Shown: piece by piece, positions 1-64,000 of the stretch | How positions within the stretch are numbered: position 1 is the stretch's first letter | How the letters are laid out: the number at the start of each line of letters is the position of its first letter | UHGV virus genome: UHGV-0060833 | Reading direction: 5' to 3' (one strand) | Length of the DNA: 64,000 nucleotides | Source: a virus | Notes under the pieces: generated by a model | What the model was told of the DNA's origin: nothing | The model's input: the letters and a program-made list of their open reading frames with translations, nothing else | Database searches by the model: none | Position numbers and translations under genes: made by a program

Positions 1-773
1 CCGATTGTTTTAAGCTGTTCTATCGCTTTCTTAATGATACGGTTTTGCTCGCCAACAGCTGACTGCAAAGCCAGGCGCTCACGGATTCGCGCGAACGATA
101 GCGGCAACGGGTTCTGCGGAAGGCTTTCGATGAAAGTGTAAATGGCTTGTGCAGCTTCTTTCTTCGGAAGGGCACGCAAGGCGTGGTGTTGCAACAGAAC
201 GCGATAATCAAGCTGGAACAGCTCCCAGAGCTTCGAATCGGCCTCCAGCTCTATCAGATCAAGGTCAGCATCAAAACGCCCGACCTTCAGCAGACCAGTC
301 TGATAGCCGCCTTTAGCATCTTTTCCGCGCTTAAAAGCGATACCCTTGTTACGCAAGCGTCCAAGTGATTCATGAATGGTTAAACGCAGTTTCGCATCCA
401 GACGTTTTGAGGGGAAACCACAGGCTTTAGCGAACTCCTGAAACGATAACTGGATGGTGTTTGAAGACAAGCCGTATTTGCTGAACGCGTAGATGACACC
501 GATCCACGTTTTGAAATCAGTATCCATATCGAGTCGAGGACCGGTGATTTTAATATCATCGTAACCCTCGGCTTTAGCTATCTCCAGCTGGGAAAACGCT
601 TTGGTGGCATCAATCTCTTTACTTTCTCCTTTGCTCTTTGATGGCTTCGGCACGAATACCCCCAAGCGCATCAACGCTACAGGCTGCACAGTGTTGTTTG
701 AATTAACTGTTAGTTCTTTTGCCTTACTTTCAATGTCTGCGTAAAGAATATCGGAGATAAATGATTGATTCAT
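1..773 (-). CDS. repA: Plasmid replication initiator RepA, C-terminus cut by window edge
   Basis: ATG at 773-771 on minus strand; frame open to position 1; translation MNQSFISDILYADIESKAKELTVNSNN... recognised as P1 RepA; abuts the iteron origin. Absent from ORF track because no stop in window. Confidence 0.85.
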   Translation of the reverse strand, partial: MNQSFISDILYADIESKAKELTVNSNNTVQPVALMRLGVFVPKPSKSKGESKEIDATKAFSQLEIAKAEGYDDIKITGPRLDMDTDFKTWIGVIYAFSKYGLSSNTIQLSFQEFAKACGFPSKRLDAKLRLTIHESLGRLRNKGIAFKRGKDAKGGYQTGLLKVGRFDADLDLIELEADSKLWELFQLDYRVLLQHHALRALPKKEAAQAIYTFIESLPQNPLPLSFARIRERLALQSAVGEQNRIIKKAIEQLKTI

Positions 774-786
774 ATTACTTTTTCCG

Positions 787-1052
787 AATTATGTGGATAG
801 TTTTTATAAGTGGTGATAACTACCCAGGCTTTCCCGTCAGCACACATCCTATATCCCGCCAGCACACATTAGCAACCCGTCAGCACACATTTTTATCCCT
901 CCAGCACACATCGTTTTCCCTCCAGCACACATCGCGATACACTTCTAAGCCAGACGTGGCGCGGCCTGCAACGATCAGGGATCTATATGGATCTAATTGG
1001 GATCTGTATGGACCTAATTATTGGATCTACCCAGTGGATAATGTGGATAAGT
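787..1052. other. Plasmid origin oriR: DnaA boxes, five iterons, GATC heptamer cluster
   Basis: TGTGGATAG at 792-800 and tandem TGGATAA boxes ~1034-1051; five ~19-bp repeats with CAGCACACA core (831-932); five GATC sites in AT-rich spacer 973-1027. Confidence 0.8.
831..932 (+). repeat. Five direct iterons (incC-type RepA binding sites)
   Basis: Five spaced copies of ...CCGTCAGCACACAT... read directly; the 97-aa ORF 761..1054 is an artefact of translating these repeats. Confidence 0.85.
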
Positions 1053-1059
1053 GAAAAAC

Positions 1060-1082
1060 CGGCCAACATAGCCGGTTGGAAG
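1060..1082 (-). terminator. Hairpin with T-run on minus strand, downstream of the minus-strand operon ending at 1091
   Basis: AACCGGC-CAACATA-GCCGGTT stem-loop preceded by AAAAA on plus strand (U-run for minus transcript). Confidence 0.5.
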
Positions 1083-1090
1083 GAAGGGTA

Positions 1091-1483
1091 TTATTCTACG
1101 CTTTCGATAAGAAGACCATGTTCATAACATTTAAGCTCATCGCCTTCGTACAGGAATTGGTATCCAATACCACCATTTTCATGGACATTAGGGAATAACT
1201 CATAACTCACTGAAGAGCAAATCACACCAATGCAGCGATCAACGCCTTCTCGTCCTTCAGTGCTGAAAAAATCCTCTTCGGTAAGAACATGAGTACATTG
1301 CTCATCAGCATAGGTCGGAAATACATGCTCGATGCAATCCGGGTGTTTTAAACCAAGCTGATCGGCAAGCTCGAAAGCATGACGGTATTGTTCAGATCCT
1401 GGCTTGCCAACAGTGATGTGCTCAATTTTGTAGATTGAAGTCGCTTTGTTGATAGTTTGCTTTACTGTTACTTTATCAGACAT
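1091..1483 (-). CDS. Hypothetical protein (position of P1 upfA)
   Basis: 130-aa ORF, first gene of a co-oriented minus-strand block next to oriR; no recognisable motif. Confidence 0.55.
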   Translation of the reverse strand: MSDKVTVKQTINKATSIYKIEHITVGKPGSEQYRHAFELADQLGLKHPDCIEHVFPTYADEQCTHVLTEEDFFSTEGREGVDRCIGVICSSVSYELFPNVHENGGIGYQFLYEGDELKCYEHGLLIESVE

Positions 1484-1494
1484 AAAAATCCCTT

Positions 1495-1746
1495 TTAGTT
1501 ACCTCTGATAGCGCGGTTGTAATCATTAACGTTGCGATTCTTCCTGTTAATCCCCATCAGCATCGTTTCTGTATCGAGGATATACGCTGGCAGATCATCA
1601 AAATATTCACTGCTAAACTCTGGCATCCTGCACATAAATGCACTTTTGGGGGCAGGGTGGTTAACCTTTGTCGGCGTCGGCGTTAAATTCGGTGATCGAC
1701 TGCCGGAGCAACCGCTGAGTGTCAGCAGGAATGCGCTGGCGAACAT
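1495..1746 (-). CDS. Outer-membrane spanin-like lipoprotein (Rz1-like)
   Basis: Signal peptide plus lipobox LTLSGC, proline-rich mature part (PNLTPTPTKVNHPAPK); overlaps 3' end of the upstream gene in a different frame, as Rz1 does. Start chosen at internal Met; could be 1806 or 1827. Confidence 0.55.
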   Translation of the reverse strand: MFASAFLLTLSGCSGSRSPNLTPTPTKVNHPAPKSAFMCRMPEFSSEYFDDLPAYILDTETMLMGINRKNRNVNDYNRAIRGN

Positions 1747-2083
1747 TACCCGCCGCAACCAGTTGTTTCTGAACTTCAGCTTTTCGTTCCATTTGCCTGT
1801 CAGCATATTTGGCTTGTTCTGATTCATTTTTCACTTCCTGGCTGTGAAAATGTTGCTCTGCTTTGTTCATCGTCTCAATGGTCTGGTTAAGATCCATTAT
1901 TGACTTATCACGTTCCTTAACAGCCTGATCAAGACTGCCAATTTTCTCCATGGCTTGCTTTAGCTGATGACGTTCCCATGCAAACCCAGCACCAACAAGT
2001 GTGCAAATCAGAACAAGAACACCAGTAGCAGCAAGTTTCTCCTTCAAAGACAAAGCTGTTTTTAACGTAGAAAAGAATGACAT
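1661..2083 (-). CDS. Inner-membrane spanin-like protein (Rz-like)
   Basis: AGGAGG 6 nt before ATG at 2083; N-terminal TM helix (ATGVLVLICTLVGAGFAW) followed by coiled-coil-like periplasmic part; lipoprotein gene overlaps out of frame. Confidence 0.6.
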   Translation of the reverse strand: MSFFSTLKTALSLKEKLAATGVLVLICTLVGAGFAWERHQLKQAMEKIGSLDQAVKERDKSIMDLNQTIETMNKAEQHFHSQEVKNESEQAKYADRQMERKAEVQKQLVAAGNVRQRIPADTQRLLRQSITEFNADADKG

Positions 2084-2122
2084 GTCTTCCTCCTGAAGAA
2101 AAATTATCAATGAAGTCCTTTG

Positions 2123-2968
2123 TTACTGTGCCGCTTTGTTTAATTCATCAAGAACAGAATCAGGAACCAAAGCGGCAACTGCGCTGGCTGTGCTGACCTT
2201 ATTTGCTGATGCTTCCGCAAGCGCGGTACCGATAGCATGGTTATAAGCAGTTATGGCTACGTTGGCGCTTTCATTCGCTCGTTCATACTGCTGTTGTAAC
2301 GCAGTTGTGGGCGCTGTTGTCTGGTTGAAAACAACCCCAAACTGTTCAGTTGCTACTTTCAGAGATTCAATTTGCTCTTCTGTTAGTGCTGGTGGGGGAG
2401 TGGCAGTGCCGCCGCCTGAACCAGAGCCTGACGAGCTTCCTGAGCCAGTGTTAAGGGTCTGGTTAATCTCCCCCATAGCAGCGACTAAACTTGATGTATT
2501 AAGCGCGTTAACAGCGTCCTCAAGCGATTTAGTAATATTCACATCACCAATGGCAATAGAGATCGGCAGTTCTGAAACTTCTCGCTCATTAGCACGGCAG
2601 TAAACATCCCAACCAATATCGAGTTGAAGCAGCATTGACAGATCTGCATAACCAGCCAACAGGTCCGCGTGCTTAGTTGCCAGTTCTCCAATGTTCGTTA
2701 AGCCAGTTGTGGTTGTTCTGATCGTTGAAACATAGCTGGTAATAGTGTCGGGATAGACAATTGTATCCAGAATTAATCCGGTCAATTCTTCTGCAAGCAG
2801 TTTTGCTGTGTTAGCACTGTTTCGTGCCGATGTTATGGCACCAGGTGTTTTCATCCCACCGGCGGCGGCCAATTTTTTATATGCGGATAACTGGTAGTCT
2901 TTTTCCAGCATGATATCTCCTAACTTACCTGAACCAGGCCGTCTCCGGACGCTACGGTAGATCCGCAT
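2123..2968 (-). CDS. Hypothetical Ser/Thr/Gly-rich protein
   Basis: 281-aa ORF with GSGSSSGSGSGGG linker; co-oriented with neighbours. Confidence 0.5.
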   Translation of the reverse strand: MRIYRSVRRRPGSGKLGDIMLEKDYQLSAYKKLAAAGGMKTPGAITSARNSANTAKLLAEELTGLILDTIVYPDTITSYVSTIRTTTTGLTNIGELATKHADLLAGYADLSMLLQLDIGWDVYCRANEREVSELPISIAIGDVNITKSLEDAVNALNTSSLVAAMGEINQTLNTGSGSSSGSGSGGGTATPPPALTEEQIESLKVATEQFGVVFNQTTAPTTALQQQYERANESANVAITAYNHAIGTALAEASANKVSTASAVAALVPDSVLDELNKAAQ

Positions 2969-3204
2969 GAAACAGGGTCACCAACGCATACGATCCCTTT
3001 ACCATTGACGGTAAACCATGCCCTGGTTGATATAGCTTGCCCACCGTGCGTACTGTTTCCATCGGTATGCTGTGCATATTGCTTACCATCAACTAACACT
3101 TCGACTCCGTTGACTTTAAGTAGTGGTTCACTCTCTACAGGAGGCCTGGATGGGAATCCTCCGTGCCCCGAACAAATGCTGTCTTTTGTTGCAATACTTG
3201 CCAC
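2920..3204 (-). CDS. PAAR-like small protein (putative spike-tip cap)
   Basis: 94 aa; VGDPVSCG and ICSGHGG motifs resemble PAAR-repeat Zn-binding proteins. True start may be internal. Confidence 0.5.
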   Translation of the reverse strand: MASIATKDSICSGHGGFPSRPPVESEPLLKVNGVEVLVDGKQYAQHTDGNSTHGGQAISTRAWFTVNGKGIVCVGDPVSCGSTVASGDGLVQVS

Positions 3205-3284
3205 GTCATCACCAATTATTTGCTCTGGTTTTCGTTATTTTAACTTAGGTTACTTGTGGTCTACATGGTGTTAACTATTAAATA

Positions 3285-3301
3285 ATTGCTCTAATAAATA
3301 T
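3285..3301 (+). promoter_or_regulatory. C1 repressor operator-like site
   Basis: ATTGCTCTAATAAATAT, 15/17 to ATTGCTCTAATAAATTT; sits ~70 bp upstream of the uhr-hrdC-dmt block. Confidence 0.7.
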
Positions 3302-3372
3302 TGTTTTTTATGTCGTGTTTTCGGTACCATTCAGCCATCGCCCTTCAATGGGTATTTGTTTGGAGTCGTCAG

Positions 3373-3657
3373 ATGCAGATGGAGCTAATAAGCCGCAAAG
3401 AGTTCGATAGCCGTGTAACCAGCGGTGAACTCGACAACTTGCAGGCTATCAAGGTGAAAGAAGGCTTTTGCCTCATTGGGAATCAGAGCGGAACAAATCG
3501 CGTTTTTATGCTTCGCCGTACGGATTTGAAGCCATTTGTCTGGAAGAACGAAATTGGTCCCAGCTCATACGCTCAAACTAGGGGGTGCCTCAACCTGGCC
3601 TTTTTCTACAAAAACGAGCTTTCTGTGGTTGATATTCAAGGGTTACAACATGTTTAA
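3373..3657 (+). CDS. Small protein upstream of the rdgC homolog (P1 uhr position)
   Basis: GGAG 7 nt before ATG at 3373; overlaps hrdC start by 8 nt. Confidence 0.45.
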
Positions 3658-4555
3658 GCACTGGAAAAACATTACTATTTTTAAACTTTCTCGTGAGGCG
3701 GATCTGACCGACTTGGAAGATAAAAAGAAAATGATCCTTTTCACGCCATGCGGTAGTCAGGATATGGCCAAGTTCGGTTTTGTATCTCCATTTGGTGATA
3801 ATTCCGAAGTTATCGCTATGCATGGAAATGGTTTTATCCTTGTTGAAGCAAAGCGCGAAACAAAAATTCTTCCCCCGCCGGTTATCCAGCGAGCTATTCA
3901 AGAAAAAATTGAAAAACTCGAGCAAGAACAAGCGCGTAAACTGAAGAAAACAGAGAAGGACTCCCTGAAAGACGAAGTTCTGCATTCTCTTCTGCCACGG
4001 GCTTTTTCAAAGTTCTCTGTTATCCAGGCGATCTACGACGGTTCAACTAAACGTATCTATATCAATGCCAGCGCGCGGCAGGCAGAGGATATGCTCGCGC
4101 TTATGCGTAAATCTCTGGGTTCTCTTCCTGTTGTTCCCCTAAGTGTTGAAAATCCCATTGAATTAACGCTGACCGACTGGGTACGTGATGGTAGTGCTCC
4201 ACAGGGATTTCAAATGGGGGATGCGGCAGAACTTAAGGCAGTGCTTGAGGATGGCGGTATTGCCCGAGTGAAAAAGCAGGACTTGGGAAGTGATGAAATA
4301 TCCACACACCTGGAAGCTGGCAAGCTCGTCACTAAGTTGGCACTCGACTGGCAGAACCGCATTAAATTTACACTGGACCATAACTTCAGCCTTACCAGCG
4401 TCAAATTTGCGGATGAATTGCTTGAGCAGAACGCTGATATTGATAGTGAAGATGTTGCGCAGCGACTGGACGCAGATTTCTTCCTGTTGACCAGTGAAAT
4501 TTCGTGCCTGGTTGATGCTCTGGTAAATGCCCTTGGTGGAGAGGCTAAGCAGTGA
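3650..4555 (+). CDS. hrdC: RdgC-like recombination-associated protein
   Basis: [14 protein letters not shown]..., [48 protein letters not shown] and later blocks match E. coli RdgC along the whole length. Confidence 0.9.
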
Positions 4556-6816
4556 AAGAGCTGTGCTATGGATCTGTTTGCAGTGGAATTGAAGCCGCGA
4601 GTATTGCCTGGGAACCGTTGGGTATGCGTCCGGCGTGGTTTGCTGAAATCGAGCCTTTTCCATCTGCCGTTCTTGCGCACCGCTGGCCCCATGTCGCCAA
4701 CCTTGGCGACATGACAAAACTTGCCAAAAAAGTCCTGGCTGGGGAAATCGAATCCCCTGATGTGCTCGTCGGGGGAACACCTTGTCAGGCATTCAGTATC
4801 GCTGGATTACGTGGTGGGCTTGATGATGAGCGTGGCGCGCTAACTTTAAAGTATGTGGAGCTTGCAAATGCAATTGACGACAAACGGGCTGAGTCATTTC
4901 TCAAACCAGCCGTTATCGTCTGGGAAAATGTCCCAGGAGTCTTGTCATCGGCAGATAACGCCTTCGGATGTTTCCTTGCCGGATTGGCTGGAGAAGATGC
5001 GCCATTTGAACCAGGTGATCGACCTGAATCAGGAAAAAGTAACGCGTTCTGGCGGTGGGATGGCAAAACCGGTTGCCATGCTCCAAAGTGGCCGCAGTGT
5101 GGTTGTATTTATGGACCGCAGCGAAAGGTGGCCTGGAGAATCCTTGATGCCCAATACTTCGGAGTGGCACAACGACGCCGACGCGTGTTTGTTGTCGCAA
5201 GTGCTCGAACAGACCTCGATCCCGCAACGGTACTTTTTGAGTTCGAAGGCGTGCGCCGGGATATTGCGCCGAGCCGAAAAAAGAAGGAAATCGCTTCCGC
5301 CATTATTGCAAATGGCGCTGCAATCAGTGGCGAAAGCCTAAATCCATGCCTACATGCTGACATGCCACCCGGTATGAAATCGACGAAAGCCGTAAACGCT
5401 TTCAGGATGGCAGCATTTGGGGAATATATTGACGATGAAACCGCATCGACAGTAAAGGCAAGAGATTTTAAAGATGCCACTGACCTTGCCGTTTTTAGCA
5501 GCACAGGAGCAGCTTTTTGGTCAGAAGGGCATGGTACATTGCGGGCACGTGAGCAAGAAAGCCATGAGCATCTTGTTACATTGGCTTTTCCTGAGCGTAT
5601 GAGCGGTACACAACATGCTGCAACTAAGAATACTTCACCATCTCTAATGGCTAAAAATCCAACAGCTGTTTGCTATGAAGTAAGAAACGCAGAAGTAGCT
5701 GTCCGCCGTCTTACCCCTGTCGAATGTGAAAGGCTGCAAGGTTTTCCTGATGGGCATACGTTGATCCCGACGGAAAAGCGTAAAAAAGTTAGTTCAGATG
5801 AACTGGCATATCTTCGCAATCACTATCCAGATTTAAGCGAAGAAGAGGCCGTGATGCTTGCAGCTGACGGACCGCGTTACAAAGCGATCGGCAATAGTAT
5901 GGCAATACCAGTAATGCGCTGGATTGGCGATCGGATTACTAAGGCCGTATGTCGGCAGAAAGAAGGAAGTGAAACAAAAGAGCGAAAAGTTAAACCAGCG
6001 GCAGAATTCGAACGGTCCATATTCAAATGGGCTGGTGGAAAATTTGGTGTTCTGGAACAAATCTTTCGCTATTTGCCAGAAGGGAAGCGCCTGATTGAAC
6101 CTTTCGTTGGTGGCGGAGCTGTCTTCATGAATGCCGGATACCAGGAAAATCTGCTAAATGATGTGAATGCTGACCTGATTAACTTTTACAAGACTCTGCA
6201 ACGCGAGGCGCATTCACTTATCACTCTGGCACATCGTTTTTTCCTGGACTACAACACCCAGGAGGGATACTTGGCAGTACGGAATGCGTTTAACAAACAA
6301 GTCTATGATGATTTACATCGCGCAGCGGCGTTTTTGTTCCTGAACCGACATTGTTTTAACGGATTGACGCGTTACAACCAGGCCGGTGAGTTCAATGTCG
6401 GTTATGGGAAGTATAAAACTCCGTATTTCCCATTACAGGAGATGGAAGCCTTCCTCGGTGCGGAAGGGCGGTCTGAGTTTGTATGCGGTGATTTTGCAGC
6501 GGTGATTGAAGCTGCCGGAGAAGGAGATGTCATCTTTTGCGATCCGCCGTATGAACCGCTCCCCAATACAGAGGGGTTCACGAACTATTCCGGTCATGAC
6601 TTTAAGTTTGAAGAGCAAAAACGCCTGGTGTCTCTGTTGACGGATGCTCATCGTCGAGGTGCAAAGGTTCTCATTACTAACAGTGGCGCGCCAAACATCA
6701 GAGAGCTTTATCATGACAGTGGCTTCAGAGTGGAACCTCTTTTTGCCAGACGTTCTGTGTCTTGTAAGGGGGACACTCGAGGTGTAGCTCATGACGTTTT
6801 GGGTATATTGCTCTAA
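4552..6816 (+). CDS. dmt: Bifunctional DNA methyltransferase: N-terminal C5-cytosine MTase fused to C-terminal Dam-like N6-adenine MTase
   Basis: N-terminal GGTPCQAFS (PCQ), VIVWENVPG (ENV), [10 protein letters not shown]; C-terminal [10 protein letters not shown] and CDPPYEP (DPPY). 754 aa; start overlaps hrdC stop. Confidence 0.8.
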
Positions 6817-6823
6817 TAAATTA
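6807..6823 (+). promoter_or_regulatory. C1 operator-like site overlapping dmt stop
   Basis: ATTGCTCTAATAAATTA, 16/17 to consensus. Confidence 0.7.
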
Positions 6824-6998
6824 ATTAGTGTAATATCGCCTCAATGAATCGTGATTTATAGAGCGATTTAGCTGTTAGCCGCGACAGGCGCGGCGGTAAG
6901 CATGGCTGGGCCTAGTCCTCCCAGACAAACCACCGAGTTGCCAGGTTGACCATGCGCCTAAGTGGCAACGCCGAAGTGCGTTACGAGCTTCCAGTTTG

Positions 6999-7024
6999 CC
7001 CATCTTCGGGTGGGCGTTTTTTTC
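6999..7024 (+). terminator. Rho-independent terminator
   Basis: GCCCATC-TTCG-GGTGGGC hairpin followed by GTTTTTTT. Confidence 0.6.
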
Positions 7025-7489
7025 AGGGTTTTCGTCATGGTTAGCGACTTTGCGGCGGTTTAGAAACTGACCATTAAAGTAAATGCAAACGATGATCTGA
7101 TGATGGTAGCGGCCTAAGAAACCAGATGCCACGGGGTATGAGTCGTCCCCCGTCAAAAAAATCGACCGCAGAGTGTCCCCGTCTGTGTATTAGGGAACGG
7201 GGAGGCACAACAGGTAAGGGCGCTGGTGTGATTAACCAGATGAACGAGAAGGGGCCATCTGTTGGTCAGCGTCCTTTCCTGTTGCGTTTTCTTTTCAGCG
7301 TAACAGCGGTGCTTAACAGCACTTTGGGTACAGTTCCACGAATTTACGGGTATATCCCGTCATGCTGAAGGCGCTAATCACGCTGGAAGCCAGGGTTGTG
7401 CATCCCCTGTTACCGAATTGCAGCCAGGGCGCGGTGCGCCGAAAAGCATACGGAGGTGGAAGCCCTCGCCGGAGACGTACCCGGCAAGT

Positions 7490-7565
7490 GATGGTGTAGC
7501 TCAGCGTTTAGAGCGGTTGACTATTAATCAACGGGTCGATGGTTCAAATCCATCCACCATCGCCA
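7490..7565 (+). tRNA. tRNA with anticodon loop CUAUUAA (anticodon AUU, nominally Asn)
   Basis: Folded by eye: acceptor GATGGTG/CACCATC, T-loop TTCAAAT, 5-bp anticodon stem GTTGA/TCAAC, encoded CCA. A at position 34 is atypical. Confidence 0.8.
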
Positions 7566-7567
7566 AT

Positions 7568-7643
7568 GCCGGTTTAGCTCAGTTGGTAGAGCGCCTGCCT
7601 TGTAAGCAGGATGTCAGCGGTTCGAGTCCGTTAATCGGCACCA
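7568..7643 (+). tRNA. tRNA-Thr (anticodon UGU)
   Basis: Acceptor GCCGGTT/AATCGGC with one G-U, D-loop AGTTGGTAG, anticodon loop CTTGTAA, T-loop TTCGAGT, encoded CCA; 2 nt after the preceding tRNA. Confidence 0.9.
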
Positions 7644-7651
7644 GCACAACA

Positions 7652-7725
7652 GGTAAGGGTATTTTGCGACGCCGGAGATCGCCGAGCTTGGCAGAGGGTT
7701 CGAATCCCTACGAAGTACCCTTACC
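7652..7725 (+). ncRNA. tRNA-like element: 10-bp acceptor-like stem, D-arm-like hairpin, canonical T-arm, no anticodon arm
   Basis: GGTAAGGGTA pairs TACCCTTACC; AGGG-TTCGAAT-CCCT T-arm; GCGA-CGCCGGAGA-TCGC D-like arm; only ~11 nt where the anticodon arm should be. Confidence 0.3.
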
Positions 7726-7894
7726 GTTGTGATGAAGTGCAGCTCTTTGAAGCAACCAGAAGATAAGCATCTGGCTTCACAACATAAACCGCAGGAACGA
7801 CCAATAAACGGTAGTCCGTATGGAGAACACCCCGTTGAGGAAGAGGCCTGGCCGGAACCGTAACCGGCACTACAACGTTGAGAACACTGGCGTA

Positions 7895-7976
7895 ACGGGG
7901 TCATATCCCAATCTACGAATAAATGTTGCGTTGCAGCGTGACAACCAGTGTTCTCAACATTGTGGTGAATGCACAG
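7895..7976 (+). repeat. Copy 1 of a repeated non-coding element
   Basis: Shares GTAACGGG-T-CATATCCCAATCTAC ... GTTGCG ... GTGAATGC with 8172-8234; embedded in a long inverted repeat (7872-7890 vs 7945-7963). Confidence 0.4.
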
Positions 7977-8171
7977 GCTGATGTGCCGCAACTACAGTAG
8001 TGCGCGCTTTGCGGGGCTTGCTACAACCCTGTGTCGGAGTTCAGCACCGACCATCACAGTTTGATTCTCTGGCATGAGCATAACGCTGAAATAAGTCCAG
8101 TCTGGTGCGGCCCGATCACCCGCCGTTAGCTCCACGAAACGGAGCACGTAACAGGTAAGAGCATTCTCCTG

Positions 8172-8234
8172 TAACGGGTTCATATCCCAATCTACAGGTC
8201 CACCAAGAATGCTCTTTCCGTTGCGGTGAATGCG
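8172..8234 (+). repeat. Copy 2 of the repeated non-coding element
   Basis: AACGGGTTCATATCCCAATCTAC ... GTTGCGGTGAATGCG; no credible ORF across it. Confidence 0.4.
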
Positions 8235-8374
8235 GCTAAGCGCACGCGGGGAAATGGTTATATCTGTCCATTATTTCTCCTTGTTTCCACGTCCACGGTG
8301 GATAACCAGCCAAAGGACACCGGGAGGCACCCGGCACCGCAACCTTATTTCCCAACCAGTAATGAGGTTAATAA

Positions 8375-8800
8375 ATGCTCGGCATTCTCAAAAAGAAATT
8401 CCGCAAAGCGGCTGGCGGAGTCAAGAAGATGGAAAACCGTGATGCGGTGGAAGCGACTGTCTGGGGCGCATATTCCATTGCATACTCTGACGGCACCTGC
8501 GATGCGAAAGAAATTGCAGTATTGGAAAAAACCATTGCAGCACTTCCTGCCTTTGCGCCGTTCTCCGGTGAAATTGCCCAGATGAGCGCCAATATTCGCG
8601 CTCAATATGAAGCCTCGCCGCGCCGAGCGAATGCCCAGGCTTTACGTGAACTGGCTGACGTGTCTGGAACTAATGATGCGGTAGATGTTCTGTGCCTATG
8701 CATTGATATTGCTGACCAGGATGGCATTGGGGCAGAAGATCAGGAGCAATTGAAGAAAATTGCCCAGGCTCTTCAATTGCCACTGGAACAGTATATCTGA
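8375..8800 (+). CDS. TerB-like domain protein (P1 tciA position)
   Basis: 141 aa with TerB-like pattern (AYSIAYSDGTCDAKEIAVLEKTIAAL ... LCLCIDIADQDGIGAEDQEQLKKIA). Confidence 0.6.
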   Translation: MLGILKKKFRKAAGGVKKMENRDAVEATVWGAYSIAYSDGTCDAKEIAVLEKTIAALPAFAPFSGEIAQMSANIRAQYEASPRRANAQALRELADVSGTNDAVDVLCLCIDIADQDGIGAEDQEQLKKIAQALQLPLEQYI

Positions 8801-8964
8801 TGGTTATAAAAGCACGTCTAATTCTGGCTTTGGTTTTTCTCGTGCTATCTGTGCTGGTGGATTTCACCAGCACAATCCTGTCGGTTTTATCCGACGGGGC
8901 GTTGGTAGCAGTAGCTGTAACATTGGTATGGCCGATATTTAAACCAGCCTCGAAGGATCAGTGA
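8800..8964 (+). CDS. Small hydrophobic membrane peptide (54 aa)
   Basis: ATG overlaps upstream stop (TGATG); MVIKARLILALVFLVLSVLVDFTSTILSVLSDGALVAVAVTLVWPIF...; below ORF-track size cutoff. Confidence 0.4.
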   Translation: MVIKARLILALVFLVLSVLVDFTSTILSVLSDGALVAVAVTLVWPIFKPASKDQ

Positions 8965-21929: not shown

Positions 21930-22436
21930 TTGAGTATTTTCAATAAACACGCACACCAGGAACGTCCGTATATCGTCATAGTCGATATTGATGGAACAAT
22001 ATCAGAGGCAACTGAAGACAGACTGCATTTGCTTCCGCCACCAGGTAAAGGTGCATTAACAAAGGACTGGAACGAGTTTAATCTCGCCTGTGACACCGAT
22101 ACTCCCATCACTCCAGTTATTGATATGGTGCGCCAGTTATTTAACGTTTACACGGTCTGGTTTGTAACCGGGCGCTGTGAGATCGCAAGGGATAAAACAC
22201 GAGCTTGGCTGCGGAAATACGTAACAAACGGGGCTGAGCCTTTGCTATCTATGCGTCCTGCCACCGATGACAGAAATGACGGCCCAGCAAAGATTGATCT
22301 CCTTAAGAAAATTGGTCTAAGTAAAATCGCGTTCGCGCTGGAAGATAAGATTGAAGTGGCGCGTGTTTTCAGGAGTCACGGCGTACTTACGTTAATGGTC
22401 AGGGAGTATGAAAACGCGCTTCTCCATCAACAATAA
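21930..22436 (+). CDS. HAD-superfamily phosphatase-like protein
   Basis: IVIVDIDGTI HAD motif I (DxDGT). Confidence 0.55.
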   Translation: MSIFNKHAHQERPYIVIVDIDGTISEATEDRLHLLPPPGKGALTKDWNEFNLACDTDTPITPVIDMVRQLFNVYTVWFVTGRCEIARDKTRAWLRKYVTNGAEPLLSMRPATDDRNDGPAKIDLLKKIGLSKIAFALEDKIEVARVFRSHGVLTLMVREYENALLHQQ

Positions 22437-22452
22437 TTGCTCTAATAAATCT
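22436..22452 (+). promoter_or_regulatory. C1 operator-like site
   Basis: ATTGCTCTAATAAATCT overlapping the stop of the HAD-like gene. Confidence 0.7.
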
Positions 22453-22700
22453 TGATTTTTAAAACAGAGAAAGTGAAAATAAAAACATGCCGCAAGGCGC
22501 GGCATGTATCCAATCAATCACTGGAGCTGAAAATATGAACACGGCATTCAAAATCATTATGGCCACGATCTATTTCTGGCTGTTCTCTATCACTTTTGGC
22601 GGCATCGTCGCGCATGGGTAAGGGGAGTATATTAGCCATTTGGAACCCCACGATCTCTTGCGGGTTTAATAAAGAACCCGCAAGAAAAACACGAATTGGG

Positions 22701-25700
22701 CTATATTTTTCCGCCTACCCCTTTAAACTTCTCAATAAACGAGACGATTTTCTGGAAAACTGCCTGTTTTTTCGTTTTATATTGCGGATTCAACGGACTA
22801 AGTTTTGGTAATGTTTCGTTTAATTCTGTGCCATTTTCGGTGGCGTATTCGCGTTTTAAAGACGTGCGAATATAGCGTTTTGCTGCTTCTTCATTGAGAT
22901 TTTCTTCTTTTATCAATGCTTCTGCCTCACGTTGCTGTTCGCGTTGAGCAAACGTAAAGAATGCGTCAATGATGCTGGCTTTGTCCGGTAAGTCATCCAG
23001 GTTCGTTTGCTGAATAAAGTCGATCACCAGGCCCTCTTTAGCACGGTTCCCCAGGCTTGAACGAATTAAGCGTTTGACCTCTTCGATCATTTCGCCTTTG
23101 CCTTTATTTTGTCTGTTGTGTTCGAAAATCAGTCCAAGGATATAATCCAGGTTTATTTCCTGAGACTTCAACAAATCGACCTCAAAAACTACGTCATCCC
23201 AGTCAGTGGTTGATTTATCTTTTTTCTCAGCTTCTTTCTCACGGCGCTGCCAGTCACGAATATCGTTATAGGCAGAACGATAATCCTGAATCTTGCGTTC
23301 AGCAGGGAGACGAATCATTTGCAATTCAGCGAACTTTTCATCATCCACATAATGTTCTGCTTTGAATTTTTCTACCGCAACAGGATCGCTAAGATCGATT
23401 TGTTGCAGGGCTTTCAGCGTGGCAAATTCATCATAGTTTTGCAGGATGTTCTCGGCACGCAGGTATTCACCAAACAGTTTAACGAAGTCTTTCTTCTCTT
23501 TTTCACTTTCAATACTGGCAGGGTCAGGGAACCGTTGTTCCAGTTCTGAAACTATTGCCATAAAGCCGCGCTTAGCTTCACCAGTGGCAGCATCAGTAAA
23601 GCCTTCCATATACTCTGCATAACTCTTTTCTAACACCACATTTTTGGTATTTTTATCACCAAACAGCGTTATGGCATCAATGGTTGAGCGTTCCAGATCC
23701 CGGAAAGTGACGATGTTACCGAAGGTTTTAGTAGCGTCATAAATGCGGTTTGTGCGGGAGAATGCCTGCATCAGGCCGTGAAAACGCAAGTTTTTATCGA
23801 CGAATAGCGTGTTCAATGTTGGAGCGTCGAAGCCGGTTAAAAACATCCCAACGACAATTAACAGATCGATATCCTGATTTTTAACCCGTTGGGCTAAATC
23901 ACGATAGTAGTTCTGAAAACCGTTACTGTCGGTGCTGAAGTTAGTTTTAAAATAGCTGTTATACTCACGAATTGCAGCGTCAAGAAACTCTTTAGCACTG
24001 CTGTCCATTGCGCTGGTATCAAAAGTTTCATCGGAAATTTCACCAATGGCATTTTGTTCTTCATTGGCGGCAAAGGAGAAGATTGTTGCAACACGCAGCG
24101 GTTTATAGGTAGCCGATTTATTAGCTGCTTCCTCTTGTAACCGTTTAAACGTCGCGTAATAGGCTTTCGCGGCATCCACGCTACTCACTGCCAGCATGGC
24201 ATTAAAGCCTTTGGAACCTGGGAAAGTACGGTGGGTCTTCTGGCGGAAGTTATTCAGAATATATTGCGTAATTTCCTGTATACGCATGGGATGAAGAAAC
24301 GCCTGCTGATTTTCAGCCGCACTCAGTTTTTTCTCGTCAGTTTCTGTCTCTAAAGACTTAAACTGTGGCCGCACATCGTTGTAGTCCACCTTGAATTTGA
24401 GCACTTTTTCGTCACGAATCGCATCGGTAATTACATACGAATGCAATTCACGACCAAATACGCTGGCGGTTGTTTCTGAGCCTAAGGCGTTTTCCGGGAA
24501 AATAGGGGTGCCGGTAAAACCAAACTGATAATAGCGTTTGAATTTCTTCTTCAGGTTTTTCTGCGCTTCTCCAAACTGGCTGCGGTGGCATTCATCAAAT
24601 ATAAACACCACTTGCTGATTATATACAGGCAGGTCGCTTTCTGCTTTCATCAGGTTATTGAGTTTCTGAATAGTAGTGACGATAATTTTGTTATCGTCCT
24701 TATCCAGATTTCGTTTAAGGCCTGCGGTATTTTCCGAGCCGTTGACGCTGTCTGGCGAAAAACGCTGATATTCCTTCATGGTCTGGTAATCGAGGTCTTT
24801 CCTGTCGACCACGAAGAAGACTTTATCAATAAAGTCCAGCTCTGTTGCCAGACGCGCGGCTTTAAAGCTGGTCAGGGTTTTACCGGAACCCGTGGTGTGC
24901 CAGATATACCCACCGCTTTCCGGTTTTGACCAGTTCTTCGCTGTAAAGGAGCTCTTAATTTTCCACAGAATGCGCTCGGTGGCAGCAATCTGGTACGGTC
25001 GCATCACCAGTAGCGTCTGACTACTGTCAAAAACGCTGTAGTTCACCAGAACATTCAGCAGAGTATGTTTCTGGAAAAAGGTGGCGGTAAAGTCTTTGAG
25101 GTCTTTAATCAGCGTGTTGTCTGATTTCGCCCAATTCATGGTGAAGTCAAAACTGTTTTTATCGCGCTTTGTGGTGTTGGCAAAGTAACGGGTATCGGTG
25201 CCGTTAGAAATGACAAACAGTTGCAGATACTTAAACAGGGAATTTTCGCTGTTAAAACTCTCTTTGCTGTAACGATGTATCTGGTTGAAGGCCTCACGAA
25301 TCGCTACACCGCGTTTTTTCAATTCAATTTGTACCAGCGGCAGGCCATTGACCAGAATGGTGACATCGTAGCGATTGGCGTGAGAGCCTGCCTGTTCAAA
25401 CTGCTGGATAATCTGCACTTTATTGCGCATGAGATTCTTTTTATCTATCAAATAGATGTTCTCAAGACGCCCGTCATCAAAAATAAAGTCGCAAATATAA
25501 TCGATATGGATTTTACGGGTCTTATCCAGAATACCATCACTCGGGTTGTCCAGATACTGCTCCGTGAAACGCCGCCACTCGCTGTCATTAAACACCACAC
25601 CATTGAGGTTCTGAAGCTGTTCCCGAACATTGGCCAGCATCGCTGACTGTGATTTTACGGATATAAATTCATAGCCCTGATTTCGCAGGTCCTGAATCAG

Positions 25701-25817
25701 TTCCCGTTCCAGGTCCGATTCGCTCTGATAGCTGTCGCCTGTTTGCTCAGCTTTGATGTACTTATCAAGAACGATAAAGTTATTGGATTCAGCAATGGTG
25801 TGTGTTTGATGAGTCAT
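22701..25817 (-). CDS. hsdR: Type I restriction enzyme R subunit
   Basis: 1038 aa; SF2 helicase motifs TTGSGKTLT and [10 protein letters not shown]. Confidence 0.9.
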
Positions 25818-25938
25818 AGCGCATCCTTTGTGCCGTCTGGCAAGGGCCGGAAGGGCGTTAATGGTGACTTCCAGCGTGTAAAAAATAGTCTATATACTGA
25901 CCGGGTGTTAAGGTGGCCCGGTCGGTAGCAATGGTCAA

Positions 25939-27143
<1,205 letters not shown>

Positions 27144-27147
<4 letters not shown>

Positions 27148-28706
27148 TTCTGCACCTCGCAGCCTTCAATTTCAGCCACAATCGCATCAATATCTTTGCG
27201 CAATTGGTCGATTTTGCTGACGGTGGTTTTCAGTTCGGCATTCAGTTCAGTGATATCTACAACTTCGCGGGTATCTTTGGCTTCCACATAGCTGCTTACC
27301 GACAGGTTATAGTCATTCGCGACAACAGTCTCAAACGCAACAGATTTCGCCAGATGAGCAACATCTTCCTTGCTGGCAAATACCTGCATAATTTTTTCTA
27401 TATGGGCATCGGTCAGGATATTGTTGTTAGTCTCTTTTTTGAACAGTTCGCTGGCGTCAATAAACTGAACGTTGGTATCCGTTTTATGTTTAGACAGAAC
27501 CAGAATGTTTACGGCAATGGTGGTGCCAAAGAACAGGTTCGGTGCCAGTGAAATCACGGTTTCGACATAGTTATTGTCGACCAGATACTGACGGATTTTC
27601 TGCTCCGCGCCGCCACGGTAAAAAATGCCCGGGAAGCAGACAATCGCAGCACGACCTTTGGCAGAAAGATAGTTCAGCGCATGTAATACAAACGCAAAGT
27701 CAGCTTTGGATTTGGGGGCCAGAACGCCAGCCGGGGCAAAACGTTCATCGTTAATCAGCGTCGGGTCATCGCTGCCAATCCATTTCACCGAATACGGCGG
27801 GTTAGAAACGATGGCATCAAACGGTTTTTCATCTCTGAAGTGCGGCTCAGTCAGCGTATTGCCCAGCTTGATATCAAACTTGTCGTAGTTGATGTTGTGC
27901 AAAAACATGTTCATACGCGCCAGGTTATAGGTCGTATGGTTGATTTCCTGACCAAAAAAACCTTCTTCGATGATATGGTTATCAAACTGTTTTTTCGCCT
28001 GCAACAACAGCGAACCGGAACCTGCTGCCGGGTCGTAGATTTTGTTAACGTGGGCCTGGCCGTGCATTGCCAGTTGTGCAATCAGCTTAGAGACGTGCTG
28101 CGGTGTAAAGAACTCGCCGCCTGACTTACCGGCATTCGCGGCATAGTTAGAAATCAGGAACTCATAGGCATCGCCGAACAGGTCAATCTGATGTTCGTTA
28201 AAGTCGCCAAGCTTTAACCCTTCAACCCCTTTCAGAACCGCGGCCAGGCGGGCATTTTTATCCTTAACGGTGTTACCCAGGCGGTTACTGGTGGTATCGA
28301 AATCAGCAAACAAACCTTTGATGTCAGCTTCTGAAGGGTAACCGTAAGCAGAACTTTCGATAGCAACGAAGATGCTGTTTAAATCCGCATTCAGTCTGTC
28401 ATTGGTATTTGCTTTCGCAGCTACGTTGCAGAAAAGCTGACTGGGGTAGATGAAGTAGCCTTTAGTTTTGATGGCATCGTCTTTAATGTCATCAGTAATT
28501 ACGCTGTCATCCAGTTTCGCATAACAGATACTGTCATCACCGGCTTCCATATGGCTGGAAAAATTTTCGCTGATAAAACGGTAGAAAAGTGCGCCCAGAA
28601 CGTATTGCTTAAAATCCCATCCATCGACCGAACCCCTGACATCGTTAGCAATTTGCCAGATTTGACGATGAAGCTCTGCACGTTGTTGAATACTTGTCAT
28701 TTTCAT
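27144..28706 (-). CDS. hsdM: Type I restriction-modification N6-adenine methyltransferase subunit
   Basis: 520 aa; [11 protein letters not shown] (motif I) and [11 protein letters not shown] (NPPY). Confidence 0.9.
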
Positions 28707-28852
28707 CCACTTATTTCAGGCTTATGTAATTGGCGGTGATTCTACAGCAACTTGGATGCTTTAGCAGTTCGGACATTAGGCTACGAATGATCTGCCTAGA
28801 GGTTTGTTAAGCCGCAAAGTGCTGGTGCTTTATGCCTGTGAAGTTTATAATT

Positions 28853-28873
28853 GTGTACACATAACGAGTACAC
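28853..28873 (+). promoter_or_regulatory. phd-doc operator (two GTGTACAC / GTACAC half-palindromes)
   Basis: TTGTGTACACATAACGAGTACACGAG immediately upstream of phd. Confidence 0.65.
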
Positions 28874-28882
28874 GAGGTGTTT

Positions 28883-29104
28883 ATGCAATCCATTAACTTC
28901 CGTACCGCGCGCGGCAACCTTTCTGAAGTGCTCAACAATGTTGAAGCCGGGGAAGAGGTTGAAATCACCCGCAGAGGCCGTGAGCCAGCAGTAATTGTCA
29001 GCAAGGCTACTTTCGAAGCCTACAAAAAAGCGGCGCTGGATGCTGAATTTGCATCCCTGTTTGACACCCTGGACTCCACCAACAAGGAACTGGTTAACCG
29101 ATAA
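28883..29104 (+). CDS. phd: Antitoxin Phd
   Basis: [73 protein letters not shown], recognised as P1 Phd; ORF track starts at upstream GTG. Confidence 0.9.
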
Positions 29105-29484
29105 TGAGGCATATATCACCGGAAGAACTTATTGCGCTTCATGATGCGAATATAAGCCGCTACGGCGGCCTGCCGGGAATGTCAGATCCGGGTAGGGCAG
29201 AGGCCATTATCGGGAGAGTTCAGGCCAGAGTTGCCTACGAAGAGATCACCGACCTTTTCGAAGTCTCCGCCACCTACCTGGTGGCTACAGCGAGAGGGCA
29301 TATATTCAATGATGCCAATAAGCGTACTGCGCTAAACAGTGCGCTGCTATTTCTACGCCGTAACGGGGTGCAGGTATTTGATTCACCTGAACTGGCAGAC
29401 CTTACTGTAGGCGCTGCAACTGGCGAGATATCTGTATCTTCTGTCGCCGACACGTTACGTAGATTGTATGGTTCTGCGGAGTAG
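29104..29484 (+). CDS. doc: Toxin Doc (Fic-fold kinase)
   Basis: 126 aa; start overlaps phd stop (TAATG); [10 protein letters not shown] Fic/Doc motif. Confidence 0.9.
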
Positions 29485-29488
29485 ATTA

Positions 29489-29668
29489 ATGGCACGCAAA
29501 TACAACAAATTGTCCCGTGAAGCGTTAAAGATGCTTCTTGATGGCGTGAGTCGCCGCAAGGTAAAGCAATACCTGGTTGGTAAGCAAATTGGTGCCAGGA
29601 CCGCTATTGCTGTGTTATGCCGTCAGGAAATGGTTGTGCTTAAACAGAGAATGCCGGGCAGCAGATAA
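29489..29668 (+). CDS. Small basic protein downstream of doc
   Basis: MARKYNKLSREALKMLLDG...; start inferred at ATG inside ORF 29468..29668. Confidence 0.35.
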   Translation: MARKYNKLSREALKMLLDGVSRRKVKQYLVGKQIGARTAIAVLCRQEMVVLKQRMPGSR

Positions 29669-29695
29669 AGCCCAATCAGTGATGAAAGGTGTGAT

Positions 29696-30739
29696 GTGAA
29701 AGCCGTAATTACTCCCTTTGTACAAAAAGAGCTTGGCGTCGCCACATTCAAAGTGGATCAGGAAGTCAGAAAGCTGGTGGAGGCTGGCCGTAAATTTATT
29801 ATGGAGCCGGTGCCGCGTGAGTTAATCGAGCACATGGACGACGGCCTCGTTGTTTCCGAGCAAACTATGGCAACAAATGAGGCGTTGCAGCCGTTTTTTA
29901 ACAGCGATGAACTGTTTCGCCGTATTGGTGGAATTGACGCGCTGGTGGCGTGGTTGCGCAGGAAAGAGGGGCAATGCCAGGCCGCAGATCGTAGCTGGTG
30001 TGACAACCATATTGTCCACGCAGAACGAGACAATAGCGCGGTGTTGTTGTGCTGGCATCACGATAACCATTACCGGATGCGTGGTTTTAATGAGCTGAAA
30101 GTAACGCTGCATAATAATCGCGTTAACTGGATACTGGATGTCGCCCGTCAGGAAATGGGGCTTTCAGATGGCCATGATTTAAGTATTCAGGAACTGTGCT
30201 GGTGGGCTTTCATGCGCAACATGATGCACCTGATGCCGGAAGAAGTTTGCCGTATATCAATAAATAAGATGAAAGCCGCAACGCAGGATAGCGGGCCTCT
30301 GAAAGAGGCGGATATTCGCCCGTATGACGATCGCGCTACAGCATATGTTCAGATGATGGAAGAACGCGCCGCGCCGATGCGAGCAAAAGTATGCCCTGTG
30401 GATGTTGACTCCGACCCTGGCATGGCGCATTTCAAAATACCAAAACTGCAATCGCTAAAATTACCTGAGTACATGGACTTTGTTGCTTCCCGTCCATGCT
30501 GTGGGTGTGGAGCTGCGGGAGCTGGCGCTCACATTACGCCTTATATCGTTCGTCATAGTCGATTATGCGCGCATGACATTTATGCGATTCCTCTGTGTCA
30601 GTCATGCCAGCGTGATATTGAGCGTGACCGCGATAATTGGGAGAAAACACACGGCAGGCTGGCGATGCATCAACGATTGTTCTTTGATTACGCGCTTGGA
30701 GTCGGCGCTATCACAAGTCATTCGTCGAGCGTTAGATAA
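29696..30739 (+). CDS. Hypothetical Cys/His-rich protein (P1 pdcB position)
   Basis: 347 aa; [13 protein letters not shown] and C-terminal [37 protein letters not shown] cluster. Confidence 0.55.
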
Positions 30740-30740
30740 A

Positions 30741-30757
30741 ATTGCTCTAATGTGTTG
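30741..30757 (+). promoter_or_regulatory. C1 operator-like site upstream of lpa
   Basis: ATTGCTCTAATGTGTTG, first 11 positions match consensus. Confidence 0.5.
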
Positions 30758-30827
30758 CTATTTCTTTAATCGAGGGTATTATATTCCACGTTGATTAGTT
30801 GACATGGGCTAATCAGTAGGTGACAGG

Positions 30828-31280
30828 ATGTTACTTAACTGGCAGGGACGCCACTTCATGGAAATAAACCACTCACGAATAACATCGTATGAGATTGCGG
30901 ATTACATGATCCGCACTAAATCTCTTCTATCAGCGAAAGAACTCGCAGCAATTCTTGAAAAGGAATACCCGCATCTGGATGTCGATAAGCGCGATGTTTA
31001 TCTGCGCTTAAAGGCTATCGCTGTGTCTAAGTATTCGTCTGTTTTGATTGATGACAGTACACGCCCACGTAGATTTCAGATCCACTCTCTGAATCCTGAA
31101 TTCTTTCGCCGCAGCCGCGCTCCGCGCCGGTTTGATGAAAAACTCCAGAATGAACTCTATATGACGCAGGACGAAAAGGAACGCCGGGAGCACCAGCCTT
31201 GGGTAATGGCGCGTCAACTTTTCAATAAGGTGGCCCGTCAGCACCGTCATTACGGTAATGCCACATCCGCACGTATCTGA
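30828..31280 (+). CDS. lpa: Late promoter activator-like protein
   Basis: 150-aa ORF immediately upstream of pacA, preceded by an operator-like site; name by position. Confidence 0.55.
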   Translation: MLLNWQGRHFMEINHSRITSYEIADYMIRTKSLLSAKELAAILEKEYPHLDVDKRDVYLRLKAIAVSKYSSVLIDDSTRPRRFQIHSLNPEFFRRSRAPRRFDEKLQNELYMTQDEKERREHQPWVMARQLFNKVARQHRHYGNATSARI

Positions 31281-31365
31281 TTGATTGCTTGCCCGTTCCG
31301 GGCCTTTTGACATGTGACTTTCGTTACCCTCGCGTCAAAAAGAGTTTTTACGAAAGGAAGCATAA

Positions 31366-32559
31366 GTGACCTGGGACGATCACAAGAAGAATTTTGCTCG
31401 CCTGGCGCGAGATGGTGGTTACACCATCGCACAGTATGCCGCCGAGTTTAATCTTAACCCTAATACCGCACGTCGTTATCTCCGTGCCTTCAAAGAAGAC
31501 ACCAGGACTGCGGACAGCCGCAAGCCAAATAAGCCAGTCAGGAAGCCACTAAAAAGCATGATCATTGATCACTCTAATGATCAACATGCAGGTGATCATA
31601 TTGCGGCTGAAATAGCGGAAAAACAAAGAGTTAATGCTGTTGTCAGTGCCGCAGTCGAGAACGCTAAGCGCCAAAATAAGCGCATAAATGATCGTTCAGA
31701 TGATCATGACGTGATCACCCGTGCCCACCGGACCTTACGTGATCGCCTGGAACGCGACACCCTGGATGATGATGGTGAACGCTTTGAATTCGAAGCTGGC
31801 GATTACCTGATAGATAACGTTGAAGCGCGGAAGGCCGCGCGCGCTATGTTGCGTCGTTCCGGAGCTGATGTTCTGGAAACCACTCTTCTGGAAAAGTCTC
31901 TTTCTCATCTCCTTATGCTGGAGAACGCCCGGGATACGTGTATTCGCCTGGTGCAGGAAATGCGCGATCAGCAAAAAGACGATGATGAAGGTACTCCGCC
32001 TGAATACCGTATCGCGAGCATGCTAAACAGCTGTTCCGCGCAGATAAGCAGCCTGATCAACACCATTTACAGCATCCGGAATAACTATCGAAAAGAAAGC
32101 CGGGAGGCGGAAAAGCACGCTTTGTCTATGGGGCAAGCTGGCATTGTTAAGCTGGCATACGAACGAAAGCGTGAAAATAACTGGTCAGTGCTGGAAGCGG
32201 CTGAATTCATCGAGGCGCATGGAGGGAAAGTGCCGCCCCTGATGCTGGAGCAAATCAAAGCCGATCTGCGTGCTCCTAAGACAAATGCCGATGATGAGGA
32301 AAGGCAAACTGCCGTCGGTGGCCCTTCTCTTGAAGATCTGGACAAAGTTGCGCGAGAACGGGCCGCCAGCCGCCGCGCTGATGCCGCATTGTGGATTGAG
32401 CATCGTAGAGAAGAAATTGCCGATATCGTCGATACAGGTGGTTATGGTGATGTCGATGCGGAAGGCATATCAAACGAAGCATGGCTTGAACAGGAGCTGG
32501 ACGAAGACGAGGAGGAAGACGAAGAAGTTACCCGCAAACTGTACGGGGATGATGATTAA
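31366..32559 (+). CDS. pacA: Terminase small subunit PacA
   Basis: GTG start with AAGGAAG RBS; [39 protein letters not shown]...; contains the pac site; acidic C-terminus. Confidence 0.85.
31560..31716 (+). other. pac packaging site: 4 + 3 GATC-containing hexanucleotide elements flanking the cleavage region
   Basis: GATC at 31560, 31567, 31579, 31593 (left) and 31690, 31702, 31713 (right), each within TGATCA-like hexamers, inside pacA. Confidence 0.8.
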
Positions 32560-34043
32560 TGGCCAGAAGTTGCGTAACGGACCCACGTTGGCGCGAGCTG
32601 GTGGCGCTATATCGTTATGACTGGATTGCGGCCGCTGATGTGTTGTTTGGGAAGACACCAACCTGGCAGCAGGATGAGATCATTGAGTCCACGCAGCAGG
32701 ACGGCAGTTGGACAAGTGTGACCTCCGGCCATGGTACTGGTAAATCGGATATGACGAGTATCATTGCAATACTCTTCATCATGTTTTTCCCCGGCGCTCG
32801 CGTCATTCTGGTCGCTAACAAAAGACAGCAAGTCCTTGATGGTATTTTCAAATACATAAAGAGCAATTGGGCTACTGCTGTTAGCAGATTCCCGTGGTTG
32901 TCGAAGTATTTCATTCTTACAGAAACGTCTTTTTTTGAGGTGACTGGCAAGGGTGTTTGGACAATATTGATAAAGTCCTGTCGCCCCGGAAATGAGGAGG
33001 CGTTGGCTGGTGAACACGCCGATCATCTCTTGTATATCATCGACGAAGCGTCGGGTGTGAGTGATAAAGCATTCAGTGTGATAACAGGTGCGCTGACCGG
33101 TAAGGATAACCGTATTCTGCTTCTTTCCCAGCCTACGCGACCTTCAGGCTATTTCTACGATTCACACCACAGACTAGCTATTCGCCCGGGAAATCCTGAT
33201 GGATTGTTTACTGCGATAATACTGAATAGTGAAGAATCTCCGCTTGTAGATGCAAAATTTATACGAGCAAAACTTGCGGAGTATGGCGGTCGTGATAACC
33301 CCATGTACATGATCAAAGTACGTGGTGAATTTCCCAAATCTCAAGATGGCTTTCTTCTTGGTCGTGATGAGGTTGAGCGGGCGACGCGGCGAAAGGTCAA
33401 GATTGCCAAAGGATGGGGCTGGGTTGCATGTGTTGACGTTGCTGGTGGCACAGGACGAGATAAGTCCGTTATTAATATCATGATGGTGTCCGGCCAGCGA
33501 AATAAACGCCGTGTAATCAACTATCGTATGCTGGAATACACAGACGTTACAGAAACGCAGTTAGCCGCCAAGATTTTCGCAGAATGTAACCCAGAACGGT
33601 TCCCGAACATAACCATAGCTATTGATGGCGATGGCTTGGGGAAATCGACGGCTGATCTAATGTACGAACGCTATGGCATTACCGTCCAGCGTATCCGCTG
33701 GGGTAAAAAGATGCACAGCCGTGAAGATAAAAGCCTTTATTTCGATATGCGCGCTTTCGCGAATATTCAGGCGGCAGAAGCTGTAAAATCAGGGCGTATG
33801 CGGCTTGATAAGGGGGCTGCGACTATAGAGGAAGCATCAAAGATACCGGTAGGGATAAATTCCGCAGGTCAATGGAAGGTGATGTCAAAGGAAGATATGA
33901 AGAAAAAACTCAACCTGCACTCACCGGACCATTGGGATACATATTGTTTCGCTATGTTGGCGAACTATGTTCCCCAAGATGAAGTGCTTAGCGTCGAAGA
34001 CGAAGCGCAGGTTGATGAAGCTCTGGCATGGCTTAATGAATAA
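32559..34043 (+). CDS. pacB: Terminase large subunit PacB
   Basis: 494 aa; start overlaps pacA stop; position and size as P1 PacB. Confidence 0.8.
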
Positions 34044-34068
34044 CAATTTGACCATGCCGGATGGAAAA

Positions 34069-34920
34069 CTATTGCGCGCTTTCGGGGTTGCTGTTTACTG
34101 GCTGCCCCTTCTTAGTTTTACGGCTGCGCGTAACTGATGCGGCTGATTTGACCTTTTTCTCTTCGCGAGTGATGGCAATTTGTTTTTTTACATTTTCAAT
34201 ATCTGCCAGGCGATATATTTTTGCCTGCGGCCAGCGGTCGCAGATGATCGGTTCTATAGAGTCATAAAGGCTAAATTTTGCTTTCTCGAATTCACCGTTG
34301 ATGATGATTCCATCACGGAGAGTTTCATCGCAGATAAACACACCACACAGCGGCACATGGTAACTAACTGATTTACCATCATTGTAGTTAGGGCTACTGG
34401 AAATGTAATGGACGCGCAACATTGTTTCGCTAAAGCCGTGTACACGCATACGGAATTTTTCATCCTCCGGGTACTGCTTCATTAGCTCTTTTGTTGCTTC
34501 CAGGTTCTCTATGTATTTCGCACTGTGCTCATTGATCCCCGCGCTTTTCTGGATGCGAATGTCCTTATCAATCAGATGAATAATGCGGCCAGCGGTCATG
34601 TTGACGCTGTTCACAGCTTCTGTCTGATAAGTAGTAACCTTACGCACACCGCGAAGGATGTTAGGCACTGGATATAAAATAGTCTTTGGGATATTGAGGT
34701 CTGGGTACTGTTCCAGTTCCCGCGCCATTAAAGTCCATTTATCAATTTCAGCCTGAATGCTGTCCGTTTCTTTGAACGGCAGAACGACAACCGGGCGAAC
34801 AGGACGACCGTCGCTGGCGGCATCAACGTGTTGGGCGCGTGCAACAGCTTTTTTTAGAAAGAGATCCCTGAAGCTGACGAACTCCTGGTACAGTTGTTCG
34901 CCGTAGACATAATTTATCAT
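34069..34920 (-). CDS. c1: C1 repressor of lysis
   Basis: 283 aa; MINYVYGEQLYQEFVSFRDLFLKKAVARAQHVDAASDGRPVRPVV... recognised as P1 C1. Confidence 0.9.
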   Translation of the reverse strand: MINYVYGEQLYQEFVSFRDLFLKKAVARAQHVDAASDGRPVRPVVVLPFKETDSIQAEIDKWTLMARELEQYPDLNIPKTILYPVPNILRGVRKVTTYQTEAVNSVNMTAGRIIHLIDKDIRIQKSAGINEHSAKYIENLEATKELMKQYPEDEKFRMRVHGFSETMLRVHYISSSPNYNDGKSVSYHVPLCGVFICDETLRDGIIINGEFEKAKFSLYDSIEPIICDRWPQAKIYRLADIENVKKQIAITREEKKVKSAASVTRSRKTKKGQPVNSNPESAQ

Positions 34921-35013
34921 TGATCCTCCTCCAGAATTGACATGGCCAACAACTCACAGCGGATTACACTGGGAGTTGTTGACCACCATTATAGAAGGAT
35001 CCAACGAAAATAA

Positions 35014-35030
35014 TAGATTTATTAGTGCAT
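35014..35030 (-). promoter_or_regulatory. C1 operator-like site between coi and c1
   Basis: Reverse complement ATGCACTAATAAATCTA, 14/17. Confidence 0.55.
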
Positions 35031-35240
35031 TTATTGTGAGTCTGGCTGGTTAGTGGCCATGAGATATTCGATTGTGTCAGTGAGATCATCCAGGTCGTCT
35101 TGGGTGATGCGGTACTCCTGATTGGATATCTTTGAGTAGTGTTCAGCAATGGCGCGGGCAGCGTCGGTTTCGGCGGGGTCTACAGATAAAGCGTTAGAGC
35201 AATGTCTAACGTCGTCGATGGTTGGTGGAATGAAAGCCAT
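35031..35240 (-). CDS. coi: C1 inactivator Coi
   Basis: 69 aa, MAFIPPTIDDVRHCSNALSVDPAETDAARAIAEHYSKISNQEYRITQDDLDDLTDTIEYLMATNQPDSQ; immediately upstream of c1. Confidence 0.8.
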   Translation of the reverse strand: MAFIPPTIDDVRHCSNALSVDPAETDAARAIAEHYSKISNQEYRITQDDLDDLTDTIEYLMATNQPDSQ

Positions 35241-35477
35241 AATTATGCCTCACTGTATTGACAACACAGAGCCTGAAGCTCTGACCTACTGTTTCACCCA
35301 TGATCCATGCTGGGGTAATCTAACAACATTGCGCTGTGTGTAAGATGAGCAATGCATAGCTGTAATGCCGTTGTATAAGGTTTCCCTGTTTGCTCATTTC
35401 CTTCTGAGCCGCTCTACAACGCTGAAGACACATTAAATAGTGAATCCAAAGTCGTATTACGAAACGGCGGCAAAACT

Positions 35478-35494
35478 ATAATTTATTAGAGCAA
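35478..35494 (-). promoter_or_regulatory. C1 operator (immC control region)
   Basis: Reverse complement ATTGCTCTAATAAATTA, 16/17. Confidence 0.75.
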
Positions 35495-35561
35495 TTGTCA
35501 AACAACTATGAAAAACAATCCAGTTTTTGGCTGGTGGAGTGGGATTTTTCTCTCAAAATTT

Positions 35562-35578
35562 ATTGCTCTAATAATTCT
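35562..35578 (+). promoter_or_regulatory. C1 operator (immC control region)
   Basis: ATTGCTCTAATAATTCT. Confidence 0.7.
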
Positions 35579-35621
35579 TGATTTTTATGCGCAGCTGGAC
35601 GTAAACTCCTCTTCAGACCTA

Positions 35622-35655
35622 ATAACTTCGTATAGCATACATTATACGAAGTTAT
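35622..35655. other. loxP site-specific recombination site
   Basis: Exact ATAACTTCGTATA-GCATACAT-TATACGAAGTTAT. Confidence 0.98.
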
Positions 35656-35843
35656 CTTAAGGGTTATTGAACATGATCAATTTACCTGTAAATCCATACA
35701 GTTCAATACATTACAGGTCAAATAGTGATCACTTGATCATTTGATCAAGGTTGCGCTACGTAAAATCTGCGAAATGTTGGCAGTGTTAGTGCTCCAGATT
35801 TCGCGTAGCGCACTTAGCACCACCAATCAATCAGAGGTGAAAA

Positions 35844-36065
35844 ATGGGATATTCAGCTGCTAAAGTGTCCACTCATATTGAGCTTGAGAAAAACCGTGGT
35901 TACTGGCGGGCAAAAGGGTTTGATCGTGATAGTTGTCAACTGTCATTATCGCGCGGTGAAGAGAAAATAGAACGCACGCGCGGTCGCTGGCGTTTCTATG
36001 ACGAGAACCATAAACAGGTAAAGGCAGAGCCGATCCTGTACACTTTACTTAAAACCATTATCTGA
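35844..36065 (+). CDS. Small basic protein encoded between loxP and cre
   Basis: GAGGTG RBS 6 nt before ATG; 73 aa; stop 8 nt before cre ATG. Confidence 0.4.
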   Translation: MGYSAAKVSTHIELEKNRGYWRAKGFDRDSCQLSLSRGEEKIERTRGRWRFYDENHKQVKAEPILYTLLKTII

Positions 36066-36072
36066 GTGTTAA

Positions 36073-37104
36073 ATGTCCAATTTACTGACCGTACACCAAA
36101 ATTTGCCTGCATTACCGGTCGATGCAACGAGTGATGAGGTTCGCAAGAACCTGATGGACATGTTCAGGGATCGCCAGGCGTTTTCTGAGCATACCTGGAA
36201 AATGCTTCTGTCCGTTTGCCGGTCGTGGGCGGCATGGTGCAAGTTGAATAACCGGAAATGGTTTCCCGCAGAACCTGAAGATGTTCGCGATTATCTTCTA
36301 TATCTTCAGGCGCGCGGTCTGGCAGTAAAAACTATCCAGCAACATTTGGGCCAGCTAAACATGCTTCATCGTCGGTCCGGGCTGCCACGACCAAGTGACA
36401 GCAATGCTGTTTCACTGGTCATGCGGCGGATCCGAAAAGAAAACGTTGATGCCGGTGAACGTGCAAAACAGGCACTGGCGTTCGAACGCACTGATTTCGA
36501 CCAGGTTCGTTCACTCATAGAAAATAGCGATCGCTGCCAGGATATACGTAATCTGGCATTTCTGGGGATTGCTTATAACACCCTGTTACGTATAGCCGAA
36601 ATTGCCAGGATCAGGGTCAAAGATATCTCACGTACTGACGGTGGGAGAATGTTAATCCATATTGGCAGAACGAAAACGCTGGTTAGCACCGCAGGTGTAG
36701 AGAAGGCACTTAGCCTGGGGGTAACTAAACTGGTCGAGCGATGGATTTCTGTCTCTGGTGTAGCTGAGGATCCGAATAACTACCTGTTTTGCCGCGTCAG
36801 AAAAAATGGTGTTGCCTCGCCATCATCCACCAGCCAGCTATCAACTCGCGCCCTGGAAGGGATTTTTGAAGCAACTCACCGATTGATTTACGGAGCTAAG
36901 GATGACTCTGGCCAGAGGTACCTGGCCTGGTCTGGACACAGTGCCCGTGTCGGAGCCGCGCGAGATATGGCCCGCGCCGGAGTTTCAATACCGGAGATCA
37001 TGCAAGCTGGTGGCTGGACCAACGTAAATATTGTCATGAACTATATCCGTAACCTGGATAGTGAAACAGGGGCAATGGTGCGCCTGCTGGAAGATGGCGA
37101 TTAG
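36073..37104 (+). CDS. cre: Cre tyrosine recombinase
   Basis: 343 aa, MSNLLTVHQNLPALPVDATSDEVRKNLMDMFRDRQAFSEHTWKMLLSVCRSWAAWCKLNNRKWFPAEPEDVRDYLLYLQARGLAVKTIQQHL..., recognised as Cre. Confidence 0.97.
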   Translation: MSNLLTVHQNLPALPVDATSDEVRKNLMDMFRDRQAFSEHTWKMLLSVCRSWAAWCKLNNRKWFPAEPEDVRDYLLYLQARGLAVKTIQQHLGQLNMLHRRSGLPRPSDSNAVSLVMRRIRKENVDAGERAKQALAFERTDFDQVRSLIENSDRCQDIRNLAFLGIAYNTLLRIAEIARIRVKDISRTDGGRMLIHIGRTKTLVSTAGVEKALSLGVTKLVERWISVSGVAEDPNNYLFCRVRKNGVASPSSTSQLSTRALEGIFEATHRLIYGAKDDSGQRYLAWSGHSARVGAARDMARAGVSIPEIMQAGGWTNVNIVMNYIRNLDSETGAMVRLLEDGD

Positions 37105-37121
37105 CCATTAACGCGTAAATG

Positions 37122-37138
37122 ATTGCTCTAATTCTTTG
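37122..37138 (+). promoter_or_regulatory. C1 operator-like site between cre and cra
   Basis: ATTGCTCTAATTCTTTG. Confidence 0.55.
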
Positions 37139-37154
37139 ATATTTATGGCGACAT

Positions 37155-37466
37155 ATGAGAAAGAATTTCAACATCGACGGAAAATATGTAGTGCTGTCAG
37201 TGAGCACTAATATTCAGTCGCCAGCCGTCATTGTCACTGTAAAGCTGAGCGATAGAATGCCTGATATTGACTCAATATCCGTTGCGTTCCCTGTCAGAAG
37301 TATGCGTAGTGCTGAACATTTCGTGATGAATGCCACCGAGGAAGAAGCACGGCGCGGTTTTGCTAAAGTGATGTCTGAGTTTGGCGAATTTTTGGGGCAC
37401 GTTGACAAAGCCCTCTCAATCAGTTCAGCAAGGTCCAAAGCATTAACAGCTTCCATGATGAAATAA
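37155..37466 (+). CDS. Hypothetical protein downstream of cre (P1 cra position)
   Basis: 103-aa ORF; name by position only. Confidence 0.5.
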   Translation: MRKNFNIDGKYVVLSVSTNIQSPAVIVTVKLSDRMPDIDSISVAFPVRSMRSAEHFVMNATEEEARRGFAKVMSEFGEFLGHVDKALSISSARSKALTASMMK

Positions 37467-37470
37467 AAAA

Positions 37471-37491
37471 AGCCTGGCAAGGAGCCAGGCT
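37471..37491 (-). terminator. Hairpin with U-run only in minus orientation
   Basis: AGCCTGGC-AAGGA-GCCAGGCT preceded on plus strand by AAAAAAA. Confidence 0.4.
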
Positions 37492-37597
37492 GCACAAAAG
37501 AGCGGGTTTGTATTCCGCATCCAATCAATCAAGAAGGAGTATAGCACACAGGTACTGAAGTGAAAAAATGTGATTCGCGATAAACAAAATATCTACC

Positions 37598-37627
37598 ATT
37601 GCTCTAATTGATTGCTATAATTGAGCC
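37598..37627 (+). promoter_or_regulatory. Two overlapping C1 operator-like sites upstream of ref
   Basis: ATTGCTCTAATTGATTG (37598-37614) overlapping ATTGCTATAATTGAGCC (37611-37627). Confidence 0.7.
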
Positions 37628-37712
37628 GCAGTTTTTGTCAACTACGAAGACGTTGCCATTACTTAACTCCTTGACATCATTGGCGTCCATCAGGCCGCCT
37701 TTTTTTTGCCAT

Positions 37713-38273
37713 ATGAAAACAATCGAACAAAAAATTGAACAGCACCGTAAGTGGCAGAAGGCAGCCAGAGAACGAGCGATCGCTCGGCAACGGGAGAAGT
37801 TGGCTGATCCGGCCTGGCGAGAATCTCAATATCAGAAAATGCGGAATACTATCGACCGCCGTATCGCTAAACAGAAAGAGCGCCCACCAGCCAGCAAAAC
37901 GTGGAAAAGCGCGGTAAAAATAAAATCTCGTGGCTTGAAGGGACGAACACCGACGGCGGAGGAGCGGCGCATAGCCAATGCTCTTGGCGCTCTCCCCTGC
38001 ATTGCCTGCTATATGCATGGAGTAATATCTGAAGAGGTGTCTCTGCACCATATCTCCGGTCGTACCGCGCCTGGTTGTCACAAAAAGCAATTGCCACTTT
38101 GTAGATGGCACCACCAGCATGCAGCACCGGCTGAAGTAAGAGAAAAATACCCCTGGCTGGTCCCTGTTCATGCCGATGGTGTGGTTGGAGGCAAGAAAGA
38201 ATTCACCTTGCTGAACAAGTCAGAGATGGAGTTGCTGGCTGACGCCTATGAGATGGCAAACATCATGCACTAA
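37713..38273 (+). CDS. ref: Ref recombination enhancement function (HNH-type endonuclease)
   Basis: 186 aa from MKTIEQKIEQHRKWQKAARERAIARQREKLADP...; Cys/His cluster LPCIACYMHGV...LHHISGRTAPGCHKKQLPLCRWHHQHAAP. Confidence 0.85.
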   Translation: MKTIEQKIEQHRKWQKAARERAIARQREKLADPAWRESQYQKMRNTIDRRIAKQKERPPASKTWKSAVKIKSRGLKGRTPTAEERRIANALGALPCIACYMHGVISEEVSLHHISGRTAPGCHKKQLPLCRWHHQHAAPAEVREKYPWLVPVHADGVVGGKKEFTLLNKSEMELLADAYEMANIMH

Positions 38274-38462
38274 TAAATATATTATTTTTAATCTGAAATA
38301 ATTGACAACTGACAAGTGACTTCAGTCAGAATCATCACATGCCCGGTACGGATGGATCCCTTTTCAAATATTCCATGGACGGCACAGTCTGAGTACCGGG
38401 CGCTACCTTCAGTTGTATTGCTAAGCCGCCGCTGGTGGCTTTTCTTTTTTATAAGGGGCGCT

Positions 38463-39104
38463 ATGGATAAGAAAATATGCGTTGTTTCGATGAGCGTCGG
38501 CAAACCGGCGTCAATGACTGCCGCATGGATCAACAATGAGCTGATAATGGCTGAGCGGACCAGCTACCCTGAACGCCGCCGCGATATGGAACTCCAGCTG
38601 CTGCGCGAATTGCGAGAAAAAGAGGAAAAGGGTTTTATCGTGCTGGTGGAAGAGGAAAACAGCTTTATTACGGGTCGAGTTGGCCAGCGTGTAAGGTTGC
38701 GCGATCCCTTCATGAACGGCAGGCCGGTACTAATTGAAGCAATGCAGATTTACAAGGAGCTGGAACGCCAGAAAGCGATCAAGTTACCGCGCAAAGAATC
38801 CGGCAAATACATCCTCCACCAAAGCATCTTCGATTCCGAACACGACAAAAAAGGCGATGAATTTTTCAACATCAACTGGAGCGAAATAACGACAGAGCAC
38901 GTTCTGTCGTTGTTATGCTGCTTCGCAACGGAATATAACAACGTTGCAAGCGCCGACTACATCAGGGCAATGGCTGGAGAAGTTGAGGCTCGCCAGGAAC
39001 CATCGTTACTAAGCCCTCTGATTAACATAATTCGCGGAACCCAATGTCTAGCCGACAAGCGAGTTCCTCAAGGCTTACTTACCGGCAAAGAAAACTATTT
39101 ATAA
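38463..39104 (+). CDS. Hypothetical protein (P1 mat position)
   Basis: AAGGGG RBS before ATG at 38463; 213 aa; the upstream part of ORF 38316..39104 is probably not translated. Confidence 0.5.
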   Translation: MDKKICVVSMSVGKPASMTAAWINNELIMAERTSYPERRRDMELQLLRELREKEEKGFIVLVEEENSFITGRVGQRVRLRDPFMNGRPVLIEAMQIYKELERQKAIKLPRKESGKYILHQSIFDSEHDKKGDEFFNINWSEITTEHVLSLLCCFATEYNNVASADYIRAMAGEVEARQEPSLLSPLINIIRGTQCLADKRVPQGLLTGKENYL

Positions 39105-39194
39105 TTAATTACGTCAGTAGCCAATAGAGATTTTTGTTGTGGAACAAAAATATATATTTTACAATCTAGTAACTTTGGGTGGGGGATTATTACA

Positions 39195-40235
39195 ATGATG
39201 AATATTAAGCCGCTGAAAATTAGGAACAAGGTCATGAAGCCTCATAAAGCATTATTAAACCCTGACCTAACCGCAAGGAATGTACTTACATACAGTCATT
39301 GGGATTTTGTCGAACTCTGGTTAAAGCGAAACGAAAAAGATGAGGCTCTTTTTTATTGGGAGCAAGCAAAAGTATTTAATCAGGCGGCCAATGGTTTACC
39401 CAACCAATCAGCCCCACTTTTGCACTATTATTCATTCATGAATGCAGTAAAGGCGTTACTTTCATCTCGCAATATAAACTTCAAACAGCATCATGGTGTT
39501 GCTAGGGGTGAAAATGCAGCCCAAATTGATAACTTATCTGATATAAAAGTAAAAATAAAAAATGAGGGTATACTTCCGTCTTTTTCAAAATATATTGACG
39601 GCACCTCTCATGAGGGGGTGTACAATATAAAAAACCTTTTTTCTGGATTGCCATATATTCATCGTACATATTGCCTTACTTATGATGTAACTGATGATAT
39701 ATTTATTCCACTGATCGATGCTGAGTTCGTTTTGAATGAGTCAGACAATAGCCTGTTTTTCACTGCGATTTTATCCAAGGATTTTCGGTTCGACACAGTT
39801 TTCGACATTCTACCGCCAGCGTTCGAATTGTTTGAAAGAGAAAAGTACAAAATAAAATCAGTAGAATCATTACTTGATTATAATGAAAATCAATCGTCCA
39901 ACATGCCGCAATTAACTGAATTTCATAAAAAAATAAGAAGAAATCTTTACTATATCAATGGCGCAGAGACTCTTTGGTATCTCAAACGTAAAAACAATCA
40001 ATCTGAGCATACTTCTGTTTCAATATCGCCATTGGTTATAACCCTAGCAGCTATGCATCGATTAAGTGAGCTATGTCGGTATGACCCACTTAAGCTAAGA
40101 CAGTTACTAAATGAAAAAGAAAACTGGATTATTGCTGAATTTATTCAACAATCTCCGTCACAGTTTATAGATGCAATTTCATCTGAAATTACTGGACACC
40201 AATTTCTTATCCCAAACGTAAGGTCTGCTTCTTAA
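39195..40235 (+). CDS. Cassette gene A: uncharacterised 346-aa protein, lower GC, weak HEPN-like Rx6H motif
   Basis: GGGTGGGGGA RBS; by-eye GC ~37-38% vs backbone mid-40s; no motif confidently recognised (LLHYYSFMNAVKALLSSRNINFKQHHG is HEPN-like at best); occupies the P1 res/mod position. Confidence 0.7.
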   Translation: MMNIKPLKIRNKVMKPHKALLNPDLTARNVLTYSHWDFVELWLKRNEKDEALFYWEQAKVFNQAANGLPNQSAPLLHYYSFMNAVKALLSSRNINFKQHHGVARGENAAQIDNLSDIKVKIKNEGILPSFSKYIDGTSHEGVYNIKNLFSGLPYIHRTYCLTYDVTDDIFIPLIDAEFVLNESDNSLFFTAILSKDFRFDTVFDILPPAFELFEREKYKIKSVESLLDYNENQSSNMPQLTEFHKKIRRNLYYINGAETLWYLKRKNNQSEHTSVSISPLVITLAAMHRLSELCRYDPLKLRQLLNEKENWIIAEFIQQSPSQFIDAISSEITGHQFLIPNVRSAS

Positions 40236-40744
40236 TGAATATATATATCGCATGCGCTTTAACTCATGTTCCAAGGGAAATTTTCCATGAGTACAGTAAT
40301 TGGATTCACAGCCTTGCAAAAGGTCTATCTCAAAATAACAACGTAAAATATGCTTTGATAAATAGTGACCCAGAATTATCAAAGCGCCCTGAAAGTAACA
40401 AATCTAGACTTTGTTACATTTGGGACAGAGATATGGTTGAGAAATCTGATGTAATAATTGCAGAATGTAGTTTTCCATCAACAGGGCTAGGAATAGAGTT
40501 GCAGATTGCTGAACAGAAGAACATTCCTGTAATCATCTGTTATAAAGATTATGGGATAAATAAAACTAAAACCATTGAATACGTGAATCCAGATGAGACT
40601 ACCCATAATCTACAAGTTGGCGAGGGTTTCATTTCTCATATGGTATTAGGACTACCAAACATCCTTGATGTCATATTATGTAAAGATATTGATAACACAT
40701 GCAGGAAGCTAAAAATACTGTTAGATATGATTAACCATAATTAA
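40235..40744 (+). CDS. Cassette gene B: nucleoside 2-deoxyribosyltransferase / DNPH1-like (NDT-fold) protein
   Basis: 169 aa; N-terminal IYIACAL and SDVIIAECSFPSTGLGIELQIAEQKNIPVI match the NDT/Rcl catalytic-Glu block (G-x-G-x-E-L-G-Y-A); ATG overlaps gene A stop (TAATG). Confidence 0.6.
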   Translation: MNIYIACALTHVPREIFHEYSNWIHSLAKGLSQNNNVKYALINSDPELSKRPESNKSRLCYIWDRDMVEKSDVIIAECSFPSTGLGIELQIAEQKNIPVIICYKDYGINKTKTIEYVNPDETTHNLQVGEGFISHMVLGLPNILDVILCKDIDNTCRKLKILLDMINHN

Positions 40745-40802
40745 AAATTAACACCCACTTAAGATGTCTAAACCAGCCCGGTATTAACCGGGCTAGACAA
40801 AC

Positions 40803-41051
40803 TTAATCAGCATTCAGGAGCAATGCATTATCTATGATGATTTGCTCCCATTCTTCGAATGCCCGGTCGCGGACGCCCTGGGGAACGCTGTTAGTTTTGA
40901 AATCGACGACCGTACGCCATTTCCCGTCCGGACGGTACATGCGCAGAGCTTTACTTCCCCCCTCCCTGCGCACCTCAACGTTATGCTTATCAGCAAACTC
41001 TTGTAATGCTCGTAGCGTCCCATGCTTTACTGTGTAGTATCGCTTTTTCAA
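40803..41051 (-). CDS. lxc: Small protein (P1 lxc position)
   Basis: 82-aa ORF, last gene of the darB operon orientation; name by position and size. Confidence 0.5.
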   Translation of the reverse strand: MKKRYYTVKHGTLRALQEFADKHNVEVRREGGSKALRMYRPDGKWRTVVDFKTNSVPQGVRDRAFEEWEQIIIDNALLLNAD

Positions 41052-41488
41052 GTTTTCTCTCCAGCCTGTGCTAAGGCTTCAACTTCCAAATCGTAAGACT
41101 CAAACTCATAGTCCTGGTCGTCAACCTCTTCAGGCACTGGCAGTAAATGCCAGGCTGAGTATATCTGACCATTATCAAAACGCTCCTGGCTGTAGAGCGT
41201 CGCGGCTATGAGCGTCAGCGCCGGGCGGTCATAACGGTAAATTTTGCGAACGTCACGGTCAACGAGACGACCGAAATTACCATAACCGCGCTCCAGTAAT
41301 AATTTTTTAATTTCCGGCCAGTATGGACCATAGCTGCGGTACAGACGGGGATTTTTCAGTAATCGCCCGCGTAGCCCTGACAGGAAGAAATCAACGTATT
41401 CGTCTTCTGTCTTTCCTAACAACGCTGTACGGAGTACCGCCTCAAGATATGTTTTATTCGGTTTTATTGTATCAGATAGTGTGGCCAT
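41048..41488 (-). CDS. ulx: Protein downstream of darB (P1 ulx position)
   Basis: 146-aa ORF overlapping lxc start by 4 nt; name by position. Confidence 0.5.
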   Translation of the reverse strand: MATLSDTIKPNKTYLEAVLRTALLGKTEDEYVDFFLSGLRGRLLKNPRLYRSYGPYWPEIKKLLLERGYGNFGRLVDRDVRKIYRYDRPALTLIAATLYSQERFDNGQIYSAWHLLPVPEEVDDQDYEFESYDLEVEALAQAGEKT

Positions 41489-41521
41489 ATTATGCGACGC
41501 CCGGCGAACCGGGCGCTCCTG

Positions 41522-44500
41522 TTATGCGTATTGTTGGATGACGGCCAGAACGTCCGCCACGTTGTGTTTTGTCTCGATAATCCACCAGTTACCCGGGAAA
41601 TCGCTGTTCTTCGCCTTCGCTGGCAGCCAGCGAGCGCCGAATTTCGCCTTGATTGCGTCTTTCGCACGGAAAAGAACGCCTTTCATGCCTGAGGCTTCCT
41701 GAAGCCCAAATACCTCGCCAGCGGCGAATTTTGGTGCGTACATCATCTTCAGGTCGGCGGTGGATACGTGATAATTCAGACCAAGAGACTGAGCTATGCT
41801 GGTGGCATCACCCTGTATTGATGATAACTCTTCTTGTTTCTCGTTTCTGGCGGCAATTTCTTCCTCCGTGATGTTGCCAAGGGCCAGGTTTATCCGATCA
41901 GCGTCGGCCTGTTTCTCTTCATCGGTGCGCCCGGCAAGAACCGTGTTAATTCTCTGCAATATCTCCACATGATTCTTGCGCATGCTGAGCAATTCCGGCG
42001 TAACCTCGTTAAGATCCACCAGCCCAAGGATGGCAAGGTCGGAAAACATTGATACCAGGTTGTAGGTCATGCGATAGCTGAGTTGGCCATAGGCTGATGG
42101 CAACTGCACCGCATCCATTTGATAGGCATCCATAAATTTAGAGCCGTCGTTTACGACATCCGCAATTGCAGGTGTGATTTTCCCTGTGGTGGCGGCCTCC
42201 CTGATTGCTGTTACCCACGATTGAGTCAGTGCGGCGACTGCATGATTCAGATTGGCTTCCCGTTCTGCTGCGATGCGCGCGTTTGCTGCGTCCATTGCCT
42301 GCTTGATCTCGTCTTTATTGCTGTAAATGCCAATGGTGCCAAACTGTGCTGTGGTGATCTCATAATCTGACGCCCGGAACTCATTGGTACCGAAAATGGC
42401 ATTGGTGACTTCAAGTTCAGAATCCCCGTTACGAGTAGACCCCTGGCTTGTTTTTTCCGGCATTCTGGCGATCGCATCCGCTATTTTCTCCTGAATTGCT
42501 TCAGGGGATAGCGTATCTCCGTATGACGCGATTACATCGCCATAATTGGAGCCAAACAATTCAACCAGGAATGTTTCTGCCGAACGGATCTGGCGGTTAT
42601 TCCCTTCCGACATCATACCAAGCACCCATTTTGCAATTGACGACTTCAGCGCGCCGTCACGGCGATCCGGGTAAACCGCATGCTTCAGTGGGTCCGTATA
42701 GGTACCAACAAAATCAATGCTATAGCCTGACTCTGTAGTCTGAACGCCGTACGAGTCAGTGATTTTGATCATGCCGCGCTGCTGGAAACGGTAGAAATCG
42801 TCACAGGAAATGATGTCGTTAATCCCGGCGATGGAGACGCCACCACTGATTTTCTGCATAACAGCATCTTCATCGGGAGTTACATCCACCTGTTTATCCA
42901 GCGTCTTCACATCCCAGTTACCCGATTTGGTGCCTCTTAAGGTAAAGATGCTCTCCACGTCTGCGCGCTGGCTGTCGAAGTCCAGCGACTTAATGCGAAC
43001 GATATCACCGGCACAATCGTAGTATTGGCCTACACGCCATGAGCGATCGCCGATAACAAGGAACTCATTCGCATGGTTAACCAGATCAGGATCAACATCC
43101 AGAATGCCTTTATTTATTGCATCCTCCACCAGCGGGCGCAGGCGTTTGATATCCGTCGCGGCCTTCTGAGTACGGTTCAATAATTTCTCATAGCGGGAGA
43201 TGGCCTGAGAGATATTAGCCTTGCGCTGAATGGCGCTTTTCAACGACGCGCGATACTGTGCTAACAACATACGGTCTGTGTGATGGACACTCCCCCAGCG
43301 GGCCTTCCAGTCTGCGTTATCCGCTGCCTTGGCCATTGCCGCCTGTTTGAATTTAGCTACCTCGGCGGTGGTCTTTTCAAGTTCCGCTTTGCTTCGCTCT
43401 AATTCAGCGGTAAGTACCTCCACATCCTCGCCAGCTGCGTGCTGCGCCTTGATGTAGTTCTGAAGGTCGATAGTAGCCTGTTCTTTCTGGCGAGCGCGTT
43501 TCGCAGCTTTCGCCTTATCCATTTGAACCTGCATCATTGCCAGACGTTCGCCGTCATCCTTCGCGGTATACATCTGCATTTCGATCATGTCATTGGCGTC
43601 GGCGTTCTCCATTTCTGACTTATCTGAACGGAGGATATCGGAGATCCAGCCTGCTTTACGCTTCAGCGTCTTCAGTCGGTATTCATCGAAAGACCCCTTG
43701 CCGCAGTAGTAGTGAACGCGAACGCTTGCACGGTTGGAACCAACTCGGGCACCGCGACCGTTACGCTGTGCGATACTGGCTGGTGTCCACGGCAACGTCA
43801 GGTGGTGGATATCCGTCGTTCCTCGATGCAGGTTGATACCCACCTCTGCCTTTTTGTTGCAGATGATGATCGGAGTCCGGCCCTCCTGGAAGTCGGCTGC
43901 AATCTTTTCCAGACCGCCCAACGACATTTCATTTTGCTGCGCGATATAGGCGTCATACAGAGCCATTTGCTCGTTGTATTTCGCTATCTGTGCATCTGTT
44001 GGTTCATCCGGTAGCTCTTTCGGCGGTTTAACCGCTTTCAGTTTCTTACCGGTTTTACCTGCCTCGGCAACCGTCTGAGCATTCAGGATCCCCACCTTTG
44101 AAGGTTCAAGGTTTAGAGCATTGCAGATAATGCGCTTGAGCTTCTGGTGCTGCGTTTTTTCATCGGTGAAGATGATTTGCTTACCTTCCGGGAAAAACTC
44201 CTTCAGCGTGGCGATCAGCTTCGCGTATTTGGGCGTAACGGGGTGAGTTACGGTCTGTTCGTCAATGCCAAACCTGGCCAGGCGCTTATTCACTTCCTGC
44301 TCGAACGCTTCCGGAACCTGCAACTGAATAAACTCGCCCTTATCTATCAGGGAGTATTGCGATTGCTGCGTGATTGAATCATCACTGTCGTCGTCTTCGC
44401 TGGTGGCTTGTTTAGGCAAACTGTCCGCCAGCTGCTGCACCGCATCGGCGTACTCCGGCAGGAAACGATAGGTGATCCGGCGATAGTACAGGTCCATGTC

Positions 44501-47500
44501 AGTACATACGCGGTCCATATCCCTGATTATTGAGAAGATCGGACGGGCTTTCTCGTGCTCAATCACGCCGTCTTCATTGACCGAGGTCGTTACGCCATTG
44601 TTGGCTTTGGCCGCCGCTTCCGCCTGCTGACGCAATTCTTCATACGCCGCCAGTTGTTCTTCAGTAAGTGGTGCATCCTGCTGGTGTTCGTCCAGCTCCG
44701 GGATCTCCACGGTATCCTTAACGTCTTCCGCCGTTTTAAGCGTTACCCAGCGATGGAATATACCGCGCAGCGCATCAAGGTTTTCAAAGCCCACCAGCGC
44801 CATTTTTTCTTCAACTTCACCGCTAATTTTCTGTACCGTTTCCAGCCTGGTCTTGCCGAAGAATTTAACGAAGTCATCAGGACCGTAGATCCCCATGTTC
44901 TGCCAGTATTCCTTCGGCAGAACATGAGAAAGCATGTTGTATGCATCGATCGGGGTGTTAACGACTGGCGTTGCAGTCAGGAGAACCGGCCCGCGCCCGC
45001 CATTCTTTTTCATCAGGTACGCGTTTTTAATTGCCATATCTCGCGCCGATTGCGCCACCGCGCTGGTGGGCAGATAGGCCAGCTGTGACGCTTCGCGACC
45101 ATTTTTATAGCTATTGCGGTAGTTGTGGCCTTCGTCAGCAATCACGCTGTCGAAGCCCATATCCTCAAAGTACGGATACTTCTCTGCTTTTTCGGTACCG
45201 GTATCTGAATACTCCGACAATACCCGGCGACGCGCGGCCTCTTTGCGGTGGGAGTCGGAATCCATTGCGCTGGCTACGCGCCCGGCGGCAACGAAGTCAT
45301 AAAGCATATCCTGTGCATGCTCATCTACGGTGTCATCACGTAGCGGAATGCGGGCGTATTGTTCTTTGGTAAACACGACTGCACGGTAATTTGAGTGCGG
45401 GATCGCGTTCATCCGCGCCGTGATAGTGGCTTCATCTGCCAGCTTAAGAGCATCGCGCATAACTGGAGTGCCATCAGTACCAAGAACAGGTTTACCGTTC
45501 TCATCGAGCACCGGCACCTGGCGAATCTGATCGCCATCCATCAGCACATCAAGACCGACGAACAGGTAGTTACTGAATGCCTCTTCACTCAGGAATTCTT
45601 TTGCTTCGTAATACCAGTTTTCCAGCACTGATTTAGGCACTACATACGCAGTACGGGTGGAGCGACCGTTCTCATAGTTGAACGCCTCAAGCGCCAGCGC
45701 GGTCGTGGTTTTACCCAGCCCGGTGCCGAAGCCCAGGATGCCGCGCCCATCTTCGGACAGTCGGCGCACCTCGCTATTCTGGTAATCAAATGGCTGGCGC
45801 TTACCGCTTAATCCCTTCAACCCAAGCGGATCGCCAGAGTGTTCATACGGGATATTGCTATTGAACACATCGTTATATTTGGCAACCAGCTCATCGTAGC
45901 GATCGTGCGTCTTGATCCACTTATTGAACTGGTCCTCAAGCAGTGCCATCTGCTCGCGGTAGCCGTTCGCCGTCGCGCTATCTTTGCCACCGATACGCGC
46001 ACCATTGAGATACTTTTCCAGCTGTGCCGGGAACCCGGTCGCGTTTTCACCTGATTTACGGTCCCACTCGTAGCGGATCTCGCCTGTTTCTTTATCCTTG
46101 CGCTGGACGACACCGTATCGGTGCCCGACGAACAGACCATCACCACCGTGATAGGTGTCAGAAACCATTTCGTCGCCTTCCAGCTGCACTGACTGCACAT
46201 AGCGCAGATCCGGATAGCCGTTTTCCTGCAAAAACTCCAGAATGACGGAGCGGTCGAACCAACGGCTATTGAGCTTAAAGCGGATATTCTCTGCTGGCGT
46301 CTTGATGCGCTTCTCTTCAATCGCTGCCAGCTGATTAAGGACGTTGTTTTTTACTGGACCGTCGGGGAGTGTGGCAAGGAATTCCTGTTTTGGAGCCACT
46401 ATCTCGTTAATGTCGCCGCTGGTGGCGCGGGCAAACGGAACAATCCCGCCATACGGTGAAACCGCAATGCCAGGGGTGCTGGCCAATAAATTAAGCAACT
46501 CGTCATCACTGGCTGGCAGTTCGCCGGTAAACGCAAGGCGGAAATCATCGAGCTGGATTGGATCGCGAGTGAGATCACTGTAGAGATAACGCAGGGTGTC
46601 CTGATAGCTGGTGGAGTCATAACTGGCGCTGGAATCATGCGTAACCAGTTTTCCTGTCAGCTCGTCAGAAATAGTGCCATCCAGCTTAATTGCACCACGG
46701 AAAGCAAACCAGGCGCGCGCACCGCTCCCCGATAATTTCGCTATCGGACCGCGGCCGGGGTTACCAAAACGGTCAATCTCTGCCTGCAAACGGGATACCA
46801 GAGAAAGGCGCTGCTGTTCGATTTGTTCAGCACTATGCCCGGCGGCCTTCATGTCCTGATATTCAATTAACATCCGGCCAATCATCGCCCCGCGATACAA
46901 GCGTTCACGGTATTTTTCAGGCTGGCTGTTAATCCAGTCCACCAGCTGCACCATATCGTCGCTGATTGATGTGGTGTACTTATCGCGGACATTTGCCATC
47001 TGGGTAAATGTCATACCGAGACGGCCTTCTGTTGTAGTCAGGTTACGCTGAAGAGCCTCCCAGCTATCCGCGCCATAACTGGCAACATCAATCTTCAGCT
47101 CCTTCCCGGCATCAGCTTCAATCCAGCGACCACCAGCATATTTTTGCCATACGCCATTAATCAGGCGCATTTCCCCTTCATCAACAACATCTGCGGTCGG
47201 TGACGGTTCAGCCATATCGAGCAAAGACCAGTCGATACGACTTTCGAAACGATGAATCAGCTTCGCTTTAAGAGCCTGGTTATCAATCTGCCCGTCGGCA
47301 CGAACCTCAATACGCCCCTGGAATCCCTTCTCCTGAGTGCCATGAACAAACCGGCGGCCGTCCTTTTCAAACCACTTGCCAGAAATAAACGTTGGCCAAA
47401 GCACATTTGCCGATTCAAGAGTGCCTTCATCCACCAGGGGGATTTTCTCAGCCATCTCCGCCGGATGTTTGCGCATCAGCACCACGTCAACGACCGTACT

Positions 47501-48289
47501 GGTCCCGTTTGCGTCAAAAGTACCGGTAGGCAAGCGGTGGGCACCAAGAAATTCAGCTTTCCGTGATAGGCGCAGGCGTAACCGCTTCATGTTTGAACCT
47601 GAAACAATGGACGGCGGCACAATCACGCACATGAATCCGCCTGGCTTTATCTTGTCCAGCATGCGGAGCATGAAGTAAGAACCCATGTCCGTTTCTTCTG
47701 CGTAAGGCTTATCGATGTTGCGTGTGTTATCACGACCACCGAACGGAACGTTACCCACAACATGGTCGAATGAATCGTTAGGCGTGCTTACAGCCAGTTG
47801 TTCGAACGGGGAAATCTGTACGCTGTCTTCCGGATGTAACAGCTGGTTTATACGACCGGAAACACTGCTGATCTCAGTCGCGGTCATCACCGTGCCAACC
47901 GGTTTTGTCTCATTAAAAACGCCGGTGCCCGCCGATGGTTCCAGAGTGTTACCTACGTCCGCGCCGTAGAGCTTCATGATCTCCCAGACACCTTCAGCTA
48001 TCGGCTTTGGTGTGTAATATTCGGAGACGGACCCGCCAATGCCGCCTTCACCAGTGTACCCAGCCAGGATCTGGCGCTGTTCATCTGTCAGTGTCGCGCC
48101 GTCCACCAGCGAATTAAGCAAATCTATCGCCTTCTGATTCGCCTCACGGCGCAGTCGGTCATAGCTTTTGCCTTCCACCTTTTCCACGCCGTATTTAATC
48201 GGCGCTCGGTGAGATGTTATTGCCCTAATGTATTTCAATATTTCGCTGACACTTGAACAGCGAAACACCCCCATAGATAGCTTGTTCAT
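41522..48289 (-). CDS. darB: DarB antirestriction protein: N6-adenine methyltransferase domain fused to SF2 helicase
   Basis: 2255 aa; N-terminal EPSAGTGVF and GNVPFGG MTase motifs; central helicase motifs GFGTGLGKTTTAL and ADEGHNYRN. Confidence 0.85.
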   Translation of the reverse strand: MNKLSMGVFRCSSVSEILKYIRAITSHRAPIKYGVEKVEGKSYDRLRREANQKAIDLLNSLVDGATLTDEQRQILAGYTGEGGIGGSVSEYYTPKPIAEGVWEIMKLYGADVGNTLEPSAGTGVFNETKPVGTVMTATEISSVSGRINQLLHPEDSVQISPFEQLAVSTPNDSFDHVVGNVPFGGRDNTRNIDKPYAEETDMGSYFMLRMLDKIKPGGFMCVIVPPSIVSGSNMKRLRLRLSRKAEFLGAHRLPTGTFDANGTSTVVDVVLMRKHPAEMAEKIPLVDEGTLESANVLWPTFISGKWFEKDGRRFVHGTQEKGFQGRIEVRADGQIDNQALKAKLIHRFESRIDWSLLDMAEPSPTADVVDEGEMRLINGVWQKYAGGRWIEADAGKELKIDVASYGADSWEALQRNLTTTEGRLGMTFTQMANVRDKYTTSISDDMVQLVDWINSQPEKYRERLYRGAMIGRMLIEYQDMKAAGHSAEQIEQQRLSLVSRLQAEIDRFGNPGRGPIAKLSGSGARAWFAFRGAIKLDGTISDELTGKLVTHDSSASYDSTSYQDTLRYLYSDLTRDPIQLDDFRLAFTGELPASDDELLNLLASTPGIAVSPYGGIVPFARATSGDINEIVAPKQEFLATLPDGPVKNNVLNQLAAIEEKRIKTPAENIRFKLNSRWFDRSVILEFLQENGYPDLRYVQSVQLEGDEMVSDTYHGGDGLFVGHRYGVVQRKDKETGEIRYEWDRKSGENATGFPAQLEKYLNGARIGGKDSATANGYREQMALLEDQFNKWIKTHDRYDELVAKYNDVFNSNIPYEHSGDPLGLKGLSGKRQPFDYQNSEVRRLSEDGRGILGFGTGLGKTTTALALEAFNYENGRSTRTAYVVPKSVLENWYYEAKEFLSEEAFSNYLFVGLDVLMDGDQIRQVPVLDENGKPVLGTDGTPVMRDALKLADEATITARMNAIPHSNYRAVVFTKEQYARIPLRDDTVDEHAQDMLYDFVAAGRVASAMDSDSHRKEAARRRVLSEYSDTGTEKAEKYPYFEDMGFDSVIADEGHNYRNSYKNGREASQLAYLPTSAVAQSARDMAIKNAYLMKKNGGRGPVLLTATPVVNTPIDAYNMLSHVLPKEYWQNMGIYGPDDFVKFFGKTRLETVQKISGEVEEKMALVGFENLDALRGIFHRWVTLKTAEDVKDTVEIPELDEHQQDAPLTEEQLAAYEELRQQAEAAAKANNGVTTSVNEDGVIEHEKARPIFSIIRDMDRVCTDMDLYYRRITYRFLPEYADAVQQLADSLPKQATSEDDDSDDSITQQSQYSLIDKGEFIQLQVPEAFEQEVNKRLARFGIDEQTVTHPVTPKYAKLIATLKEFFPEGKQIIFTDEKTQHQKLKRIICNALNLEPSKVGILNAQTVAEAGKTGKKLKAVKPPKELPDEPTDAQIAKYNEQMALYDAYIAQQNEMSLGGLEKIAADFQEGRTPIIICNKKAEVGINLHRGTTDIHHLTLPWTPASIAQRNGRGARVGSNRASVRVHYYCGKGSFDEYRLKTLKRKAGWISDILRSDKSEMENADANDMIEMQMYTAKDDGERLAMMQVQMDKAKAAKRARQKEQATIDLQNYIKAQHAAGEDVEVLTAELERSKAELEKTTAEVAKFKQAAMAKAADNADWKARWGSVHHTDRMLLAQYRASLKSAIQRKANISQAISRYEKLLNRTQKAATDIKRLRPLVEDAINKGILDVDPDLVNHANEFLVIGDRSWRVGQYYDCAGDIVRIKSLDFDSQRADVESIFTLRGTKSGNWDVKTLDKQVDVTPDEDAVMQKISGGVSIAGINDIISCDDFYRFQQRGMIKITDSYGVQTTESGYSIDFVGTYTDPLKHAVYPDRRDGALKSSIAKWVLGMMSEGNNRQIRSAETFLVELFGSNYGDVIASYGDTLSPEAIQEKIADAIARMPEKTSQGSTRNGDSELEVTNAIFGTNEFRASDYEITTAQFGTIGIYSNKDEIKQAMDAANARIAAEREANLNHAVAALTQSWVTAIREAATTGKITPAIADVVNDGSKFMDAYQMDAVQLPSAYGQLSYRMTYNLVSMFSDLAILGLVDLNEVTPELLSMRKNHVEILQRINTVLAGRTDEEKQADADRINLALGNITEEEIAARNEKQEELSSIQGDATSIAQSLGLNYHVSTADLKMMYAPKFAAGEVFGLQEASGMKGVLFRAKDAIKAKFGARWLPAKAKNSDFPGNWWIIETKHNVADVLAVIQQYA

Positions 48290-48356
48290 TGGTAATCCTT
48301 AACAAGTGACTAGTGTTAAATTTCCGTTCAAACACGATGCGAATTATTCTAATTAA

Positions 48357-51087
<2,731 letters not shown>

Positions 51088-51098
51088 CCACCAAAAAT

Positions 51099-51120
51099 AA
51101 CCCCGGCGGCTGCCGGGGTT
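51099..51120. terminator. Bidirectional terminator between pro and the lyz operon
   Basis: AACCCCGGC-GGCT-GCCGGGGTT hairpin with A/T runs on both sides. Confidence 0.6.
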
Positions 51121-51131
51121 ATCGTTAACTA

Positions 51132-51386
51132 TTATCGCTTTCGCCTGCGTGCCATATATTTGCGCACCGCGCGGCGTGGACAATCTGAAGCGGTTTCTTT
51201 CTGCTGCATCAATCTCGCAGCCATGCTCAAAAATGTCAGGCACAGCCGAAGCCCGGCATACAATAGCGGTTCCAGTGGCCACGTTTCATTAAGCACATAT
51301 ACCGCCATGAAAATCGAGTCGAAAACTATCGCTGCCAGCGATAACTTCATTGTCGAAAGTCTGCGGAGCTGCCGGAGTTTATTCAT
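51132..51386 (-). CDS. Small two-TM membrane protein downstream of lyz (holin/antiholin-like topology)
   Basis: 84 aa; two hydrophobic segments (LSLAAIVFDSIFMAVYVL, LLYAGLRLCLTFLSMAA) and strongly basic C-terminus; start overlaps lyz stop. Confidence 0.45.
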   Translation of the reverse strand: MNKLRQLRRLSTMKLSLAAIVFDSIFMAVYVLNETWPLEPLLYAGLRLCLTFLSMAARLMQQKETASDCPRRAVRKYMARRRKR

Positions 51387-51936
51387 TGACCAGTCCCGTC
51401 AGGCAAAGCTGGCGTTCTTTTTCACGGCGAATCTTTAAACCTCGCAGGGGCACGCCGTTACTGTTCACAAAATCAGGGAGATGGTTACACATATTCACCC
51501 ATTCCCCTTTCTGCGCCCACTTGTGGATGGACGTTTCGACTCGCATGCCTCGCGCTTTGCTGTAGTAGGTCCGTAAGCTATTGCATCCCATATTGAATGC
51601 CGCGCTTGTCATTGCACTAAAGGCATTATCGGGCATGTCTTTGCCCCGGAAGTGCTGATTAATACAGCGTTCAGCGATCAGGATATTCTTTTCCCAATCA
51701 GCGGCGATTTGCTGGTCGGTTTTTCGCACACCCGGCGTTACCCCGTGTGTATTACCGATCCCGTCAGTCCATACCCCCGCCGGGCACATGTATGGATCAC
51801 GTCGGCAACCTTCAGCGTTACCAATCAGCTCAAGCCCCGCCTGGTTGGTTCGCACATTGCCATTACCCATTACGATGGTAATCATCACCGCGATAGCGCA
51901 AATTGCACCGCCTCCTGCGGCTGTTTTTCCCTTCAT
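51379..51936 (-). CDS. lyz: SAR endolysin (T4-lysozyme-like muramidase with N-terminal signal-anchor-release domain)
   Basis: 185 aa; SAR segment AAGGGAICAIAVMITIVMGNG; catalytic block IGNAEGCRRDPYMCPAGVWTDGIGNTHG. Confidence 0.85.
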   Translation of the reverse strand: MKGKTAAGGGAICAIAVMITIVMGNGNVRTNQAGLELIGNAEGCRRDPYMCPAGVWTDGIGNTHGVTPGVRKTDQQIAADWEKNILIAERCINQHFRGKDMPDNAFSAMTSAAFNMGCNSLRTYYSKARGMRVETSIHKWAQKGEWVNMCNHLPDFVNSNGVPLRGLKIRREKERQLCLTGLVNE

Positions 51937-52068
51937 AAAGACCTCATAAGCGAATTTTTACGCTCCAGGACAAACACCCATTCACAGCCAATACCGACTG
52001 ACTCGATCCCTTTAGAAGGCACAGGATAATGCAAATCACTTGTTAGCTACGTTTCAAAGATATACATT

Positions 52069-52085
52069 ATTGCTCTAATCATTTT
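52069..52085 (+). promoter_or_regulatory. C1 operator-like site upstream of ssb
   Basis: ATTGCTCTAATCATTTT, 20 bp before ssb start. Confidence 0.65.
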
Positions 52086-52104
52086 ATTTTATTAGGTAAG
52101 ATAA

Positions 52105-52593
52105 GTGGCACAACGCGGTGTAAACAAAGTCATCCTGATTGGTACCCTGGGGCAAGACCCGGAGATCAGGTATATACCAAATGGCGGAGCGGTCGGAAGA
52201 CTAAGCATCGCAACAAATGAATCATGGCGCGACAAGCAAACGGGCCAACAGAAAGAGCAGACAGAATGGCATAGAGTCGTTTTGTTCGGGAAACTTGCTG
52301 AAATTGCGAGTGAGTATTTACGAAAAGGTTCTCAGGTCTACATCGAAGGGAAACTTAAAACCCGTAAGTGGACAGATGACGCCGGTGTAGAACGTTACAC
52401 GACGGAAATTATCGTCAGCCAGGGCGGCACCATGCAAATGATCGGCGCTCGCCGTGACGATTCACAGTCCTCAAATGGCTGGGGGCAATCGAACCAACCT
52501 CAAAACCACCAGCAATACAGTGGTGGCGGTAAACCTCAGAGCAACGCCAATAACGAACCTCCAATGGACTTTGACGACGATATTCCGTTTTAG
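52105..52593 (+). CDS. ssb: Single-stranded DNA-binding protein
   Basis: 162 aa; OB-fold N-terminus ([43 protein letters not shown]), Gly/Gln-rich linker, C-terminal DFDDDIPF. Confidence 0.95.
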
Positions 52594-52795
52594 AGTTTAT
52601 GAGTAAAAAACGACTGAAAGAAAAGCGGTGGTCAAGACGCCGACAAAAGCACGAACTCGCAAAAAAACGCCAAAGTTGGCAATGGCACGCGCTTTTCACG
52701 AAAAGAACACCCCGAGATATTGCTTTCGCTGGTGGGAAAACATTCCTGACCCACCTGAAGGCGCAATACATCAGTTTTTAAGCAGAGAAAAGACT

Positions 52796-53590
52796 ATGAC
52801 AGCACAAAATACTAAAACAATTCAATACCGCCTGCGTAATGGCCAGAGTGTCGAAGTGACCATCAATAATGATGGTGTACCTGGCGAAAAGGTTTCGATC
52901 TCTGATCTGGCTATCGAAAAAACCATCATGTGCCACCTTGGCTTTACTGAAGAAGTGAGCAAAAAGCATGGTGTAGCTATCTGGCGCACAATGGATACTG
53001 GCATGCGCAGATTCATTACTGCTCGTACCCCTGGTATGACCATGATGGACCTCATACAGATTGCGCCGCTGTTTGAGTGTGAACCTTTGGATGTATTCAG
53101 CAATCCAGCTATCTGCCAGCAGTTATATGGTGAGATGAAACTCGCGGTTACCCCCATTGTGCTGCATGAAGGATCGCTTGCTGGCGTATGGAAAGTAGAG
53201 CGAATTTCAAGCTACATGCCATTCCACATCCATGTCAACGGCGTAATCGCAGGTGAAAATCAACCTGTTTCAGTTACAAAGTCAGACCTCAATCGCGCAA
53301 TTCTTGAAGCAAGTTGTCGAGTTATCGGCCTGGGCAAACAGTCTTATGTTTCCTTCCCGGCTGGTCCTGAAGGCCCGGCAGAAATTCTGATTATGGATGC
53401 TGATCTGCTCTGGCAAATACAGTTTCTGATTGGCAAAAGCATCATCCGCGCTGAAGAACTCGATCAGTACATTACCTGCACGATGACGGATGAAGTCAAA
53501 AGTGTGGCTATAGCCAATGCCCGGAACCTGTGTCGTGCTGCATTAACAGAACCGCAAGAAAACATTCCAGAAGAAACAGAAAGTGACTAA
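52796..53590 (+). CDS. Hypothetical protein downstream of ssb
   Basis: 264 aa from MTAQNTKTIQYRL; an upstream GTG/ATG start inside ORF 52628..53590 is possible. Confidence 0.5.
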   Translation: MTAQNTKTIQYRLRNGQSVEVTINNDGVPGEKVSISDLAIEKTIMCHLGFTEEVSKKHGVAIWRTMDTGMRRFITARTPGMTMMDLIQIAPLFECEPLDVFSNPAICQQLYGEMKLAVTPIVLHEGSLAGVWKVERISSYMPFHIHVNGVIAGENQPVSVTKSDLNRAILEASCRVIGLGKQSYVSFPAGPEGPAEILIMDADLLWQIQFLIGKSIIRAEELDQYITCTMTDEVKSVAIANARNLCRAALTEPQENIPEETESD

Positions 53591-53596
53591 TAAAAA

Positions 53597-53614
53597 CCCC
53601 GTCAGTTGGCGGGG
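53597..53614 (-). terminator. Minus-oriented terminator immediately upstream of the HipA-like gene
   Basis: CCCCGTC-AGTT-GGCGGGG hairpin preceded on plus strand by TAATAAAAA. Confidence 0.5.
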
Positions 53615-53787
53615 AACTCCACGTCAAATGGCCAATTGTTATGTCAGCTAGCAGTTAAAGCGCCTAGTCATCATCTTTTAAAGAAGTCTTTTTAACTTAC
53701 CTAAATTAGTGACACCTCCCGTTTTGCTTGCTATTGTACGCATTCATGAATCTATTCATTAATCTATTCACAATAGTAATTAAAACT

Positions 53788-55092
53788 ATGGCTATACATG
53801 CAACAACAATCCGTAATTTGCTCAATCAAGGTCCTATGACACCAAGACAATTGGTTGAAAGACTAAGTGTTAGCCAACCAACGATATCTAGAGCATTAAG
53901 AGATCTTGGTGATGAAATCGTTAGGATCGGAAATGGAAGATCTATTCAATATGCTTTACGAGACTCTTTTAGAGGATTCGAATCAGTCCCCATTTATCGT
54001 ATAACTGAAGAGGGGTGTATTTGCGTTCTTGGTACTCTCATTCCGGTGAGGCCAGAAGGCTATGTTATGGTTGAGGAAGGGAAAAATAACAGGCATAGCG
54101 ATGGGTTACCTTGGTGGTTATTTGATATGCGTCCACAAGGCTTCCTTGGAAGAGCATATGCATCAGCATATGCTCTTGAACTTAACCTTCCCTCAAATCC
54201 AGAGCAATGGTCAGATACTGACGTGATCAAAGCCTTACTTAAGCATGGGCATGATGTTGTTGGTAATTTGTTAATTGGAGAGCAAGCACGCACGCATTTT
54301 TTAGAGATGCAGCCTCCTGTTCCTGTTAATCGTGAAAGTGAATATCCTGTATTAGCTTTAGCTGCTGGTGAAGGTGATGTGCCCGGTTCATCTGCTGGAG
54401 GTGAACAACCCAAATTTTGTACTTTCACAGAGCGTGGACATGTATTAGTGAAATTCTCTGCGCCTAACGACACCCCTATAAGTGAGCGTTGGAGAGATCT
54501 CTTGTTTGCTGAACATCTCGCATTAAAAGTTCTGGGGGTAGAAACAGAAGTTTTTGATTATAACGGTCAGAGATTCTTGGAAATTCCCCGATTTGATCGT
54601 GTTGGTCAACTAGGTCGGGTAGGTGTATTCTCACTTCGTGCACTTGATGCAGAATTTGTTGGGAATGCAAGAGCAACATGGCCCTTGCTGGTTAAAGAGT
54701 TGGTAAAAAATAAGTGCGTCCATCCTGATGCGATTATTATAGCAACAAGGCTATGGTCTTTTGGTTTGCTAATAGGCAATACCGATATGCATAATGGTAA
54801 CCTATCGTTTATTAGTAGCCACGGACGCCCATATCATATTGCTCCAGCCTATGACATGTTACCTATGGGTTTTGCTCCACGCTCTGGGGGAGCAATATCT
54901 AATGAGCTTAGAAAAACAGCACTACCAGACTTTGTAAGTCGAAAAATATGGGATGAATCTCTTGAATTGGCTGAAAAATTTTATGCATTGGCCTGTGAGT
55001 CCGACAAATTCTCAGCTAACTTTACTCCATGTTTAGAAGCGCTACGCATCCACCTAGATGATTGTAAGATACGCATAGCCCGCCTGGCATAA
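53788..55092 (+). CDS. HipA-like Ser/Thr kinase with N-terminal winged-HTH (YjjJ/HipH-like)
   Basis: HTH MTPRQLVERLSVSQPTISRALRDL; HipA-like GDVPGSSAGGEQPKF and catalytic-loop-like IGNTDMHNGNLSF; by-eye GC lower than flanks. Start may be 53746 or 53728. Confidence 0.75.
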   Translation: MAIHATTIRNLLNQGPMTPRQLVERLSVSQPTISRALRDLGDEIVRIGNGRSIQYALRDSFRGFESVPIYRITEEGCICVLGTLIPVRPEGYVMVEEGKNNRHSDGLPWWLFDMRPQGFLGRAYASAYALELNLPSNPEQWSDTDVIKALLKHGHDVVGNLLIGEQARTHFLEMQPPVPVNRESEYPVLALAAGEGDVPGSSAGGEQPKFCTFTERGHVLVKFSAPNDTPISERWRDLLFAEHLALKVLGVETEVFDYNGQRFLEIPRFDRVGQLGRVGVFSLRALDAEFVGNARATWPLLVKELVKNKCVHPDAIIIATRLWSFGLLIGNTDMHNGNLSFISSHGRPYHIAPAYDMLPMGFAPRSGGAISNELRKTALPDFVSRKIWDESLELAEKFYALACESDKFSANFTPCLEALRIHLDDCKIRIARLA

Positions 55093-55098
55093 ACAACA

Positions 55099-55120
55099 AA
55101 TCCCGCCGATTGGCGGGATT
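55099..55120. terminator. Bidirectional terminator between HipA-like gene and the end of the darA operon
   Basis: AATCCCGCC-GATT-GGCGGGATT perfect 9-bp stem with T-rich flanks on both strands. Confidence 0.7.
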
Positions 55121-55123
55121 TCT

Positions 55124-55432
55124 TCAATATACGATCTGGTCTGCATGATCACCAAAATCATCGTCGTCGTCCTCATCGCCACCATCTACTGCTGGCCAAT
55201 CAACAAACCAGCCAGCGTAAAGATGCAGCGTTCGGAGAACATCACTTGCGGGAGCATCAAGGGTGTTAACGAATCCCATATAGCTATTGGGATTTGCCCC
55301 AGCTATGGCTTCAGCGATCATGTCCTCGGTAATGTCACCGGAGATAATGCTTAAACGCCCGGAAACTTCTTCATTATCATCAAATTCGATAATGGCATCT
55401 CCGCCTAATGGCGCTGCGATTTTAATCTGCAT
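55124..55432 (-). CDS. Small acidic protein, last gene of the darA operon
   Basis: 102 aa with poly-Asp tail; start overlaps ddrB stop. Confidence 0.5.
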   Translation of the reverse strand: MQIKIAAPLGGDAIIEFDDNEEVSGRLSIISGDITEDMIAEAIAGANPNSYMGFVNTLDAPASDVLRTLHLYAGWFVDWPAVDGGDEDDDDDFGDHADQIVY

Positions 55433-58409
55433 TATTTAGCTCCTTTGCCACACCTAATAACAGTTCCAGCAATCCGTCACCATTCATCAGTGATGCGGCA
55501 GCGGCCTCTTTGTCATGATACAACTGAAGAGCCATAGAGAATACTTCCGTTGCTGACGTTTTGGAAATAGTCGGTGATTTCTGCCGAATTTTCCCGGTGT
55601 TACTTACTGAGGCTGGCGGGTATACCTTCGCCATATAAATATTACTCAATCGAGATCTGAAGCACCATTCAGGCTTGCCACGCCCACCGATATTAACGAA
55701 AGATGGCTTATCCCCTTCAACATTGGCCTTCAGGAATGACCGGGCTTTCTCTAACAAACCAGGGTTACTGTACTCAAGATGATGACCCAGCTCGTGCCAC
55801 AGTGCACTTGCATTTTCATCGTTCAAATTGACAGCAACAACACCATTAAGATTTGCATATGCCCTTCCCTGGTGGTGAACCACCTTTGATAAGGTCGATA
55901 TTTTCCCGCCGGTCAGGCGATAAATATCAGCAAGTTCCTTGCGCAGGTCTATCCCACCACTCTGTCCAGCGCGGGCTTCTTCCACTTCTTCCGTGATAAA
56001 AGAGTCGGCCCACTCAAGAGCTTTTTCTTCAGATACGGATGAGTTGGCTATCGCACTATTCATGGCAGATAACACTTTCTCGTGGACCGAACCCATACTT
56101 CGCTGATTCATTTGCCAGCGTGTCTGCGGGTTATATGAGAATCGCTTAAGTAGTTGGTCAAGATGCTCAAGTTCTTCTTCGCTGACATACTTTTTAGCCT
56201 CACCAATAATGTCGGGGAGAATATTGCCGTTAGGATTAAACGCTCGCGAAAGGAAGAGTTTCAGCGCCCCCATGCCCTCCGATGCTTCAATATCACCAAT
56301 AACACGGTTAACAATGGCCGCACTCTTCGGATTAGCATCCGCCAACGCTCTGGCTACGATTTGCAGGGACGATACGACCTCACGCTGCATATCCGTCCTG
56401 ATCTCATCAATAAACTCTGGCGTTATGCCGTGCTCTTTAAGGATATCCCTGCCTTCCGCCGTTACCCCATCGATATCACCGACATGTTTATTAACCTGAC
56501 TTTGCAATGCCTTAAATGCCTTCAGAATTCCACGGGCATCATCAGCTTTACTAACGGCCTTCCTGAATGCTGGCAAGAAGTCAGAGTTAACCTCATTTTG
56601 TTGATCGGCCCACTGAATGGAGGCTTCTTTCATCTCGTCCAGAGTCAGATCACCCAACGCGGTATGGTCTGTGAATATGAGCGACAACCTCTGAACCATT
56701 TCTGCCAATGGTGATGCCGAATGCGCCGCGCTAAGGAATGCTTTCACCCTGGTTGGGCGAATGGAAAACCAGTCAATAGCTGGTGGCATATCTCCGTTTT
56801 TTATCGCCTGCGCTATCTCGTCAAAGCCATCGCGCCCAAGGGAGGATGCGTGATTTAACAAGCCGCGAAGTAACGAATTGCTGATACCGAATAATCGGCA
56901 CCATTTTTTCACGTCGGCAACAGGCATTCGAACAAAATGCGCAAGCACTTGTACAAGCTGTTCATCCTGGGGATCTGTGCGGGAAAGCAGCCTGATCAGA
57001 TGAATAATGTCTTTGATGCCGGATGCCCGATGTAATAGCAAACTGGTATACGGAGCAACACCGTTGTAACTACCGCCGGAAACGGACTCGAAAAGACCGC
57101 CGGATATCCCTTGCATGCCTTCGTTTTCCAGTTCCTGAGACACCTGGCGAAGGATATCCTGTAACGACACATCACCACCGCCAAACATATCCCCCAGCGC
57201 CTGGCCCTGGTGCTGTAACTCATCATTGATACGTTGAGCCATCAATTTAAAGGCGGTGGCCATACGCTTTGCGCTACGGTTATTCGCGACGATGAACAAC
57301 GCGAGCGCTTTCACTTCCGGGGCTGTTTCGCTGAACATATCCCCCTGAGCAATAACATCGATAATATGTTGGCCTGACTCCTTCGATTGCCTTACCAGGT
57401 CTACCGCATCTTTCAATGCCGCCAGCGCCTTTTTATCGAGACTATCCGCTGTCTCAATACCATCAACAATAGTTGTCACAGCCTGCTTGTGCGCTTCTCC
57501 TGATAAAGCCTGCATCTGGACAAAATCATTGGCTGCCGCATTAAGCGCCGTCAGAACATTACGCATATCCGGATCAGGTTCTTCTGCAACCATCCTTACC
57601 AGGCGCGCATCCTTATATGCCTTGGCAAAGATCGCGTTTTGTATACGGTCTACAAGTTGCCGTGTTGGTCGCCCATCTTCCGTTACAAGGCCAGCAGCCT
57701 GTGTGGCACCAACTTGCGTCATGAATCCGCGAATAAACGCGTCATTACTGCGGCTAAGCAGATCTCCGCTTTCTGATGGGTTAAACAGCGCCATCATCGC
57801 CGGAGTTATGCTGTCAGCATCAACAAAAGCCTTTTCACTGGCTGCCATTTCCTGAAGATCAGAAATATTTGAGTCCTTGGCAAACTGAACGCGGTCAACC
57901 TTAGTTAACCGGCGGCGCACCAGTACCGGAGCCGCCATTGATTCAACCTTTTCAGGTCGTATGCCGAATTCGGTCGCATGATCAATCAGGTACTCACGAT
58001 ACCGATCCGCATTGCCGTCCTGATAGGCTTTGATGATCCCCATGGTCCGTCCATTACCTGACTCAACGGCATTGTCCTCACCAATTATCGGCGCGCCATG
58101 GCTGGATAAACCGGAATCGGTAAGCTGGGCAGGACGCAAATCCTTGGATATCTGGTTGACCTGAAGAAGACTGGATGCGCGGGTCCGGTCGCGCGGCTGA
58201 AGTTCCTGGGGATAGTCAGGGTTAATTTTCCCGTCCAGAGTATTGGATACCAAAAGAGCTGAGGCATCGACGATATCAAACGCTGTTTTTACCTCGTCTC
58301 CCTTCGCTGTCACCACATACGAAACCCGCCCGTAATTGGGCAGGTTTTTTAGCAGCTCGATCAGCGTTTCTATGCTGGTGGCCATTACCACCTGATCGCT
58401 TAAGCTCAT
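55422..58409 (-). CDS. ddrB: Large darA-operon protein (P1 ddrB position)
   Basis: 995-aa ORF following ddrA/darA on the minus strand; name by operon position. Confidence 0.6.
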   Translation of the reverse strand: MSLSDQVVMATSIETLIELLKNLPNYGRVSYVVTAKGDEVKTAFDIVDASALLVSNTLDGKINPDYPQELQPRDRTRASSLLQVNQISKDLRPAQLTDSGLSSHGAPIIGEDNAVESGNGRTMGIIKAYQDGNADRYREYLIDHATEFGIRPEKVESMAAPVLVRRRLTKVDRVQFAKDSNISDLQEMAASEKAFVDADSITPAMMALFNPSESGDLLSRSNDAFIRGFMTQVGATQAAGLVTEDGRPTRQLVDRIQNAIFAKAYKDARLVRMVAEEPDPDMRNVLTALNAAANDFVQMQALSGEAHKQAVTTIVDGIETADSLDKKALAALKDAVDLVRQSKESGQHIIDVIAQGDMFSETAPEVKALALFIVANNRSAKRMATAFKLMAQRINDELQHQGQALGDMFGGGDVSLQDILRQVSQELENEGMQGISGGLFESVSGGSYNGVAPYTSLLLHRASGIKDIIHLIRLLSRTDPQDEQLVQVLAHFVRMPVADVKKWCRLFGISNSLLRGLLNHASSLGRDGFDEIAQAIKNGDMPPAIDWFSIRPTRVKAFLSAAHSASPLAEMVQRLSLIFTDHTALGDLTLDEMKEASIQWADQQNEVNSDFLPAFRKAVSKADDARGILKAFKALQSQVNKHVGDIDGVTAEGRDILKEHGITPEFIDEIRTDMQREVVSSLQIVARALADANPKSAAIVNRVIGDIEASEGMGALKLFLSRAFNPNGNILPDIIGEAKKYVSEEELEHLDQLLKRFSYNPQTRWQMNQRSMGSVHEKVLSAMNSAIANSSVSEEKALEWADSFITEEVEEARAGQSGGIDLRKELADIYRLTGGKISTLSKVVHHQGRAYANLNGVVAVNLNDENASALWHELGHHLEYSNPGLLEKARSFLKANVEGDKPSFVNIGGRGKPEWCFRSRLSNIYMAKVYPPASVSNTGKIRQKSPTISKTSATEVFSMALQLYHDKEAAAASLMNGDGLLELLLGVAKELNNAD

Positions 58410-58421
58410 CCCTGTTACGCC

Positions 58422-58787
58422 TTACTCTGCCTCTTTAATGTTGGCGGCTATCCATGCCGCCGTGTGCTGTTTAACCTGGTCCAGATCGATGTATGTGCCA
58501 ACATATTGACTCAAGTCCTGCAACGTACCGATAAATGCATCGGTGCTCTGATCGACGAATTTATCAGCCAGGAAATCAGCAACCAGTTTTGGCACACCAT
58601 CATGTACCGAAGGTTGTTTTTCCTCGCCACTACTGCCGCCGGACACACCGTACCCCATCTGTTGCATGATCTGGTCAATTTCATCGCTGATATCCAGCAA
58701 CTCCATGCCACTCGCGGTAGCCGCTTTGGACATCAGAGCATCCAACTTATCGCTGAGATCCATTAACTCAATAGCTGATAGTGTCAT
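58422..58787 (-). CDS. ddrA: Small acidic darA-operon protein (P1 ddrA position)
   Basis: 121-aa ORF overlapping darA stop. Confidence 0.55.
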   Translation of the reverse strand: MTLSAIELMDLSDKLDALMSKAATASGMELLDISDEIDQIMQQMGYGVSGGSSGEEKQPSVHDGVPKLVADFLADKFVDQSTDAFIGTLQDLSQYVGTYIDLDQVKQHTAAWIAANIKEAE

Positions 58788-60703
58788 GCCGCTACCCCCG
58801 CTTTCTGGATTGCTACCAACAGATCAGCCAGGTGGCGAGCTGCGCCGTTAACCAGCTCTTCGTTTTCCTCAAAACGTCCGGCAGCCTGAAGGGCTGCAAT
58901 CGCTTCCCGGACATTGCCCCGGGCGTTACGGATCTCCGCCATGTCAGTGCTTTGTATATCCATCACGTTATTGAGATATTCAATGGCTTTATTAGCCTCT
59001 GCATCTGCTTCGCTAACCGTTTCATCAGGCTGTGCCGGGGCCGGTTCTGGCTGAGTAATCTCACCGACTTCGGCCTGCAATGCATTGATCATGCTCTGCA
59101 CCATTTTCTCGGTGCCAGCGCCCCCAGGAAACGCAATATTGGGGAAAGTTTTTTGAAACTGAGTTTTCAGCATTACGCGGAACTCGTCTGGTGAGCTGGT
59201 GGCCAGCTCCAGAGCTTTTTGTGCATATTTGCCAAACGGACCATTAGTAAGTGTCTTCGCCAGGAAGTCGAAAGAATCCTCGCGAGGCAATAACTTCAGG
59301 TCGTACTCACTCATTTGCTGATCAGAAAGCGGGGTATCGTAAGTAGCAATGCCGTAGCGTGCATATTCATAATACGGGTCACCTTCATCAGGGCGCGGCA
59401 GAATTGCTTTGTTACCTTCAGGTATTGCGCCAGGGGCCGCCGGACGCATTTGCAGGGCATATCGATATGCACCTACAGAGACTTCTGGTTCAGGCGAAGA
59501 GCTACCGGTATCCTCCGCTGGTTCAGGTTCGACGTTTTCCGGTTTATGTTCTTCTGGTTGGACCAGGTATTCCGATACATTACCCGCTTTATAGGCTTTA
59601 AACAGCTTGCCGATCGCATCTGCCATGTCCACACCCTGTATGGATTTAGCCTTGATCATGTATACGCTGCCATCCGGATCGGTTAACTGGATATACCCTT
59701 CGCCGCCCCCAATGAATTGCTTCATTGATGCTCCATTACTGAGCGTCACTTCCCCGTTCATATGCATACGATTTTTGATACTGGCAAGGCGATCCGTCAG
59801 CGCGCGCGAGTGCCCACCAGTCATCCCCGCTGGATCAATGGTATCGCGCCCACCTGTGCGATTGAGCTGATCAATCTCCGTCTGCAAACGCTCATTCTCT
59901 TCATAAAGAGAATCCGCTTCCGATGCAACAGCGTTAATTTTCTGCTCCAGATCTACCTTCTGCCCTTCTACCGCTGCCACCTGATCCGCGAGGTCGCTCA
60001 TGGCATCCTCTTTCTGGTCACTGTCAGCCTGTAGTTGGGTTATTTCATCAACCAGGGCTTTTTTCTTCTTCTGCGCACGCTGGAATTTTGCCGAGTTTTT
60101 CTCTGCAAGGTTGGCAAGTTTCATGGTGACCTGCGCCAGCGTCATATCACGTCCACTCATCGGAGCAACGGTGTGAGTAACGTCTTTTTTATTCAGTAAG
60201 AACTGGAAAGCAACCAGCGTATCGCTATTGGTGATCCGGTTTTCCGCTGTCGGGCTATGAAACAGAATGCTGATAGTCTGACCATCACTGAGCGGAATAA
60301 TGGCTGGCAGGACCGGCAGCCCGTTAACGTTACGTGCCCGGCCAATTTCAGCACCGCCGATCGCGCGCGCGCCGCTCTGGGCCACCTCCCCCGTTTTATC
60401 ACTCCCCGCAGAGATTCCGGTACCATTCAGCTTCTGGTTCAATGCCCGGACAAATGCCTGCATGGTCCGGTGTAACTGCAAACGAGTAGAACTAATCGCC
60501 TCCAGTAAATCCGTAGCACACCAGTGGATCGGCGTGTCATAGAAGAACGTAGCCTCGATTTCCTCCAGGGTGTTGGATTCCGTCATCAGATAGCGGTCCT
60601 CACCGGCCATTAATGCGCGATATTCATCATCAGTCACTGGCGGGGGAAGCACGTCAAGCCCAGGCTTGATCGTCACCCCTTTATTGATATTTAACTGTTC
60701 CAT
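58784..60703 (-). CDS. darA: DarA antirestriction / capsid-internal protein precursor
   Basis: 639 aa, matching recalled DarA size; shares a lysine-rich block with the upstream hdf-like gene; embedded in the lydA-lydB operon. Confidence 0.7.
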   Translation of the reverse strand: MEQLNINKGVTIKPGLDVLPPPVTDDEYRALMAGEDRYLMTESNTLEEIEATFFYDTPIHWCATDLLEAISSTRLQLHRTMQAFVRALNQKLNGTGISAGSDKTGEVAQSGARAIGGAEIGRARNVNGLPVLPAIIPLSDGQTISILFHSPTAENRITNSDTLVAFQFLLNKKDVTHTVAPMSGRDMTLAQVTMKLANLAEKNSAKFQRAQKKKKALVDEITQLQADSDQKEDAMSDLADQVAAVEGQKVDLEQKINAVASEADSLYEENERLQTEIDQLNRTGGRDTIDPAGMTGGHSRALTDRLASIKNRMHMNGEVTLSNGASMKQFIGGGEGYIQLTDPDGSVYMIKAKSIQGVDMADAIGKLFKAYKAGNVSEYLVQPEEHKPENVEPEPAEDTGSSSPEPEVSVGAYRYALQMRPAAPGAIPEGNKAILPRPDEGDPYYEYARYGIATYDTPLSDQQMSEYDLKLLPREDSFDFLAKTLTNGPFGKYAQKALELATSSPDEFRVMLKTQFQKTFPNIAFPGGAGTEKMVQSMINALQAEVGEITQPEPAPAQPDETVSEADAEANKAIEYLNNVMDIQSTDMAEIRNARGNVREAIAALQAAGRFEENEELVNGAARHLADLLVAIQKAGVAA

Positions 60704-60704
60704 G

Positions 60705-61316
60705 TTAATTTCCTGCTTTCAGTTGCTTAAGACGACGTTTGAGTTCGCCATTCCGTGCCTTTTCGTTATTGAGTCGGCCCGTCTCCTTATCCAGCTTCGC
60801 CCGCAAATCAGTGATCTGCTGTTGATTGAAAGACACCGAATTCTGCGCGGACTTATAAGCGGCAACCACCTGAGCATTCCGCTGTTTTGCTTCTTGCAGG
60901 CGCTGAAAGTTGGATTTAACTGCCGGTTTCTTGTCTACCGGATTGGCAACACGCTTCGCTTTGGCGATCAGTGATTTCTGGAATTTTGCGGAGTTTTTGC
61001 GGGCCGCCTGTCCCATGACGGTACCAAGCGTCTTGATATCCGGCGACTGAGCGTTAGGAATAGCTTTTCCATTCAGTTTCACAGACGATATATCGCCAGT
61101 ATCGTTTACCTGTATGGCAAGAATTTGTCCGTCGTTAAGAACCAGCTTTGCGGTTTTAACTTTAACGCCATCTTTCGTTGTTGCGCGGTTGCTGGAGTCA
61201 ACCTCAATTACCGTAACACCGGTTTTATTGATCGCCGCGATAAGGGATTTCAGCCCCTTTTCATTAACCTGGTCAAAATCGACCGTTGCATACTTATTTT
61301 TCGTCATCTGACACAT
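60705..61316 (-). CDS. hdf: Homolog of DarA fragment
   Basis: 203 aa; ARKNSAKFQKSLIAKAKR resembles DarA AEKNSAKFQRAQKKKKAL; directly upstream of darA. Confidence 0.6.
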   Translation of the reverse strand: MCQMTKNKYATVDFDQVNEKGLKSLIAAINKTGVTVIEVDSSNRATTKDGVKVKTAKLVLNDGQILAIQVNDTGDISSVKLNGKAIPNAQSPDIKTLGTVMGQAARKNSAKFQKSLIAKAKRVANPVDKKPAVKSNFQRLQEAKQRNAQVVAAYKSAQNSVSFNQQQITDLRAKLDKETGRLNNEKARNGELKRRLKQLKAGN

Positions 61317-61737
61317 CCTGTGCGAGATTTATTACGTAACTTCTGCGGATTTGCTGAGTAACAGGGAAAATCCGATACAACGGGTTAATGAACGAGTCGC
61401 CATGCGTAACCATGATGTTGAAATGCCACAGTCGCTCTCCTTTACCCATATATTCAGTGGGTATGTACAACCATTCACTGTTTTCGCCCTGTTCAGCCGA
61501 CGTCAGACAACGTTGTTCACCTTCAATCACTGTCGTCGGCTTCTGAACATCGCGGATCCAATATCTGACCGTTGCGCCGCGCAAAAACGGGAATTTAGAC
61601 CGGTACTTGAACGGCACCCGGATGAAACCCGGTTTAATTTCCACATCACCAAGTTCTAAATGCGTGATGTCCTTGCGTTTTAGCAAATAGCGATCGGCTA
61701 AGGCTAACGCAAGAACGCATACACCCCAGCCAATCAT
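61294..61737 (-). CDS. lydB: Putative antiholin (P1 lydB position)
   Basis: 147-aa ORF overlapping the holin-like gene stop by 4 nt. Confidence 0.55.
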   Translation of the reverse strand: MIGWGVCVLALALADRYLLKRKDITHLELGDVEIKPGFIRVPFKYRSKFPFLRGATVRYWIRDVQKPTTVIEGEQRCLTSAEQGENSEWLYIPTEYMGKGERLWHFNIMVTHGDSFINPLYRIFPVTQQIRRSYVINLAQDVSDDEK

Positions 61738-62063
61738 TTCCCGCCTCCCTTTTTCACCAAACTTGTAAGAACATTCAGAATGCTATCGATATTCACTCGT
61801 TTCATCCCTGAAATCACCTCATGACCGTTATTGCTGGCTATCGTTACCATTAAGTACGTAATTGATAACTCCCAGCCCTCGTGTTGCCCCAATAGGTACG
61901 CCACCGCGCCAGCTGTCACTGCAACAAAGATCTCCGTAACCAATCCCAACAAATTGCCAGACTGGCGACCGTCTCGGACATCCATCAGGAACGTGCCTAT
62001 CCCACCAATTACTGAAAGCAGGAGCGCAATAGCAACTGGAGCTAATTCCTGTGTGTCAAGCAC
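61734..62063 (-). CDS. lydA: Holin-like membrane protein
   Basis: 109 aa; hydrophobic segments VAIALLLSVIGGIGTFLM and IFVAVTAGAVAYLLG; first gene of the operon. Confidence 0.6.
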   Translation of the reverse strand: MLDTQELAPVAIALLLSVIGGIGTFLMDVRDGRQSGNLLGLVTEIFVAVTAGAVAYLLGQHEGWELSITYLMVTIASNNGHEVISGMKRVNIDSILNVLTSLVKKGGGK

Positions 62064-62130
62064 AAGTTCCCTCCTACGTTGTCAGGAGGTAATGGTATGC
62101 AAAGTAACTTCTCAACCGGTCATTTGTTGC

Positions 62131-62412
62131 TTAAGAGGCATTTCTATTGAGGTACGAATCGATAATCCTTTGTAACTTTTCAAGAATGAGCCTGTTATTG
62201 ATGCTGCAAATAATAGTCACGCAATTCTGAAGACTTTCATCCATACCCTTATATTCCGCGAAATACATGCCTATAAAGCCTGCAAGTACGGCAGCAATAC
62301 ACTCGGCCATCAATTGCCTGCATGACGCTTCGTAACGTTTTTCACGAACCCCATTCAGAAACGAATGCACCCCGCCAAGGATGGAGAGGAGCATTATTGT
62401 GAAATCACACAT
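62131..62412 (-). CDS. Small holin-like membrane protein
   Basis: 93 aa; hydrophobic segments TIMLLSILGGVHSF and AAVLAGFIGMYF. Confidence 0.45.
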   Translation of the reverse strand: MCDFTIMLLSILGGVHSFLNGVREKRYEASCRQLMAECIAAVLAGFIGMYFAEYKGMDESLQNCVTIICSINNRLILEKLQRIIDSYLNRNAS

Positions 62413-62539
62413 AACTATTTCCTTAATAGTGAATTAAATATCATTGGGAAACGGTATGTACTTTGTGATTTCCACACATACTGGTTTTTGTTAATTAAAA
62501 TCCGCAGCTTGCTATAAATAACGATAGTGAGCAGAAAAT

Positions 62540-62850
62540 ATGCTAATAGGCTATGTACGCGTATCAACAAATGAACAAAACACTGCTTTACAACGAAACG
62601 CTCTTGAAAGCGCAGGATGTGAGCTAATTTTTGAGGACAAGGCGAGTGGAAAAAAGGCTGAACGACCAGAGTGAAAAAGGCTTTTGATAGGTAAACTCTG
62701 GTCGTATGAAAGTTAAATTTGCGTGGGTGCAGCATGCGCTCACTCTTGAGGCATGAACGGTAATCATCTGATAACTTGTAGCTCGATTATCCGGACGCAC
62801 TGGAACCAGTCGATGCTTCCAGCGATCCAGATATTTCATTAAATGGACTA
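62540..62850 (+). pseudogene. cin: Decayed cin-type serine DNA invertase
   Basis: [44 protein letters not shown] then TGA; shifted frames still read TLVV.KLNLRGCSMRSLL (cf. TLVVWKLDRLGRSMKHLISL); 3' part missing, U gene ends at 62848. Confidence 0.8.
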
Positions 62851-63282
62851 CGCCTCCGGGAACGCTGGCCAATTGACATCTGGTGCAGTGCTGGTATCCG
62901 TTGCGGTCACCGCATCGATATAATCCAGCACAGCGTTAAGACGGGTGGTTTCAGCCTGCGTAAGATTCCGCCCGGCCTGTAATTTCAGTTGAATAAGACT
63001 AATGGAAGCCATTGCGGTATCAATCAGCGACTGTTTTTTCTGTTCAGCGTCAGCTACCAGTTCATCATGAGAACGTTCCGGAGTGGGTGGCGCAGTAAAT
63101 CCCCCGTCTGAATACCCCCAGCCGATTCCGGGCTGCTCACTGATATCAGAAATATTAATGAGCTGCTGATTATCCGGCACTGTGAATTCAGCCTCGCCAT
63201 CCCAGACAATGACATTCACAACCATCCCATTTTCAATAACTGCATATGACGTATTCATTATGCAAACTCCTCGATAATACAA
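62848..63282 (-). CDS. Tail fibre assembly chaperone (U/Tfa-like)
   Basis: 144 aa; overlaps the 3' end of the fibre gene, as in Mu/P1 S-U pairs. Confidence 0.7.
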   Translation of the reverse strand: MYYRGVCIMNTSYAVIENGMVVNVIVWDGEAEFTVPDNQQLINISDISEQPGIGWGYSDGGFTAPPTPERSHDELVADAEQKKQSLIDTAMASISLIQLKLQAGRNLTQAETTRLNAVLDYIDAVTATDTSTAPDVNWPAFPEA

Positions 63283-64000
63283 ATCCCTGAAGCGCCTTTC
63301 CCGCCCGTCATACTGGTTCCGCTATAACCGGCATCGTATGCGCCACCTCCGCCTGAACCATATGCTTTACCGATAACACCACCGCCAGCGCCTGCACGTC
63401 CACCGCCGCCCCAGTACGATGTTCCGCCTTCACCGCTGACGCCGATATTTCCGGACTGACCGTCGCCTCCATGTCCACCAGTGATGCGGATATCGCCAGT
63501 ACTCGGCACACCGCCGTTACCACCGTTTGTGTTTGTGACTCCTGACTTTCCGCCGCCTGAGCCACCAGGAGCAATTAACGATGCGAATACACTATTCCCG
63601 CCACTGGTGCCGTTCGTCGCACTAACACCACCGGCCCCACCTGCGCCGATAGTGACTGGATAACTATTCTGTGTCGGGGTCATTATTGAAATTATTGTCC
63701 CACCGGCCCCACCGCCAGCACCGAAAAACGTCTCGCTGCTCGAGTATGCCTTGCAGCCGCCCCCTCCGCCACCGCCGCCCGTTATTGTGACCCTGATCCG
63801 TTTTGTTCCTGGGGTTGGGGTATACGTACCTGATGAAGTGAAAACCTGGGTATTCACCAAACGCCCAACATATCCGCTTGAATCGCTCAGGCCAAGGTTA
63901 GCAGCAGTTAAAGTAATATTTGCAGAACCATCAAACTTAACACCGTTGATAGTGCGTGCAGTCTGTAGTTTCGTTGCGGTTGCGGCATTACCGGTAGTGC
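63258..64000 (-). CDS. Tail fibre protein, C-terminal variable part (5' end beyond window)
   Basis: Frame open to the window edge (…ATKLQTARTINGVKFDGSANITLTAANLGLSDSSGYVGRLVNTQVF…) followed by Gly-rich repeats; ORF-track start at 63860 is an internal TTG. Confidence 0.75.
   Translation of the reverse strand, partial: TTGNAATATKLQTARTINGVKFDGSANITLTAANLGLSDSSGYVGRLVNTQVFTSSGTYTPTPGTKRIRVTITGGGGGGGGCKAYSSSETFFGAGGGAGGTIISIMTPTQNSYPVTIGAGGAGGVSATNGTSGGNSVFASLIAPGGSGGGKSGVTNTNGGNGGVPSTGDIRITGGHGGDGQSGNIGVSGEGGTSYWGGGGRAGAGGGVIGKAYGSGGGGAYDAGYSGTSMTGGKGASGICIIEEFA

Follow-up and report, generated by a model that had tools for sequence, protein, structure and literature searches.

The DNA analysed here (the window: 64,000 nt, UHGV virus genome UHGV-0060833) is almost certainly about two thirds of a P1-type E. 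coli phage-plasmid (Punavirus, IncY RepA) in which four P1 segments have been replaced by other allelic cassettes, all at sites already known to be variable. Whole-window BLASTn against P1 (AF234172/NC_005856, 94.8 kb) showed 53,331 of the 64,000 bp (83%) to be 96.4-98.3% identical to P1 and to fall into five collinear blocks. The other 10,669 bp, in the four segments named cassettes A, B and C and segment D (Table 1), had no counterpart in the P1 sequence. The order and orientation of P1 genes from repA/oriR to the darA operon, which the initial annotation had proposed, proved correct, with collinear blocks, proteins, tRNAs and loxP in agreement. The same annotation had expected at least three cargo replacements relative to P1. 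Four were found by BLASTn and tblastn, the one at the tail fibre having been missed.

Table 1. Features of the window (P1 positions refer to AF234172; block identities by BLASTn)
Feature	Position	Strand	P1 position	Description
Block 1	1-22625		61859-84482	98.2% identity, 5 single-base indels; repA N-terminal part, oriR, upfA-upfC, uhr, hrdC, dmt, tRNAs, plp, upl, tciABC, ban, dbn, tail/baseplate genes 5-26, pmgL-pmgS, ppp, pap
tRNA-Asn	7490-7565	+		P1-type (ARAGORN, Rfam)
tRNA-Thr	7568-7643	+		P1-type (ARAGORN, Rfam)
tRNA Ile2/Met(CAT)	9075-9150	+		P1-type (ARAGORN, Rfam)
Cassette A	22626-28806	-		complete type IC (EcoR124-family) hsdM-hsdS-hsdR; GC 44.1%
hsdR	22701-25817	-		1038 aa
hsdS	25939-27147	-		three 12-bp TAEL repeats at 26610-26654
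hsdM	27144-28706	-		520 aa
Block 2	28807-35638		87970-94800	98.3% identity; phd, doc, pdcA, pdcB, lpa, pacA, pacB, c1, coi, left half of loxP
loxP	35622-35655	+		exact canonical 34-bp site, 0 mismatches (0 matches expected by chance)
Block 3	35639-39104		1-3468	96.4% identity; cra, cre, c8, ref, mat
Cassette B	39105-40802	+		two-gene operon replacing P1 res-mod; GC 35.0%
YaaC-family (HEPN-fold) gene	39195-40235	+
NDT/DNPH1-fold gene (B2)	40235-40744	+		169 aa
Block 4	40803-53591		9750-22532	98.0% identity; lxc, ulx, darB, prt, pro, lydE, lydD, lyz, ssb, isaA
Cassette C	53592-55125	+		monocistronic HTH-HipA kinase replacing P1 IS1 and isaB; GC 42.0%
Hairpins of cassette C	53594-53613, 55098-55117			two similar hairpins bounding the cassette
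yjjJ/hipH	53788-55092	+		434 aa
Block 5	55126-62744		24246-31876	97.9% identity; hxr, ddrB, ddrA, darA, hdf, lydB, lydA, lydC, 5' part of cin
cin pseudogene	62540-62744	+		44 codons, then TGA (codon 45); 12-bp and 1-bp deletions
Segment D	62745-64000	-		non-P1 tail-fibre end; GC 52.5%
Tail-fibre assembly gene	62848-63258	-		Pfam Caudo_TAP, E 4.9e-22; ATG overlaps fibre stop codon
Tail-fibre gene, glycine-rich C-terminus	63258-64000	-		Pfam Gly_rich_2, E 8e-15; runs off the window

Within the collinear blocks the P1 genes are full length (60-odd backbone genes, with no frameshifts), the cin remnant apart. RepA is represented in the window by its first 257 of 286 residues, which are 100% identical to P1. 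All 32 P1 proteins of block 1 gave full-length tblastn matches at 74-100% amino acid identity. The proteins of block 2 are 96.5-100% identical to P1 and those of block 3 93-99%; in block 4 all are full length (94-100%), as are those of block 5 by tblastn, cin again being a remnant. The genes for replication, immunity (c1/coi), cre-lox, packaging, phd-doc addiction, anti-restriction (darA/darB), lysis and morphogenesis are canonical P1 genes, ~98% identical and intact. In tRNA-Asn the anticodon is ATT, and the D-loop differs from that of P1.

The element is the same as RefSeq plasmid p2017-03-3CC_3 (NZ_AP027786.1), from human faeces in Viet Nam, minus the ISVsa5 of that record. In the 43 kb compared (window positions 20869-64000), identity was 100.0% and 99.997%. 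The two share all four cassettes and the rare tRNA-Asn variant, and in structure they differ at one point only: ISVsa5 (IS4-family) splits pacA in the plasmid, whereas pacA is intact in the window, where positions 31662-31671 correspond to the duplicated target. About 31 kb of the element lie beyond the window, with sim, immI, repL, parAB and most tail genes.

Cassette A stands between pap and phd in place of nine P1 genes, pmgT to humD (3,487 bp). The type I restriction-modification system that had been recognized there is more precisely type IC, and it takes the place of these nine genes, not of hot-lxr-humD only. It matches Pfam EcoR124_C, HSDR_N, N6_Mtase and Methylase_S as well as TIGR00348 and TIGR00497, and HsdR and HsdM align end to end and at near-identity with EcoR124 PDB chains (2282 and 1154 bits). 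HsdS shares its conserved regions identically with EcoR124 in a common frame; both target-recognition domains are different, so the recognition sequence differs from that of EcoR124. In the P1 record itself, the intervals 84263-84482 and 87969-88647 are annotated as being 96-98% identical to DNA flanking the EcoDXXI and R124/3 hsd loci, and their end points coincide with the cassette A junctions at P1 84482 and 87970. As cited in PMC12707154, hsd/P1 junctions and P1 DNA flanking type IC hsd genes were reported by Tyndall et al. in 1997.

Cassette B lies between mat and lxc, and the stop codon of its first gene overlaps the start of the second by 1 nt. The initial annotation had rightly placed a new two-gene cassette in the res/mod slot, but had misplaced the IS1 of P1, which is between isaA and isaB, the slot of the HipA-like gene; the IS in mod of sequenced P1 is IS5. 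The pair is a conserved operon across phyla and elsewhere adjoins Gabija and Pycsar. Neither protein matched any PADLOC 2.0 model, and no account of the pair was found in the papers searched. The cassette was found in 77 plasmids of PLSDB, and 106 complete E. coli genomes out of 5,426 carry it. A structure model of B2 matches the DNPH1, BcmB and NDT folds with target-normalised TM scores of 0.7-0.78, and its Pfam NDT score falls below the gathering threshold. B2 retains a G-x-G-I-E-L motif whose Glu is invariant, consistent with the catalytic nucleophile of the DNPH1/BcmB/NDT superfamily.

The HipA-like kinase of cassette C, first placed between ssb and ddrB, is indeed a kinase gene, more precisely yjjJ/hipH (NCBIfam NF007297, 531.5 bits; equivalog cut-off 401), and its position is refined to isaA-hxr, isaA being retained. 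It has Pfam HipA_C and an N-terminal HTH, and the identical gene is annotated yjjJ in RefSeq. The cassette occurs in 26 of 5,426 complete E. coli genomes; no DNA-level match to chromosomal yjjJ was reported in these 5,426 genomes by blastn, a search sensitive to ~65-70% identity. At each of the four sites the exchange may have run in either direction; the IS1-isaB allele of P1, for example, may be the derived state.

The fourth replacement, segment D, exchanges the tail-fibre tip, the assembly gene and the invertible C segment of P1. It has no match to P1 U or U', and the fibre is a single 1,474-aa ORF in NZ_AP027786.1. Its GC content is backbone-like, so composition is no mark of foreign origin here. 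The decay of cin noted earlier is confirmed by alignment to P1 cin, in which a premature TGA, deletions and the loss of the 3' end are seen. About 147 nt of the remnant are identical to P1, homology ends at 62744, and the 3' ~345 nt and cixL are lost; no cix-like site was found in the window. In RefSeq this remnant is listed as an incomplete recombinase.

The dead cin and lost C segment could suggest a decaying, non-inducible P1 plasmid remnant rather than a functional temperate phage, a reading compatible with cassette replacement in a P1-type element. The absence of three genes with a putative morphogenetic annotation (pmgT, pmgU and pmgV), the interrupted pacA of the sister record and the odd tRNA-Asn anticodon point the same way, and P1 derivatives without lytic functions have been described (Venturini et al., PMC6906374). 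However, the backbone genes in the window, pacA included, are full length, and a fixed tail fibre restricts host range, not viability. In vB_EcoM-673R5, deposited as a phage genome, hsd likewise replaces pmgT-humD, which suggests that these genes are dispensable. Decay of this kind is therefore considered unlikely.

[quoted passage not shown] Entry of the cargo into a P1 ancestor by transposition or IS-driven insertion, along with loss of neighbouring sequence, would agree with the GC contents of cassettes A, B and C, which are below the backbone (49.2 +/- 2.4%), with IS1 in P1's own slot C, with ISVsa5 in the sister record and with IS-mediated acquisitions in other P1-like plasmids (PMC6906374). 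It is made quite improbable by the junctions, at none of which in the window were terminal inverted repeats, target duplications, a transposase or an IS remnant found. The break points are the stop codons of the conserved flanking genes mat, lxc, isaA and hxr, and alternative cassettes with identical flanks fill the same slots in other plasmids. CP122597 shares its Hsd proteins with the window (identical WP accessions) and has SIR2 in the mat-lxc slot, KX880944 matches the window in A, B and C, not D, and SJ46 has CapRel in slot B and a humD-type allele in slot A. From break points at gene ends, the lack of transposon signatures and this independent re-assortment we infer that the cassettes were probably swapped through homologous recombination, with crossovers in the conserved genes on either side, among P1-like elements resident in the same cell and other plasmids.

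An assembly chimera of P1-like and unrelated contigs has nothing in its favour and is effectively refuted, since each cassette recurs in its slot, at 96-100% identity, in tens of complete plasmids that were sequenced independently, and one RefSeq plasmid is 100% identical through all four junction pairs. That the window is canonical P1, with the four blocks present there as well, is refuted despite the ~98% identical backbone: presence and synteny of the blocks in P1, named beforehand as the refuting outcome, did not occur in BLASTn and tblastn searches, which left the 10,669 bp unmatched, and the P1 proteins of the replaced segments had no tblastn match in the window, nor did the cassette proteins checked (YjjJ, Tfa) in P1.

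Judged by homology, three slots may hold host-protecting or plasmid-stabilising conflict systems: restriction-modification, a toxin of the kinase type and a gene pair with a putative role in abortive infection. In the fourth, one fixed tail-fibre tip and its chaperone stand in place of the Cin-invertible C segment and leave cin dead, which would fix host range by ending tail-fibre switching.

Compared with P1, the window shares RepA, c1/coi, cre-loxP, pacAB, phd-doc, darA/darB, lysis and tail genes. Missing are EcoP1I res-mod, pmgT-humD, IS1-isaB, the invertible C segment and a working cin; their places are taken by type IC hsdMSR, YaaC with an NDT-fold protein, yjjJ and a different, fixed tail-fibre tip. 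The element is ordinary and already in public databases, and its well-documented mosaic pattern is no discovery. The gene order hsdM-hsdS-hsdR of cassette A is common to EcoR124I/II, EcoDXXI and EcoprrI, and three TAEL repeats are found in EcoR124II and EcoDXXI (PMC3874165); the difference from EcoR124 lies in both HsdS target-recognition domains. HipH/YjjJ kinases (clade X, HipA-homologous) are monocistronic with an N-terminal HTH and a HipA-type core, as in cassette C (PMC8262856), whose gene is divergent and plasmid-borne.

The sole lead from the window is cassette B. DNPH1 has only 14-18% sequence identity to B2. Among its closest known counterparts are the NDT-like effectors of retrons (Ec86/Eco1), which defend by adenine-nucleotide depletion (bioRxiv 10.1101/2023.08.16.553469); cassette B has neither reverse transcriptase nor msDNA, and the partner of B2 is a HEPN-fold YaaC protein. 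Exactly the same mat-lxc slot holds the type III restriction-modification system EcoP1I in P1 and the validated anti-phage toxSAS CapRel^SJ46 in phage SJ46. In 673R5 the occupant is a RelA/SpoT-family gene that was not identified as CapRel, and in CP122597 it is a SIR2 protein of the ThsA/PDC-S25 kind. None of these occupants is related to the cassette B proteins. Cassette B, an uncharacterised gene pair, resembles a phage-defence module.

Phage-plasmids of the P1 type occur commonly in E. coli; the window is a clean example of this known kind of element and adds no new principle. When it was searched by megablast in three thirds against 50,697 phage records, phage P1 (AF234172 / NC_005856) stood at or near the top of the matches. 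BLASTn against the whole annotated P1 record placed 53,331 of the 64,000 bp in five blocks collinear with P1, the second and third of which adjoin across the origin of the P1 record, inside loxP. The remaining four stretches, cassettes A, B and C and segment D, have no P1 counterpart (see the table), and the P1 genes displaced by them gave no tblastn match anywhere in the window. The initial annotation had described a P1-like backbone with at least three cargo replacements. That P1 itself might have the cargo blocks in synteny was ruled out by the BLASTn and tblastn comparisons, so that the claim of replacement stands.

Coordinates of the blocks shared with P1, of the replaced segments and of the features discussed in the text
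Feature	Position in window	Strand	Position in P1	Identity to P1	Description
Backbone block 1	1-22625		61859-84482	98.2%	
Cassette A	22626-28806				6,181 bp, no P1 counterpart
HsdM		minus			520 aa, ORF intact
HsdS	25939-27147	minus			402 aa, ORF intact
HsdR		minus			1,038 aa, ORF intact
Backbone block 2	28807-35638		87970-94800	98.3%	
loxP	35622-35655				exact 34-mer
Backbone block 3	35639-39104		1-3468	96.4%	
Cassette B	39105-40802				1,698 bp, no P1 counterpart
Cassette B genes	39195-40744	plus			346-aa YaaC-family protein, then 169-aa protein; 1-base overlap
Backbone block 4	40803-53591		9750-22532	98.0%	
Cassette C	53592-55125				1,534 bp, no P1 counterpart
yjjJ/hipH	53788-55092				single ORF, 434 aa from the ATG used by RefSeq
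Backbone block 5	55126-62744		24246-31876	97.9%	
Segment D	62745-64000				1,256 bp, truncated at the end of the window, no P1 counterpart
Tail-fibre assembly gene (Caudo_TAP)	62848-63258	opposite cin			
Tail-fibre gene, glycine-rich C-terminus		opposite cin			stop codon overlaps the ATG of the assembly gene

Comparison of 78 P1 proteins with the window by tblastn, with reciprocal checks for pacB, c1 and coi, found every backbone gene at full length, with identities to P1 of mostly 93-100%; the exceptions were upfB (90%) and tciC (74%). The three tRNA genes of P1 were all found, and a scan of the whole window at the Rfam gathering thresholds revealed nothing besides them. Since the blocks are collinear, the backbone genes full length, loxP exact and the tRNAs present, the gene order recited in the initial annotation is correct. 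The replicon is of the P1 type: residues 1-257 of RepA are 100% identical to P1, and the oriR region lies inside the 98.2% block. Because the window begins inside repA, incA and parAB are out of view; repL/oriL, immI (c4-ant) and parAB, at about 46-61 kb in P1, fall beyond the 64-kb window. The cre-loxP cyclisation system and immC are those of P1, with amino acid identities of 98.8% for Cre, 99.3% for C1 and 100% for Coi. Genes for packaging, head, tail and lysis occur in P1 order within the window, and pacA, pacB, prt, pro, genes 5-26, pmgL-S, lyz, lydA-E and the darA operon are full length and collinear with P1.

Beyond the four replaced segments, the only differences from P1 are indels of one base and some short patches of less than 93% identity. 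Measured in 200-bp intervals, the lowest identity, 84.5%, was seen in the upfB patch at 2201-2700, and identity fell to 91.5% at tciB-tciC (8901-9100), with the rest of the backbone at about 98%. Both patches, which lie within or beside variable regions 6 and 7 of the published set, indicate small recombination tracts. The tRNA-Asn gene (7490-7565) has the anticodon ATT, compared with GTT in P1, and also a G-to-T change in the conserved GG of the D-loop. Two changes in 76 nt are statistically ordinary at a backbone divergence of about 1.8%. Of the 665 PLSDB records that match the tRNA-Asn stretch, only 2 are at least 99% identical over it, which marks it as a variant private to this lineage of plasmids; the tRNA may be decaying, or its decoding may be altered.

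Over the part compared, 20869-64000, the window and E. coli plasmid p2017-03-3CC_3 (NZ_AP027786.1), from human faeces in Viet Nam, are 100% identical, ISVsa5 apart. This IS4-family element splits pacA in the sister plasmid; the window keeps the empty site (31662-31671) and an intact pacA. With the site empty and the rest identical, the window represents either a sibling plasmid or the state before ISVsa5 was inserted. The matches to NZ_AP027786.1 came in two pieces, and two hidden indels were considered and rejected, as direct alignment showed ISVsa5 only, the second piece being an internal tail-fibre repeat. The cassette sites correspond to the "regions of difference" described earlier (PMC6906374), and eight variable regions of P1-like plasmids are on record as hot spots where accessory cargo is carried, resistance genes among it (PMC9603915). 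The window is a known, catalogued plasmid showing a published pattern, and there is nothing new in the mosaic as such.

Cassette junctions coincide with the mat, lxc, isaA and hxr stop codons. Repeat analysis of the cassette borders revealed neither IS remnants nor terminal inverted repeats nor target duplications, only the TAEL repeats of hsdS and hairpins beside yjjJ. The cassettes also re-assort among P1-like elements. Plasmid CP122597 has identical Hsd proteins but a SIR2 protein in place of the cassette B pair; the match of KX880944 extends over A, B and C and leaves out D; and in SJ46, CapRel is combined with a humD-type allele. Taken together, the stop-codon junctions, the lack of transposon signatures and the re-assortment favour a mechanism in which allelic cassettes would be exchanged through homologous recombination in conserved flanks, rather than by transposition. 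Relative to P1, each change may have run in either direction.

The individual cargo assignments of the initial annotation also held. The type I restriction-modification (R-M) system before phd is an intact hsdM-hsdS-hsdR set of type IC; the HipA-like kinase is a single HTH-HipA_C ORF scoring above the YjjJ equivalog cut-off; cin is indeed decayed; and the res/mod slot does hold a new two-gene cassette. The remark that IS1 is missing from that slot was misplaced, as the IS1 of P1 belongs to the slot of cassette C. With such minor corrections, the interpretation is supported.

Next to segment D, cin agrees exactly with P1 at its start and over its first ~147 nt, after which a cluster of changes leads to a TGA at codon 45. 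Beyond it there are a 12-bp and a 1-bp deletion, similarity to P1 ends at 62744, and the 3′ two thirds of the gene are absent. No cix-like site (TAAACCNNGGTTTA, with 1 mismatch allowed) was found within the window. Thus 44 codons are left of the invertase, and the intact invertase and cix-flanked invertible segment of the Cin/Gin/Hin systems are lacking. There is a single Sv-tfa set, on one strand only, and the genes of segment D bear no resemblance to the U, U′ or Sv tips of P1. In NZ_AP027786.1 the fibre is one ORF of 1,474 aa, and the recombinase is marked as a fragment by PGAP. Since cin is dead, cix-like sites are absent and only one tip set is present, switching of tail fibres has been lost and one tip has been fixed. 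Truncated cin genes and missing C segments have been described in other P1-like plasmids (Venturini et al., PMC6906374).

The hsd genes of cassette A lie in the pap-phd slot. In Pfam, HsdR has HSDR_N, SWI2_SNF2, T1R_D3 and EcoR124_C domains (PF12008 EcoR124_C, E 1.5e-71), HsdM has N6_Mtase and HsdM_N, and HsdS has two Methylase_S stretches; NCBIfam and PADLOC agree with this R-M assignment. HsdR and HsdM matched the PDB chains of EcoR124 end to end, with 2282 bits (2w00_A) and 1154 bits (7bst_D), respectively. The N-terminal, central and C-terminal conserved regions of the EcoR124 HsdS are identical in the HsdS encoded here, but both TRDs are unrelated, which implies a recognition sequence predicted to be other than that of EcoR124. 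In the central region, TAEL repeats are encoded by three 12-bp repeats (26610-26654). Three repeats are also present in EcoR124II, EcoDXXI and EcoprrI, and the number of repeats fixes the length of the spacer (PMC3874165); with three, the recognition sequence would probably have an N7 spacer. In the type of its HsdR and HsdM and in the architecture of its HsdS, cassette A is, by sequence, an intact type IC system.

The position of these genes is not new, as in the P1 GenBank record 84263-84482 and 87969-88647 are flagged for an identity of 96-98% with the hsd flanks of EcoDXXI and R124/3, and these end points coincide with the junctions at P1 84482 and 87970. To go by its citation in PMC12707154, this likeness was the subject of Tyndall et al. 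(1997, Mol Microbiol 23:729). In PLSDB, megablast found 114 plasmids that match 22001-43000 over 80% of its length or more. The same hsd cassette stands between pap and phd in vB_EcoM-673R5 (locus L010, 791-6742), where the annotation breaks hsdR into HsdR1/HsdR2 and hsdM into two M fragments, reflecting either a decaying R-M system or frameshift errors in the record. The genes pmgT-humD seem to be dispensable for this element, which was deposited as a phage.

Cassette C stands in place of IS1 and isaB, with isaA retained. The N-terminal HTH of its protein was seen in HTH_5 and MarR matches at residues 24-63, and the HipA_C kinase core at 221-383 (Pfam); its score with the YjjJ equivalog NF007297 was 531.5 bits (cut-off 401). 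No second ORF plausible as a partner or antitoxin gene was found in the 1,534 bp of the cassette, and the gene matches the monocistronic organisation that is the defining trait of HipH/YjjJ kinases (PMC8262856). Ser/Thr kinase activity and growth inhibition are known for YjjJ of K-12 (PMC9948734, PMC8262856). The cassette C protein is predicted to be a HipH/YjjJ-type kinase, a divergent plasmid copy. At 97.5% identity or more, the cassette is present in 26 of 5,426 complete E. coli genomes, on plasmids and in one chromosomal place. Distant blastn of these genomes gave no chromosomal similarity at the level of yjjJ, so that the relation to K-12 yjjJ is seen only at the level of the protein family. 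Two GC-rich hairpins of 20 nt (53594-53613 and 55098-55117), 80% identical, lie just inside the two junctions; they are probably terminators, and could be marks of the recombination ends of the cassette.

Cassette B is the only part of the window not already explained. Its GC content is 35.0%, compared with 43.7% in the lowest 1.5-kb stretch of the backbone. The first protein matched PF14175 with 156.4 bits (cut-off 27; E 1.5e-45) over profile positions 18-307 of 307, and an identical protein is named "YaaC family protein" in RefSeq. It has the HEPN four-helix fold, with conserved H288, R289 (at least 90%), R295 and Y296 in the helix at 279-296, and H156-R157 in addition. The canonical R-x4-6-H motif is not evident among its conserved residues, so RNase activity is not to be assumed. 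The 169-aa protein matched PF05014 with 22.1 bits, below the cut-off of 28.8; many of its homologues have a precomputed match to this family. Its AF2 model (pLDDT 96.4) has the flavodoxin-like NDT fold, as Foldseek matched it to human DNPH1, the CMP N-glycosidase BcmB and nucleoside 2-deoxyribosyltransferases (NDTs), with E about 1e-5 and target-normalised TM of 0.7-0.78. E88, within the motif G-L-G-I-E-L, is invariant across 47 homologues, and from the resemblance of the motif we infer that it is equivalent to the catalytic nucleophile.

The pair is conserved. In all eight distant genomes sampled (Bradyrhizobium, Kangiella, Nitrospina, Myxococcus, Aeromonas, Chryseobacterium-type and Rhodospirillaceae-type contigs and a metagenome contig), spanning Proteobacteria, Bacteroidota, Nitrospinota and Myxococcota, a YaaC homologue (41-51% identity) is directly followed by an NDT-fold homologue (50-57%), with an overlap of 1 nt in four. 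Among the loci examined (L004, L006-L009 and L013-L016), the neighbours include Gabija (GajA, E 1.8e-172; GajB, E 2.4e-125), Pycsar (PycC, E 3.6e-142, with PycTM) together with PDC-S46, and further an AbiTii gene, a HicAB pair and integrase genes. Cassette B itself, at 96% identity or more, is present in 77 PLSDB plasmids and in 106 of the 5,426 complete E. coli genomes. Neither protein matched a PADLOC-DB 2.0 family at E ≤ 0.01, and the NCBIfam scan of both gave no match. A literature search found no relevant paper on YaaC with HEPN or phage, or naming the YaaC family or PF14175, and YaaC is not named in the HEPN survey (PMC3710099). Lacking a PADLOC model and a name in the literature found, such a module would be so far undescribed.

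Given the conserved operon, the defence neighbours, the other occupants of the slot and the NDT effectors of retrons, there is about an even chance that the YaaC and NDT-fold operon is an anti-phage defence or addiction module. In such a module, the NDT-fold protein, via its invariant Glu, would be an N-glycosidase effector that depletes or damages a nucleotide pool, and the YaaC protein could be its sensor, regulator or antitoxin, or a second effector. Should the pair defend against phage, a widespread HEPN-fold/NDT-fold system would join the defence catalogue, and the mat-lxc slot of P1 would be worth searching for more systems. As a candidate defence system, the operon is a lead worth passing on.

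With this putative abortive-infection pair, the R-M system and the predicted kinase toxin, three of the variable slots, mat-lxc, pap-phd and isaA-hxr, hold conflict systems. The mat-lxc slot itself holds the EcoP1I type III R-M system in P1 (3544-9749), the experimentally validated CapRel^SJ46 in phage SJ46, a RelA/SpoT-family gene in vB_EcoM-673R5 (L010, 18902-19450) and a ThsA/PDC-S25-like SIR2 protein in plasmid CP122597; the loci in which the slot was compared were L010, L011 (27962-29083) and L012 (17160-18464). Judged by these occupants, the slot behaves like a hot spot for the exchange of defence systems. NDT-like domains, for their part, are known defence effectors in retrons (bioRxiv 10.1101/2023.08.16.553469).

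Follow-up and report, generated by a model that had tools for sequence, protein, structure and literature searches.

The overlapping ppfA and mlp genes of a P1-like phage-plasmid as a predicted two-component spanin pair

Two overlapping genes of a P1-like phage-plasmid, ppfA and mlp, are predicted to encode a two-component spanin of the overlapped class, a reading to which we assign a probability of roughly 85%. Both genes lie on the minus strand near one end of a 64,000-nt stretch of viral DNA (UHGV-0060833), called the window hereafter. The assignment draws on the anatomy of the two genes, on the conservation of both reading frames among relatives, on purifying selection acting on mlp and on profile-level similarity to spanins. 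A first-pass annotation had described this locus as having spanin architecture, and our analysis agrees with that description: the pair combines a predicted type II inner-membrane protein of helical structure with a predicted lipoprotein of the outer membrane read from the +1 frame, and both products match spanin PHROGs. The pair, its architectural class, the lipobox call and the position apart from other lysis genes have all been published for P1, and our result is a rediscovery.

The source of the window is a P1-like phage-plasmid. P1, P7, SJ46, RCS47 and other relatives share 95-99% nucleotide identity with its first 3.3 kb, and the far end of the window likewise matches P1 and its relatives. 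A comparison with ppfA/mlp of P1, which had been proposed at the outset, identified 1661..2083 and 1495..1827 as these same two genes, with boundaries identical to those of NC_005856 and 95-98% nucleotide identity. The interval 1495..2083 that had first drawn attention runs exactly from the stop codon of mlp to the start codon of ppfA. PpfA is 97% identical to its P1 counterpart and Mlp differs at about four residues. The relation between the two frames, the Shine-Dalgarno sequences and the lipobox are shared as well, as is the site between upfA and upfB near oriR, unlinked to lyz and lydA/B. The differences between the two proteins and those of P1 are strain-level substitutions (e.g., PpfA T28 for A28, and P46 for A46 and R108 for S108 in Mlp). 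In the P1 record NC_005856, repA, oriR, upfA, mlp, ppfA, upfB and upfC are found on one strand, and uhr, hrdC and dmt on the other.

Much of this anatomy has been catalogued for P1. SpaninDB (Kongari 2018, PMC6139136) lists gp064/gp063 of P1 as an 'ovl' two-component spanin, assigns the pair to a 'P1' family of its own and holds no further spanin candidate for this phage. In that entry, gp064 is the i-spanin, with an N-terminal part of 36 residues that includes the transmembrane domain, a periplasmic domain of 104 residues and no periplasmic cysteine ('one in TMD'); the Shine-Dalgarno sequence given for ppfA is the same as in the window. The o-spanin, gp063, is listed with a signal of 39 residues and a mature form of 71 residues containing one cysteine, and the curators remarked on a 'Too long signal sequence', a LipoP cleavage at residue 39 and the lack of a Prosite match (PMC6139136). 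Bednarek 2022 (PMC9025707) also treats ppfA/mlp as the predicted spanins of P1, located in yet another operon unlinked to the other lysis genes, and credits Summer 2007, as cited there, with the first proposal. The wording of Bednarek 2022 makes ppfA the o-spanin and mlp the i-spanin; the sequence features say the reverse. In RefSeq, P1 mlp is named 'Rz-like spanin', and the names Rz/Rz1 are used in several GenBank records of P1-like elements.

The larger gene, ppfA (1661..2083, minus strand), encodes a predicted i-spanin of 140 aa, as judged from the open reading frame, the P1 boundaries, the PHROG match, the AF2 model and SpaninDB. Its ATG at 2083 is preceded by a Shine-Dalgarno sequence read directly from the DNA (AGGAGG, 2089..2094, minus strand, 5 nt upstream). 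The N-terminal membrane anchor that had been attributed to this product was recovered as one predicted segment: hydropathy peaks at residues 17-35 (LAATGVLVLICTLVGAGFA; codons at 1979..2035, minus strand), with a mean of 2.2 in a 19-residue Kyte-Doolittle window, and this is the sole hydrophobic segment of the protein and falls within a helix of the AF2 model. The predicted topology is thus type II with a single N-terminal transmembrane domain, and the only cysteine of PpfA (C27) sits inside this domain. In the AF2 model, computed from an alignment of 13 sequences (mean pLDDT 72), residues 13-110 form one uninterrupted helix and residues 120-137 another, separated by a break at 111-119 (AGNVRQRIP). 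A crude heptad test found that the a/d positions of residues 36-77 are 0.75-0.875 hydrophobic in one register, and less so beyond, while the 3.5-residue periodicity of the protein exceeds that of 95% of shuffled sequences. The earlier description of a coiled-coil periplasmic domain therefore holds for the long helices and for the heptads at 36-77, but the heptad pattern fades past residue 77. Because of these helices and this register, a membrane anchor followed by a helical, partly coiled-coil domain is a fair description of PpfA, and the two predicted helical segments joined by a linker are the arrangement expected in the periplasmic part of an i-spanin.

The smaller gene, mlp (1495..1827, minus strand), encodes a predicted o-spanin in the form of a 110-aa lipoprotein precursor; the assignment combines the open reading frame, the P1 boundaries, PHROG matches, conservation and dN/dS. 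A Shine-Dalgarno-like AGGAAG (1834..1839, minus strand), read from the sequence, lies 6 nt upstream of the ATG at 1827 and falls within ppfA codons Q82-E83-V84. The first-pass annotation had reported a lipobox LSGC in the overlapping frame, and it is indeed present: a hydrophobic core (FASAFLLTL) is followed by L37-S38-G39-C40 (CTC AGC GGT TGC; 1708..1719, minus strand), Cys40 being the predicted lipidated residue. This call is backed by the sequence itself, by the invariance of the cysteine across clades and by the LipoP prediction published for P1 Mlp. Ser-Gly occupies positions +2/+3, and the inner-membrane retention signal, Asp at +2, is absent, such that Mlp carries both a predicted lipoprotein signal and a predicted outer-membrane sorting signal, as expected of an o-spanin. 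The mature protein would comprise 71 aa, with a second cysteine (Cys66) in the motif FMCRMPEF. Its description as proline-rich applies to the mature N-terminal part, where 5 of the first 25 residues are proline, but not to the mature protein as a whole (7/71). The AF2 model of Mlp has a pLDDT of 54, at which only a hint of a C-terminal helix is usable. Gene callers mostly overlook mlp or call just a C-terminal fragment of 46-65 aa that lacks the lipobox.

One feature of Mlp counts against the spanin reading: the annotated signal peptide, at 39 residues, is unusually long, and with its cysteine at position 40 from the annotated start the protein fails the position rule of PROSITE PS51257. This rule is satisfied from either of two alternative starts, Met8 or TTG24. 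The excess length appears not to be an annotation artefact of P1, since a Shine-Dalgarno sequence (AGGAAG, AGGAGG or AAGAGG) followed by ATG is found at the equivalent position in all three clades. The basic N-region of about 24 residues is conserved in length among these clades and variable in sequence. The divergent clades present an ATG exactly at the TTG (Leu24) position of P1, and a start at residue 24 would yield a textbook signal peptide of 16 residues that passes the PROSITE rule. For this reason, it is possible that mlp has two initiation sites leading to one identical mature protein.

The two genes share 167 nt (1661..1827, minus strand), which encode residues 86-140 and the stop codon of PpfA together with residues 1-56 of Mlp, that is, the signal peptide, the lipobox and the first 16 mature residues. 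The claim of an out-of-frame overlapping gene was borne out, with mlp in the +1 frame of ppfA. The word 'embedded' does not suit the pair: since mlp continues 166 nt beyond the ppfA stop, the architecture is overlapped, as SpaninDB also codes it ('ovl'). Such a frame could in principle arise by chance, and an alternative reading holds that only ppfA is a real gene and that mlp is a fortuitously open frame with a fortuitous lipobox. We recoded PpfA synonymously and found the +1 frame open in 49% of the recodings; with about half of them keeping the frame open, an open frame is weak evidence by itself. That mlp is usually missed or fragmentary in gene calls and that the first ~24 residues of Mlp are poorly conserved between clades would also fit a chance frame. 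In contrast, a lipobox preceded by a hydrophobic core was found in just 0.4% of the recodings, and the Shine-Dalgarno sequence and ATG of mlp are conserved.

The decisive evidence for mlp is conservation and purifying selection. We collected 94 related loci, which together with the window gave 68 distinct sequences of the segment running from ppfA to the downstream region. Conservation of the overlapping frame had been set beforehand as the test on which the reading could fail. A full-length +1 open reading frame with the lipobox cysteine was found in 67 of these 68 sequences, even where PpfA identity falls to 48%. In the remaining one (L082), the locus is disrupted and the open reading frames of both ppfA and mlp are truncated; its mlp fragment retains the lipobox. 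The divergent relatives are elements from Salmonella, Cronobacter and Klebsiella whose PpfA is 48-61% identical and whose gene order is the same. Across clades the lipobox reads LSGC, LSAC, LNGC, LNAC or LVAC, always with the cysteine, and the hydrophobic core, the cysteine of FMCRMPEF and the C-terminal 45 residues of Mlp are likewise kept. The 53 mlp codons located 3' of the ppfA stop present dN/dS values of 0.07-0.14 wherever dS could be computed, whereas pN/pS exceeds 1 when the same mlp-only DNA is read in the other two frames. This part of mlp is under strong purifying selection. Frame conservation across relatives and selection on the mlp frame together refute the reading in which ppfA alone is real, and we give that reading practically no credence.

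The overlap leaves its mark on ppfA as well. Third-position divergence between clades drops from ~0.54 in ppfA to ~0.32 inside the overlap, and PpfA is far more conserved from residue 82 onward, with Q82, E83 and K85 invariant. In some clades, a synonymous CAG-to-CAA change in a Gln codon of ppfA makes the Mlp lipobox LNGC or LNAC instead of LSGC. About 6% of the database sequences are PpfA-Mlp fusions of 193-195 aa, in which a shift from the ppfA frame to the mlp frame has occurred somewhere in the overlap. The commonest of these is an A5-to-A4 deletion in GTGAAAAATG, at the mlp start, found in three samples of one sequencing project. These fusion variants should be PpfA-null alleles.

More distant homologues located in canonical lysis cassettes were sought. 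A tblastn search of PpfA against 50,697 phage records returned nothing beyond P1-like phages and Cronobacter phage JK004. The PpfA relatives found in a large protein database come from P1-like elements only, and a scan of genome contigs added 3 further close relatives.

Similarity to known spanins is nonetheless detectable at the level of profiles. The PHROG search placed PpfA in phrog_89 ('Rz-like spanin', 5.9e-25) and Mlp in phrog_30284 (1e-75) and phrog_456 (about 3e-5), both also labelled as Rz-like spanin; these labels are annotations. Searches of both proteins against Pfam yielded no spanin family, Rz/Rz1 included, at E<=1. In NCBIfam, the best match of PpfA was LysB of P2 (TIGR03495; E 0.0024, 18.2 bits against a cut-off of 92.75) and that of Mlp was LysC/Rz1 of P2 (NF038368; E 0.099, 12.8 bits against a cut-off of 27). 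Both matches are sub-threshold; LysB and LysC are partners in a single known spanin pair of the overlapped class. The ppfA-mlp pair thus presents all the predicted structural hallmarks of a two-component spanin and falls outside the curated lambda and P2 sequence families.

Among characterized systems, P2 lysB/lysC belongs to the same class: the o-spanin gene starts in the +1 frame within the 3' part of the i-spanin gene and passes its stop. The NCBIfam scores, which are far under both cut-offs, make ppfA/mlp a different family by NCBI criteria. P2 lysB/lysC belong to a lysis cassette, in which they come after the genes for holin and endolysin, whereas ppfA/mlp lie at least about 49 kb from such genes.

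The predicted topology of PpfA is the same as that of lambda Rz, a type II protein of the inner membrane whose periplasmic part has two helical segments and a linker (PMC6139136). Mlp resembles Rz1 in being a predicted outer-membrane lipoprotein encoded in the +1 frame, with a proline-rich mature N-terminus and a cysteine for homodimerisation. In contrast to mlp, which extends past ppfA, Rz1 is wholly embedded in Rz, and Rz has two periplasmic cysteines whereas PpfA has none. The mature Rz1 protein is ~40 aa long. The 71-aa mature Mlp differs from it in having a conserved C-terminal domain, weakly predicted to be helical. The pair of lambda is also distinguished by its place in a lysis cassette and by the Pfam Rz/Rz1 families, neither of which applies to ppfA/mlp.

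The T4 pair PseT.3/PseT.2 is unlinked to holin and endolysin genes as well, and its i-spanin also lacks periplasmic cysteines (PMC6139136). Like Mlp, the o-spanin of T4 exceeds Rz1 in size, and a helix is predicted at its C-terminus (PMC6139136). The two T4 genes do not overlap, however, and two cysteines are essential in the T4 o-spanin, whereas mature Mlp contains a single cysteine apart from the lipidated one. We detected no sequence similarity between PseT.3/PseT.2 and PpfA/Mlp. Of 528 spanin systems, 507 have one or more periplasmic cysteines in at least one of the subunits (PMC6139136); here such a cysteine is provided by Cys66 of Mlp, in all clades, PpfA having no cysteine outside its transmembrane domain.

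The first-pass annotation had placed the pair beside oriR, which is correct insofar as the locus is replicon-proximal, but upfA (1091..1483) and a terminator-like hairpin intervene between the pair and oriR. This hairpin, followed by a T-run (1057..1077, minus strand), lies just 3' of upfA and was detected by a consensus scan only; it likely marks the end of a leftward upfC-upfB-ppfA-mlp-upfA unit. The first gene of this apparent operon, upfC, encodes a PAAR-like homologue of tail-spike tips.

The remaining lysis genes lie toward the other end of the window. The endolysin gene lyz (51379..51936, minus strand; phrog_7, 7e-69) is followed by the holin-like lydD (51132..51386, minus strand; phrog_21930 holin, 2e-58), whose end is overlapped by an open reading frame of the size of lydE (51067..51282, minus strand), assigned from position and size only. 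The other locus contains lydA (61734..62063, minus strand; phrog_1527 holin, 4e-49), lydB (61294..61737, minus strand; phrog_1898 'lysis determining protein', 9e-85) and an open reading frame of the size of lydC (62131..62412, minus strand), again recognized by position and size only. The proposal that lysis functions are spread over three loci was right, with ppfA/mlp, lyz/lydD at ~51 kb and lydA/lydB at ~61-62 kb, and this is the arrangement known for P1, whose annotation of the homologous stretches also supports the gene assignments at the last two loci. At the P1 plp/upl position (~7.1-8.9 kb), we searched for a second lipoprotein or spanin-like pair that might account for ppfA and mlp being non-essential, and found no open reading frame with a lipobox. 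T4 is an earlier example of a phage whose spanin genes stand apart from those for holin and endolysin (PMC6139136).

In a canonical lysis cassette, the spanin genes would adjoin the holin and endolysin genes under a common late promoter; neither feature was found for ppfA/mlp. The late promoters LPlyz and LPdar are present as exact matches ahead of the lyz/lydD locus (52023..52041) and the lydA/lydB locus (62092..62110), respectively. For the ppfA operon, the P1 record gives predicted sigma-70 promoters only and no Lpa-dependent late promoter. We built an Lpa-promoter pattern from LPlyz and LPdar (AAGTNAYTT-N4-TANNNT), which, with up to one mismatch, gave 9 matches against 2 expected and recovered both known promoters exactly. 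One of the matches, at 3237..3255 on the minus strand, has a single mismatch and lies 33 nt 5' of upfC, where the window is one base nearer the Lpa-box consensus than P1. We rejected this candidate late promoter because it is not conserved: its third base, the diagnostic one, varies freely in P1-like relatives (A, C, G or T), the site has two mismatches in P1, and none was found in the divergent clades. The main text of the P1 transcriptome papers does not mention ppfA and mlp.

This setting invites another reading, in which PpfA and Mlp form an envelope complex of the prophage state (serving, e.g., exclusion, envelope modification or the fitness of the plasmid host) and resemble spanins in topology only. 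The pair is indeed located between the plasmid replicon (repA/oriR) and early or immunity-controlled genes, the promoters predicted in P1 are those of sigma-70 only, and frameshift variants that destroy PpfA occur naturally in sequenced samples. In addition, a genome-wide CRISPRi study obtained plating efficiencies of 0.24/0.19 for P1 mlp and 1.3/1.2 for P1 ppfA and scored both genes as non-essential, whereas lambda Rz was scored as essential in the same assay. The CRISPRi result may reflect incomplete knock-down. Moreover, laboratory cultures that are shaken can lyse without spanins (Bednarek 2022, PMC9025707), and for this reason the absence of a knock-down phenotype is not decisive. The matches of both proteins to spanin profiles, with the two halves of the P2 LysB/LysC pair as the weak NCBIfam matches, argue against an envelope complex of another kind, and so does the +1 overlapped arrangement, a specific hallmark of spanins (PMC6139136). 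The PAAR-like product of the first gene further suggests a lytic-cycle transcription unit, and SpaninDB lists no other candidate for P1. We consider an envelope complex that is spanin-like in topology only to be quite improbable.

A related possibility is that the pair does not, or does not only, serve late lysis, being transcribed independently of Lpa, from promoters next to the replicon, to form a periplasm-spanning envelope complex in the prophage or early state. We regard this as unlikely too. If true, it would account for three observations: no late promoter is conserved, knock-down gave no phenotype, and the signal peptide of Mlp carries a conserved N-terminal extension that is basic and unusually long. 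This extension could permit two initiation sites or delayed export.

Under the preferred reading of ppfA-mlp as a lysis spanin pair, a mechanism can be modelled on the descriptions of lambda and T4 (PMC6139136); topology, lipidation, complex formation and membrane fusion are all proposed here by analogy with Rz/Rz1 and PseT.3/PseT.2. PpfA would be anchored in the inner membrane through one N-terminal helix, N-in and C-out, with a helical, partly coiled-coil domain of ~105 residues reaching into the periplasm. Mlp would be translated in the +1 frame from a ribosome-binding site of its own within ppfA and then exported, with lipidation at Cys40 and cleavage by signal peptidase II. As its +2 residue is Ser and not Asp, its destination would be the inner leaflet of the outer membrane. 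The two proteins would interact by their C-terminal regions across the peptidoglycan mesh, yielding a complex that spans the periplasm; Cys66 of Mlp would be available for a homodimer disulfide, PpfA having no periplasmic cysteine to offer. The Lyz endolysin, released under the control of LydA/LydB/LydD, would degrade the wall first, and the PpfA-Mlp complexes thus freed would collapse, fuse the inner and outer membranes and complete lysis.

As the literature on P1 already covers the pair, its architectural class, the lipobox and the separation from other lysis genes, the value of these results as a discovery is small. Their value is practical. P1 is a workhorse phage with predicted spanins, for whose operon no Lpa promoter is known and which gave no knock-down phenotype. 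Annotators of P1-like elements should beware of automatic calls in which Mlp appears as a C-terminal fragment without its lipobox. Finally, the comparative data provide a clean example of dual-coding constraint, in which a Gln codon of ppfA and the lipobox of Mlp are written in the same nucleotides.

The Introduction of Bednarek 2022 (PMC9025707) terms ppfA an o-spanin and mlp an i-spanin. Judging from the transmembrane domain of PpfA, the lipobox of Mlp and the entries of SpaninDB (Kongari 2018), these two labels are swapped. Automatic annotations of mlp often consist of just a 46-65-aa C-terminal fragment that starts from an internal Met, as at 957..1097 of the related locus L002 (MH422554) and in the gene calls of L091 and L094, two further loci of our comparison set. 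These fragments carry the labels Rz1 or "lipoprotein" (also phrog_15803); despite such names, the called product has neither the signal peptide nor the lipobox. In L092 and L093, mlp is wholly uncalled. The comparison set also includes L003 (JAFAFU010000017.1), a 5.9-kb contig labeled "MAG: Bacillota bacterium" whose ppfA is 98% identical to that of the window. The contig is almost certainly P1-like and enterobacterial, mis-binned into a Firmicutes metagenome-assembled genome.

We examined the signal-peptide region of Mlp (window 1746..1827, minus strand) across loci L086-L094. If translation begins at the annotated ATG, the N-region of the signal peptide is basic and about 24 residues long; this length, but not the sequence, is conserved across clades. 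At the position of the TTG codon of P1 (Leu24, window 1758), the divergent clades, which are elements from Salmonella, Cronobacter and Klebsiella, have an additional ATG. Translation starting at this codon would yield a canonical lipoprotein signal of 16 residues.

Public assemblies contain proteins of 193-195 aa in which the N-terminus of PpfA is fused to Mlp (loci L096-L098; database proteins P0003, P0010, P0016, P0019, P0027, P0039, P0040 and P0044). The fusions originate from shifts from the ppfA frame to the mlp frame at varying positions of the overlap. The most frequent junction is a 1-base deletion within the A5 run of GTGAAAAATG at the mlp start (window 1827..1831, minus strand), which joins PpfA residues 1-85 to the entire Mlp, and this deletion was found in three samples with adjacent ERR accession numbers. 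The fusions probably represent either PpfA-null alleles or homopolymer errors, not programmed frameshifting.

The apparent operon of ppfA and mlp also holds the PAAR-like gene upfC (window 2920..3204, minus strand) and upfB (2123..2911, minus strand). UpfC matches phrog_281 (2e-30). It also matches the NCBIfam T6SS PAAR domain, at 4.5e-9 and below the cut-off of that model, and is presumably the tail-spike tip. UpfB is 262-281 aa long and contains a Gly/Ser-rich linker. The divergent elements from Salmonella, Cronobacter and Klebsiella retain the order upfC-upfB-spanin genes. An Lpa late-promoter-like site, AAGTAACCTAAGTTAAAAT (window 3237..3255, minus strand), precedes the start of upfC (3204) by 33 nt and matches the P1 pattern with one mismatch; no late promoter is annotated at this position in the P1 record. 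Among P1-like relatives, the -10-like TAAAAT of the site is kept and the third base of its 9-bp box varies between A, C, G and T. The divergent clades present no match to the late-promoter pattern at the position upstream of upfC. We consider it doubtful that this site functions as a promoter.

Some of the divergent P1-like elements carry a gene of the Phage_gp49_66 family (PF13876) directly after mlp. In L094 this gene (3600..3953) occupies the position of upfA, and in L091 it (3600..3959) is followed by a upfA-sized gene encoding 129 aa. One database protein, P0079, combines the N-terminus of Mlp with a Gp49-family C-terminus, and this fusion suggests the presence of a recombination junction inside mlp.

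Follow-up and report, generated by a model that had tools for sequence, protein, structure and literature searches.

The dmt locus and its predicted control by C1

What lies at this locus? The window, by which we mean the whole stretch of viral DNA analysed here (UHGV virus genome UHGV-0060833, 64,000 nucleotides), carries on its plus strand an unbroken reading frame of 754 codons that opens with GTG and closes with TAA (Table 1). A ribosome-binding site, GGAGAGG, stands about 8 nt 5' of the start codon, which overlaps the TGA stop of hrdC in a GTGA junction. The frame is 98.4% identical to P1 dmt (AF234172 66412-68676) over all 2265 nt and its product is 99% identical to P1 Dmt, which bears out the name Dmt under which the preliminary description had presented it. 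The P1 protein (AAQ14041.1, formerly P1 Dam; AF234172) shares with it the length of 754 residues, a 151-residue central cassette, the operon, the operators and the neighbours, and differs from it at about ten residues. The dmt genes of other punaviruses are 96.7-98.9% identical to that of the window, and an Escherichia coli IncY plasmid (NZ_AP027786.1) carries a gene that is 100% identical.

Outside the phages proper, dmt is found in 498 plasmids of PLSDB, mostly non-mobilizable elements of E. coli and Salmonella, and the reading frame runs without a break in the 467 of them in which 80% or more of the gene is covered. By length, the plasmid copies form classes of 2019, 2265 and 2589 bp, to any of which 1023 bp may be added, since the central cassettes differ in size. 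From the neighbourhood of dmt, its occurrence in PLSDB and the perfect match to the IncY plasmid, we conclude that the window stems from a P1-like phage-plasmid, and that the frame is the dmt gene of such a (Punavirus, IncY) element, orthologous to and syntenic with P1 dmt. It is thus a gene already known, including its two-domain nature: the GenBank record of P1 (AF234172) calls the product a "bifunctional DNA methyltransferase". The original reference given for P1 Dam, now Dmt, is reportedly that of Coulby and Sternberg from 1988.

The P1 gene order is kept throughout the region, running from Odmt through uhr, hrdC, dmt and Oban to tRNA-Asn and tRNA-Thr and, further on, to ban. The genes 3' of dmt are those for tRNA-Asn, tRNA-Thr and a tRNA with a CAT anticodon; the tRNA-Asn of this lineage has an ATT anticodon. 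Two C1 operators frame the transcription unit uhr-hrdC-dmt, which ends with dmt. The second of them, Oban-a, spans the last codons of dmt and its stop codon and opens the ban control region, while the stretch that holds the first, Odmt, together with the promoter Pdmt is identical in the window and in P1. As Pdmt overlaps this conserved operator, dmt is expected to be silent in the plasmid state, with repression in the lysogen and expression confined to lytic growth.

Table 1. Features of the dmt region and of the two GATC-bearing sites, in window coordinates
Feature	Position	Strand	Basis
oriR plasmid origin, five GATC sites	973..1027		P1 Dam methylation sites 1-5
C1 operator Odmt (former Op68), ATTGCTCTAATAAATAT, overlapping the Pdmt -35	3285..3301	+	P1 annotation 65145-65190, exact match
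Pdmt	-35 TTGTTT 3301-3306; -10 TACCAT 3325-3330	+	transferred from P1
uhr, first gene of the dmt transcription unit	3373..3657	+	P1 uhr 65233-65517 (offset 61860), ORF, DNA alignment
hrdC, RdgC-family recombination-associated protein	3650..4555	+	P1 hrdC 65510-66415, ORF
dmt, 754-aa bifunctional DNA methyltransferase	4552..6816	+	ORF listing, Pfam, NCBIfam, P1 comparison
C5-cytosine methyltransferase half, aa 1-464	4552..5943	+	PF00145, TIGR00675, M.HhaI motif alignment
variable central cassette, aa 234-384, 151-aa P1 type	5251..5703	+	alignments, size classes
charged linker between the two enzymes, aa 465-488	5944..6015	+	between Pfam/NCBIfam domain limits
Dam-family (D12 class) N6-adenine methyltransferase half, aa 489-754	6016..6813	+	PF02086, TIGR00571, 2g1p alignment
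C1 operator Oban-a, ATTGCTCTAATAAATTA, first half of the divalent ban operator	6807..6823	+	P1 annotation 68667-68694, match
pac packaging site inside pacA, seven TGATCA/G hexamers in 4+3	31559..31718		sequence scan, PMC10028697

Two methyltransferases in one polypeptide

Profile searches divide the protein into two unequal parts. The N-terminal one matches the Pfam profile PF00145 in two stretches (E=3.7e-36, 125.6 bits against a cutoff of 22) and the NCBIfam dcm superfamily model TIGR00675 at 117.2 bits, above its curated cutoff of 100.65; the C-terminal one matches PF02086 over aa 493-725 (E=1.7e-56, 192 bits) and the NCBIfam Dam family model TIGR00571 at 248.8 bits, well clear of the curated 114.85. 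Between them, the linker has diverged in the related allele of pPSS-10_3, where it also carries a 3-aa indel.

The cytosine half contains the six diagnostic motifs of C5 methyltransferases: motif I, CSGIE (aa 10-14); motif IV, GGTPCQAFS (aa 74-82, nt 4771-4797), with the catalytic residue Cys78; motif VI, WENVPG (aa 124-129, nt 4921-4938), of which ENV occupies aa 125-127; motif VIII, QRRRRVF (aa 207-213, QRRRR being aa 207-211); motif IX at aa 385-399; and motif X, AIGNSM (aa 445-450, nt 5884-5901), with GNS at aa 447-449. An alignment with M.HhaI holds at motifs IV, VI, VIII, IX and X and equates Cys78 with Cys81 of that enzyme. Compared with enzymes of the M.HhaI and M.HaeIII type, which share these five motifs with it, the window protein has far longer inserts between motifs VI and VIII and between IX and X, a larger and unrelated cassette, and an atypical motif I, reading C-S-G-I-E in place of the canonical FxGxG; the Pfam alignment takes it in from profile position 5. 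As the model for host Dcm (NF007772) scores 22.7 bits, far under its cutoff of 710, this half is not a Dcm orthologue, and CCWGG specificity should not be assumed for it.

In the adenine half, KWAGGK (aa 492-497, nt 6025-6042) is followed by the AdoMet motif FVGGG (aa 518-522), a recognition loop, NGLTRYN, is present, and DPPY (aa 664-667, nt 6541-6552) lies downstream of FVGGG, which is the motif order of the alpha group. This half aligns end to end with residues 5-266 of E. coli Dam (2g1p; E=2.7e-58), and with DpnM (2dpm; E=1.7e-43) in the same order of motifs and with the same DPPY. With a score of 243.3 bits for the host-Dam equivalog model NF008152, below the cutoff of 441, it is a member of the Dam family and not an orthologue of host Dam. 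Horton et al. reportedly described, in 2006, the residues by which EcoDam contacts GATC, namely K9, Y119, N120, L122, R124, P134 and Y138. In the alignment with 2g1p five of these seven are identical (K9=K492, N120=N603, L122=L605, R124=R607, Y138=Y621), while two are changed, Y119 to F602 and P134 to G617. As F602 and G617 differ, a strict GATC specificity of the window allele rests on the experiments with P1 and on the 99% identity to the P1 protein. Apart from these two positions, the window enzyme is set off from E. coli Dam by its fusion to a second enzyme.

All the motifs that the preliminary description had named, PCQ, ENV, GN, KWAGGK and DPPY, are accordingly located within a single frame, far more than chance would bring together, and the catalytic residues whose loss it had raised as grounds for doubt, the Cys of PCQ and the DPPY tetrapeptide, are both retained in the alignments. 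Its central claim, that C5 and Dam-like halves are fused in a single polypeptide, stands: one 754-residue frame carries both sets of catalytic motifs complete. We are highly confident that, taken as a whole, the best explanation of the gene is a Dmt protein in which a C5 and a Dam-type enzyme, two independent methyltransferases, are joined by a short charged linker.

How widespread is this architecture? P7 Dam (AAQ07538.1, 672 aa) and the allele of pSA186_4 (WP_096858723.1, 862 aa) show the same fusion at the same locus, with near-identical cores and Dam halves. In a library of 50%-identity representatives, seven more clusters, 52-67% identical, retain the combination of C5 and D12 enzymes, and in one relative it is an MT-A70 adenine methyltransferase that is attached to the same C5 core. 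The majority of relatives consist of a C5 enzyme on its own, with 55-70% identity confined to the core. The C5+D12 fusion is therefore an established, if little discussed, architecture.

GATC sites at pac and oriR

For the Dam half, the physiological substrate can be approached through the work on P1. There, pac is cleaved only when its GATC sites are methylated, and Dam-deficient hosts make the phage enzyme essential (Sternberg & Coulby 1990, cited through PMC12707154). The P1 pac site has been described as a 161-bp segment of pacA with seven TGATCA/G hexamers (PMC10028697), and in a Dam-proficient host dmt was found by CRISPRi to be non-essential (PMC10695390). The GATC clusters that had been reported at pac and oriR of the window are indeed there, with seven sites in the former (31560-31713) and five in the latter (973-1024), all five of the oriR sites being identical to those of P1; the GATC density seen at pac or oriR was matched by 1 of 200 base shuffles.

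We envisage that the Dam half methylates GATC, as published for P1, and that the methylated pac hexamers permit cleavage by the PacA/PacB pacase, as the P1 work indicates, so that packaging would proceed even in Dam-deficient hosts. The gene would be off in the lysogen and turned on after induction or infection, and progeny DNA would thus be methylated before it is packaged; lytic-only expression fits a methylation of concatemeric DNA at this stage. The proposal that the Dam half makes packaging independent of host Dam hence agrees with the published work on P1 pac, and the hexamers it calls for are present in the window. The companion proposal, that replication at oriR is likewise freed from host Dam, fares poorly: oriR works in the repressed state and dmt lies behind the C1-repressed Pdmt, which makes such independence unlikely, as dmt is expected to be off while oriR is in use.

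The cytosine half and its exchangeable cassette

What, then, does the cytosine half contribute? The P1 record says of it only "perhaps at C5 cytosine", and no report that any Dmt forms m5C, or recognises a particular target, was found in the accessible literature. Its most conspicuous property is the variability of its centre. C5 methyltransferases place their target-recognition domain between motifs VIII and IX, and precisely there the P1-like elements have exchanged, in frame, at least five versions of a cassette between near-identical flanks. Among 120 representatives of 90%-identity clusters, these cassettes form size classes of 69, 107, 151, 243 and 253-259 aa; P7 has 69 residues and pSA186_4 has 259, against the 151 of the window, and both presumably confer a cytosine target different from that of the window enzyme. 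The 151-residue cassette has no match in the PDB, even at E<=10, and a tblastn search against phages returned only unannotated C5 enzymes, with no relative of known specificity among them. From the same search, the middle of the cassette (containing FRMAAFGEY) emerges as a conserved element of the subfamily and not as its variable part.

A precedent for exchangeable specificity in phage enzymes is provided by the Bacillus phages SPR, phi3T and rho11s, whose multispecific C5 enzymes carry a modular recognition region and are thought to counter several restriction systems (PMC12707154). The likeness is one of concept only, that of a phage-borne C5 enzyme with an exchangeable region. Units resembling T-L-x-A, seen by eye, had raised the idea of tandem recognition modules in the window cassette. 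In a Smith-Waterman self-comparison, however, it scored no better than shuffled sequences, 77 of 100 shuffles reaching the observed self-similarity for the 151-aa cassette and 36 of 100 for the 259-aa one, and we have dropped the idea; as far as this weak and purely sequence-based test can detect them, tandem modules of the SPR/phi3T type are absent from the window cassette.

Judged from the sequences, the most natural reading of the cassette turnover appears to be anti-restriction, which makes such a role for the cytosine half plausible. In this scenario the cytosine half would be an active m5C methyltransferase that marks the progeny DNA, the mark would shield this DNA in the next host against certain restriction enzymes of Type II, and the exchangeable cassette would set the specificity. 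A simple story of protection is complicated by the fact that, in K-12-like hosts, m5C marks are themselves the target of McrBC-type restriction.

Could an active cytosine half serve another end, such as regulating phage or host genes epigenetically, or interfering with host defence or repair? The co-transcription of dmt with a homologue of RdgC would be in keeping with this, orphan phage methyltransferases have often been proposed to be regulatory, and P1 already possesses an anti-restriction system in Dar (PMC12707154). Frequent replacement of the cassette in otherwise near-identical elements is, however, to be expected of an arms race with diverse restriction systems and agrees poorly with a fixed regulatory target, and we consider it unlikely that such a role is the main purpose.

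Slightly less likely again is that the cytosine half is a dead relic, or a DNA-binding or structural appendage, of a protein that acts just as the phage Dam. The silence of the accessible literature on m5C activity would be accounted for in this way, as would the fact that many databases label the protein only as "Dam family", and the atypical CSGIE of motif I could be taken as a sign of decay. Yet this very motif is conserved in 116 of the 120 cluster representatives, and the remaining signature sequences are preserved to a similar or higher degree, QRRRR in all 120, ENV and GNS in 119 each. GGTPCQ is intact in 101 and split at the same site by an intein in 18, so that the window and almost all of its relatives keep the full set of six diagnostic motifs, Cys78 included. 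The catalytic core of the cytosine half has dN/dS values of 0.075 against P1, 0.080 against P7 and 0.166 against pPSS-10_3, while the Dam half has values of 0.04-0.15 against P1, P7 and pSA186_4 and is saturated against pPSS-10_3; the C5 core is under purifying selection comparable to that on the Dam half. Exchange of the cassette also stays in frame, and the large family of stand-alone C5 enzymes with 55-70% core identity speaks for an enzyme in its own right. On these sequence grounds we favour a cytosine half that is an active m5C methyltransferase.

One position next to the catalytic loop deserves separate mention. The laboratory reference of P1 carries W74 (WGTPCQ) where the window has G74 (GGTPCQ), and none of the 120 cluster representatives has the tryptophan. 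It may impair at least the P1 allele, and all of the classical work on P1 may have been done with a weakened cytosine half, a point that would speak for the dead relic. We also considered whether laboratory strains of P1 have selectively lost the cytosine half, as an avoidance of Mcr restriction in K-12. The deletion in AF234173 removes aa 606-712 and hits the Dam half, which leaves this notion unsupported and W74 as its only hint. The inteins, for their part, are found at the catalytic Cys of some dmt alleles outside the window.

Least probable of all is that the Dam part is also, or only, produced by itself, through a promoter or start codon within the gene, in which case the single polypeptide would not be the working form of the adenine methyltransferase. 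In the record of P7 a late promoter, LPdam2, is predicted inside the gene, and a site in the window corresponds to it (5786-5804); M435, M450 and M455 lie in frame upstream of the Dam half, and dmt-A and dmt-B appear as separate entries in a CRISPRi study (PMC10695390). But LPdam2 is a prediction that is absent from the P1 annotation, the window site departs from it by two mismatches in 19 positions and with an altered -22 element, a consensus sigma-70 scan of the plus strand gave no promoter-like site inside dmt, the frame is continuous in the 467 plasmids noted above, and retention of the fusion down to 52% identity would be unexpected if only the Dam part mattered.

Returning to the active cytosine half, the fullest account that we can offer is a tentative one, about which we have somewhat more doubt than confidence. 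The cassette, shuffled by recombination, would change the motif that is protected, so that an anti-restriction specificity module would ride on a conserved Dam needed for packaging; W74 may hide the activity in laboratory P1, and in many alleles C5 activity would further depend on splicing of the recurrent homing intein at the catalytic Cys.

The role of the Dam half in pac cleavage and the two-domain nature of dmt were described for P1 decades ago. Hundreds of phage-plasmids from E. coli and Salmonella have the cytosine half, and among them are carriers of resistance genes, for example mcr-1. If it is true that the cassette sets an anti-restriction specificity, this would help to explain the host range of P1-like elements and of the delivery vectors based on P1.

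Intein and mosaic structure of dmt

What sets many other dmt alleles apart from the one in the window? Directly before the catalytic cysteine of the PCQ motif they carry a 341-residue insertion, which is absent from the window allele. Intein-bearing alleles comprise that of phage RCS47 and the homologous protein entries P0001, P0102-P0120, P0130 and P0156. Because the insertion begins with Cys and ends in His-Asn, is followed immediately by Cys78, and matches the Pfam families Hint_2 and LAGLIDADG_3, it is a homing intein, and the catalytic cysteine of the methyltransferase itself serves as its +1 nucleophile. It is found together with both the P1-type cassette (span 3288 bp) and the P7-type cassette (span 3042 bp), and also in relatives of only 52% identity. 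No description of this intein was found in the accessible literature.

The central cassette of the cytosine methyltransferase half varies in length among P1-like elements that are near-identical elsewhere, with no fewer than five classes distinguished by size (69, 107, 151, 243 and 253-259 aa); the window was set against the alleles L003, L004 and L005. Synonymous divergence contrasts sharply from segment to segment along the gene: between the window and pPSS-10_3, dS is 0.22 in the N-terminal core and 0.65 in the C-terminal C5 part, while the Dam half is saturated. Judged from these two features of the sequences, the cassette classes and the unequal dS, dmt is a recombinational mosaic.

Laboratory P1 alleles and the wider family

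Around residue 74, both sequenced laboratory P1 strains (AF234172 and AF234173) read VLVWGTPCQ; VLVGGTPCQ, or its intein-split form, is present in the window, P7, RCS47 and all 120 representatives of the 90%-identity clusters. In the classical P1 allele the C5 active site may be impaired. The AF234173 allele, labeled 'dmt incomplete', lacks residues 606-712, a loss that falls in the Dam half and takes DPPY with it.

In some NCBI records (P0040, P0051) the Dmt protein is called 'multidrug DMT transporter permease'; the gene symbol dmt was apparently read as drug/metabolite transporter and the mistaken annotation then propagated. In a relative, P0143, the same C5 core is joined to an MT-A70-family adenine methyltransferase rather than to a D12 Dam; within this family, cytosine and adenine enzymes thus seem to have become paired on more than one occasion.

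The 3' end of dmt and its surroundings

Coordinates of dmt alleles and neighboring features (window unless stated)
Feature	Position	Strand
Intein-bearing dmt, RCS47	L002:1501-4788	
dmt, AF234172	L001:6001-8265	
dmt, AF234173	L006:301-2217	
Central cassette	5251-5703	
ban C1 operator, ATTGCTCTAATAAATTA	6807-6823	+
Further exact C1 operator cores	3285, 22436	+
Further exact C1 operator core	35481-35495	-
Region annotated 'dicF-like' in P1 (P1 68791-68892)	~6931-7032	
Terminator-like hairpin	6994-7016	+
tRNA-Asn	7490-7565	+

Compared with its counterparts in P1, P7, RCS47 and pSA186_4, the phage tRNA-Asn carries just two changes: G18 to T in the D-loop, and G34 to A, which makes the anticodon ATT rather than GTT. 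Of 713 plasmid records, NZ_AP027786.1 alone is identical over the 261-bp stretch that includes this gene. The gene could be a tRNA in decay, a tRNA whose decoding has changed, or the product of a misassembly common to both sequences.

The 'dicF-like' region includes, about 180 nt 3' of dmt, a strong terminator-like hairpin with a T-run behind it; DicF gave no Rfam match at the gathering threshold (window 3000-9500). The ban operator encloses the end of the dmt reading frame, its last three sense codons plus the stop (…ATA TTG CTC TAA), so that the same bases encode both the Dmt C-terminus and a repressor-binding site.

Follow-up and report, generated by a model that had tools for sequence, protein, structure and literature searches.

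A tRNA gene with an AUU anticodon in the ban operon of a P1-like phage-plasmid

Three tRNA genes were called by ARAGORN within the 64,000-nt stretch of UHGV virus genome UHGV-0060833 analysed here (the window, in what follows), the first of which, at 7490–7565 on the plus strand, is a 76-nt tRNA-Asn gene with anticodon att. The same gene matches the Rfam tRNA model RF00005 end to end (7490–7562, model positions 1–71) with 69.6 bits, above the gathering threshold of 29 bits for membership in the family, and ATT is aligned to positions 34–36. An earlier note, made from the letters alone, had described an AUU anticodon in an otherwise regular cloverleaf, and both programs bear this out; the minimum-free-energy fold computed with ViennaRNA is likewise a cloverleaf with the anticodon loop CUAUUAA, and no other fold of the gene was found that places GUU at positions 34–36. 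The note was also right that the D-loop lacks its usual GG. This loop reads AGCGUUUA, with G18 kept and U at position 19, such that of the canonical tertiary core (G18–G19, with G19 pairing to C56) the gene retains G18 and C56 but not G19. Its 3′ end (...CACCAUC-G-CCA) provides the discriminator base G73 and an encoded CCA, and its anticodon is A34-U35-U36, where an AsnRS substrate would have G34-U35-U36.

On alignment, the window is a P1-like phage-plasmid and the odd tRNA is P1 trnA, tRNA-Asn(GUU), with two point mutations. The trnA region is 98.7–99% identical to phage P1 and many P1-like plasmids, and the gene itself is identical to P1 trnA (NC_005856 69348–69423) at 74 of 76 positions. 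"A mutation" of tRNA-Asn(GUU), one of the readings that the note had offered together with a comparison to P1 trnA, is what this alignment returns: the sole differences are G19U (7507, G>T on the plus strand), which turns the D-loop GG into GU, and G34A (7523, G>A on the plus strand), which turns the anticodon GUU into AUU, whereas both GG and GUU are found in P1 and in almost all P1-like elements. The Rfam score falls accordingly by 4.9 bits, from 74.5 bits for P1 trnA to 69.6 bits. In both elements the C1-controlled ban operon holds the gene, flanked by a dicF-like region and trnT, and the P1 order of dmt, Op72/Pban, dicF-like region, trnA, trnT, tciA-C, trnI and ban is the same in the window. 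High identity and the conserved position in the ban operon together identify the gene as the orthologue of P1 trnA.

The neighbouring features were located by mapping the P1 annotation onto the window. Upstream of the tRNA genes lies Op72ab (6807–6834, plus strand), a bivalent C1 operator overlapping the ban-operon promoters, followed between promoter and tRNAs by the dicF-like region (6931–7033, plus strand), in which a terminator scan marks a terminator-like hairpin at 6994–7016. With this hairpin downstream of the ban promoters and ahead of the tRNA genes, transcription of the tRNAs would depend on read-through or on a separate promoter. The T-run that follows it (hairpin and run, 6994–7023) is one T longer than in P1, through an insertion at 7017. 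Downstream of trnA, trnT (7568–7643, plus strand; called by ARAGORN) encodes a tRNA-Thr(UGU) identical to that of P1, and trnI (9075–9150, plus strand) encodes a CAU-anticodon tRNA, also identical to P1. The latter is labelled Met by ARAGORN and tRNA-Ile2 in the P1 and RefSeq annotations; as a tRNA-Ile2, and one that resembles ileX, it would have its C34 converted to lysidine.

The operator itself carries a T>A change at 6823, in the centre of Op72ab (ATTGCTCTAATAAATTT to ...ATTA). The A variant is present in 14 of 100 operator-containing locus sequences (12 from exact-protein look-ups and two stretches of NZ_AP027786.1), all of them from this lineage and including siblings with G34; the other 86 have T. 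The change could make C1 a less effective repressor of the tRNA-bearing operon.

Further along the operon, positions 8222–8341, upstream of the TerB-like tciA, give a sub-threshold Rfam match to the sRNA STnc100 (41.9 bits against a gathering threshold of 47, E = 4e-7). In three sibling loci (L126, L128 and L130) homology to the window ends at about 8265–8341 and a Band_7 (PF01145) gene takes the place of tciA-C, a break that looks, from the aligned sequences, like a cassette-swap boundary. The array holds additional tRNAs in related phages, a Tyr-GUA in Ro157c2YLVW (L123, 691–937) and a Ser-UGA in Cyrano (L124, 605–852), so the tRNA cluster of the P1 family is itself a variable cassette.

Conservation of the two altered positions

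Comparison across sequence collections showed that both substitutions are derived and rare, that neither occurs without the other, and that they have been inherited in several independent assemblies. G34 and the D-loop GG are present in all 69 IMG/VR contigs with the trnA anticodon arm. Pattern searches for the G34 form matched 69 viral (IMG/VR), 44 metagenome and one genome-collection contigs, while the corresponding searches for non-G34 copies returned none in the viral, metagenome and GTDB genome collections, and no non-G19 copy was found in IMG/VR. A gene-conversion donor was dropped as a candidate on these same counts. Used as a query, the 76-nt gene was found identically in one of 402 E. 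coli records and one of 398 PLSDB plasmid records; among the matches listed from those two collections, the next-best all differed from the query at both bases and none at just one. Consistent with this, 134 locus sequences containing trnA divided into 128 with G/G and six with T/A (from four distinct records), with no single mutants.

GTT and GG are kept in the divergent relatives Ro157c2YLVW and Cyrano, with stem changes that are compensatory or wobble, and the minor trnA variants in IMG/VR are wobble-preserving or fall at variable loop positions. The constancy of G34 and G19 elsewhere, together with the compensatory stem changes, indicates that trnA is normally under purifying selection, exactly at the two sites that are altered here. 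E. coli tRNA-Asn(QUU), which likewise keeps GG and GTT, resembles the window gene in its loop context (CU-N-UUAA), G73 and overall cloverleaf; it differs in having G34 modified to queuosine, in its G18G19 and in its unrelated stems.

A young, clonal double-mutant allele

Four independent records carry the double mutant: NZ_AP027786.1, the Logan assembly of SRR31145580, GCA_032291105.1 and GCA_037105285.1. The first, the sole identical complete record, is plasmid p2017-03-3CC_3 of a human faecal E. coli isolate from Viet Nam; a source on isolates from its province, Thai Binh, describes hybrid MinION and short-read assembly but does not name strain 2017-03-3CC. The Logan assembly matches the window at every position over 8.3 kb (100% identity), both substitutions included, and GCA_032291105.1 (L135) carries both substitutions on a recombinant backbone that diverges downstream of ~10.6 kb. 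The members of the lineage other than NZ_AP027786.1 were found by exact-protein look-ups.

Close siblings with the ancestral bases were recovered alongside these records. Two G19/G34 siblings, GCA_025787015.2 and GCA_003784145.1 (L134 and L136), differ from the window over 5.4 kb at these two bases only, and two others, GCA_041008295.1 and GCA_012287125.1 (L126 and L130), over ~6.7 kb, again at these two bases only. Identity of the siblings at all but two bases makes the allele recent and, as far as these alignments reach, the double-mutant allele is young, clonal and always double.

The window is not NZ_AP027786.1 itself but a sibling of it that is free of these IS elements. It is without the ISVsa5 copy in pacA and without an IS91 element, and the two are one SNP apart. 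In NZ_AP027786.1, ISVsa5 (IS10-like) lies inside pacA with a 9-bp duplication, CGCTAAGCG, of which the window has a single target copy (31662–31671); the IS91-family element adjoins a GTTC target there and is absent from the window (1120–1124). The window shows no mismatch to this record across 1–31671, and the sole SNP across the following 32.3 kb (31662–64000) is at 63116. Since the window has both tRNA changes without ISVsa5, the tRNA mutations predate the IS insertion. Moreover, pacA (31366–32559, 397 aa) and pacB (32559–34043) are uninterrupted in the window, and decay in a defective prophage under relaxed selection, which had been entertained as a cause, was ruled out by the intact pacA and pacB and the missing pacA IS. 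Near the end of the window, a tail-fibre assembly gene that is annotated as truncated in NZ_AP027786.1, apparently by a stop codon, is an open reading frame (62848–63282, minus strand), and the Cin recombinase is represented at 62540–62674 by a 44-aa N-terminal fragment only; judging by this remnant, the P1 tail-fibre (C-segment) inversion system appears to have been lost in this lineage.

Clustering of the two substitutions

The two substitutions lie 16 nt apart and are the sole changes in 5–7 kb relative to the siblings; two SNPs placed at random in 6.7 kb would come within 16 nt of each other with a probability of roughly 0.005. This clustering points to one complex mutational event or to selection, rather than to slow decay. 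Against a panel of IMG/VR and complete genomes, 16 kb of the window showed 25 private SNPs (11 synonymous, 9 non-synonymous), a background that was set aside as misleading: within 1552–11300 the private SNPs are common to the sibling contigs, and only the two tRNA changes are specific to the sub-lineage there. Inspection of the sequence by eye for a repeat that could have templated a quasi-palindrome or template-switch event found none that was convincing. G34A creates the palindrome ATTAAT, to which we attach no evident meaning.

Predicted consequences for editing, charging and decoding

Of the decoding outcomes proposed in the earlier note, two find no support. Conversion of A34 to inosine, which would have allowed reading of AAU, AAC and AAA, is not expected because the loop is without UACG: E. 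coli TadA edits only UACG in a stem-loop resembling that of tRNA-Arg2 (PMC13170351), and the 7-nt loop CUAUUAA presents UAUU instead. The window gene does share a genomically encoded A34 after U33 with the bacterial tRNA-Arg(ACG to ICG), but the latter reads U33-A34-C35-G36 where the former reads U-A-U-U. A suppressor-like tRNA is equally unsupported, in that AUU pairs with AAU, an Asn sense codon, and with no stop codon. A third proposal, AAU-specific decoding, is unlikely given the loss of the AsnRS identity base G34 and of the conserved G19.

These two bases have well-defined roles. G34 is the substrate for queuosine insertion, and the G19–C56 pair locks the elbow of the tRNA, joining the D- and T-loops; U19 is unable to form this pair. 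For aminoacylation, the Asn identity elements in E. coli are the three anticodon bases and G73 (Giegé and Eriani 2023, PMC9976931, citing Li, Pelka and Schulman 1993). A search of the literature on P1 tRNA function, Op72/ban regulation and P1 transcriptomics returned nothing usable.

Collectively, we favour the reading (probability of about 0.6, from sequence comparison and published identity rules) that the double-mutant trnA yields a poorly charged accessory tRNA, largely inert or strongly hypomorphic, that the element tolerates. One recent sub-lineage of a P1-like phage-plasmid gained G34A and G19U in its accessory trnA. Since its acceptor arm, T arm and encoded CCA are intact, the tRNA is probably still made from the C1-controlled ban operon and matured in the normal way. 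G34A would then remove one of the three anticodon bases by which AsnRS recognizes its substrate and, with it, the substrate for queuosine insertion; A34 would stay unconverted by TadA; and U19, with no conserved pair to C56, would weaken the lock between D- and T-loops. With an identity base and the elbow pair both lost, the product would most likely be poorly charged and largely inert. Such an allele would be tolerated because both Asn codons, AAU and AAC, are read by the host tRNA-Asn and because any contribution of the phage tRNA would be confined to lytic growth. Three observations sit less comfortably with a crippled tRNA: the allele is found in at least four records, one of them recombinant (L135), and so is not strongly counter-selected and could be useful; the tight clustering is improbable under independent neutral hits (~0.005); and the phage looks otherwise intact, such that the relaxed selection of a dead prophage offers no explanation.

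Alternative explanations

The clustering would be accommodated by a selected two-step knock-out, in which a harmful G34A arose first, through, for example, weak Asn charging of an A34 tRNA that misreads AAN codons, or through sequestration of AsnRS, and G19U was selected afterwards because it inactivated this tRNA at a second site. In favour of this order, each substitution strikes a functional nucleotide that is nearly invariant, nothing else separates the window from its siblings over 5–7 kb, and the lineage-wide T>A in Op72ab, if it weakens repression, would expose the tRNAs to selection in lysogens. However, no single-mutant intermediate was seen in 134 loci or among the best matches of ~400 records per collection, a single multi-nucleotide mutational event accounts for the clustering equally well, and both the toxicity of a tRNA-Asn(AUU) and the effect of the operator change are hypothetical. 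We therefore regard this sequence of events as unlikely.

In a second scenario, which we consider improbable, the allele is a functional recoded tRNA whose unmodified A34 is retained, which is charged by AsnRS and which serves as a Watson–Crick reader of AAU, aiding AAU-rich phage genes. AAU makes up 52.6% of Asn codons across the 82 annotated CDS of the near-identical plasmid, whereas E. coli prefers AAC among its Asn codons; the cloverleaf and G73 are intact; and the allele persists in several isolates. Set against this, G34 belongs to the Asn identity set (PMC9976931) and is present in every other P1-type trnA copy of the collections searched and in the divergent phage relatives. In addition, G19U harms the tertiary fold, a loss for which a gain-of-function allele would have no need, and the host Q34/G34 tRNA-Asn already reads AAU.

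It is highly improbable that the change serves instead to evade nucleases, with A34 protecting the tRNA from colicin E5 and other anticodon nucleases whose targets must read Y33-G34/Q34-U35, in keeping with the view that phage tRNAs take the place of host tRNAs cut by defence or competition systems. Colicin E5 absolutely requires YGU, and a change of G to A (ApUp) abolishes cleavage (PMC1635277), so the U33-A34-U35 of the window loop is predicted to be resistant; changes in the anticodon loop have, furthermore, been put forward as a means by which phage tRNAs escape tRNases (van den Berg et al. 2023, PMC10264068). The window gene resembles those tRNAs in being a phage tRNA altered in the anticodon loop, here at the very position that colicin E5 needs. 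It departs from them in that the published proposal is about loop positions other than those of the anticodon, whereas here the anticodon itself is changed, and with it the codon and the synthetase identity, and in that a structural base is also lost, which gives it the look of a damaged rather than a tuned tRNA. Evasion would help, moreover, only if the tRNA works in translation, which is doubtful with G34A and G19U combined, and nothing was found that ties the allele to a colicin or defence locus. Taken as one proposition, a circulating phage tRNA-Asn with unmodified A34 that is still charged and used, whether dedicated to decoding AAU or standing in, by virtue of its resistance, for tRNA-Asn cut by colicin E5-type nucleases, strikes us as a long shot on the present comparisons.

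Finally, a sequencing or assembly error in a single record, suggested by the presence of the allele in only one record among complete genomes and PLSDB plasmids, has practically no probability left and is excluded by the four independent records, since the same two bases recur in all of them (the Logan assembly, built from raw reads, and two NCBI drafts among them), one of the four has a different downstream backbone, and NZ_AP027786.1 is free of the frameshifted genes typical of poor assembly, its disrupted genes being two split by IS elements, one with a point-mutation stop and the truncated cin, with no others.

Significance for P1-family phage-plasmids

On the preferred reading of a crippled accessory tRNA, the locus is a mutated copy of the known P1 trnA in a common plasmid-prophage family. 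As it stands, the allele shows little beyond the dispensability of the P1 tRNA-Asn for plasmid persistence, and studies of mutation and selection may find a minor curiosity in two hits falling so close together on critical bases. To our knowledge, no functional tRNA-Asn(AUU) is known in bacteria or their phages. Should the allele be functional after all, an A34 tRNA in the split Asn/Lys codon box would bear on the avoidance of A34 in bacteria and on anticodon recognition by AsnRS, and it would bear also on the notion that phage tRNAs are shaped by tRNA-cleaving toxins.

Follow-up and report, generated by a model that had tools for sequence, protein, structure and literature searches.

Layout of the ban-operon leader

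The window, i.e. the whole 64,000-nucleotide stretch of viral DNA analyzed here, belongs to a P1-type phage-plasmid, with 99.2% identity to P1 over positions 6800–8400 and 100% identity to an E. coli plasmid. The element under study is situated in the C1-controlled ban operon, within the ORF-free leader that the P1 record places between Pban/Oban and tciA; no convincing ORF exists in 6816–8375. In P1, the order is Pban/Oban, the 'dicF-like region', trnA and trnT, the element, tciABC, trnI, and ban. ARAGORN and Rfam locate three tRNAs, the Asn and Thr genes listed below and a tRNA with a CAT anticodon at 9075–9150, and the terminator scan yields a sole plus-strand terminator-like site in the leader (6997–7023). 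SSU5-like phage-plasmids possess an equivalent layout as a stand-alone non-coding RNA unit, which runs from an operator/promoter-like region to an intrinsic terminator. Among complete E. coli genomes, 638 of the 651 matching places lie on plasmids. The features of the leader are as follows:

6997–7023, plus strand: intrinsic terminator, which ends the 'dicF-like' small RNA; the conserved array begins just 3' of it
7085–7117, plus strand: tag template GCA AAC GAT GAT CTG ATG ATG GTA GCG GCC TAA (ANDDLMMVAA, then stop), in the same transcription unit as the element
7205–7282, plus strand: element 1, a paralogous class-I framed hairpin (repeat search, frame alignment, and folding)
7490–7565, plus strand: tRNA-Asn (ARAGORN/Rfam), anticodon ATT in the window and GTT elsewhere
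7568–7643, plus strand: tRNA-Thr(TGT) (ARAGORN/Rfam), the CCA end of which lies 2 nt before the hairpin base
7646–7650, plus strand: 5' strand of the basal helix, ACAAC, the conserved base of all class-I frames, with a compensatory AU/GC change at pair 1-41 of alignment A3
7652–7666, plus strand: 5' strand of the main helix, GGTAAGGGTATTTTG, forming 15 bp with 7711–7725; its inner TATTTTG is the acceptor-like strand beside the T-arm
7667–7694, plus strand: 5' part of the variable apical interior, an ill-defined 'D-like' hairpin and linker with no anticodon arm, swapped wholesale in types A, C, D, and E
7695–7709, plus strand: T-arm mimic, a match to the tRNA T-arm consensus found in the P1-type interior only
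7711–7725, plus strand: 3' strand of the main helix, CGAAGTACCCTTACC, comprising the acceptor-like 7-nt CGAAGTA, then C, CC, then TTACC
7726–7730, plus strand: 3' strand of the basal helix, GTTGT, which doubles as the first bases of the next conserved module
7726–7783, plus strand: conserved module GTTGTG...CACAAC (GTTGTGATGAAGTGCAGCTCTTTGAAGCAACCAGAAGATAAGCATCTGGCTTCACAAC), directly 3' of the hairpin
7868–7967, plus strand: class-II framed hairpin CACAAC-GTTGAG...CTCAAC-ATTGTG (inverted repeat; -47.9 kcal/mol)
8150–8226, plus strand: element 3, a paralogous class-I framed hairpin, with GGG-TTCATAT-CCC and CAGGTCC-A-CCA in its interior

Related arrays differ widely in their tRNA genes (Asn or Arg, optional Tyr, Thr, and optional Ser). 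The anticodon of tRNA-Asn at 7523–7525 on the plus strand reads ATT in the window and GTT in the other 95 copies of related arrays, a G34-to-A change that leaves the remainder of the tRNA intact. In one P1-like contig (L009 4085–4161, minus strand), tRNA-Arg(TCT) replaces tRNA-Asn on an unchanged acceptor/T-arm backbone, an apparent anticodon-arm swap. P7, D6, and the SSU5-like arrays carry an extra tRNA-Ser(UGA) of 87 nt (L004 2788–2874, L003 2607–2693, and L005 3019–3105), whose best Rfam match is tRNA-Sec at 46.6 bits against a gathering threshold of 47, suggesting an unusual long-acceptor architecture.

The 'dicF-like region' of P1 (6931–7023, plus strand) has no Rfam DicF match even at E <= 10, though it ends in a strong terminator. 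Just upstream of tciA, an STnc100-like segment occupies 8222–8341 on the plus strand (41.9 bits against a gathering threshold of 47, E = 4e-7); STnc100 is reported to be related to the PasD small RNAs of Stx-type prophages (bioRxiv 10.64898/2026.05.13.724894). Many P1-like relatives, including Ro157, JL22, and RCS47, contain an insertion of approximately 170–195 bp (L002 2664–2834) with a small annotated ORF, inserted at a point equivalent to window position ~7868, between two framed hairpins. Meanwhile, 7718–7783 is 95.5% identical in Klebsiella SSU5-like phage-plasmids, which otherwise have little in common with the window. The module at 7726–7783 is not notably structured (z = -0.7) and is thus conserved as sequence, possibly as a small-RNA seed or a protein site.

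A covarying plus-strand helix with an exchangeable interior

The first-pass annotation described the element as ten base pairs of perfect acceptor-like pairing that enclose a D-arm-like hairpin and a canonical T-arm, without an anticodon arm and just after the tRNA pair. The sequence check and the inverted-repeat search locate both strings of that pairing, GGTAAGGGTA (7652–7661) and its complement TACCCTTACC (7716–7725), and the helix is in fact longer. It consists of 15 bp (7652–7666 with 7711–7725) including two G.U pairs, followed by the bulged A7651 and a 5-bp base, ACAAC/GTTGT (7646–7650 with 7726–7730), which begins 2 nt 3' of the tRNA-Thr CCA. Folded as RNA, the hairpin reaches -38.5 kcal/mol (z = -4.7 to -5.0), and none of 200 shuffled sequences is as stable.

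The T-arm mimic AGGG-TTCGAAT-CCCT is present as described, at 7695–7709, closed by a G7694.A7710 mismatch and directly adjoining the innermost 7 bp (TATTTTG/CGAAGTA) of the long helix. In its 3' half, the element thereby matches tRNA geometry exactly: a T-stem strand of 5 (4 bp plus the G.A mismatch), a loop of 7 (TTCGAAT), a T-stem strand of 5, a 7-nt strand paired to TATTTTG, C at position N73, and CC. The 5' half shows no such likeness, and the 3' side ends in C-CC-T where a tRNA would have N-CCA. The absence of an anticodon arm is borne out by the distance from the inner 7-bp helix to the T-stem, which is 27 nt compared with approximately 41 nt in tRNA; no 5-bp stem with a 7-nt loop can be found within this gap. 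The D-arm-like hairpin is not robust, as alternative pairings compete with it, and the SNPs found in relatives, few as they are, disrupt either one pairing or another. In one of the 48 type-B copies (11 distinct sequences), the T-loop reads TTTGAAT instead of TTCGAAT. A relaxed T-arm pattern has about 5 chance occurrences per 64 kb on both strands; it is unremarkable genome-wide, yet unexpected within a given hairpin interior of ~50 nt (roughly 0.002).

The helix belongs to a family of framed hairpins. The frame motif AACAGGTAAGnGnnTT has three copies in the window (7209, 7648, and 8150), compared with 0.08 expected, all situated within the leader and each opening a hairpin of 18–20 bp. The frame helix thus recurs three times in the leader and is also found in SSU5-like phage-plasmids. 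Viral contigs were scanned using the conserved 3' arm and the downstream module as an anchor, yielding 120 loci in which the slot holds five interior types in one conserved frame:

Interior A: P7 type, 66 nt, about 50 copies
Interior B: P1 type (the element studied), 85 nt, about 44 copies
Interior C: E. coli SSU5-like, 87 nt, 12 copies
Interior D: Klebsiella SSU5-like, 92 nt, about 19 copies
Interior E: rare, 85 nt, 3 copies

The five types, compared with each other, have no significant similarity. A homology between the P1-type and the Klebsiella-type interiors, plausible by eye, was dropped (z = 1.4). The TTCGAAT T-arm is confined to the P1 type; types A, C, and D have no canonical T-arm, and type E possesses a different T-loop-like hairpin, TAGAG-TTCGACT-CTCTA. 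In the case of P7 and Ro157, a shorter and different interior without a T-arm occupies the matching frame and position, and the inner stem contains compensatory changes.

When 20 distinct frames are aligned by their stems only, 91.7% of the cells are paired, compared with 38–55% when the partner strand is slid. Changes on both sides of a pair occur in 7 of the 18 pairs, and 0 of 500 shuffles reach the observed values. Simultaneously, G.U pairs outnumber A.C pairs in the stems by 88 to 2, and hence the helix folds as plus-strand RNA; the plus-strand fold is the more stable one in three of four hairpins. Selection has thus acted on the helix as a plus-strand RNA structure, which has the orientation of the tRNAs. 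Furthermore, the sequence of its base (ACAAC/GTTGT and GGTAAG/CTTACC) is conserved across paralogs beyond the needs of pairing.

The position of the hairpin is equally regular. In all distinct contexts from 109 oriented arrays (30/30), the run-ending tRNA (Thr, Asn, or the SSU5-type Ser) is followed 0–2 nt past its CCA by a hairpin of 18–25 bp. An 11-bp stem lies flush behind trnI, and an irregular hairpin, under-scored by a simple hairpin finder, lies behind the tRNA-Ser of P7 and D6. None of the post-tRNA hairpins in these contexts is a terminator. For the element itself, a terminator was considered and rejected, given that no T-run follows the hairpin and no terminator-like site occurs in 7646–7740. 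A minimal Buttiauxella array has no slot altogether, which indicates that the hairpin is dispensable for the conserved core.

A proposed spacer hairpin of the tRNA transcript

The element can be classed with a known kind of RNA, the structured spacers of tRNA operons, and has an exchangeable tip. Since every terminal tRNA examined is followed by such a hairpin, a processing or insulating spacer hairpin is the best reading of the element, and, of the options raised by the first-pass annotation, a processing handle of the tRNA transcript is the best supported. It is also the most economical reading; the helix is conserved and fixed in position, and the interior is interchangeable. The proposal that the element serves as such a hairpin in a precursor of tRNA, small RNA, and mRNA, with the apical part as a passenger, is given about an even chance of being correct. 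The duplex has the proportions of an RNase III-type substrate, i.e. approximately 20 bp, nearly uninterrupted, between functional RNAs, here as 15 + 5 bp with one bulged A between tRNA-Thr and the downstream module, and with 18–25 bp in the paralogs.

In the proposed mechanism, the framed hairpins (ACAAC, a stem of 13–15 bp, a variable tip, the return stem, and GTTGT) would punctuate the tRNA/small-RNA array, with the ~20-bp helix formed 2 nt past the tRNA-Thr CCA as the functional part. A host endoribonuclease would recognize and cut this helix. The likeliest candidate is RNase III acting within the duplex, with RNase E at the helix base as the alternative; the choice of nuclease is a guess, and the over-conserved base sequence could mean a sequence-specific partner instead of RNase III. 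The cut would free the tRNA 3' end for trimming, and the downstream RNA, including the conserved module, the further hairpins, and tciABC-trnI-ban, would keep a hairpin-protected end that may stabilize it. The apical 45–50 nt would act as a swappable passenger, which in the P1 type may be the relic of a tRNA-like minihelix, with a 7-bp helix stacked on the T-arm.

Stems cut by RNase III are familiar from rRNA operons and from the early transcripts of T7 and lambda. Like such processed spacer hairpins, the element forms a long, near-perfect duplex between functional RNAs of one transcript, starts 0–2 nt past a tRNA CCA, and combines a conserved helix with a free loop; its cleavage is presumed by analogy. 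Unlike them, it is not a terminator, and it has a base sequence conserved across paralogs and an apical domain exchanged as a cassette. One report on E. coli proline tRNAs describes a CCA-flush hairpin that is removed by RNase E (PMC5291269).

Other viruses also join tRNA genes to structured RNAs. Species 1 and 2 of T4 (rnaC/rnaD) are stable non-tRNA RNAs of a phage tRNA cluster, and the TMERs of murine gammaherpesvirus 68 are tRNA-linked hairpin RNAs released by tRNA-processing enzymes. In these cases, as in the P1 leader, viral tRNA or tRNA-like genes are fused directly to structured hairpin RNAs, but the sequences and hosts are unrelated.

Some observations fit a neutral passenger less well. 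T-loop-like hairpins occur in two unrelated interiors (types B and E), and similar GGGkTCATATCCC hairpins occur in two other framed hairpins; a purely neutral passenger leaves both unexplained. An unlikely alternative deserves mention beside the spacer hairpin, namely a spacer-derived regulatory small RNA or sponge, in which the frame would be a stabilizing and processing scaffold and the variable tip the effector, through base-pairing or Hfq/ProQ, diversified by cassette exchange in an arms race. Five unrelated interiors in one conserved frame would suit such a role. A precedent comes from E. coli, where the 3'ETS of leuZ and similar tRNA spacers serve as sponges. The neighborhood is also rich in small-RNA-like features, i.e. 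the DicF-like RNA with its terminator and the STnc100/PasD-like segment (41.9 bits), and prophage small RNAs cluster with tRNAs (bioRxiv 10.64898/2026.05.13.724894). The prophage small RNAs STnc100/PasD, AgvB, and AsxR of that report share the near-tRNA habitat, and the leader holds an STnc100-like segment; however, the element itself matches none of these families in the Rfam search. The interiors are short and largely self-paired, and no target, seed, or binding motif was identified in them.

tRNA likeness, the tag template, and the remaining readings

The element as a whole is not a tRNA, and a tRNA-like reading applies only to its apical 3' half. An Rfam search of 7646–7731 gives no tRNA (RF00005) match at the gathering threshold (29 bits) or at E <= 10. 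ARAGORN makes no call on the element at the 100% or 90% thresholds, and at 80% it returns only an implausible 95-nt 'tRNA-Tyr' that borrows part of tRNA-Thr. The tRNA detectors, the Infernal/Rfam check proposed at the outset and ARAGORN in addition, thus do not recognize a tRNA here. Of the tRNA hallmarks, the T-arm with a TTCRANY loop is present (4 bp with the G.A closing mismatch); the 7-bp acceptor with N73-CCA is not, as the helix runs 13 bp further and its 3' side reads C-CCT. No parent tRNA emerges either: in BLAST of the interior against phages, the tRNA likeness ends at the T-arm consensus of ~20 nt (E = 0.5–6), and among the tRNAs of the array the best match is 13/29, with none plausible. 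A tRNA-like relic or a captured minihelix, not a working tRNA, is the best description of the P1-type interior.

The tag template at 7085–7117 is tmRNA-like and unannotated in P1. It is preceded by UAAAU, with an upstream core at ~7023–7084 and a hairpin at ~7128–7152. Sub-threshold Rfam tmRNA matches are found at the start of the array, covering 7012–7155 overall and the tag region only, with the permuted tmRNA model at 7012–7117 (24.1 bits, E = 0.006), and similar ones occur in SSU5-like loci. Every array, P1-like or SSU5-like, contains a tag template, always of 10 codons and a stop, with the variants ANDNLMMVAA, ANDDLMMAAA, ANEEVYLAVA, ANDNQYLAVA, ANEDSYLAVA, and ANEDTYLAVA. In the SSU5-like tags, all three changes in the YLAVA codons are synonymous third-position changes (TAT/TAC, GCA/GCT, and GCC/GCT), codons 3–5 vary freely, and there is no conserved start codon; 3' of the stop, at the place of helix 5 in a tmRNA, is a hairpin with one compensatory pair.

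A tRNA-like domain (TLD) belonging to the tag was sought in several ways. ARAGORN in tRNA, tmRNA, and permuted modes at 90%, 80%, and 70% makes no call that uses the real tag, and its low-threshold calls are noise. Similarly, a blastn-short comparison of the arrays with ssrA of E. coli K-12 returns only 8–11-nt words, i.e. noise. RNAalifold on 12 SSU5-like units lends no support to a TLD-like closure; the long-range pairs are invariant columns and are not conserved in P1. A literature search, the scope of which lay outside the P1 genome paper (Lobocka 2004), found no account of the framed hairpins or of a tmRNA-like region in P1. An exhaustive ssrA survey records no phage tmRNAs outside mycobacteriophages and Bacillus phage G and does not list P1, and it describes a TLD-only RNA in mycobacteriophage DS6A, for which SmpB titration was proposed (PMC4131195).

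The interior of element 3 (8164–8207, plus strand) reads GGG-TTCATAT-CCC ... CAGGTCC-A-CCA and resembles the 3' end of E. coli ssrA (GGGTTCAACTCCCGC-CAGCTCC-A-CCA), with U70, A73, and CCA retained. It is found in 66 of 127 loci, is partly deleted in Ro157, and is replaced by a tRNA-Ser module in P7 and D6. A 'giant tmRNA', in which the 5' segment GGGTTTT...GGTTAGCGAC...TTTGCG at 7023 pairs with CAGGTCC-A-CCA of element 3, was entertained on the grounds of colinearity with ssrA by eye. It remains speculation, as P7, D6, and Ro157 lack all or part of element 3, and covariation is not available.

Against this background, the excised P1-type interior could be a functional mimic of a tRNA or of the tmRNA TLD, i.e. 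a minihelix with affinity for tRNA/tmRNA factors (SmpB, TruB/TrmA, RNase P, EF-Tu, or the CCA-adding enzyme) that serves as a decoy or as the partner of the tag template 570 nt upstream; this reading is rather improbable. Its anatomy equals that of the tRNA-like domain of tmRNA, with an acceptor-type helix stacked on a canonical T-arm and no anticodon arm, and the C at N73 followed by CC could be completed to CCA. As in tmRNA and the TLD-only RNA of DS6A (PMC4131195), the structure is phage-borne, and its operon also holds a conserved tmRNA-type tag ORF, with no TLD detectable for it. Unlike those RNAs, it lacks G3.U70 (the inner helix has U3.G70, and the outer register U3-A70), has C instead of A73 as the discriminator, and does not encode CCA; tmRNA models (Rfam clan CL00001 and ARAGORN -m) do not recognize it, with no Rfam tmRNA or tRNA match over the element at E <= 10 and none from ARAGORN in tmRNA mode. 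It is also embedded in a 20-bp frame, whose additional 13 bp make a poor RNase P geometry, and some related arrays retain the tag but not the element. The tag ORF is no less conserved beside interiors A, C, and D, which have no canonical T-arm, and in the slotless Buttiauxella array, and the rare type E offers only a T-loop-like hairpin. The element and the tag belong to one operon with two tRNAs between them, RNAalifold supports no long-range pairing, and some tag arrays lack the element; a functional link between the two is possible but unsupported. The first-pass suggestion of a tRNA-mimic regulatory RNA is an unsupported possibility for the element.

A broader version is a long shot: the P1-like ban leader and the SSU5-like stand-alone array would be one unrecognized tmRNA-derived non-coding RNA system, comprising the conserved tag template, nested tRNAs, and modular framed hairpins, with the P1-type element as a working tRNA-like module. 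The tag in that case would be defined by its 10 codons, its AN(D/E) start, and its conserved hydrophobic C-terminus (YLAVA in SSU5-like and MM(V/A)AA in P1-like arrays). If true, the element would be a non-canonical tag partner or a decoy for SmpB or tRNA-arm factors, and the phage would re-program or block ribosome rescue.

There is little to recommend a plain dead tRNA pseudogene that lost its anticodon arm and drifts with no functional part. The T-arm consensus, the adjacent 7-bp helix, and the location in a tRNA cluster of variable content among relatives are what such a relic would leave, and the 3' half retains tRNA geometry. However, an anticodon arm, a convincing D-arm, CCA, a score with RF00005, and an identifiable parent (13/29 at best in the array, the T-arm consensus elsewhere) are all missing; the helix has 20 bp instead of 7, and the outer helix is under selection, with covariation across paralogs and unrelated interiors and a conserved tRNA-flush position. 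The degenerate tRNA first proposed is supported only in part, by the tRNA geometry of the 3' half; the 5' half has no tRNA likeness, CCA and a tRNA call are missing, no parent is identifiable, and the supposed acceptor stem is the generic frame.

It is very improbable that the hairpin acts at the DNA level as a single-strand initiation site, a recombination site, or a cruciform; perfect long inverted repeats do adjoin a helicase operon, and G.T is also tolerated in single-stranded DNA, but the hairpins are co-oriented and flush with tRNAs inside a transcription unit of small-RNA and tRNA genes, and the SSU5-like copies are bracketed by a promoter-like region and a terminator.

The weakest reading, scarcely credible, makes the element part of the protein-coding gene plp ('putative lipoprotein'; minus strand, 7614–7991), which the P1 GenBank and RefSeq records annotate here together with upl, yet this frame uses a TTG start, overlaps tRNA-Thr by 30 nt, has no Pfam match, varies from 43 to 156 aa as an open frame over the slot among relatives with interior-type length differences of 19, 2, and 7 nt, is no gene in the P7 record or in the RefSeq PGAP annotation of hundreds of plasmids, and lies opposite the strand favored by the base-pair covariation and the G.U bias. 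Both plp (7614–7991, minus strand) and upl (7992–8183, minus strand) overlie covarying plus-strand RNA hairpins. The comparison with the P1 plp/upl region thus turns against the annotation, as plp looks spurious with its unconserved ORF and its overlap with tRNA-Thr, and the stems covary in the relatives, so that the region does not behave as coding sequence with unconserved stems. In all likelihood, the two P1-record entries do not represent genes.

The annotation of phage P1, which dates back 20 years, is thereby corrected, with structured RNA lying under plp and upl. A conserved, modular hairpin family is also defined, which follows each run of tRNAs in two groups of phage-plasmids that are unrelated to each other and common in the clinic. 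The components of the P1 ban operon (the DicF-like RNA, the tRNAs, TciABC, and the Ban helicase) may depend on the processing of these hairpins, and the slot with its exchangeable cassettes offers a handle on the rebuilding of phage tRNA arrays. Experimental effort would be better directed at the surrounding array, with its orphan tmRNA-like tag, than at the T-arm; if the tag template is functional, it would give phages a novel means of interfering with ribosome rescue.

Follow-up and report, generated by a model that had tools for sequence, protein, structure and literature searches.

A four-unit structured RNA array in the untranslated ban leader of bacteriophage P1 and its relatives in other phages

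Organization of the locus

The analysed stretch of DNA (64,000 nt, below referred to as the window) is phage P1 at 99% identity. Features annotated in P1 (NC_005856) were placed on it by adding 5299 to the locus coordinate. The repeats described earlier lie between tRNA-Thr and tciA, the first protein gene 3' of the array, in the stretch of the C1-repressed ban operon that is not translated. The untranslated leader is approximately 1.5 kb long, and its four units, denoted A to D, are interleaved with tRNA-Asn and tRNA-Thr; according to the P1 annotation, the array lies 3' of Pban and is sense-oriented relative to the ban operon. The features are as follows (z, folding score against shuffled sequences; R1, score of the covariance model).

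6807..6836, plus strand: Pban promoters and C1 operators (Op72), which drive the entire untranslated leader; transferred from the NC_005856 annotation.
6931..7023, plus strand: "dicF-like region" of the P1 annotation (NC_005856), its 3' end formed by an intrinsic-terminator-like hairpin (6997-7016) and then a T-run (terminator scan).
7084..7116, plus strand: tmRNA-tag-like mini-frame ANDDLMMVAA*, read from the sequence and preceded by AAAGTAAAT.
7199..7487, plus strand: unit A (z = -4.5, R1 41.9 bits), with two inverted repeats; hairpin 1 at 7203-7290, a long-range helix 7199-7211 / 7395-7407, and a terminal small hairpin GCCGGAGACGTACCCGGC that stops a few nucleotides 5' of tRNA-Asn.
7490..7565, plus strand: tRNA-Asn, anticodon read as ATT (ARAGORN; Rfam tRNA, 69.6 bits).
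7568..7643, plus strand: tRNA-Thr (TGT), whose CCA end is 1 nt off the first paired base of unit B (ARAGORN, Rfam).
7614-7991 and 7992-8183, minus strand: plp and upl, annotated P1 genes that we judge not to be real.
7644..7783, plus strand: unit B (z = -5.4, R1 60.7 bits); hairpin 1 at 7644-7732 with a T-arm-like apical module AGGGTTCGAATCCCT, and a short domain 2 with the closing helix GTTGTGATGAAG / CTTCACAAC and the hairpin CCAGAAGATAAGCATCTGG (7756-7774).
7784..7867, plus strand: spacer, with a small boundary hairpin CCGGAACCGTAACCGG (7852-7867) at its end.
7868..7972, plus strand: hairpin 1 of unit C (z = -5.5, R1 45.8 bits), arms 7868-7890 / 7945-7967; the tip holds the 25-nt motif hairpin (7892-7916) and a second apical sub-hairpin at about 7924-7943.
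7959..8059, plus strand: domain 2 of unit C (from sequence, fold and family-wide pair counts), closed by the 5' strand ATTGTGGTG (7959-7967) and the 3' strand CCATCACAG (8051-8059); the first hairpin is GCACA-GGCTGA-TGTGC (7971-7986), followed by variable hairpins and the last hairpin TCGG-AGTTCAGCA-CCGA (8034-8050).
8060..8147, plus strand: conserved "pre-element" with a terminal hairpin GCTCC-ACGAAAC-GGAGC (8129-8145).
8148..8233, plus strand: hairpin 1 of unit D (z = -4.4, R1 72.6 bits), with the 25-nt motif hairpin at its apex (8171-8195); the lower stem ACGTAACAGGTAAGAGCATTCT / AGAATGCTCTTTCCGTTGCGGT has a bulged A and a U-U mismatch.
8220..8343, plus strand: STnc100-like domain 2 of unit D (Rfam STnc100 match, fold), with the closing helix GTTGCGGTG (8220-8228) / CACCGCAAC (8335-8343), internal hairpins and a terminal hairpin CCGGG-AGGCA-CCCGG (8320-8334); it ends 32 nt 5' of the tciA start codon.
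8375..8800, plus strand: tciA, with a TerB domain (ORF list; Pfam TerB, 24.5 bits; P1 annotation).

Several of these parts recur elsewhere: the short domain 2 of unit B in SPN9CC, Sasha and pJN2-26, the spacer in other phages (Citrobacter phage phiNP, 87%), and the pre-element 5' of units in the relatives L008, L017, L032, L041, L049 and L079.

The mini-frame (GCA AAC GAT GAT CTG ATG ATG GTA GCG GCC TAA) has seven distinct 10-codon variants in other phages. The Rfam model tmRNA_permuted aligns at 7012-7117, in the tag region only, scoring 24.1 bits where the threshold is 47, and with ARAGORN a tmRNA was detected neither in the window nor in any of seven related loci. Similarity of the tag region to E. 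coli ssrA was not significant, and recent capture of the host ssrA was rejected (best local alignment 23; shuffled maximum 27). The frame is a separate lead on phage interference with trans-translation.

Annotated genes plp and upl

The preliminary description of the locus had regarded the open reading frames over this stretch as spurious, and the comparison with relatives bears this out, as the frames are broken or absent in P7, D6, SJ46, RCS47 and Ro157c2YLVW. The Plp reading frame does not stay intact in P7, RCS47, Ro157c2YLVW or SJ46, being shifted, cut short or broken by a stop codon, whereas for Upl tblastn yielded no matches in P7, D6 and SJ46; a coding frame conserved through the region was not found in the relatives. 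That plp (putative lipoprotein) and upl are real, the repeats being features of their coding sequences, is hardly credible: ORFs of 125 and 63 codons do exist and are annotated in P1 and RCS47, but the relatives carry frameshifts, truncation, a stop within the frame and replaced modules, their annotation is inconsistent, neither Plp nor Upl has a Pfam match, and the C-terminus of Plp is the antisense of tRNA-Thr. Part of the plp/upl ORF also matches its own reverse strand, because the ORF runs through a hairpin. The two old P1 genes hence seem to be artefacts lying over a structured RNA array, and many "hypothetical proteins" over these elements in other phages seem to be the same artefact.

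Repeats and hairpins

The 25-nt motif GTAACGGGKTCATATCCCAATCTAC is present in exactly two copies in the window (7892-7916 and 8171-8195), with 24/25 identity between them. A third copy was not found in the window at up to three mismatches, and shuffled sequences are expected to hold none. Both copies had been noticed previously, at the right sites with starts 1-3 nt off. Copy 1 does lie, as described, within a long inverted repeat (7868-7890 / 7945-7967; arms of 23 nt, 91% complementary), while the similar repeat around copy 2 (8154-8167 / 8206-8219) had been missed. The shared downstream stretch exists, but is looser than had been implied, as TGTTCTCAACATTGTGGTGAATGC (7949-7972) and TGCTCTTTCCGTTGCGGTGAATGC (8210-8233) are 75% identical. 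Also overlooked were the upstream members at 7199-7295 and 7644-7732, the second domain following each hairpin, the four-unit array as such, its phage-wide family, and the STnc100-like domain overlapping unit D.

Each 25-nt copy is the tip of a long plus-strand hairpin, in units C and D. The motif itself forms a small hairpin with the loop UUCAUAU, which has an anticodon-loop-like U-CAU-A pattern. It is seen in three unrelated hairpin frames, and the flanking stem covaries; this recurrence, together with the covarying flanks, argues for the motif being a functional RNA module.

All four hairpins fold much better than their shuffled versions (z = -4.4 to -5.5). The covariance model has exactly four matches in the window, all of them on the plus strand and within the ban leader, and its scores are 41.9-72.6 bits on the plus strand versus 24-29.9 bits on the minus strand.

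Architecture and covariation

Each unit consists of two parts, a long near-perfect hairpin 1 and a multi-hairpin domain 2. Hairpin 1 has a conserved lower stem (ACAACAGGUAAG.../...CUUWCCGUUGYG, containing a bulged A, a U-U mismatch or both), and the tip module is interchangeable. Domain 2 is closed by GUUGYGGUG/CACCRCAAC and is cloverleaf-like, and the loops of its first and last hairpins can pair; in unit C these loops, GCUGA and UCAGC, are mutually complementary. The closing helix is frequently followed on its 3' side by the trinucleotide CCA or CAA. The inserts are hypervariable, and the frame is invariant.

Covariation, proposed earlier as a check, was assessed in 80 distinct relatives, and the stems covary strongly. 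In hairpin 1 (80 distinct sequences), 98.1% of cells are paired and both sides have changed in 10 of the 18 pairs, G-U pairs being tolerated and compensatory changes preserving the pairing; slid pairings reach at most 61%, and none of the 500 shuffles matches the observed values. For domain 2, the paired fraction is 95.4%, and the first and last hairpins as well as the loop-loop contact show changes on both sides. These pair counts rest on model-fitted or constructed alignments. Three distinct backgrounds of the last hairpin carry GUCGA/UCGAC in place of the contact GCUGA/UCAGC. When first-loop variants were sought by targeted scans, one fully compensated type and two uncompensated ones emerged; the uncompensated exceptions are GGAUGA (L134, L135, L137), GGCUUA (L146), L025 and L040. 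In L021, which has the same type of domain 2 as unit D, the closing helix is changed from GUUGCGGUG/CACCGCAAC to GUUGUGGUG/CACCACAAC.

The RNA reading is supported because model scores are strand-specific, pairing is kept by compensatory changes, the orientation is sense, and the minus-strand ORFs are not conserved. Judged from its sequence, the region of units A to D is not protein-coding, and is a plus-strand structured RNA array. The earlier suggestion favoured small RNAs or sites of protein binding over genes; its RNA part is thereby upheld, while nothing supports a protein-binding site in DNA.

Distribution and genomic contexts

The hairpin-plus-domain unit was found in at least 242 phage records, both temperate and virulent, covering lambdoid, P22-like, P1-like and T1-like phages, Phapecoctavirus and SSU5-like phage-plasmids, and also in prophages of Enterobacterales and Aeromonas. 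These comparisons indicate that the units are a widespread phage RNA family, carried without annotation in the records inspected. With Rfam, run on the P1 leader and related loci at permissive thresholds, only tRNAs reached threshold; the miRNA, plastid and YrlA matches were below threshold and were rejected as noise. A megablast search against E. coli genomes returned short unannotated matches only, and a full-text literature search gave nothing relevant on the frame sequences, the P1 ban/tRNA region or tmRNA-like phage tags.

Association with tRNA genes is recurrent. In 11 of the 80 cases the first paired base falls 1 nt past the 3' terminus of a tRNA on the same strand (Thr, Ser or Asn; in one instance 2 nt before that terminus), and a tRNA lies within 400 nt downstream of 14 of the 80 distinct hairpins. 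Such tight packing recurs in a tRNA array of a Phapecoctavirus, in a Klebsiella phage of the T1-like group and in a phage-plasmid resembling SSU5. The lambdoid unit is directly 3' of the tR' terminator of the late promoter, and in a P22-like phage it is immediately 5' of an N-like gene, both contexts being untranslated leaders of long operons. The cassette of a T1-like phage has its own promoter and runs antisense to its neighbouring genes; there it is an independent RNA gene and more than a spacer.

A 24-nt frame is identical in prophages from Escherichia to Edwardsiella, Erwinia and Aeromonas. Such conservation usually marks interaction with core host machinery, and its exactness points to recognition by a conserved host factor. 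Among natural variants, unit D of Ro157c2YLVW no longer has its motif hairpin, and in SJ46 unit C is fused to unit D through the 25-nt repeat, with a loss of 279 bp.

Relation to STnc100 and PasD

Domain 2 of unit D (8222-8341) matches the Rfam family STnc100 (RF02076) at model positions 31-147, with 41.9 bits (E = 4.4e-7), hence missing the gathering threshold of 47 bits. It shares the STnc100 hallmark, a closing helix around several hairpins with a terminal CCGGG...CCCGG beside the 3' strand. By this match the domain is clearly related to STnc100, though it falls under the curated cut-off. The STnc100 model does not detect the commoner GGCUGA-type domain at all.

The PasD family, prophage sRNAs that are bound by Hfq, is a relative of STnc100. 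PasD in EPEC is Northern-verified and Hfq-associated, PasD1 and PasD2 being abundant, Hfq-bound and having many RIL-seq partners (PMC8550237); PasA is reportedly processed out of a longer transcript (PMC8550237; bioRxiv 10.64898/2026.05.13.724894). The EPEC PasD2 has its start precisely at the corresponding closing helix, GCAUGGUG...CGCCAUGC, and carries the 3' extension with the seed and an intrinsic terminator (model positions 148-206 of STnc100), which is absent from the P1 unit D. The likeness extends to the neighbourhood (TerB/DUF3927 genes, Q antiterminator, late leader), whereas the descriptions of STnc100 and PasD lack hairpin 1, which the P1 units have. The 5' body of STnc100/PasD appears to be one variant of a modular RNA domain of phages, found in other settings beside tRNAs, and the STnc100/PasD prophage sRNAs thus gain a structural and evolutionary setting.

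Possible functions of the units

We tentatively favour the reading that the units could be processing and stabilising spacers of tRNA/mRNA precursors, excised as stable small RNAs with interchangeable tips. They would punctuate the polycistronic tRNA/mRNA precursor, and host endonucleases would cleave the conserved scaffold, the candidates being RNase III, acting on the stems of 18-23 bp, and, for the cloverleaf-like domain, RNase P or RNase E. Cleavage would free the tRNAs and the downstream tciA-ban mRNA, compact nuclease-resistant small RNAs would remain, and in lambdoid prophages the same domain 2 would serve as the 5' body of the Hfq-bound STnc100 and PasD. However, in E. coli, ordinary tRNA operons need no spacers of this complexity for their processing, and processing alone leaves the near-invariant scaffold sequence and the apical diversity unexplained. 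The natural variants Ro157c2YLVW and SJ46 lack parts without obvious harm, the T1-like cassette, antisense to its neighbours and with its own promoter, fits poorly, as do the uncompensated exceptions to the loop-loop contact, and CRISPRi knock-down of plp, upl and trnT leaves P1 plating unaffected (PMC10695390).

Alternatively, the units might be trans-acting Hfq-dependent sRNAs, the scaffold being a stable carrier and the inserts or adjacent single-stranded stretches being seeds that would regulate host or phage mRNAs, a mode of action reported for PasD and STnc100. This we consider unlikely, though it draws on the resemblance of unit D to STnc100 and on the Hfq binding of PasD1 and PasD2; moreover, the pyrimidine-rich AUUAUUUCUCCUUGUUUCC in the variable part of unit D resembles the PasD stretch around the seed, and many lambdoid units have an intrinsic terminator approximately 80-100 nt 3'. 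But the seed and the terminator of PasD2 are 3' of the structured domain, and unit D, devoid of this extension, runs into tciA; the terminator scan found no intrinsic terminator in units A-C and none from 8343 to tciA. Besides, the variable inserts are mostly folded, and the window contains no complementary target of the 25-nt motif.

Resemblance to translation-related RNAs could mean that the apical modules, displayed on a stable scaffold, are mimics or decoys of pieces of tRNA, tmRNA or rRNA, titrating or diverting host enzymes that bind RNA, or defence toxins that cleave it (e.g. anticodon nucleases); we see this as rather improbable, and the same applies to the corollary that such a role would complement the adjacent phage tRNA genes. 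The loop UUCAUAU/GUCAUAU keeps the U33-CAU-A37 pattern of the Met/Ile2 anticodon loop, unit B contains a perfect T-arm sequence AGGGUUCGAAUCCCU, one insert type is similar to 16S helix 11 (29 nt, 86%, E = 0.014), the tmRNA-tag-like frame lies in the same leader, the units are linked to phage tRNA arrays, and hypervariable inserts within an invariant frame are a typical arms-race pattern. Yet the argument rests wholly on resemblance: 56 units compared by BLAST with the E. coli rrnH operon gave 65 short matches versus 32-60 for shuffles, the true tRNAs aside, the Rfam tRNA, tmRNA and YrlA models all stay below threshold, and the stem of the motif has just 3 bp, unlike an anticodon arm. Capture of rRNA or tRNA fragments as the general origin of the inserts was rejected, the 16S helix 11-like type alone standing out. 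In a broader and similarly improbable version, the units, the tag-like element and the phage tRNAs would together be one "display scaffold" of interchangeable translation-RNA mimics. If that were true, anticodon-loop-, T-arm-, 16S-helix- and tmRNA-message-like mimics would subvert a conserved host machine or blunt RNA-targeting defence nucleases, and the invariant scaffold would be the handle of a conserved host enzyme or be itself catalytic.

We give little credence to structural insulation, that is, folding that blocks Rho loading and premature termination or recruits an antitermination (Nus-type) complex. The units always occur in long untranslated operon stretches that need read-through, and the 3' strand of many hairpins is UGCUCUUU, like the start of the rrn boxA. 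This string, however, is base-paired and is not conserved in the P1 units A-C or in the short domain of SPN9CC and Sasha; Q is already present on lambdoid late transcripts, and insulation needs neither an invariant sequence nor a loop-loop contact. For the short domain 5' of the P22-like N gene, a boxA/nut reading was rejected, since the string is not conserved among SPN9CC, Sasha, pJN2-26 and P1.

There is a very slight chance that the units are self-cleaving ribozymes or other catalytic RNAs trimming the tRNA 3' end. HDV-like ribozymes have reportedly been found beside phage tRNAs, the units abut tRNA 3' ends exactly, invariant unpaired nucleotides are combined with a tertiary loop-loop contact, and GUUGUGGUG is able to pair with either an upstream or a downstream partner; but no Rfam ribozyme model matches, and many units are not beside a tRNA. 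An HDV-like nested double pseudoknot was rejected by eye, as the order of helices does not fit.

A DNA-level role, as recombination linkers shuffling tRNA or accessory cassettes or as sites of DNA-binding proteins, is very improbable too: the C/D fusion in SJ46, the gains and losses of whole modules among P1 relatives and the recombination of the same variable segments with different partners would agree with it, but compensatory changes and G-U pairs keep the RNA fold on one strand only, the orientation follows local transcription in all contexts examined, and stems and a loop-loop contact would be superfluous in a linker. The repeats may give rise to recombination as a side effect.

P1 and lambda-like phages lend themselves to genetic work, and any processing of the units, their partners and their phenotype can be tested directly.

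Comparison with known systems

Some tRNA operons contain functional spacers, such as the sponge RNA 3'ETS-leuZ of E. coli, and the phage T4 tRNA cluster has the stable RNAs "species 1 and 2". These are likewise non-tRNA RNAs beside co-transcribed tRNAs, freed by precursor processing; likened by description only, the P1-type units are far more elaborate and also occur far from tRNAs.

RNase III processing hairpins are found in the T7 early mRNA and the lambda N leader, and the units are similar to them in having 18-23-bp stems with single internal mismatches or bulges between the cistrons of long phage transcripts. Stems of a length suitable for RNase III (approximately 20 bp) make the units candidate sites. 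In contrast to simple RNase III sites, they have an invariant scaffold, modular tips and an attached second domain.

With tRNA-like RNAs (YrlA, RF02553; the tmRNA domain; the mascRNA type) the units share a long stem with a T-arm-like module, in unit B, and a cloverleaf-like domain 2 whose first and last loops contact each other as the D and T loops do. They differ in the 9-bp closing helix and in loops without the T- or D-loop consensus, and P1 has no Ro protein. The tRNA models (RF00005, ARAGORN) recovered the three true tRNAs only, with no unit matched even at E <= 10, and the sole YrlA match (20.6 bits; threshold 69) falls on the true tRNAs and on none of the units.

Finally, the c4 antisense RNA of P1/P7 is a small structured RNA cut from an operon transcript by the host RNase P. 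The units differ from it in fold, locus and copy number, and Rfam C4 (RF01695) is not among the matches in 6800-9500. The likeness is that of a small structured P1 RNA derived from a longer operon transcript, its excision being, in the case of the ban leader, proposed.

Structured units in the leader of the ban operon

The window represents bacteriophage P1 (positions 6800-8900 are 99.3% identical to NC_005856), and the region of the 25-nt repeat falls within the ban operon, annotated in P1 as follows.

Annotated features of the ban operon (window coordinates)
about 6807-6836, Pban, C1-controlled promoters with operators, the operon start
6931-7023, "dicF-like region", downstream of Pban
7490-7565, tRNA-Asn
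7568-7643, tRNA-Thr
about 730 nt between tRNA-Thr and tciA, minus strand, ORFs plp and upl, the sole features here
from 8375, tciA, then tciB, tciC, tRNA-Ile(CAT) and ban

As the annotated order includes only tRNAs and minus-strand ORFs between Pban and tciA (8375), this stretch is untranslated in the sense direction. The "dicF-like region" has at its end, still within the ban leader, a strong hairpin (6997-7016) that resembles an intrinsic terminator and is followed by a T-run; reaching the tRNAs and ban would require read-through. In the window ARAGORN assigns the anticodon ATT to tRNA-Asn (7490-7565); the relatives Ro157c2YLVW, pJN2-26 and L093 carry GTT (L-numbers denote loci of other phages and prophages compared with the P1 leader). 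An Asn tRNA with A34 would be unusual.

The preliminary description reported two copies of the motif, the first one inside a long inverted repeat, and both observations hold. The copies (7892-7916 and 8171-8195) are identical at 24 of 25 positions, with 0 expected by chance, and a search of the remaining window yielded no third copy at up to three mismatches; the arms around copy 1 (7868-7890 / 7945-7967) are 23 nt long. Copy 2 is likewise enclosed by an inverted repeat (8154-8167 / 8206-8219), and two further hairpins of the same kind lie upstream (7199-7295 and 7644-7732), the lower-stem sequence AACAGGTAAG(G/A)G being common to the hairpins. Compared with shuffles, the fold of all four is much more stable (z = -4.4 to -5.5), which is not the case for the spacers between them. 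We denote as units A-D the four plus-strand elements, each consisting of hairpin 1 and a multi-hairpin domain 2; the interval described initially and its continuation are resolved as follows.

Elements of the repeat region (window coordinates, plus strand)
7868-7972, unit C hairpin; its domain 2 extends up to 8059
8060-8147, conserved pre-element
8148-8233, unit D hairpin 1
8220-8343, unit D domain 2, with a sub-threshold STnc100 match

The pre-element is conserved upstream of units in six other loci (L008, L017, L032, L041, L049, L079). It is non-coding, with the sequence GGCATGAGCATAACGCTGAAATAAGTCC...GATCACC...GCTCCACGAAACGGAGC, and precedes units in several unrelated phages, at times immediately 3' of a tRNA.

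The ORFs plp and upl

The ORFs of this stretch had been suspected to be spurious, and the comparison with relatives bears this out: tblastn of Plp and Upl against P7, D6, SJ46, RCS47 and Ro157c2YLVW found the reading frame changed, interrupted by a stop codon or truncated, its C-terminal third replaced, or no match. Plp ends in residues that are the antisense of tRNA-Thr, and one portion of it aligns with its own reverse strand, which is expected of an ORF passing through a hairpin. Annotation of the region is inconsistent between relatives, neither Plp nor Upl has a match in Pfam, and P1 plating was unaffected when plp, upl, trnT, tciA-C and ban were knocked down by CRISPRi (PMC10695390). We therefore judge that plp and upl are not genes.

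Conserved frame and covariation of hairpin 1

Distant BLAST detected parts of 7640-8375 in lambdoid and P22-like phages and in phages of Klebsiella and Cronobacter, where they carry no annotation. A hairpin built on this frame (the conserved halves of the lower stem, flanking a variable insert) is located between the late-promoter region and the holin gene of the lambda-like HK629, and just after tRNA-Trp, between a Q-like gene and the lysis genes, in one Klebsiella phage. The pattern of two frame halves matches at least 120 viral contigs. Among the matches listed, comprising 69 distinct context sequences and 54 distinct inserts, the 5' frame (G)CACAACAGGTAAGAGCATTG and the 3' frame CAGTGCTCTTTCCGTTGTGGTGAATGCGCAGGCTGATGCGC hardly vary and enclose an insert of 35-65 nt that cannot be aligned; the 3' frame is followed by another variable stretch, of 40-170 nt, and finally by GCCGGAGATCAGCACCGGCCACCACAAC. 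The frame identity is partly forced by the search pattern itself, but the flanks beyond the pattern, which are not forced, are conserved too.

A covariance model built from 47 hairpins has exactly four matches in the window, all on the plus strand of the ban leader (41.9-72.6 bits); the reverse strand at the same places scores 24-29.9 bits. In an alignment fitted to the model (80 distinct matches from 68 sources), standard pairs occupy 98.1% of cells, and both sides change at 10 of the 18 pairs (79 cells). None of the shuffles reached the observed pairing or covariation, and with the partners slid by 1-3 columns pairing was only 38-61%. The P1 stems exemplify this covariation (AAGGGCG/CGUCCUU in unit A, AAGGGUA/UACCCUU in B, GAGAACA/UGUUCUC in C, AAGAGCA/UGCUCUU in D), the position of the bulged A and/or U-U mismatch being constant; D6 has C-A instead of U-U there. 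The strand-specific scores and pair counts support the RNA half of the earlier reading (small RNAs or protein-binding sites); a strand-specific, covarying and modular RNA is solid.

Apical modules

In units C and D the 25-nt motif forms the apical module of hairpin 1. It is a module and not a peculiarity of P1: it recurs in at least 120 viral contigs, and the hairpin frames that carry it are of three kinds, namely the C and D types of P1 and the lambdoid post-terminator type CUACAUUCGCCUGAGCAUCA...UGGUGCUCAGCCGAAUGUGGUGAAUGC. The flanking helix covaries (GCGUA/UACG, CUGUA/UACAG, UGAAUA/UAUUCA). In the folded motif a GGG/CCC stem of 3 bp stands above an AC/AAUC internal loop and is capped by a loop of 7 nt (UUCAUAU or GUCAUAU). 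By resemblance only, the 7-nt loop retains the U-CAU-A pattern of the Met/Ile2 anticodon loop. The insert of unit B includes the T-arm sequence AGGGUUCGAAUCCCU, also present in L034 within another frame.

The 25-nt module is dispensable in nature, as it is lost or fused in some relatives: unit D of Ro157c2YLVW lacks 13 nt of the motif, and in SJ46-type phages C is fused to D through recombination at the repeat. In the latter (L005, Salmonella phage SJ46, about 2565-2654; L157; L171) a natural 279-bp deletion between the two repeats brings the 5' arm from hairpin C together with the 3' arm from D, and the two are therefore mismatched.

One insert type, AGCTAGATGGTGAGGTAATGGCTCACCATGGCGACGACGGGTAG, found in the second variable stretch of units from L026, L032, L057, L061 and L099, resembles 16S rRNA helix 11 (29 nt, 86% to E. 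coli rrsH, E = 0.014) and retains the helix via paired changes; the remaining inserts are no more rRNA-like than shuffles.

Structure of domain 2

The sequence GUUGYGGUG overlaps the end of hairpin 1, and its complement CACCRCAAC lies 60-200 nt downstream. This closing helix is followed by a 3-nt joint and the hairpins below, the last of them stacked on the 3' strand.

Hairpins of domain 2
first hairpin, GCGCA-GGCUGA-UGCGC
middle arm, at least one variable hairpin
last hairpin, GCCGG-AGAUCAGCA-CCGGC, abutting the 3' strand of the closing helix

The first and last loops are complementary (GCUGA/UCAGC). In targeted scans of the first loop, the variant GGUCGA always had the partner UCGAC, in three different last-hairpin backgrounds, whereas the variants GGAUGA and GGCUUA were uncompensated, as were L025 and L040. 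In an alignment constructed from the 5' and 3' parts of 27 distinct units, 95.4% of cells are paired, and both partners change at pairs of the first and last hairpins and of the loop-loop contact. Because complementarity was the criterion for choosing the 3' strand of the closing helix, this helix is not an independent test. Even so, within one domain type it changes from GUUGCGGUG/CACCGCAAC in P1 to GUUGUGGUG/CACCACAAC in L021. GUUGUGGUG has an alternative partner, CACAAC at the start of hairpin 1, and two helices therefore compete for the same nucleotides; the energy model favours the upstream partner in unit C, and the downstream one in unit D and L017. The topology, including the contact of the first and last loops, is cloverleaf-like, the likeness to tRNA being suggested by shape only; tRNA models did not match the units.

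Genomic contexts

Of the 80 distinct hairpins, 11 begin pairing 1 nt past the 3' end of a tRNA on the same strand (in one case 2 nt inside it), this tRNA being Thr, Ser or Asn. The same abutment was observed in a virulent Phapecoctavirus, within its array of 10 tRNAs, as well as in a T1-like Klebsiella phage and the phage-plasmid pJN2-26. In lambdoid phages the unit is situated 3' of the tR' terminator of late promoters, in one P22-like phage before an N-like gene, and in phage Sasha between structural genes. The placement of units in untranslated leaders and tRNA arrays is solid. With a typical unit as the query, at least 242 phage records were found; the exact 24-nt frame occurs at 37 places in species-representative genomes, those of Kosakonia, Citrobacter, Rahnella, Erwinia, Pantoea, Serratia, Edwardsiella, Aeromonas and others. 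In the records inspected, the matches carried no annotation or only short hypothetical ORFs, and a literature search of published full texts did not find the frame sequences.

In the virulent T1-like Klebsiella phage ZCKP8 (L150, 1613-2290), a cassette of a promoter, a tag-like frame, a unit and two tRNAs is antisense to the flanking structural genes. Having its own promoter and being antisense to its neighbours, it is a self-standing RNA-only transcription unit.

A tmRNA-tag-like frame

Upstream of the units, the leader contains a mini-frame GCAAACGATGATCTGATGATGGTAGCGGCCTAA (7084-7116, in the context 7030-7200) that reads ANDDLMMVAA*, compared with ANDENYALAA of the E. coli ssrA tag. It is preceded by AAAGTAAAT, which is like the resume context of tmRNA. 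In other phages, seven distinct 10-codon variants, including ANDEQFLAVA, ANDDVVLMAA, ANEEMYLAVA and ANDNQYLAVA, stand at this position ahead of units, and in several of these phages they directly follow a sigma-70-type promoter. The Rfam model tmRNA_permuted aligns the tag region at a sub-threshold 24.1 bits; a tRNA-like domain of the tmRNA type was not detected, ARAGORN calls no tmRNA, and, apart from the tag itself, the region is not similar to E. coli ssrA.

Possible function

With modest confidence, we favour the units being punctuation and processing elements that would also yield stable small RNAs. This role is favoured because the units are packed against tRNA ends, the stem dimensions are RNase III-like, domain 2 has a tRNA-like shape near obligatory RNase P cut sites, and related RNAs are known to be processed and stable. 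Processing alone, however, does not account for the invariant scaffold with interchangeable tips, which leaves room for trans-acting, mimic or catalytic roles.

Relation to STnc100 and PasD

Domain 2 of unit D matches Rfam STnc100 (41.9 bits, E = 4e-7, model positions 31-147), below the threshold. STnc100 is a prophage sRNA of unknown function, structurally linked to the PasD sRNAs (bioRxiv 10.64898/2026.05.13.724894; PMC12370729), of which PasD1 and PasD2 are abundant, Northern-verified, Hfq-associated RNAs (PMC8550237). In E. coli E2348/69 (L265, 1300-1530), a promoter-like TTGACT...TATTAA is directly upstream of the PasD2 closing helix and no hairpin-1 module precedes it; domain 2 thus occurs as a gene of its own as well.

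The relation of the units to STnc100 and PasD via domain 2 is solid. The EPEC PasD2 locus starts exactly at the closing helix equivalent to that of unit D domain 2; its seed and terminator lie in a 3' extension, whereas P1 has no such extension. The neighbours of EPEC PasD2, that is, Q, a DUF3927/TciB-like gene, and TerB near PasA/PasC, match the P1 neighbourhood.

Follow-up and report, generated by a model that had tools for sequence, protein, structure and literature searches.

The small gene between loxP and cre in a P1-like phage is cra, a selected but dispensable protein-coding gene with relatives away from Cre

Between loxP and the recombinase gene cre of virus genome UHGV-0060833 (a stretch of 64,000 nucleotides, here called the window) lies a small open reading frame, and the locus raises the question of whether this ORF is a genuine gene and, if so, whether its product serves the recombinase beside which it is encoded. 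A sequence-only reading had drawn attention to it in a region described as usually treated as the cre promoter leader. Database comparisons identify the ORF as gene cra of phage P1, which is already known. A megablast search with positions 35600–36120 returned 20 phage records with at least 80% query coverage and 97–99% identity, and the region is 97–99% identical to the corresponding DNA of P1, P7, phiW39, and SJ46. In the record of the P1 cre region (X03453) the ORF appears as “pot. ORF1 (aa 1-73)” and has a putative rRNA-binding site assigned to it, the P1 reference genome (NC_005856) lists it as cra with a “putative cre associated function,” the P7 record (AF503408) names it upf0.2, and the SJ46 and phiW39 records call its product a “putative Cre-associated (regulatory) protein.” The gene is also mentioned in two publications (PMC2409434; PMC10695390). 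Since the records annotate the ORF beside three cre promoters, the region has been regarded as more than a promoter leader, and the oversight that the sequence-only reading implied did not occur; the ORF is not new, having been annotated already in X03453, NC_005856, and the P7 record.

The correspondence to P1 is close. P1 Cra (P1_gp002, YP_006471.1) is encoded at the same place between loxP and cre and has the same length of 73 aa; the window protein differs from it by two amino-acid changes and from P7 Upf0.2 by three, and identical proteins are encoded on at least 18 IMG/VR contigs. The loxP-cra-cre layout, with cra on the cre strand, is that of NC_005856, X03453, and AF503408 (Table 1). 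The leader of the window contains four GATC sites, as in P7, against three in the P1 reference record, and there is otherwise no substantive difference from P1. At the family level, residues 3–73 of the protein match profile positions 1–72 (of 72) of phrog_804 with an E-value of 7.9e-35.

Table 1. Coordinates of cra and of the surrounding elements in the window.
Feature	Position	Strand	Evidence
loxP, 13-8-13 (ATAACTTCGTATA GCATACAT TATACGAAGTTAT)	35622–35655	.	Sequence; lox site in matching records
LexA-box-like CTGT-N8-ACAG, between loxP and pR1	35686–35701	.	LexA site in P1 and P7 records
pR1 (P3cre), -35 TTGATC with Dam GATC, -10 TAAAAT	35741–35766	+	NC_005856 and X03453 annotation only
Inverted repeat, 17-nt arms 35753–35769 and 35795–35811, 25-nt loop	35753–35811	.	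Sequence; also detected in L010
Shine-Dalgarno GAGGTG of cra	35834–35839	+	Sequence; putative rRNA-binding site in X03453
cra coding sequence (73 aa + stop)	35844–36065	+	ORF call, record annotation, phrog_804, dN/dS, pN/pS
pR2 (P2cre), inside cra, -35 TTGATC (GATC 35922–35925), -10 CATTAT	35920–35949	+	NC_005856 and X03453 annotations
pR3 (P1cre), inside cra 3' end, -35 TGTACA, -10 (C)ATTAT	36037–36061	+	NC_005856 and X03453 annotations
Spacer GTGTTAA, cra stop to cre start	36066–36072	+	7 nt
cre, downstream gene, 343 aa	36073–37104	+	cre anti-SD -2.5 kcal/mol vs background median -2.4

The ORF starts with ATG and encodes the protein MGYSAAKVSTHIELEKNRGYWRAKGFDRDSCQLSLSRGEEKIERTRGRWRFYDENHKQVKAEPILYTLLKTII, which is basic as had been stated (pI 9.61; 15 lysine and arginine against 10 aspartate and glutamate residues). 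The strong ribosome-binding site that had been claimed for it is borne out by an anti-Shine-Dalgarno pairing energy of -7.1 kcal/mol; 20-mers drawn at random from the window have their 5th percentile at -6.3. Two distances need adjustment. The start had been placed 6 nt after GAGGTG, which applies only when counting from the GAGG core, the true gap being 4 nt; and the end had been placed 8 nt before the cre ATG, while there are 7 intervening nucleotides between the last base of the stop codon (36065) and the first base of cre (36073), the A of the ATG being the eighth base past the stop. The antisense frames of cra are interrupted by stops in the window. When the 418-nt lox-cre stretch was shuffled, approximately 7% of the shuffles had an ATG-initiated ORF of 73 codons or more in any of the six frames, so that the length of the cra ORF alone is within chance expectation; the ORF stands above chance because its protein is conserved, not because of its length.

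This conservation is extensive. Full-length Cra homologs with identities down to 58% are encoded in P1-like plasmid-prophages of Klebsiella, Salmonella, and Cronobacter, and although the proteins diverge by approximately 40% in amino-acid sequence, the cra frame is uninterrupted in every divergent lineage. In comparisons with relatives of 58–63% identity, dN/dS was 0.10–0.20 in the cra frame against 1.1–2.2 in the two shifted frames of the same alignment; these ratios cover all pairs for which dS could be estimated, synonymous sites being near saturation and dN 0.25–0.36. Among ten sequences down to 58% identity, 35 residues of Cra are invariant. The conservation check across P1-like genomes that the sequence-only reading had proposed thus speaks for the gene, the frame being conserved and the low dN/dS being confined to it. 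Within the close P1 clade (88 loci with 31 distinct cra sequences), 26 synonymous and 20 non-synonymous variants segregate in cra, corresponding to a pN/pS of 0.22, compared to 0.08 for cre from the same loci. Purifying selection therefore acts on cra, more weakly than on cre. The gene is also among the P1 genes quantified by RNA-seq of P1vir. Judged from its sequence evolution, it is almost certain that cra gives rise to a protein on which selection acts, and the explanation that best covers the locus as a whole, namely that the ORF is the known cra, the first gene of the P1-type cra-cre transcription unit and a real, selected protein-coding gene, is in our assessment very likely correct.

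Selection at the DNA level may be superimposed on the 3' end of the gene. Synonymous codon diversity drops along cra from 0.70 in the first third to 0.55 in the second and 0.45 in the last, and at I64, Y66, and T67, within or adjoining the TGTACA -35 element of pR3, all lineages that retain the respective residue encode it by one and the same codon. Small as this sample is, the pattern suggests an overlapping constraint on the DNA sequence at this end of the gene.

Disrupted alleles of cra occur among close relatives. They comprise frameshifts (P0043, P0044), stops at codon 58 (P0012, P0015), and in-frame deletions between two RGxWR motifs (P0035, P0013). These motifs are located at codons 18–22 (RGYWR, approximately 35895–35909) and codons 46–50 (RGRWR, approximately 35979–35993), and the deletion alleles, which encode 45 aa (P0035) and 64 aa (P0013), are joined at or near the repeats. 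P0043 is a genuine 1-nt deletion in codons 27–28 (TTGATCG to TTGA-GG) that removes a base from the -35 hexamer of pR2 and destroys the GATC site at 35922. It is found in ENA, Logan, and NCBI assemblies, with 138 collection blocks listed in the index, and cre is intact downstream. A frame disrupted in close relatives, which the sequence-only reading had regarded as grounds for rejecting the ORF, was thus found in a minority of alleles, while most are intact and selection is clearly purifying. In a CRISPRi screen, cra had an efficiency of plating of 0.66 and was scored as non-essential for plaque formation, and older data cited in the same study led to the same conclusion (PMC10695390). Given the frameshift alleles with intact cre and the non-essential score in the CRISPRi screen, cra is selected yet dispensable.

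The DNA around cra carries several further elements. The positions of the three cre promoters rest on GenBank record annotations; a consensus scan of 35600–37200 recovered none of the three and revealed no promoter or terminator. Only pR1 is annotated upstream of cra, pR2 and pR3 being located within it, and pR3 ends 11 nt before the cre ATG. GATC sites are present in the leader at 35675, 35727, 35735, and 35743 and inside cra at 35922 and 36032. The arms of loxP are identical in divergent relatives. Six lineages share the CTG and TCCATACAG parts of the LexA-box-like site without variation; in the P1 annotation, the LexA site overlaps the divergent promoter P2coi. The inverted repeat, which overlaps the -10 element of pR1 and the start of the leader, has conserved arms and a variable loop across six lineages. 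It was rejected as a terminator, as no T-run follows it, and may be an operator for a regulator. Searches against Rfam gave no credible match, the only hit being a snoRNA model with an E-value of 0.88. A lox-like stretch was also encountered in an unexpected place: 43 nt of Lactococcus phage Q33 (JX564242.1/NC_049809.1, positions 17548–17590), located in the annotated portal gene, are 95% identical to the loxP region.

How cra relates to cre can be approached through the arrangement of the two genes; cra precedes cre in all the P1-like lineages examined. The gap between them measures 7 nt in every P1-like haplotype in which both genes are adjacent, except for one divergent locus (L014) where a Cra of 41% identity ends 8 nt upstream of a Cre of 64% identity. 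The sequence of the 7-nt spacer varies by lineage (GTGTTAA, GCAGACA, CTAACTT, TTAAGCT). The Shine-Dalgarno sequence of cra is strong in all lineages (-6.4 to -12.0 kcal/mol). In front of cre, by contrast, pairing amounts to no more than +0.7 to -2.5 kcal/mol in six of the seven lineages, where the background median is -2.4; L014 again departs from this pattern, with a usable site of -5.9 kcal/mol. A conserved RNA structure at the cra-cre junction that would hide the cre start was not found (consensus energy -2.8 kcal/mol).

Four forms of the operon were observed, namely lox-leader-cra-cre (the window and P1), lox-leader-356 aa-cra-cre, lox-leader-68 aa-356 aa-cra-cre, and lox-leader-cra-131 aa-cre. 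The additional genes between the lox leader and cra are found in divergent P1-like plasmid-prophages (L005, L008, and L010, 2698–4004; L211 and L212, 2934–4004). They belong to phrog_19934 (68 aa) and phrog_7674 (356 aa), both of which have no assigned function, and the 356-aa gene and cra overlap by ATGA. The 68-aa and 356-aa genes are both absent from P1 and the window, where cra takes the first-gene slot behind a homologous leader. The 131-aa gene between cra and cre, which some close P1 relatives carry (phrog_20152; L196, 9202–9597; L209, 5882–6277 on the minus strand; also in L202 and L197) had a PADLOC match to JetC with an E-value of 0.01, which is weak and probably noise. In L196 and L209 its stop codon and the cre start codon share an ATGA overlap, and a Shine-Dalgarno sequence is again absent in front of cre (+1.5 kcal/mol).

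Termination-reinitiation is a general mechanism by which bacteria and phages express translationally coupled gene pairs. The cra-cre pair resembles such pairs in its conserved 7-nt gap, or the 4-nt ATGA overlap in the insert variant, and in the combination of a strong Shine-Dalgarno sequence on the upstream gene with none on the downstream gene. It differs from them in that the junction contains no inhibitory RNA structure to be melted and that internal promoters offer a bypass. Based on the constant 7-nt gap of varied sequence, the near lack of a Shine-Dalgarno sequence in front of cre, and the ATGA overlap in the insert variant, ribosomes that finish cra on transcripts from the Dam-sensitive pR1 would reinitiate 7 nt further on at cre, and translation of cra would set part of the Cre level; from the sequence evidence at hand, we regard the chances for and against this coupling as evenly balanced. 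The translational linkage to cre that the sequence-only reading had suggested has thereby gained indirect support. Transcripts from pR2 and pR3, which start inside cra, would provide cra-independent messages for cre that are probably nearly leaderless. The constant gap could instead reflect the spacing of pR3 to the cre start. Moreover, translation of the P0043 allele ends approximately 100 nt before cre, and since this allele persists in many assemblies with cre intact, coupling is not indispensable.

The distribution of the Cra family bears on the second part of the question. An exhaustive profile search and a second one yielded only small proteins of 65–81 aa with the Cra signature, apart from one match to a 1,499-aa protein (P0054) that was rejected as a low-complexity match to ankyrin repeats; divergent loci were also sought with hand-written degenerate DNA patterns. 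The signature residues E13, G19, R22, A23, K24, G25, F26, R37, I42, W49, L65, L68, L69, and K70 are all present in the window protein; in the 55 family members compared, each is either invariant or conserved to at least 90%. Apart from the P1-like elements, three types of context were found. In SSU5-like phage-plasmids, SSU5_068 (“putative Cre-associated protein”) and Cyrano CYRAN_62 (“P1 Cra protein”) are 70-aa proteins with approximately 40–44% identity to Cra that share the signature E-x-x-K-x-x-G-Y-W-R-A-K-G-F ... W ... L-L-K-x-I, and the start of their genes overlaps the end of the preceding gene. Unlike in P1, no cre or lox is located nearby and no neighboring gene is common to the P1 locus; the gene closes a series of small genes that follows an exonuclease/recombinase module, and it is convergent with repA. 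In total, 83 loci of this type were collected, and none of them contains a Cre-like ORF within the extent of the locus sequence. Some SSU5 and Cyrano records carry the “Cre-associated” name with no Cre nearby.

The second type is represented by 272 phage records of Kuttervirus-type phages, which have genomes of roughly 130–158 kb and are not known to have a plasmid lifestyle. Their homologs (for example Marshall_89 and the Salmonella phage ST-W77 protein) are longer, with 79–81 aa, share approximately 31–37% identity, and show the same predicted secondary-structure pattern in the alignment. In contrast to P1 there is no Cre, and in Marshall the homolog is encoded among unrelated hypothetical genes. 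At the extreme end of the Enterococcus phage Efm 3-10 record (OR844942.1, positions 3–98), 32 residues are 97% identical to a Kuttervirus Cra homolog; this match may represent a contaminating read or an assembly artifact. In the third type, found on metagenomic contigs, a 73-aa Cra (P0048-type) stands divergent beside a gene pair for an S24 peptidase and a Y-family polymerase (umuD/umuC-like; L011, 2142–3834 and 3949–4170). No recombinase is present in the Kuttervirus-type and umuDC-adjacent contexts. All-against-all comparison of the neighboring ORFs revealed no partner gene common to the contexts of the family, which share only Cra. The “Cre-associated” name is thus only positional. As Cra is the sole protein common to these contexts, its activity is unlikely to be Cre-specific, and its constant place beside cre in the P1 lineage may be largely inherited. 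A further misnomer was encountered in the databases: NCBI calls many Cra-family proteins of 68–73 aa “creatininase” (P0003, P0005, P0006, P0024, P0025, P0030, P0032, and others). An identity as creatininase was rejected, because no Pfam or NCBIfam model matches Cra-family proteins, and the label looks like a propagated naming error.

Structure prediction with AlphaFold2, using an alignment of 55 sequences, gave a model with a pLDDT of 87 and a pTM of 0.68. The predicted elements are helices at residues 5–16 and 18–23, β-strands at 34–37, 40–45, 48–52, and 58–62, and a C-terminal helix at 65–71, so that Cra is confidently predicted to fold as a helix, a four-stranded β-meander, and a helix. Scans of Cra and three distant homologs against Pfam, NCBIfam, and PADLOC gave no match, PHROGs assigned the protein only to phrog_804, a family with unassigned function, and a profile search against PDB sequences returned nothing below an E-value of 0.08. 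A Foldseek search against viral models matched only uncharacterized small phage proteins and gave no informative structural match. As a small basic protein encoded beside a tyrosine recombinase, Cra resembles excisionases or recombination directionality factors such as lambda Xis. In contrast to these, it does not show the Xis-like (winged-helix) fold, no Xis-like or other DNA-binding fold being detected above noise, and its family members do not consistently co-occur with a site-specific recombinase.

With the whole of this evidence at hand, the alternatives to a selected protein-coding gene can be weighed. The ORF might be a chance open frame in the promoter and leader region that is conserved only through the overlapping pR2 and pR3, an idea to which the frequency of ORFs of equal length among the shuffles, the two annotated promoters within the ORF, the lower synonymous diversity toward its 3' end, and the existence of several disrupted alleles would lend themselves. 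It is hardly credible, because substitutions gather at synonymous sites in the cra frame only, the frame has remained open in all divergent lineages, distant homologs stand as separate genes in other phage groups, and in divergent relatives the protein is conserved while pR2 is not; the frame-specific dN/dS, the distant homologs, and the pN/pS already contradict it. Scarcely more attractive, and in our view very improbable, is the proposal that the ORF is a translated leader in which selection acts on the act of translating, for coupling or protection of the mRNA, and the peptide has no function. The strong Shine-Dalgarno sequence of cra, its absence from cre, the fixed 7-nt gap, and the non-essentiality of cra would agree with such a leader, but the amino-acid sequence itself is kept, as indicated by the low dN/dS at near-saturated synonymous sites and the 35 invariant residues. 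In addition, unrelated phages that have no cre behind the gene have conserved the same family, and the sequence is predicted to fold into a confident compact domain.

Closer to the historical name of the gene is the view that Cra is a Cre-specific accessory protein or regulator that binds Cre, lox, or the cre leader (for example at the inverted repeat) and thereby tunes recombination or cre transcription. Besides the name, which implies such a role, the position of cra ahead of cre in all P1-like lineages examined, though other operon genes come and go, the small size and basic character of the protein, and the overlap of a conserved inverted repeat with pR1 would fit this view. We nevertheless consider it unlikely. 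Homologs with the same signature occur in SSU5-like, Kuttervirus-type, and umuDC-adjacent contexts with no Cre-like gene nearby and no neighbor common to these contexts, natural frameshift alleles leave cre intact, and the fold searches gave no DNA-binding candidate above noise; synteny within one phage lineage may simply be due to common descent. Furthermore, Cre recombines lox in vitro and in eukaryotic cells without a phage cofactor. We find it rather likely, judging from sequence comparisons, that the biochemical activity of Cra is independent of Cre. The protein would most plausibly bind nucleic acid or a host protein in an accessory function that lytic growth and, in some natural lineages, plasmid persistence do not require. 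Genes in its neighborhood are often related to DNA damage or recombination, namely the LexA box and ref in P1, the exonuclease/recombinase module in SSU5, and the umuDC-like pair in the third type. A more far-reaching combination, which we put forward tentatively and hold to be possible rather than probable, is that Cra is the founding member of a widespread family of small enterobacterial-phage proteins with a Cre-unrelated activity in binding host proteins or nucleic acid, and that in P1-like elements its gene would additionally serve as a translational launch pad for a cre devoid of a Shine-Dalgarno sequence, tying the dosage of Cre to a Dam-sensitive and perhaps LexA-sensitive promoter.

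As a discovery the ORF matters little, having been in the sequence record, with a gene name, since the cre region was first deposited. What emerges is that P1, which ranks among the phages most widely used in molecular biology, carries in cra a well-behaved gene under selection, and that the labels “Cre-associated” and “creatininase” are both misleading for a family that is also found without Cre. In its native setting, cre apparently has no ribosome-binding site of its own; the use of Cre/lox as a tool is unaffected by this. If the coupling is real, the natural dosage of Cre would be set through cra, which would bear on the control of dimer resolution in P1-type plasmids.
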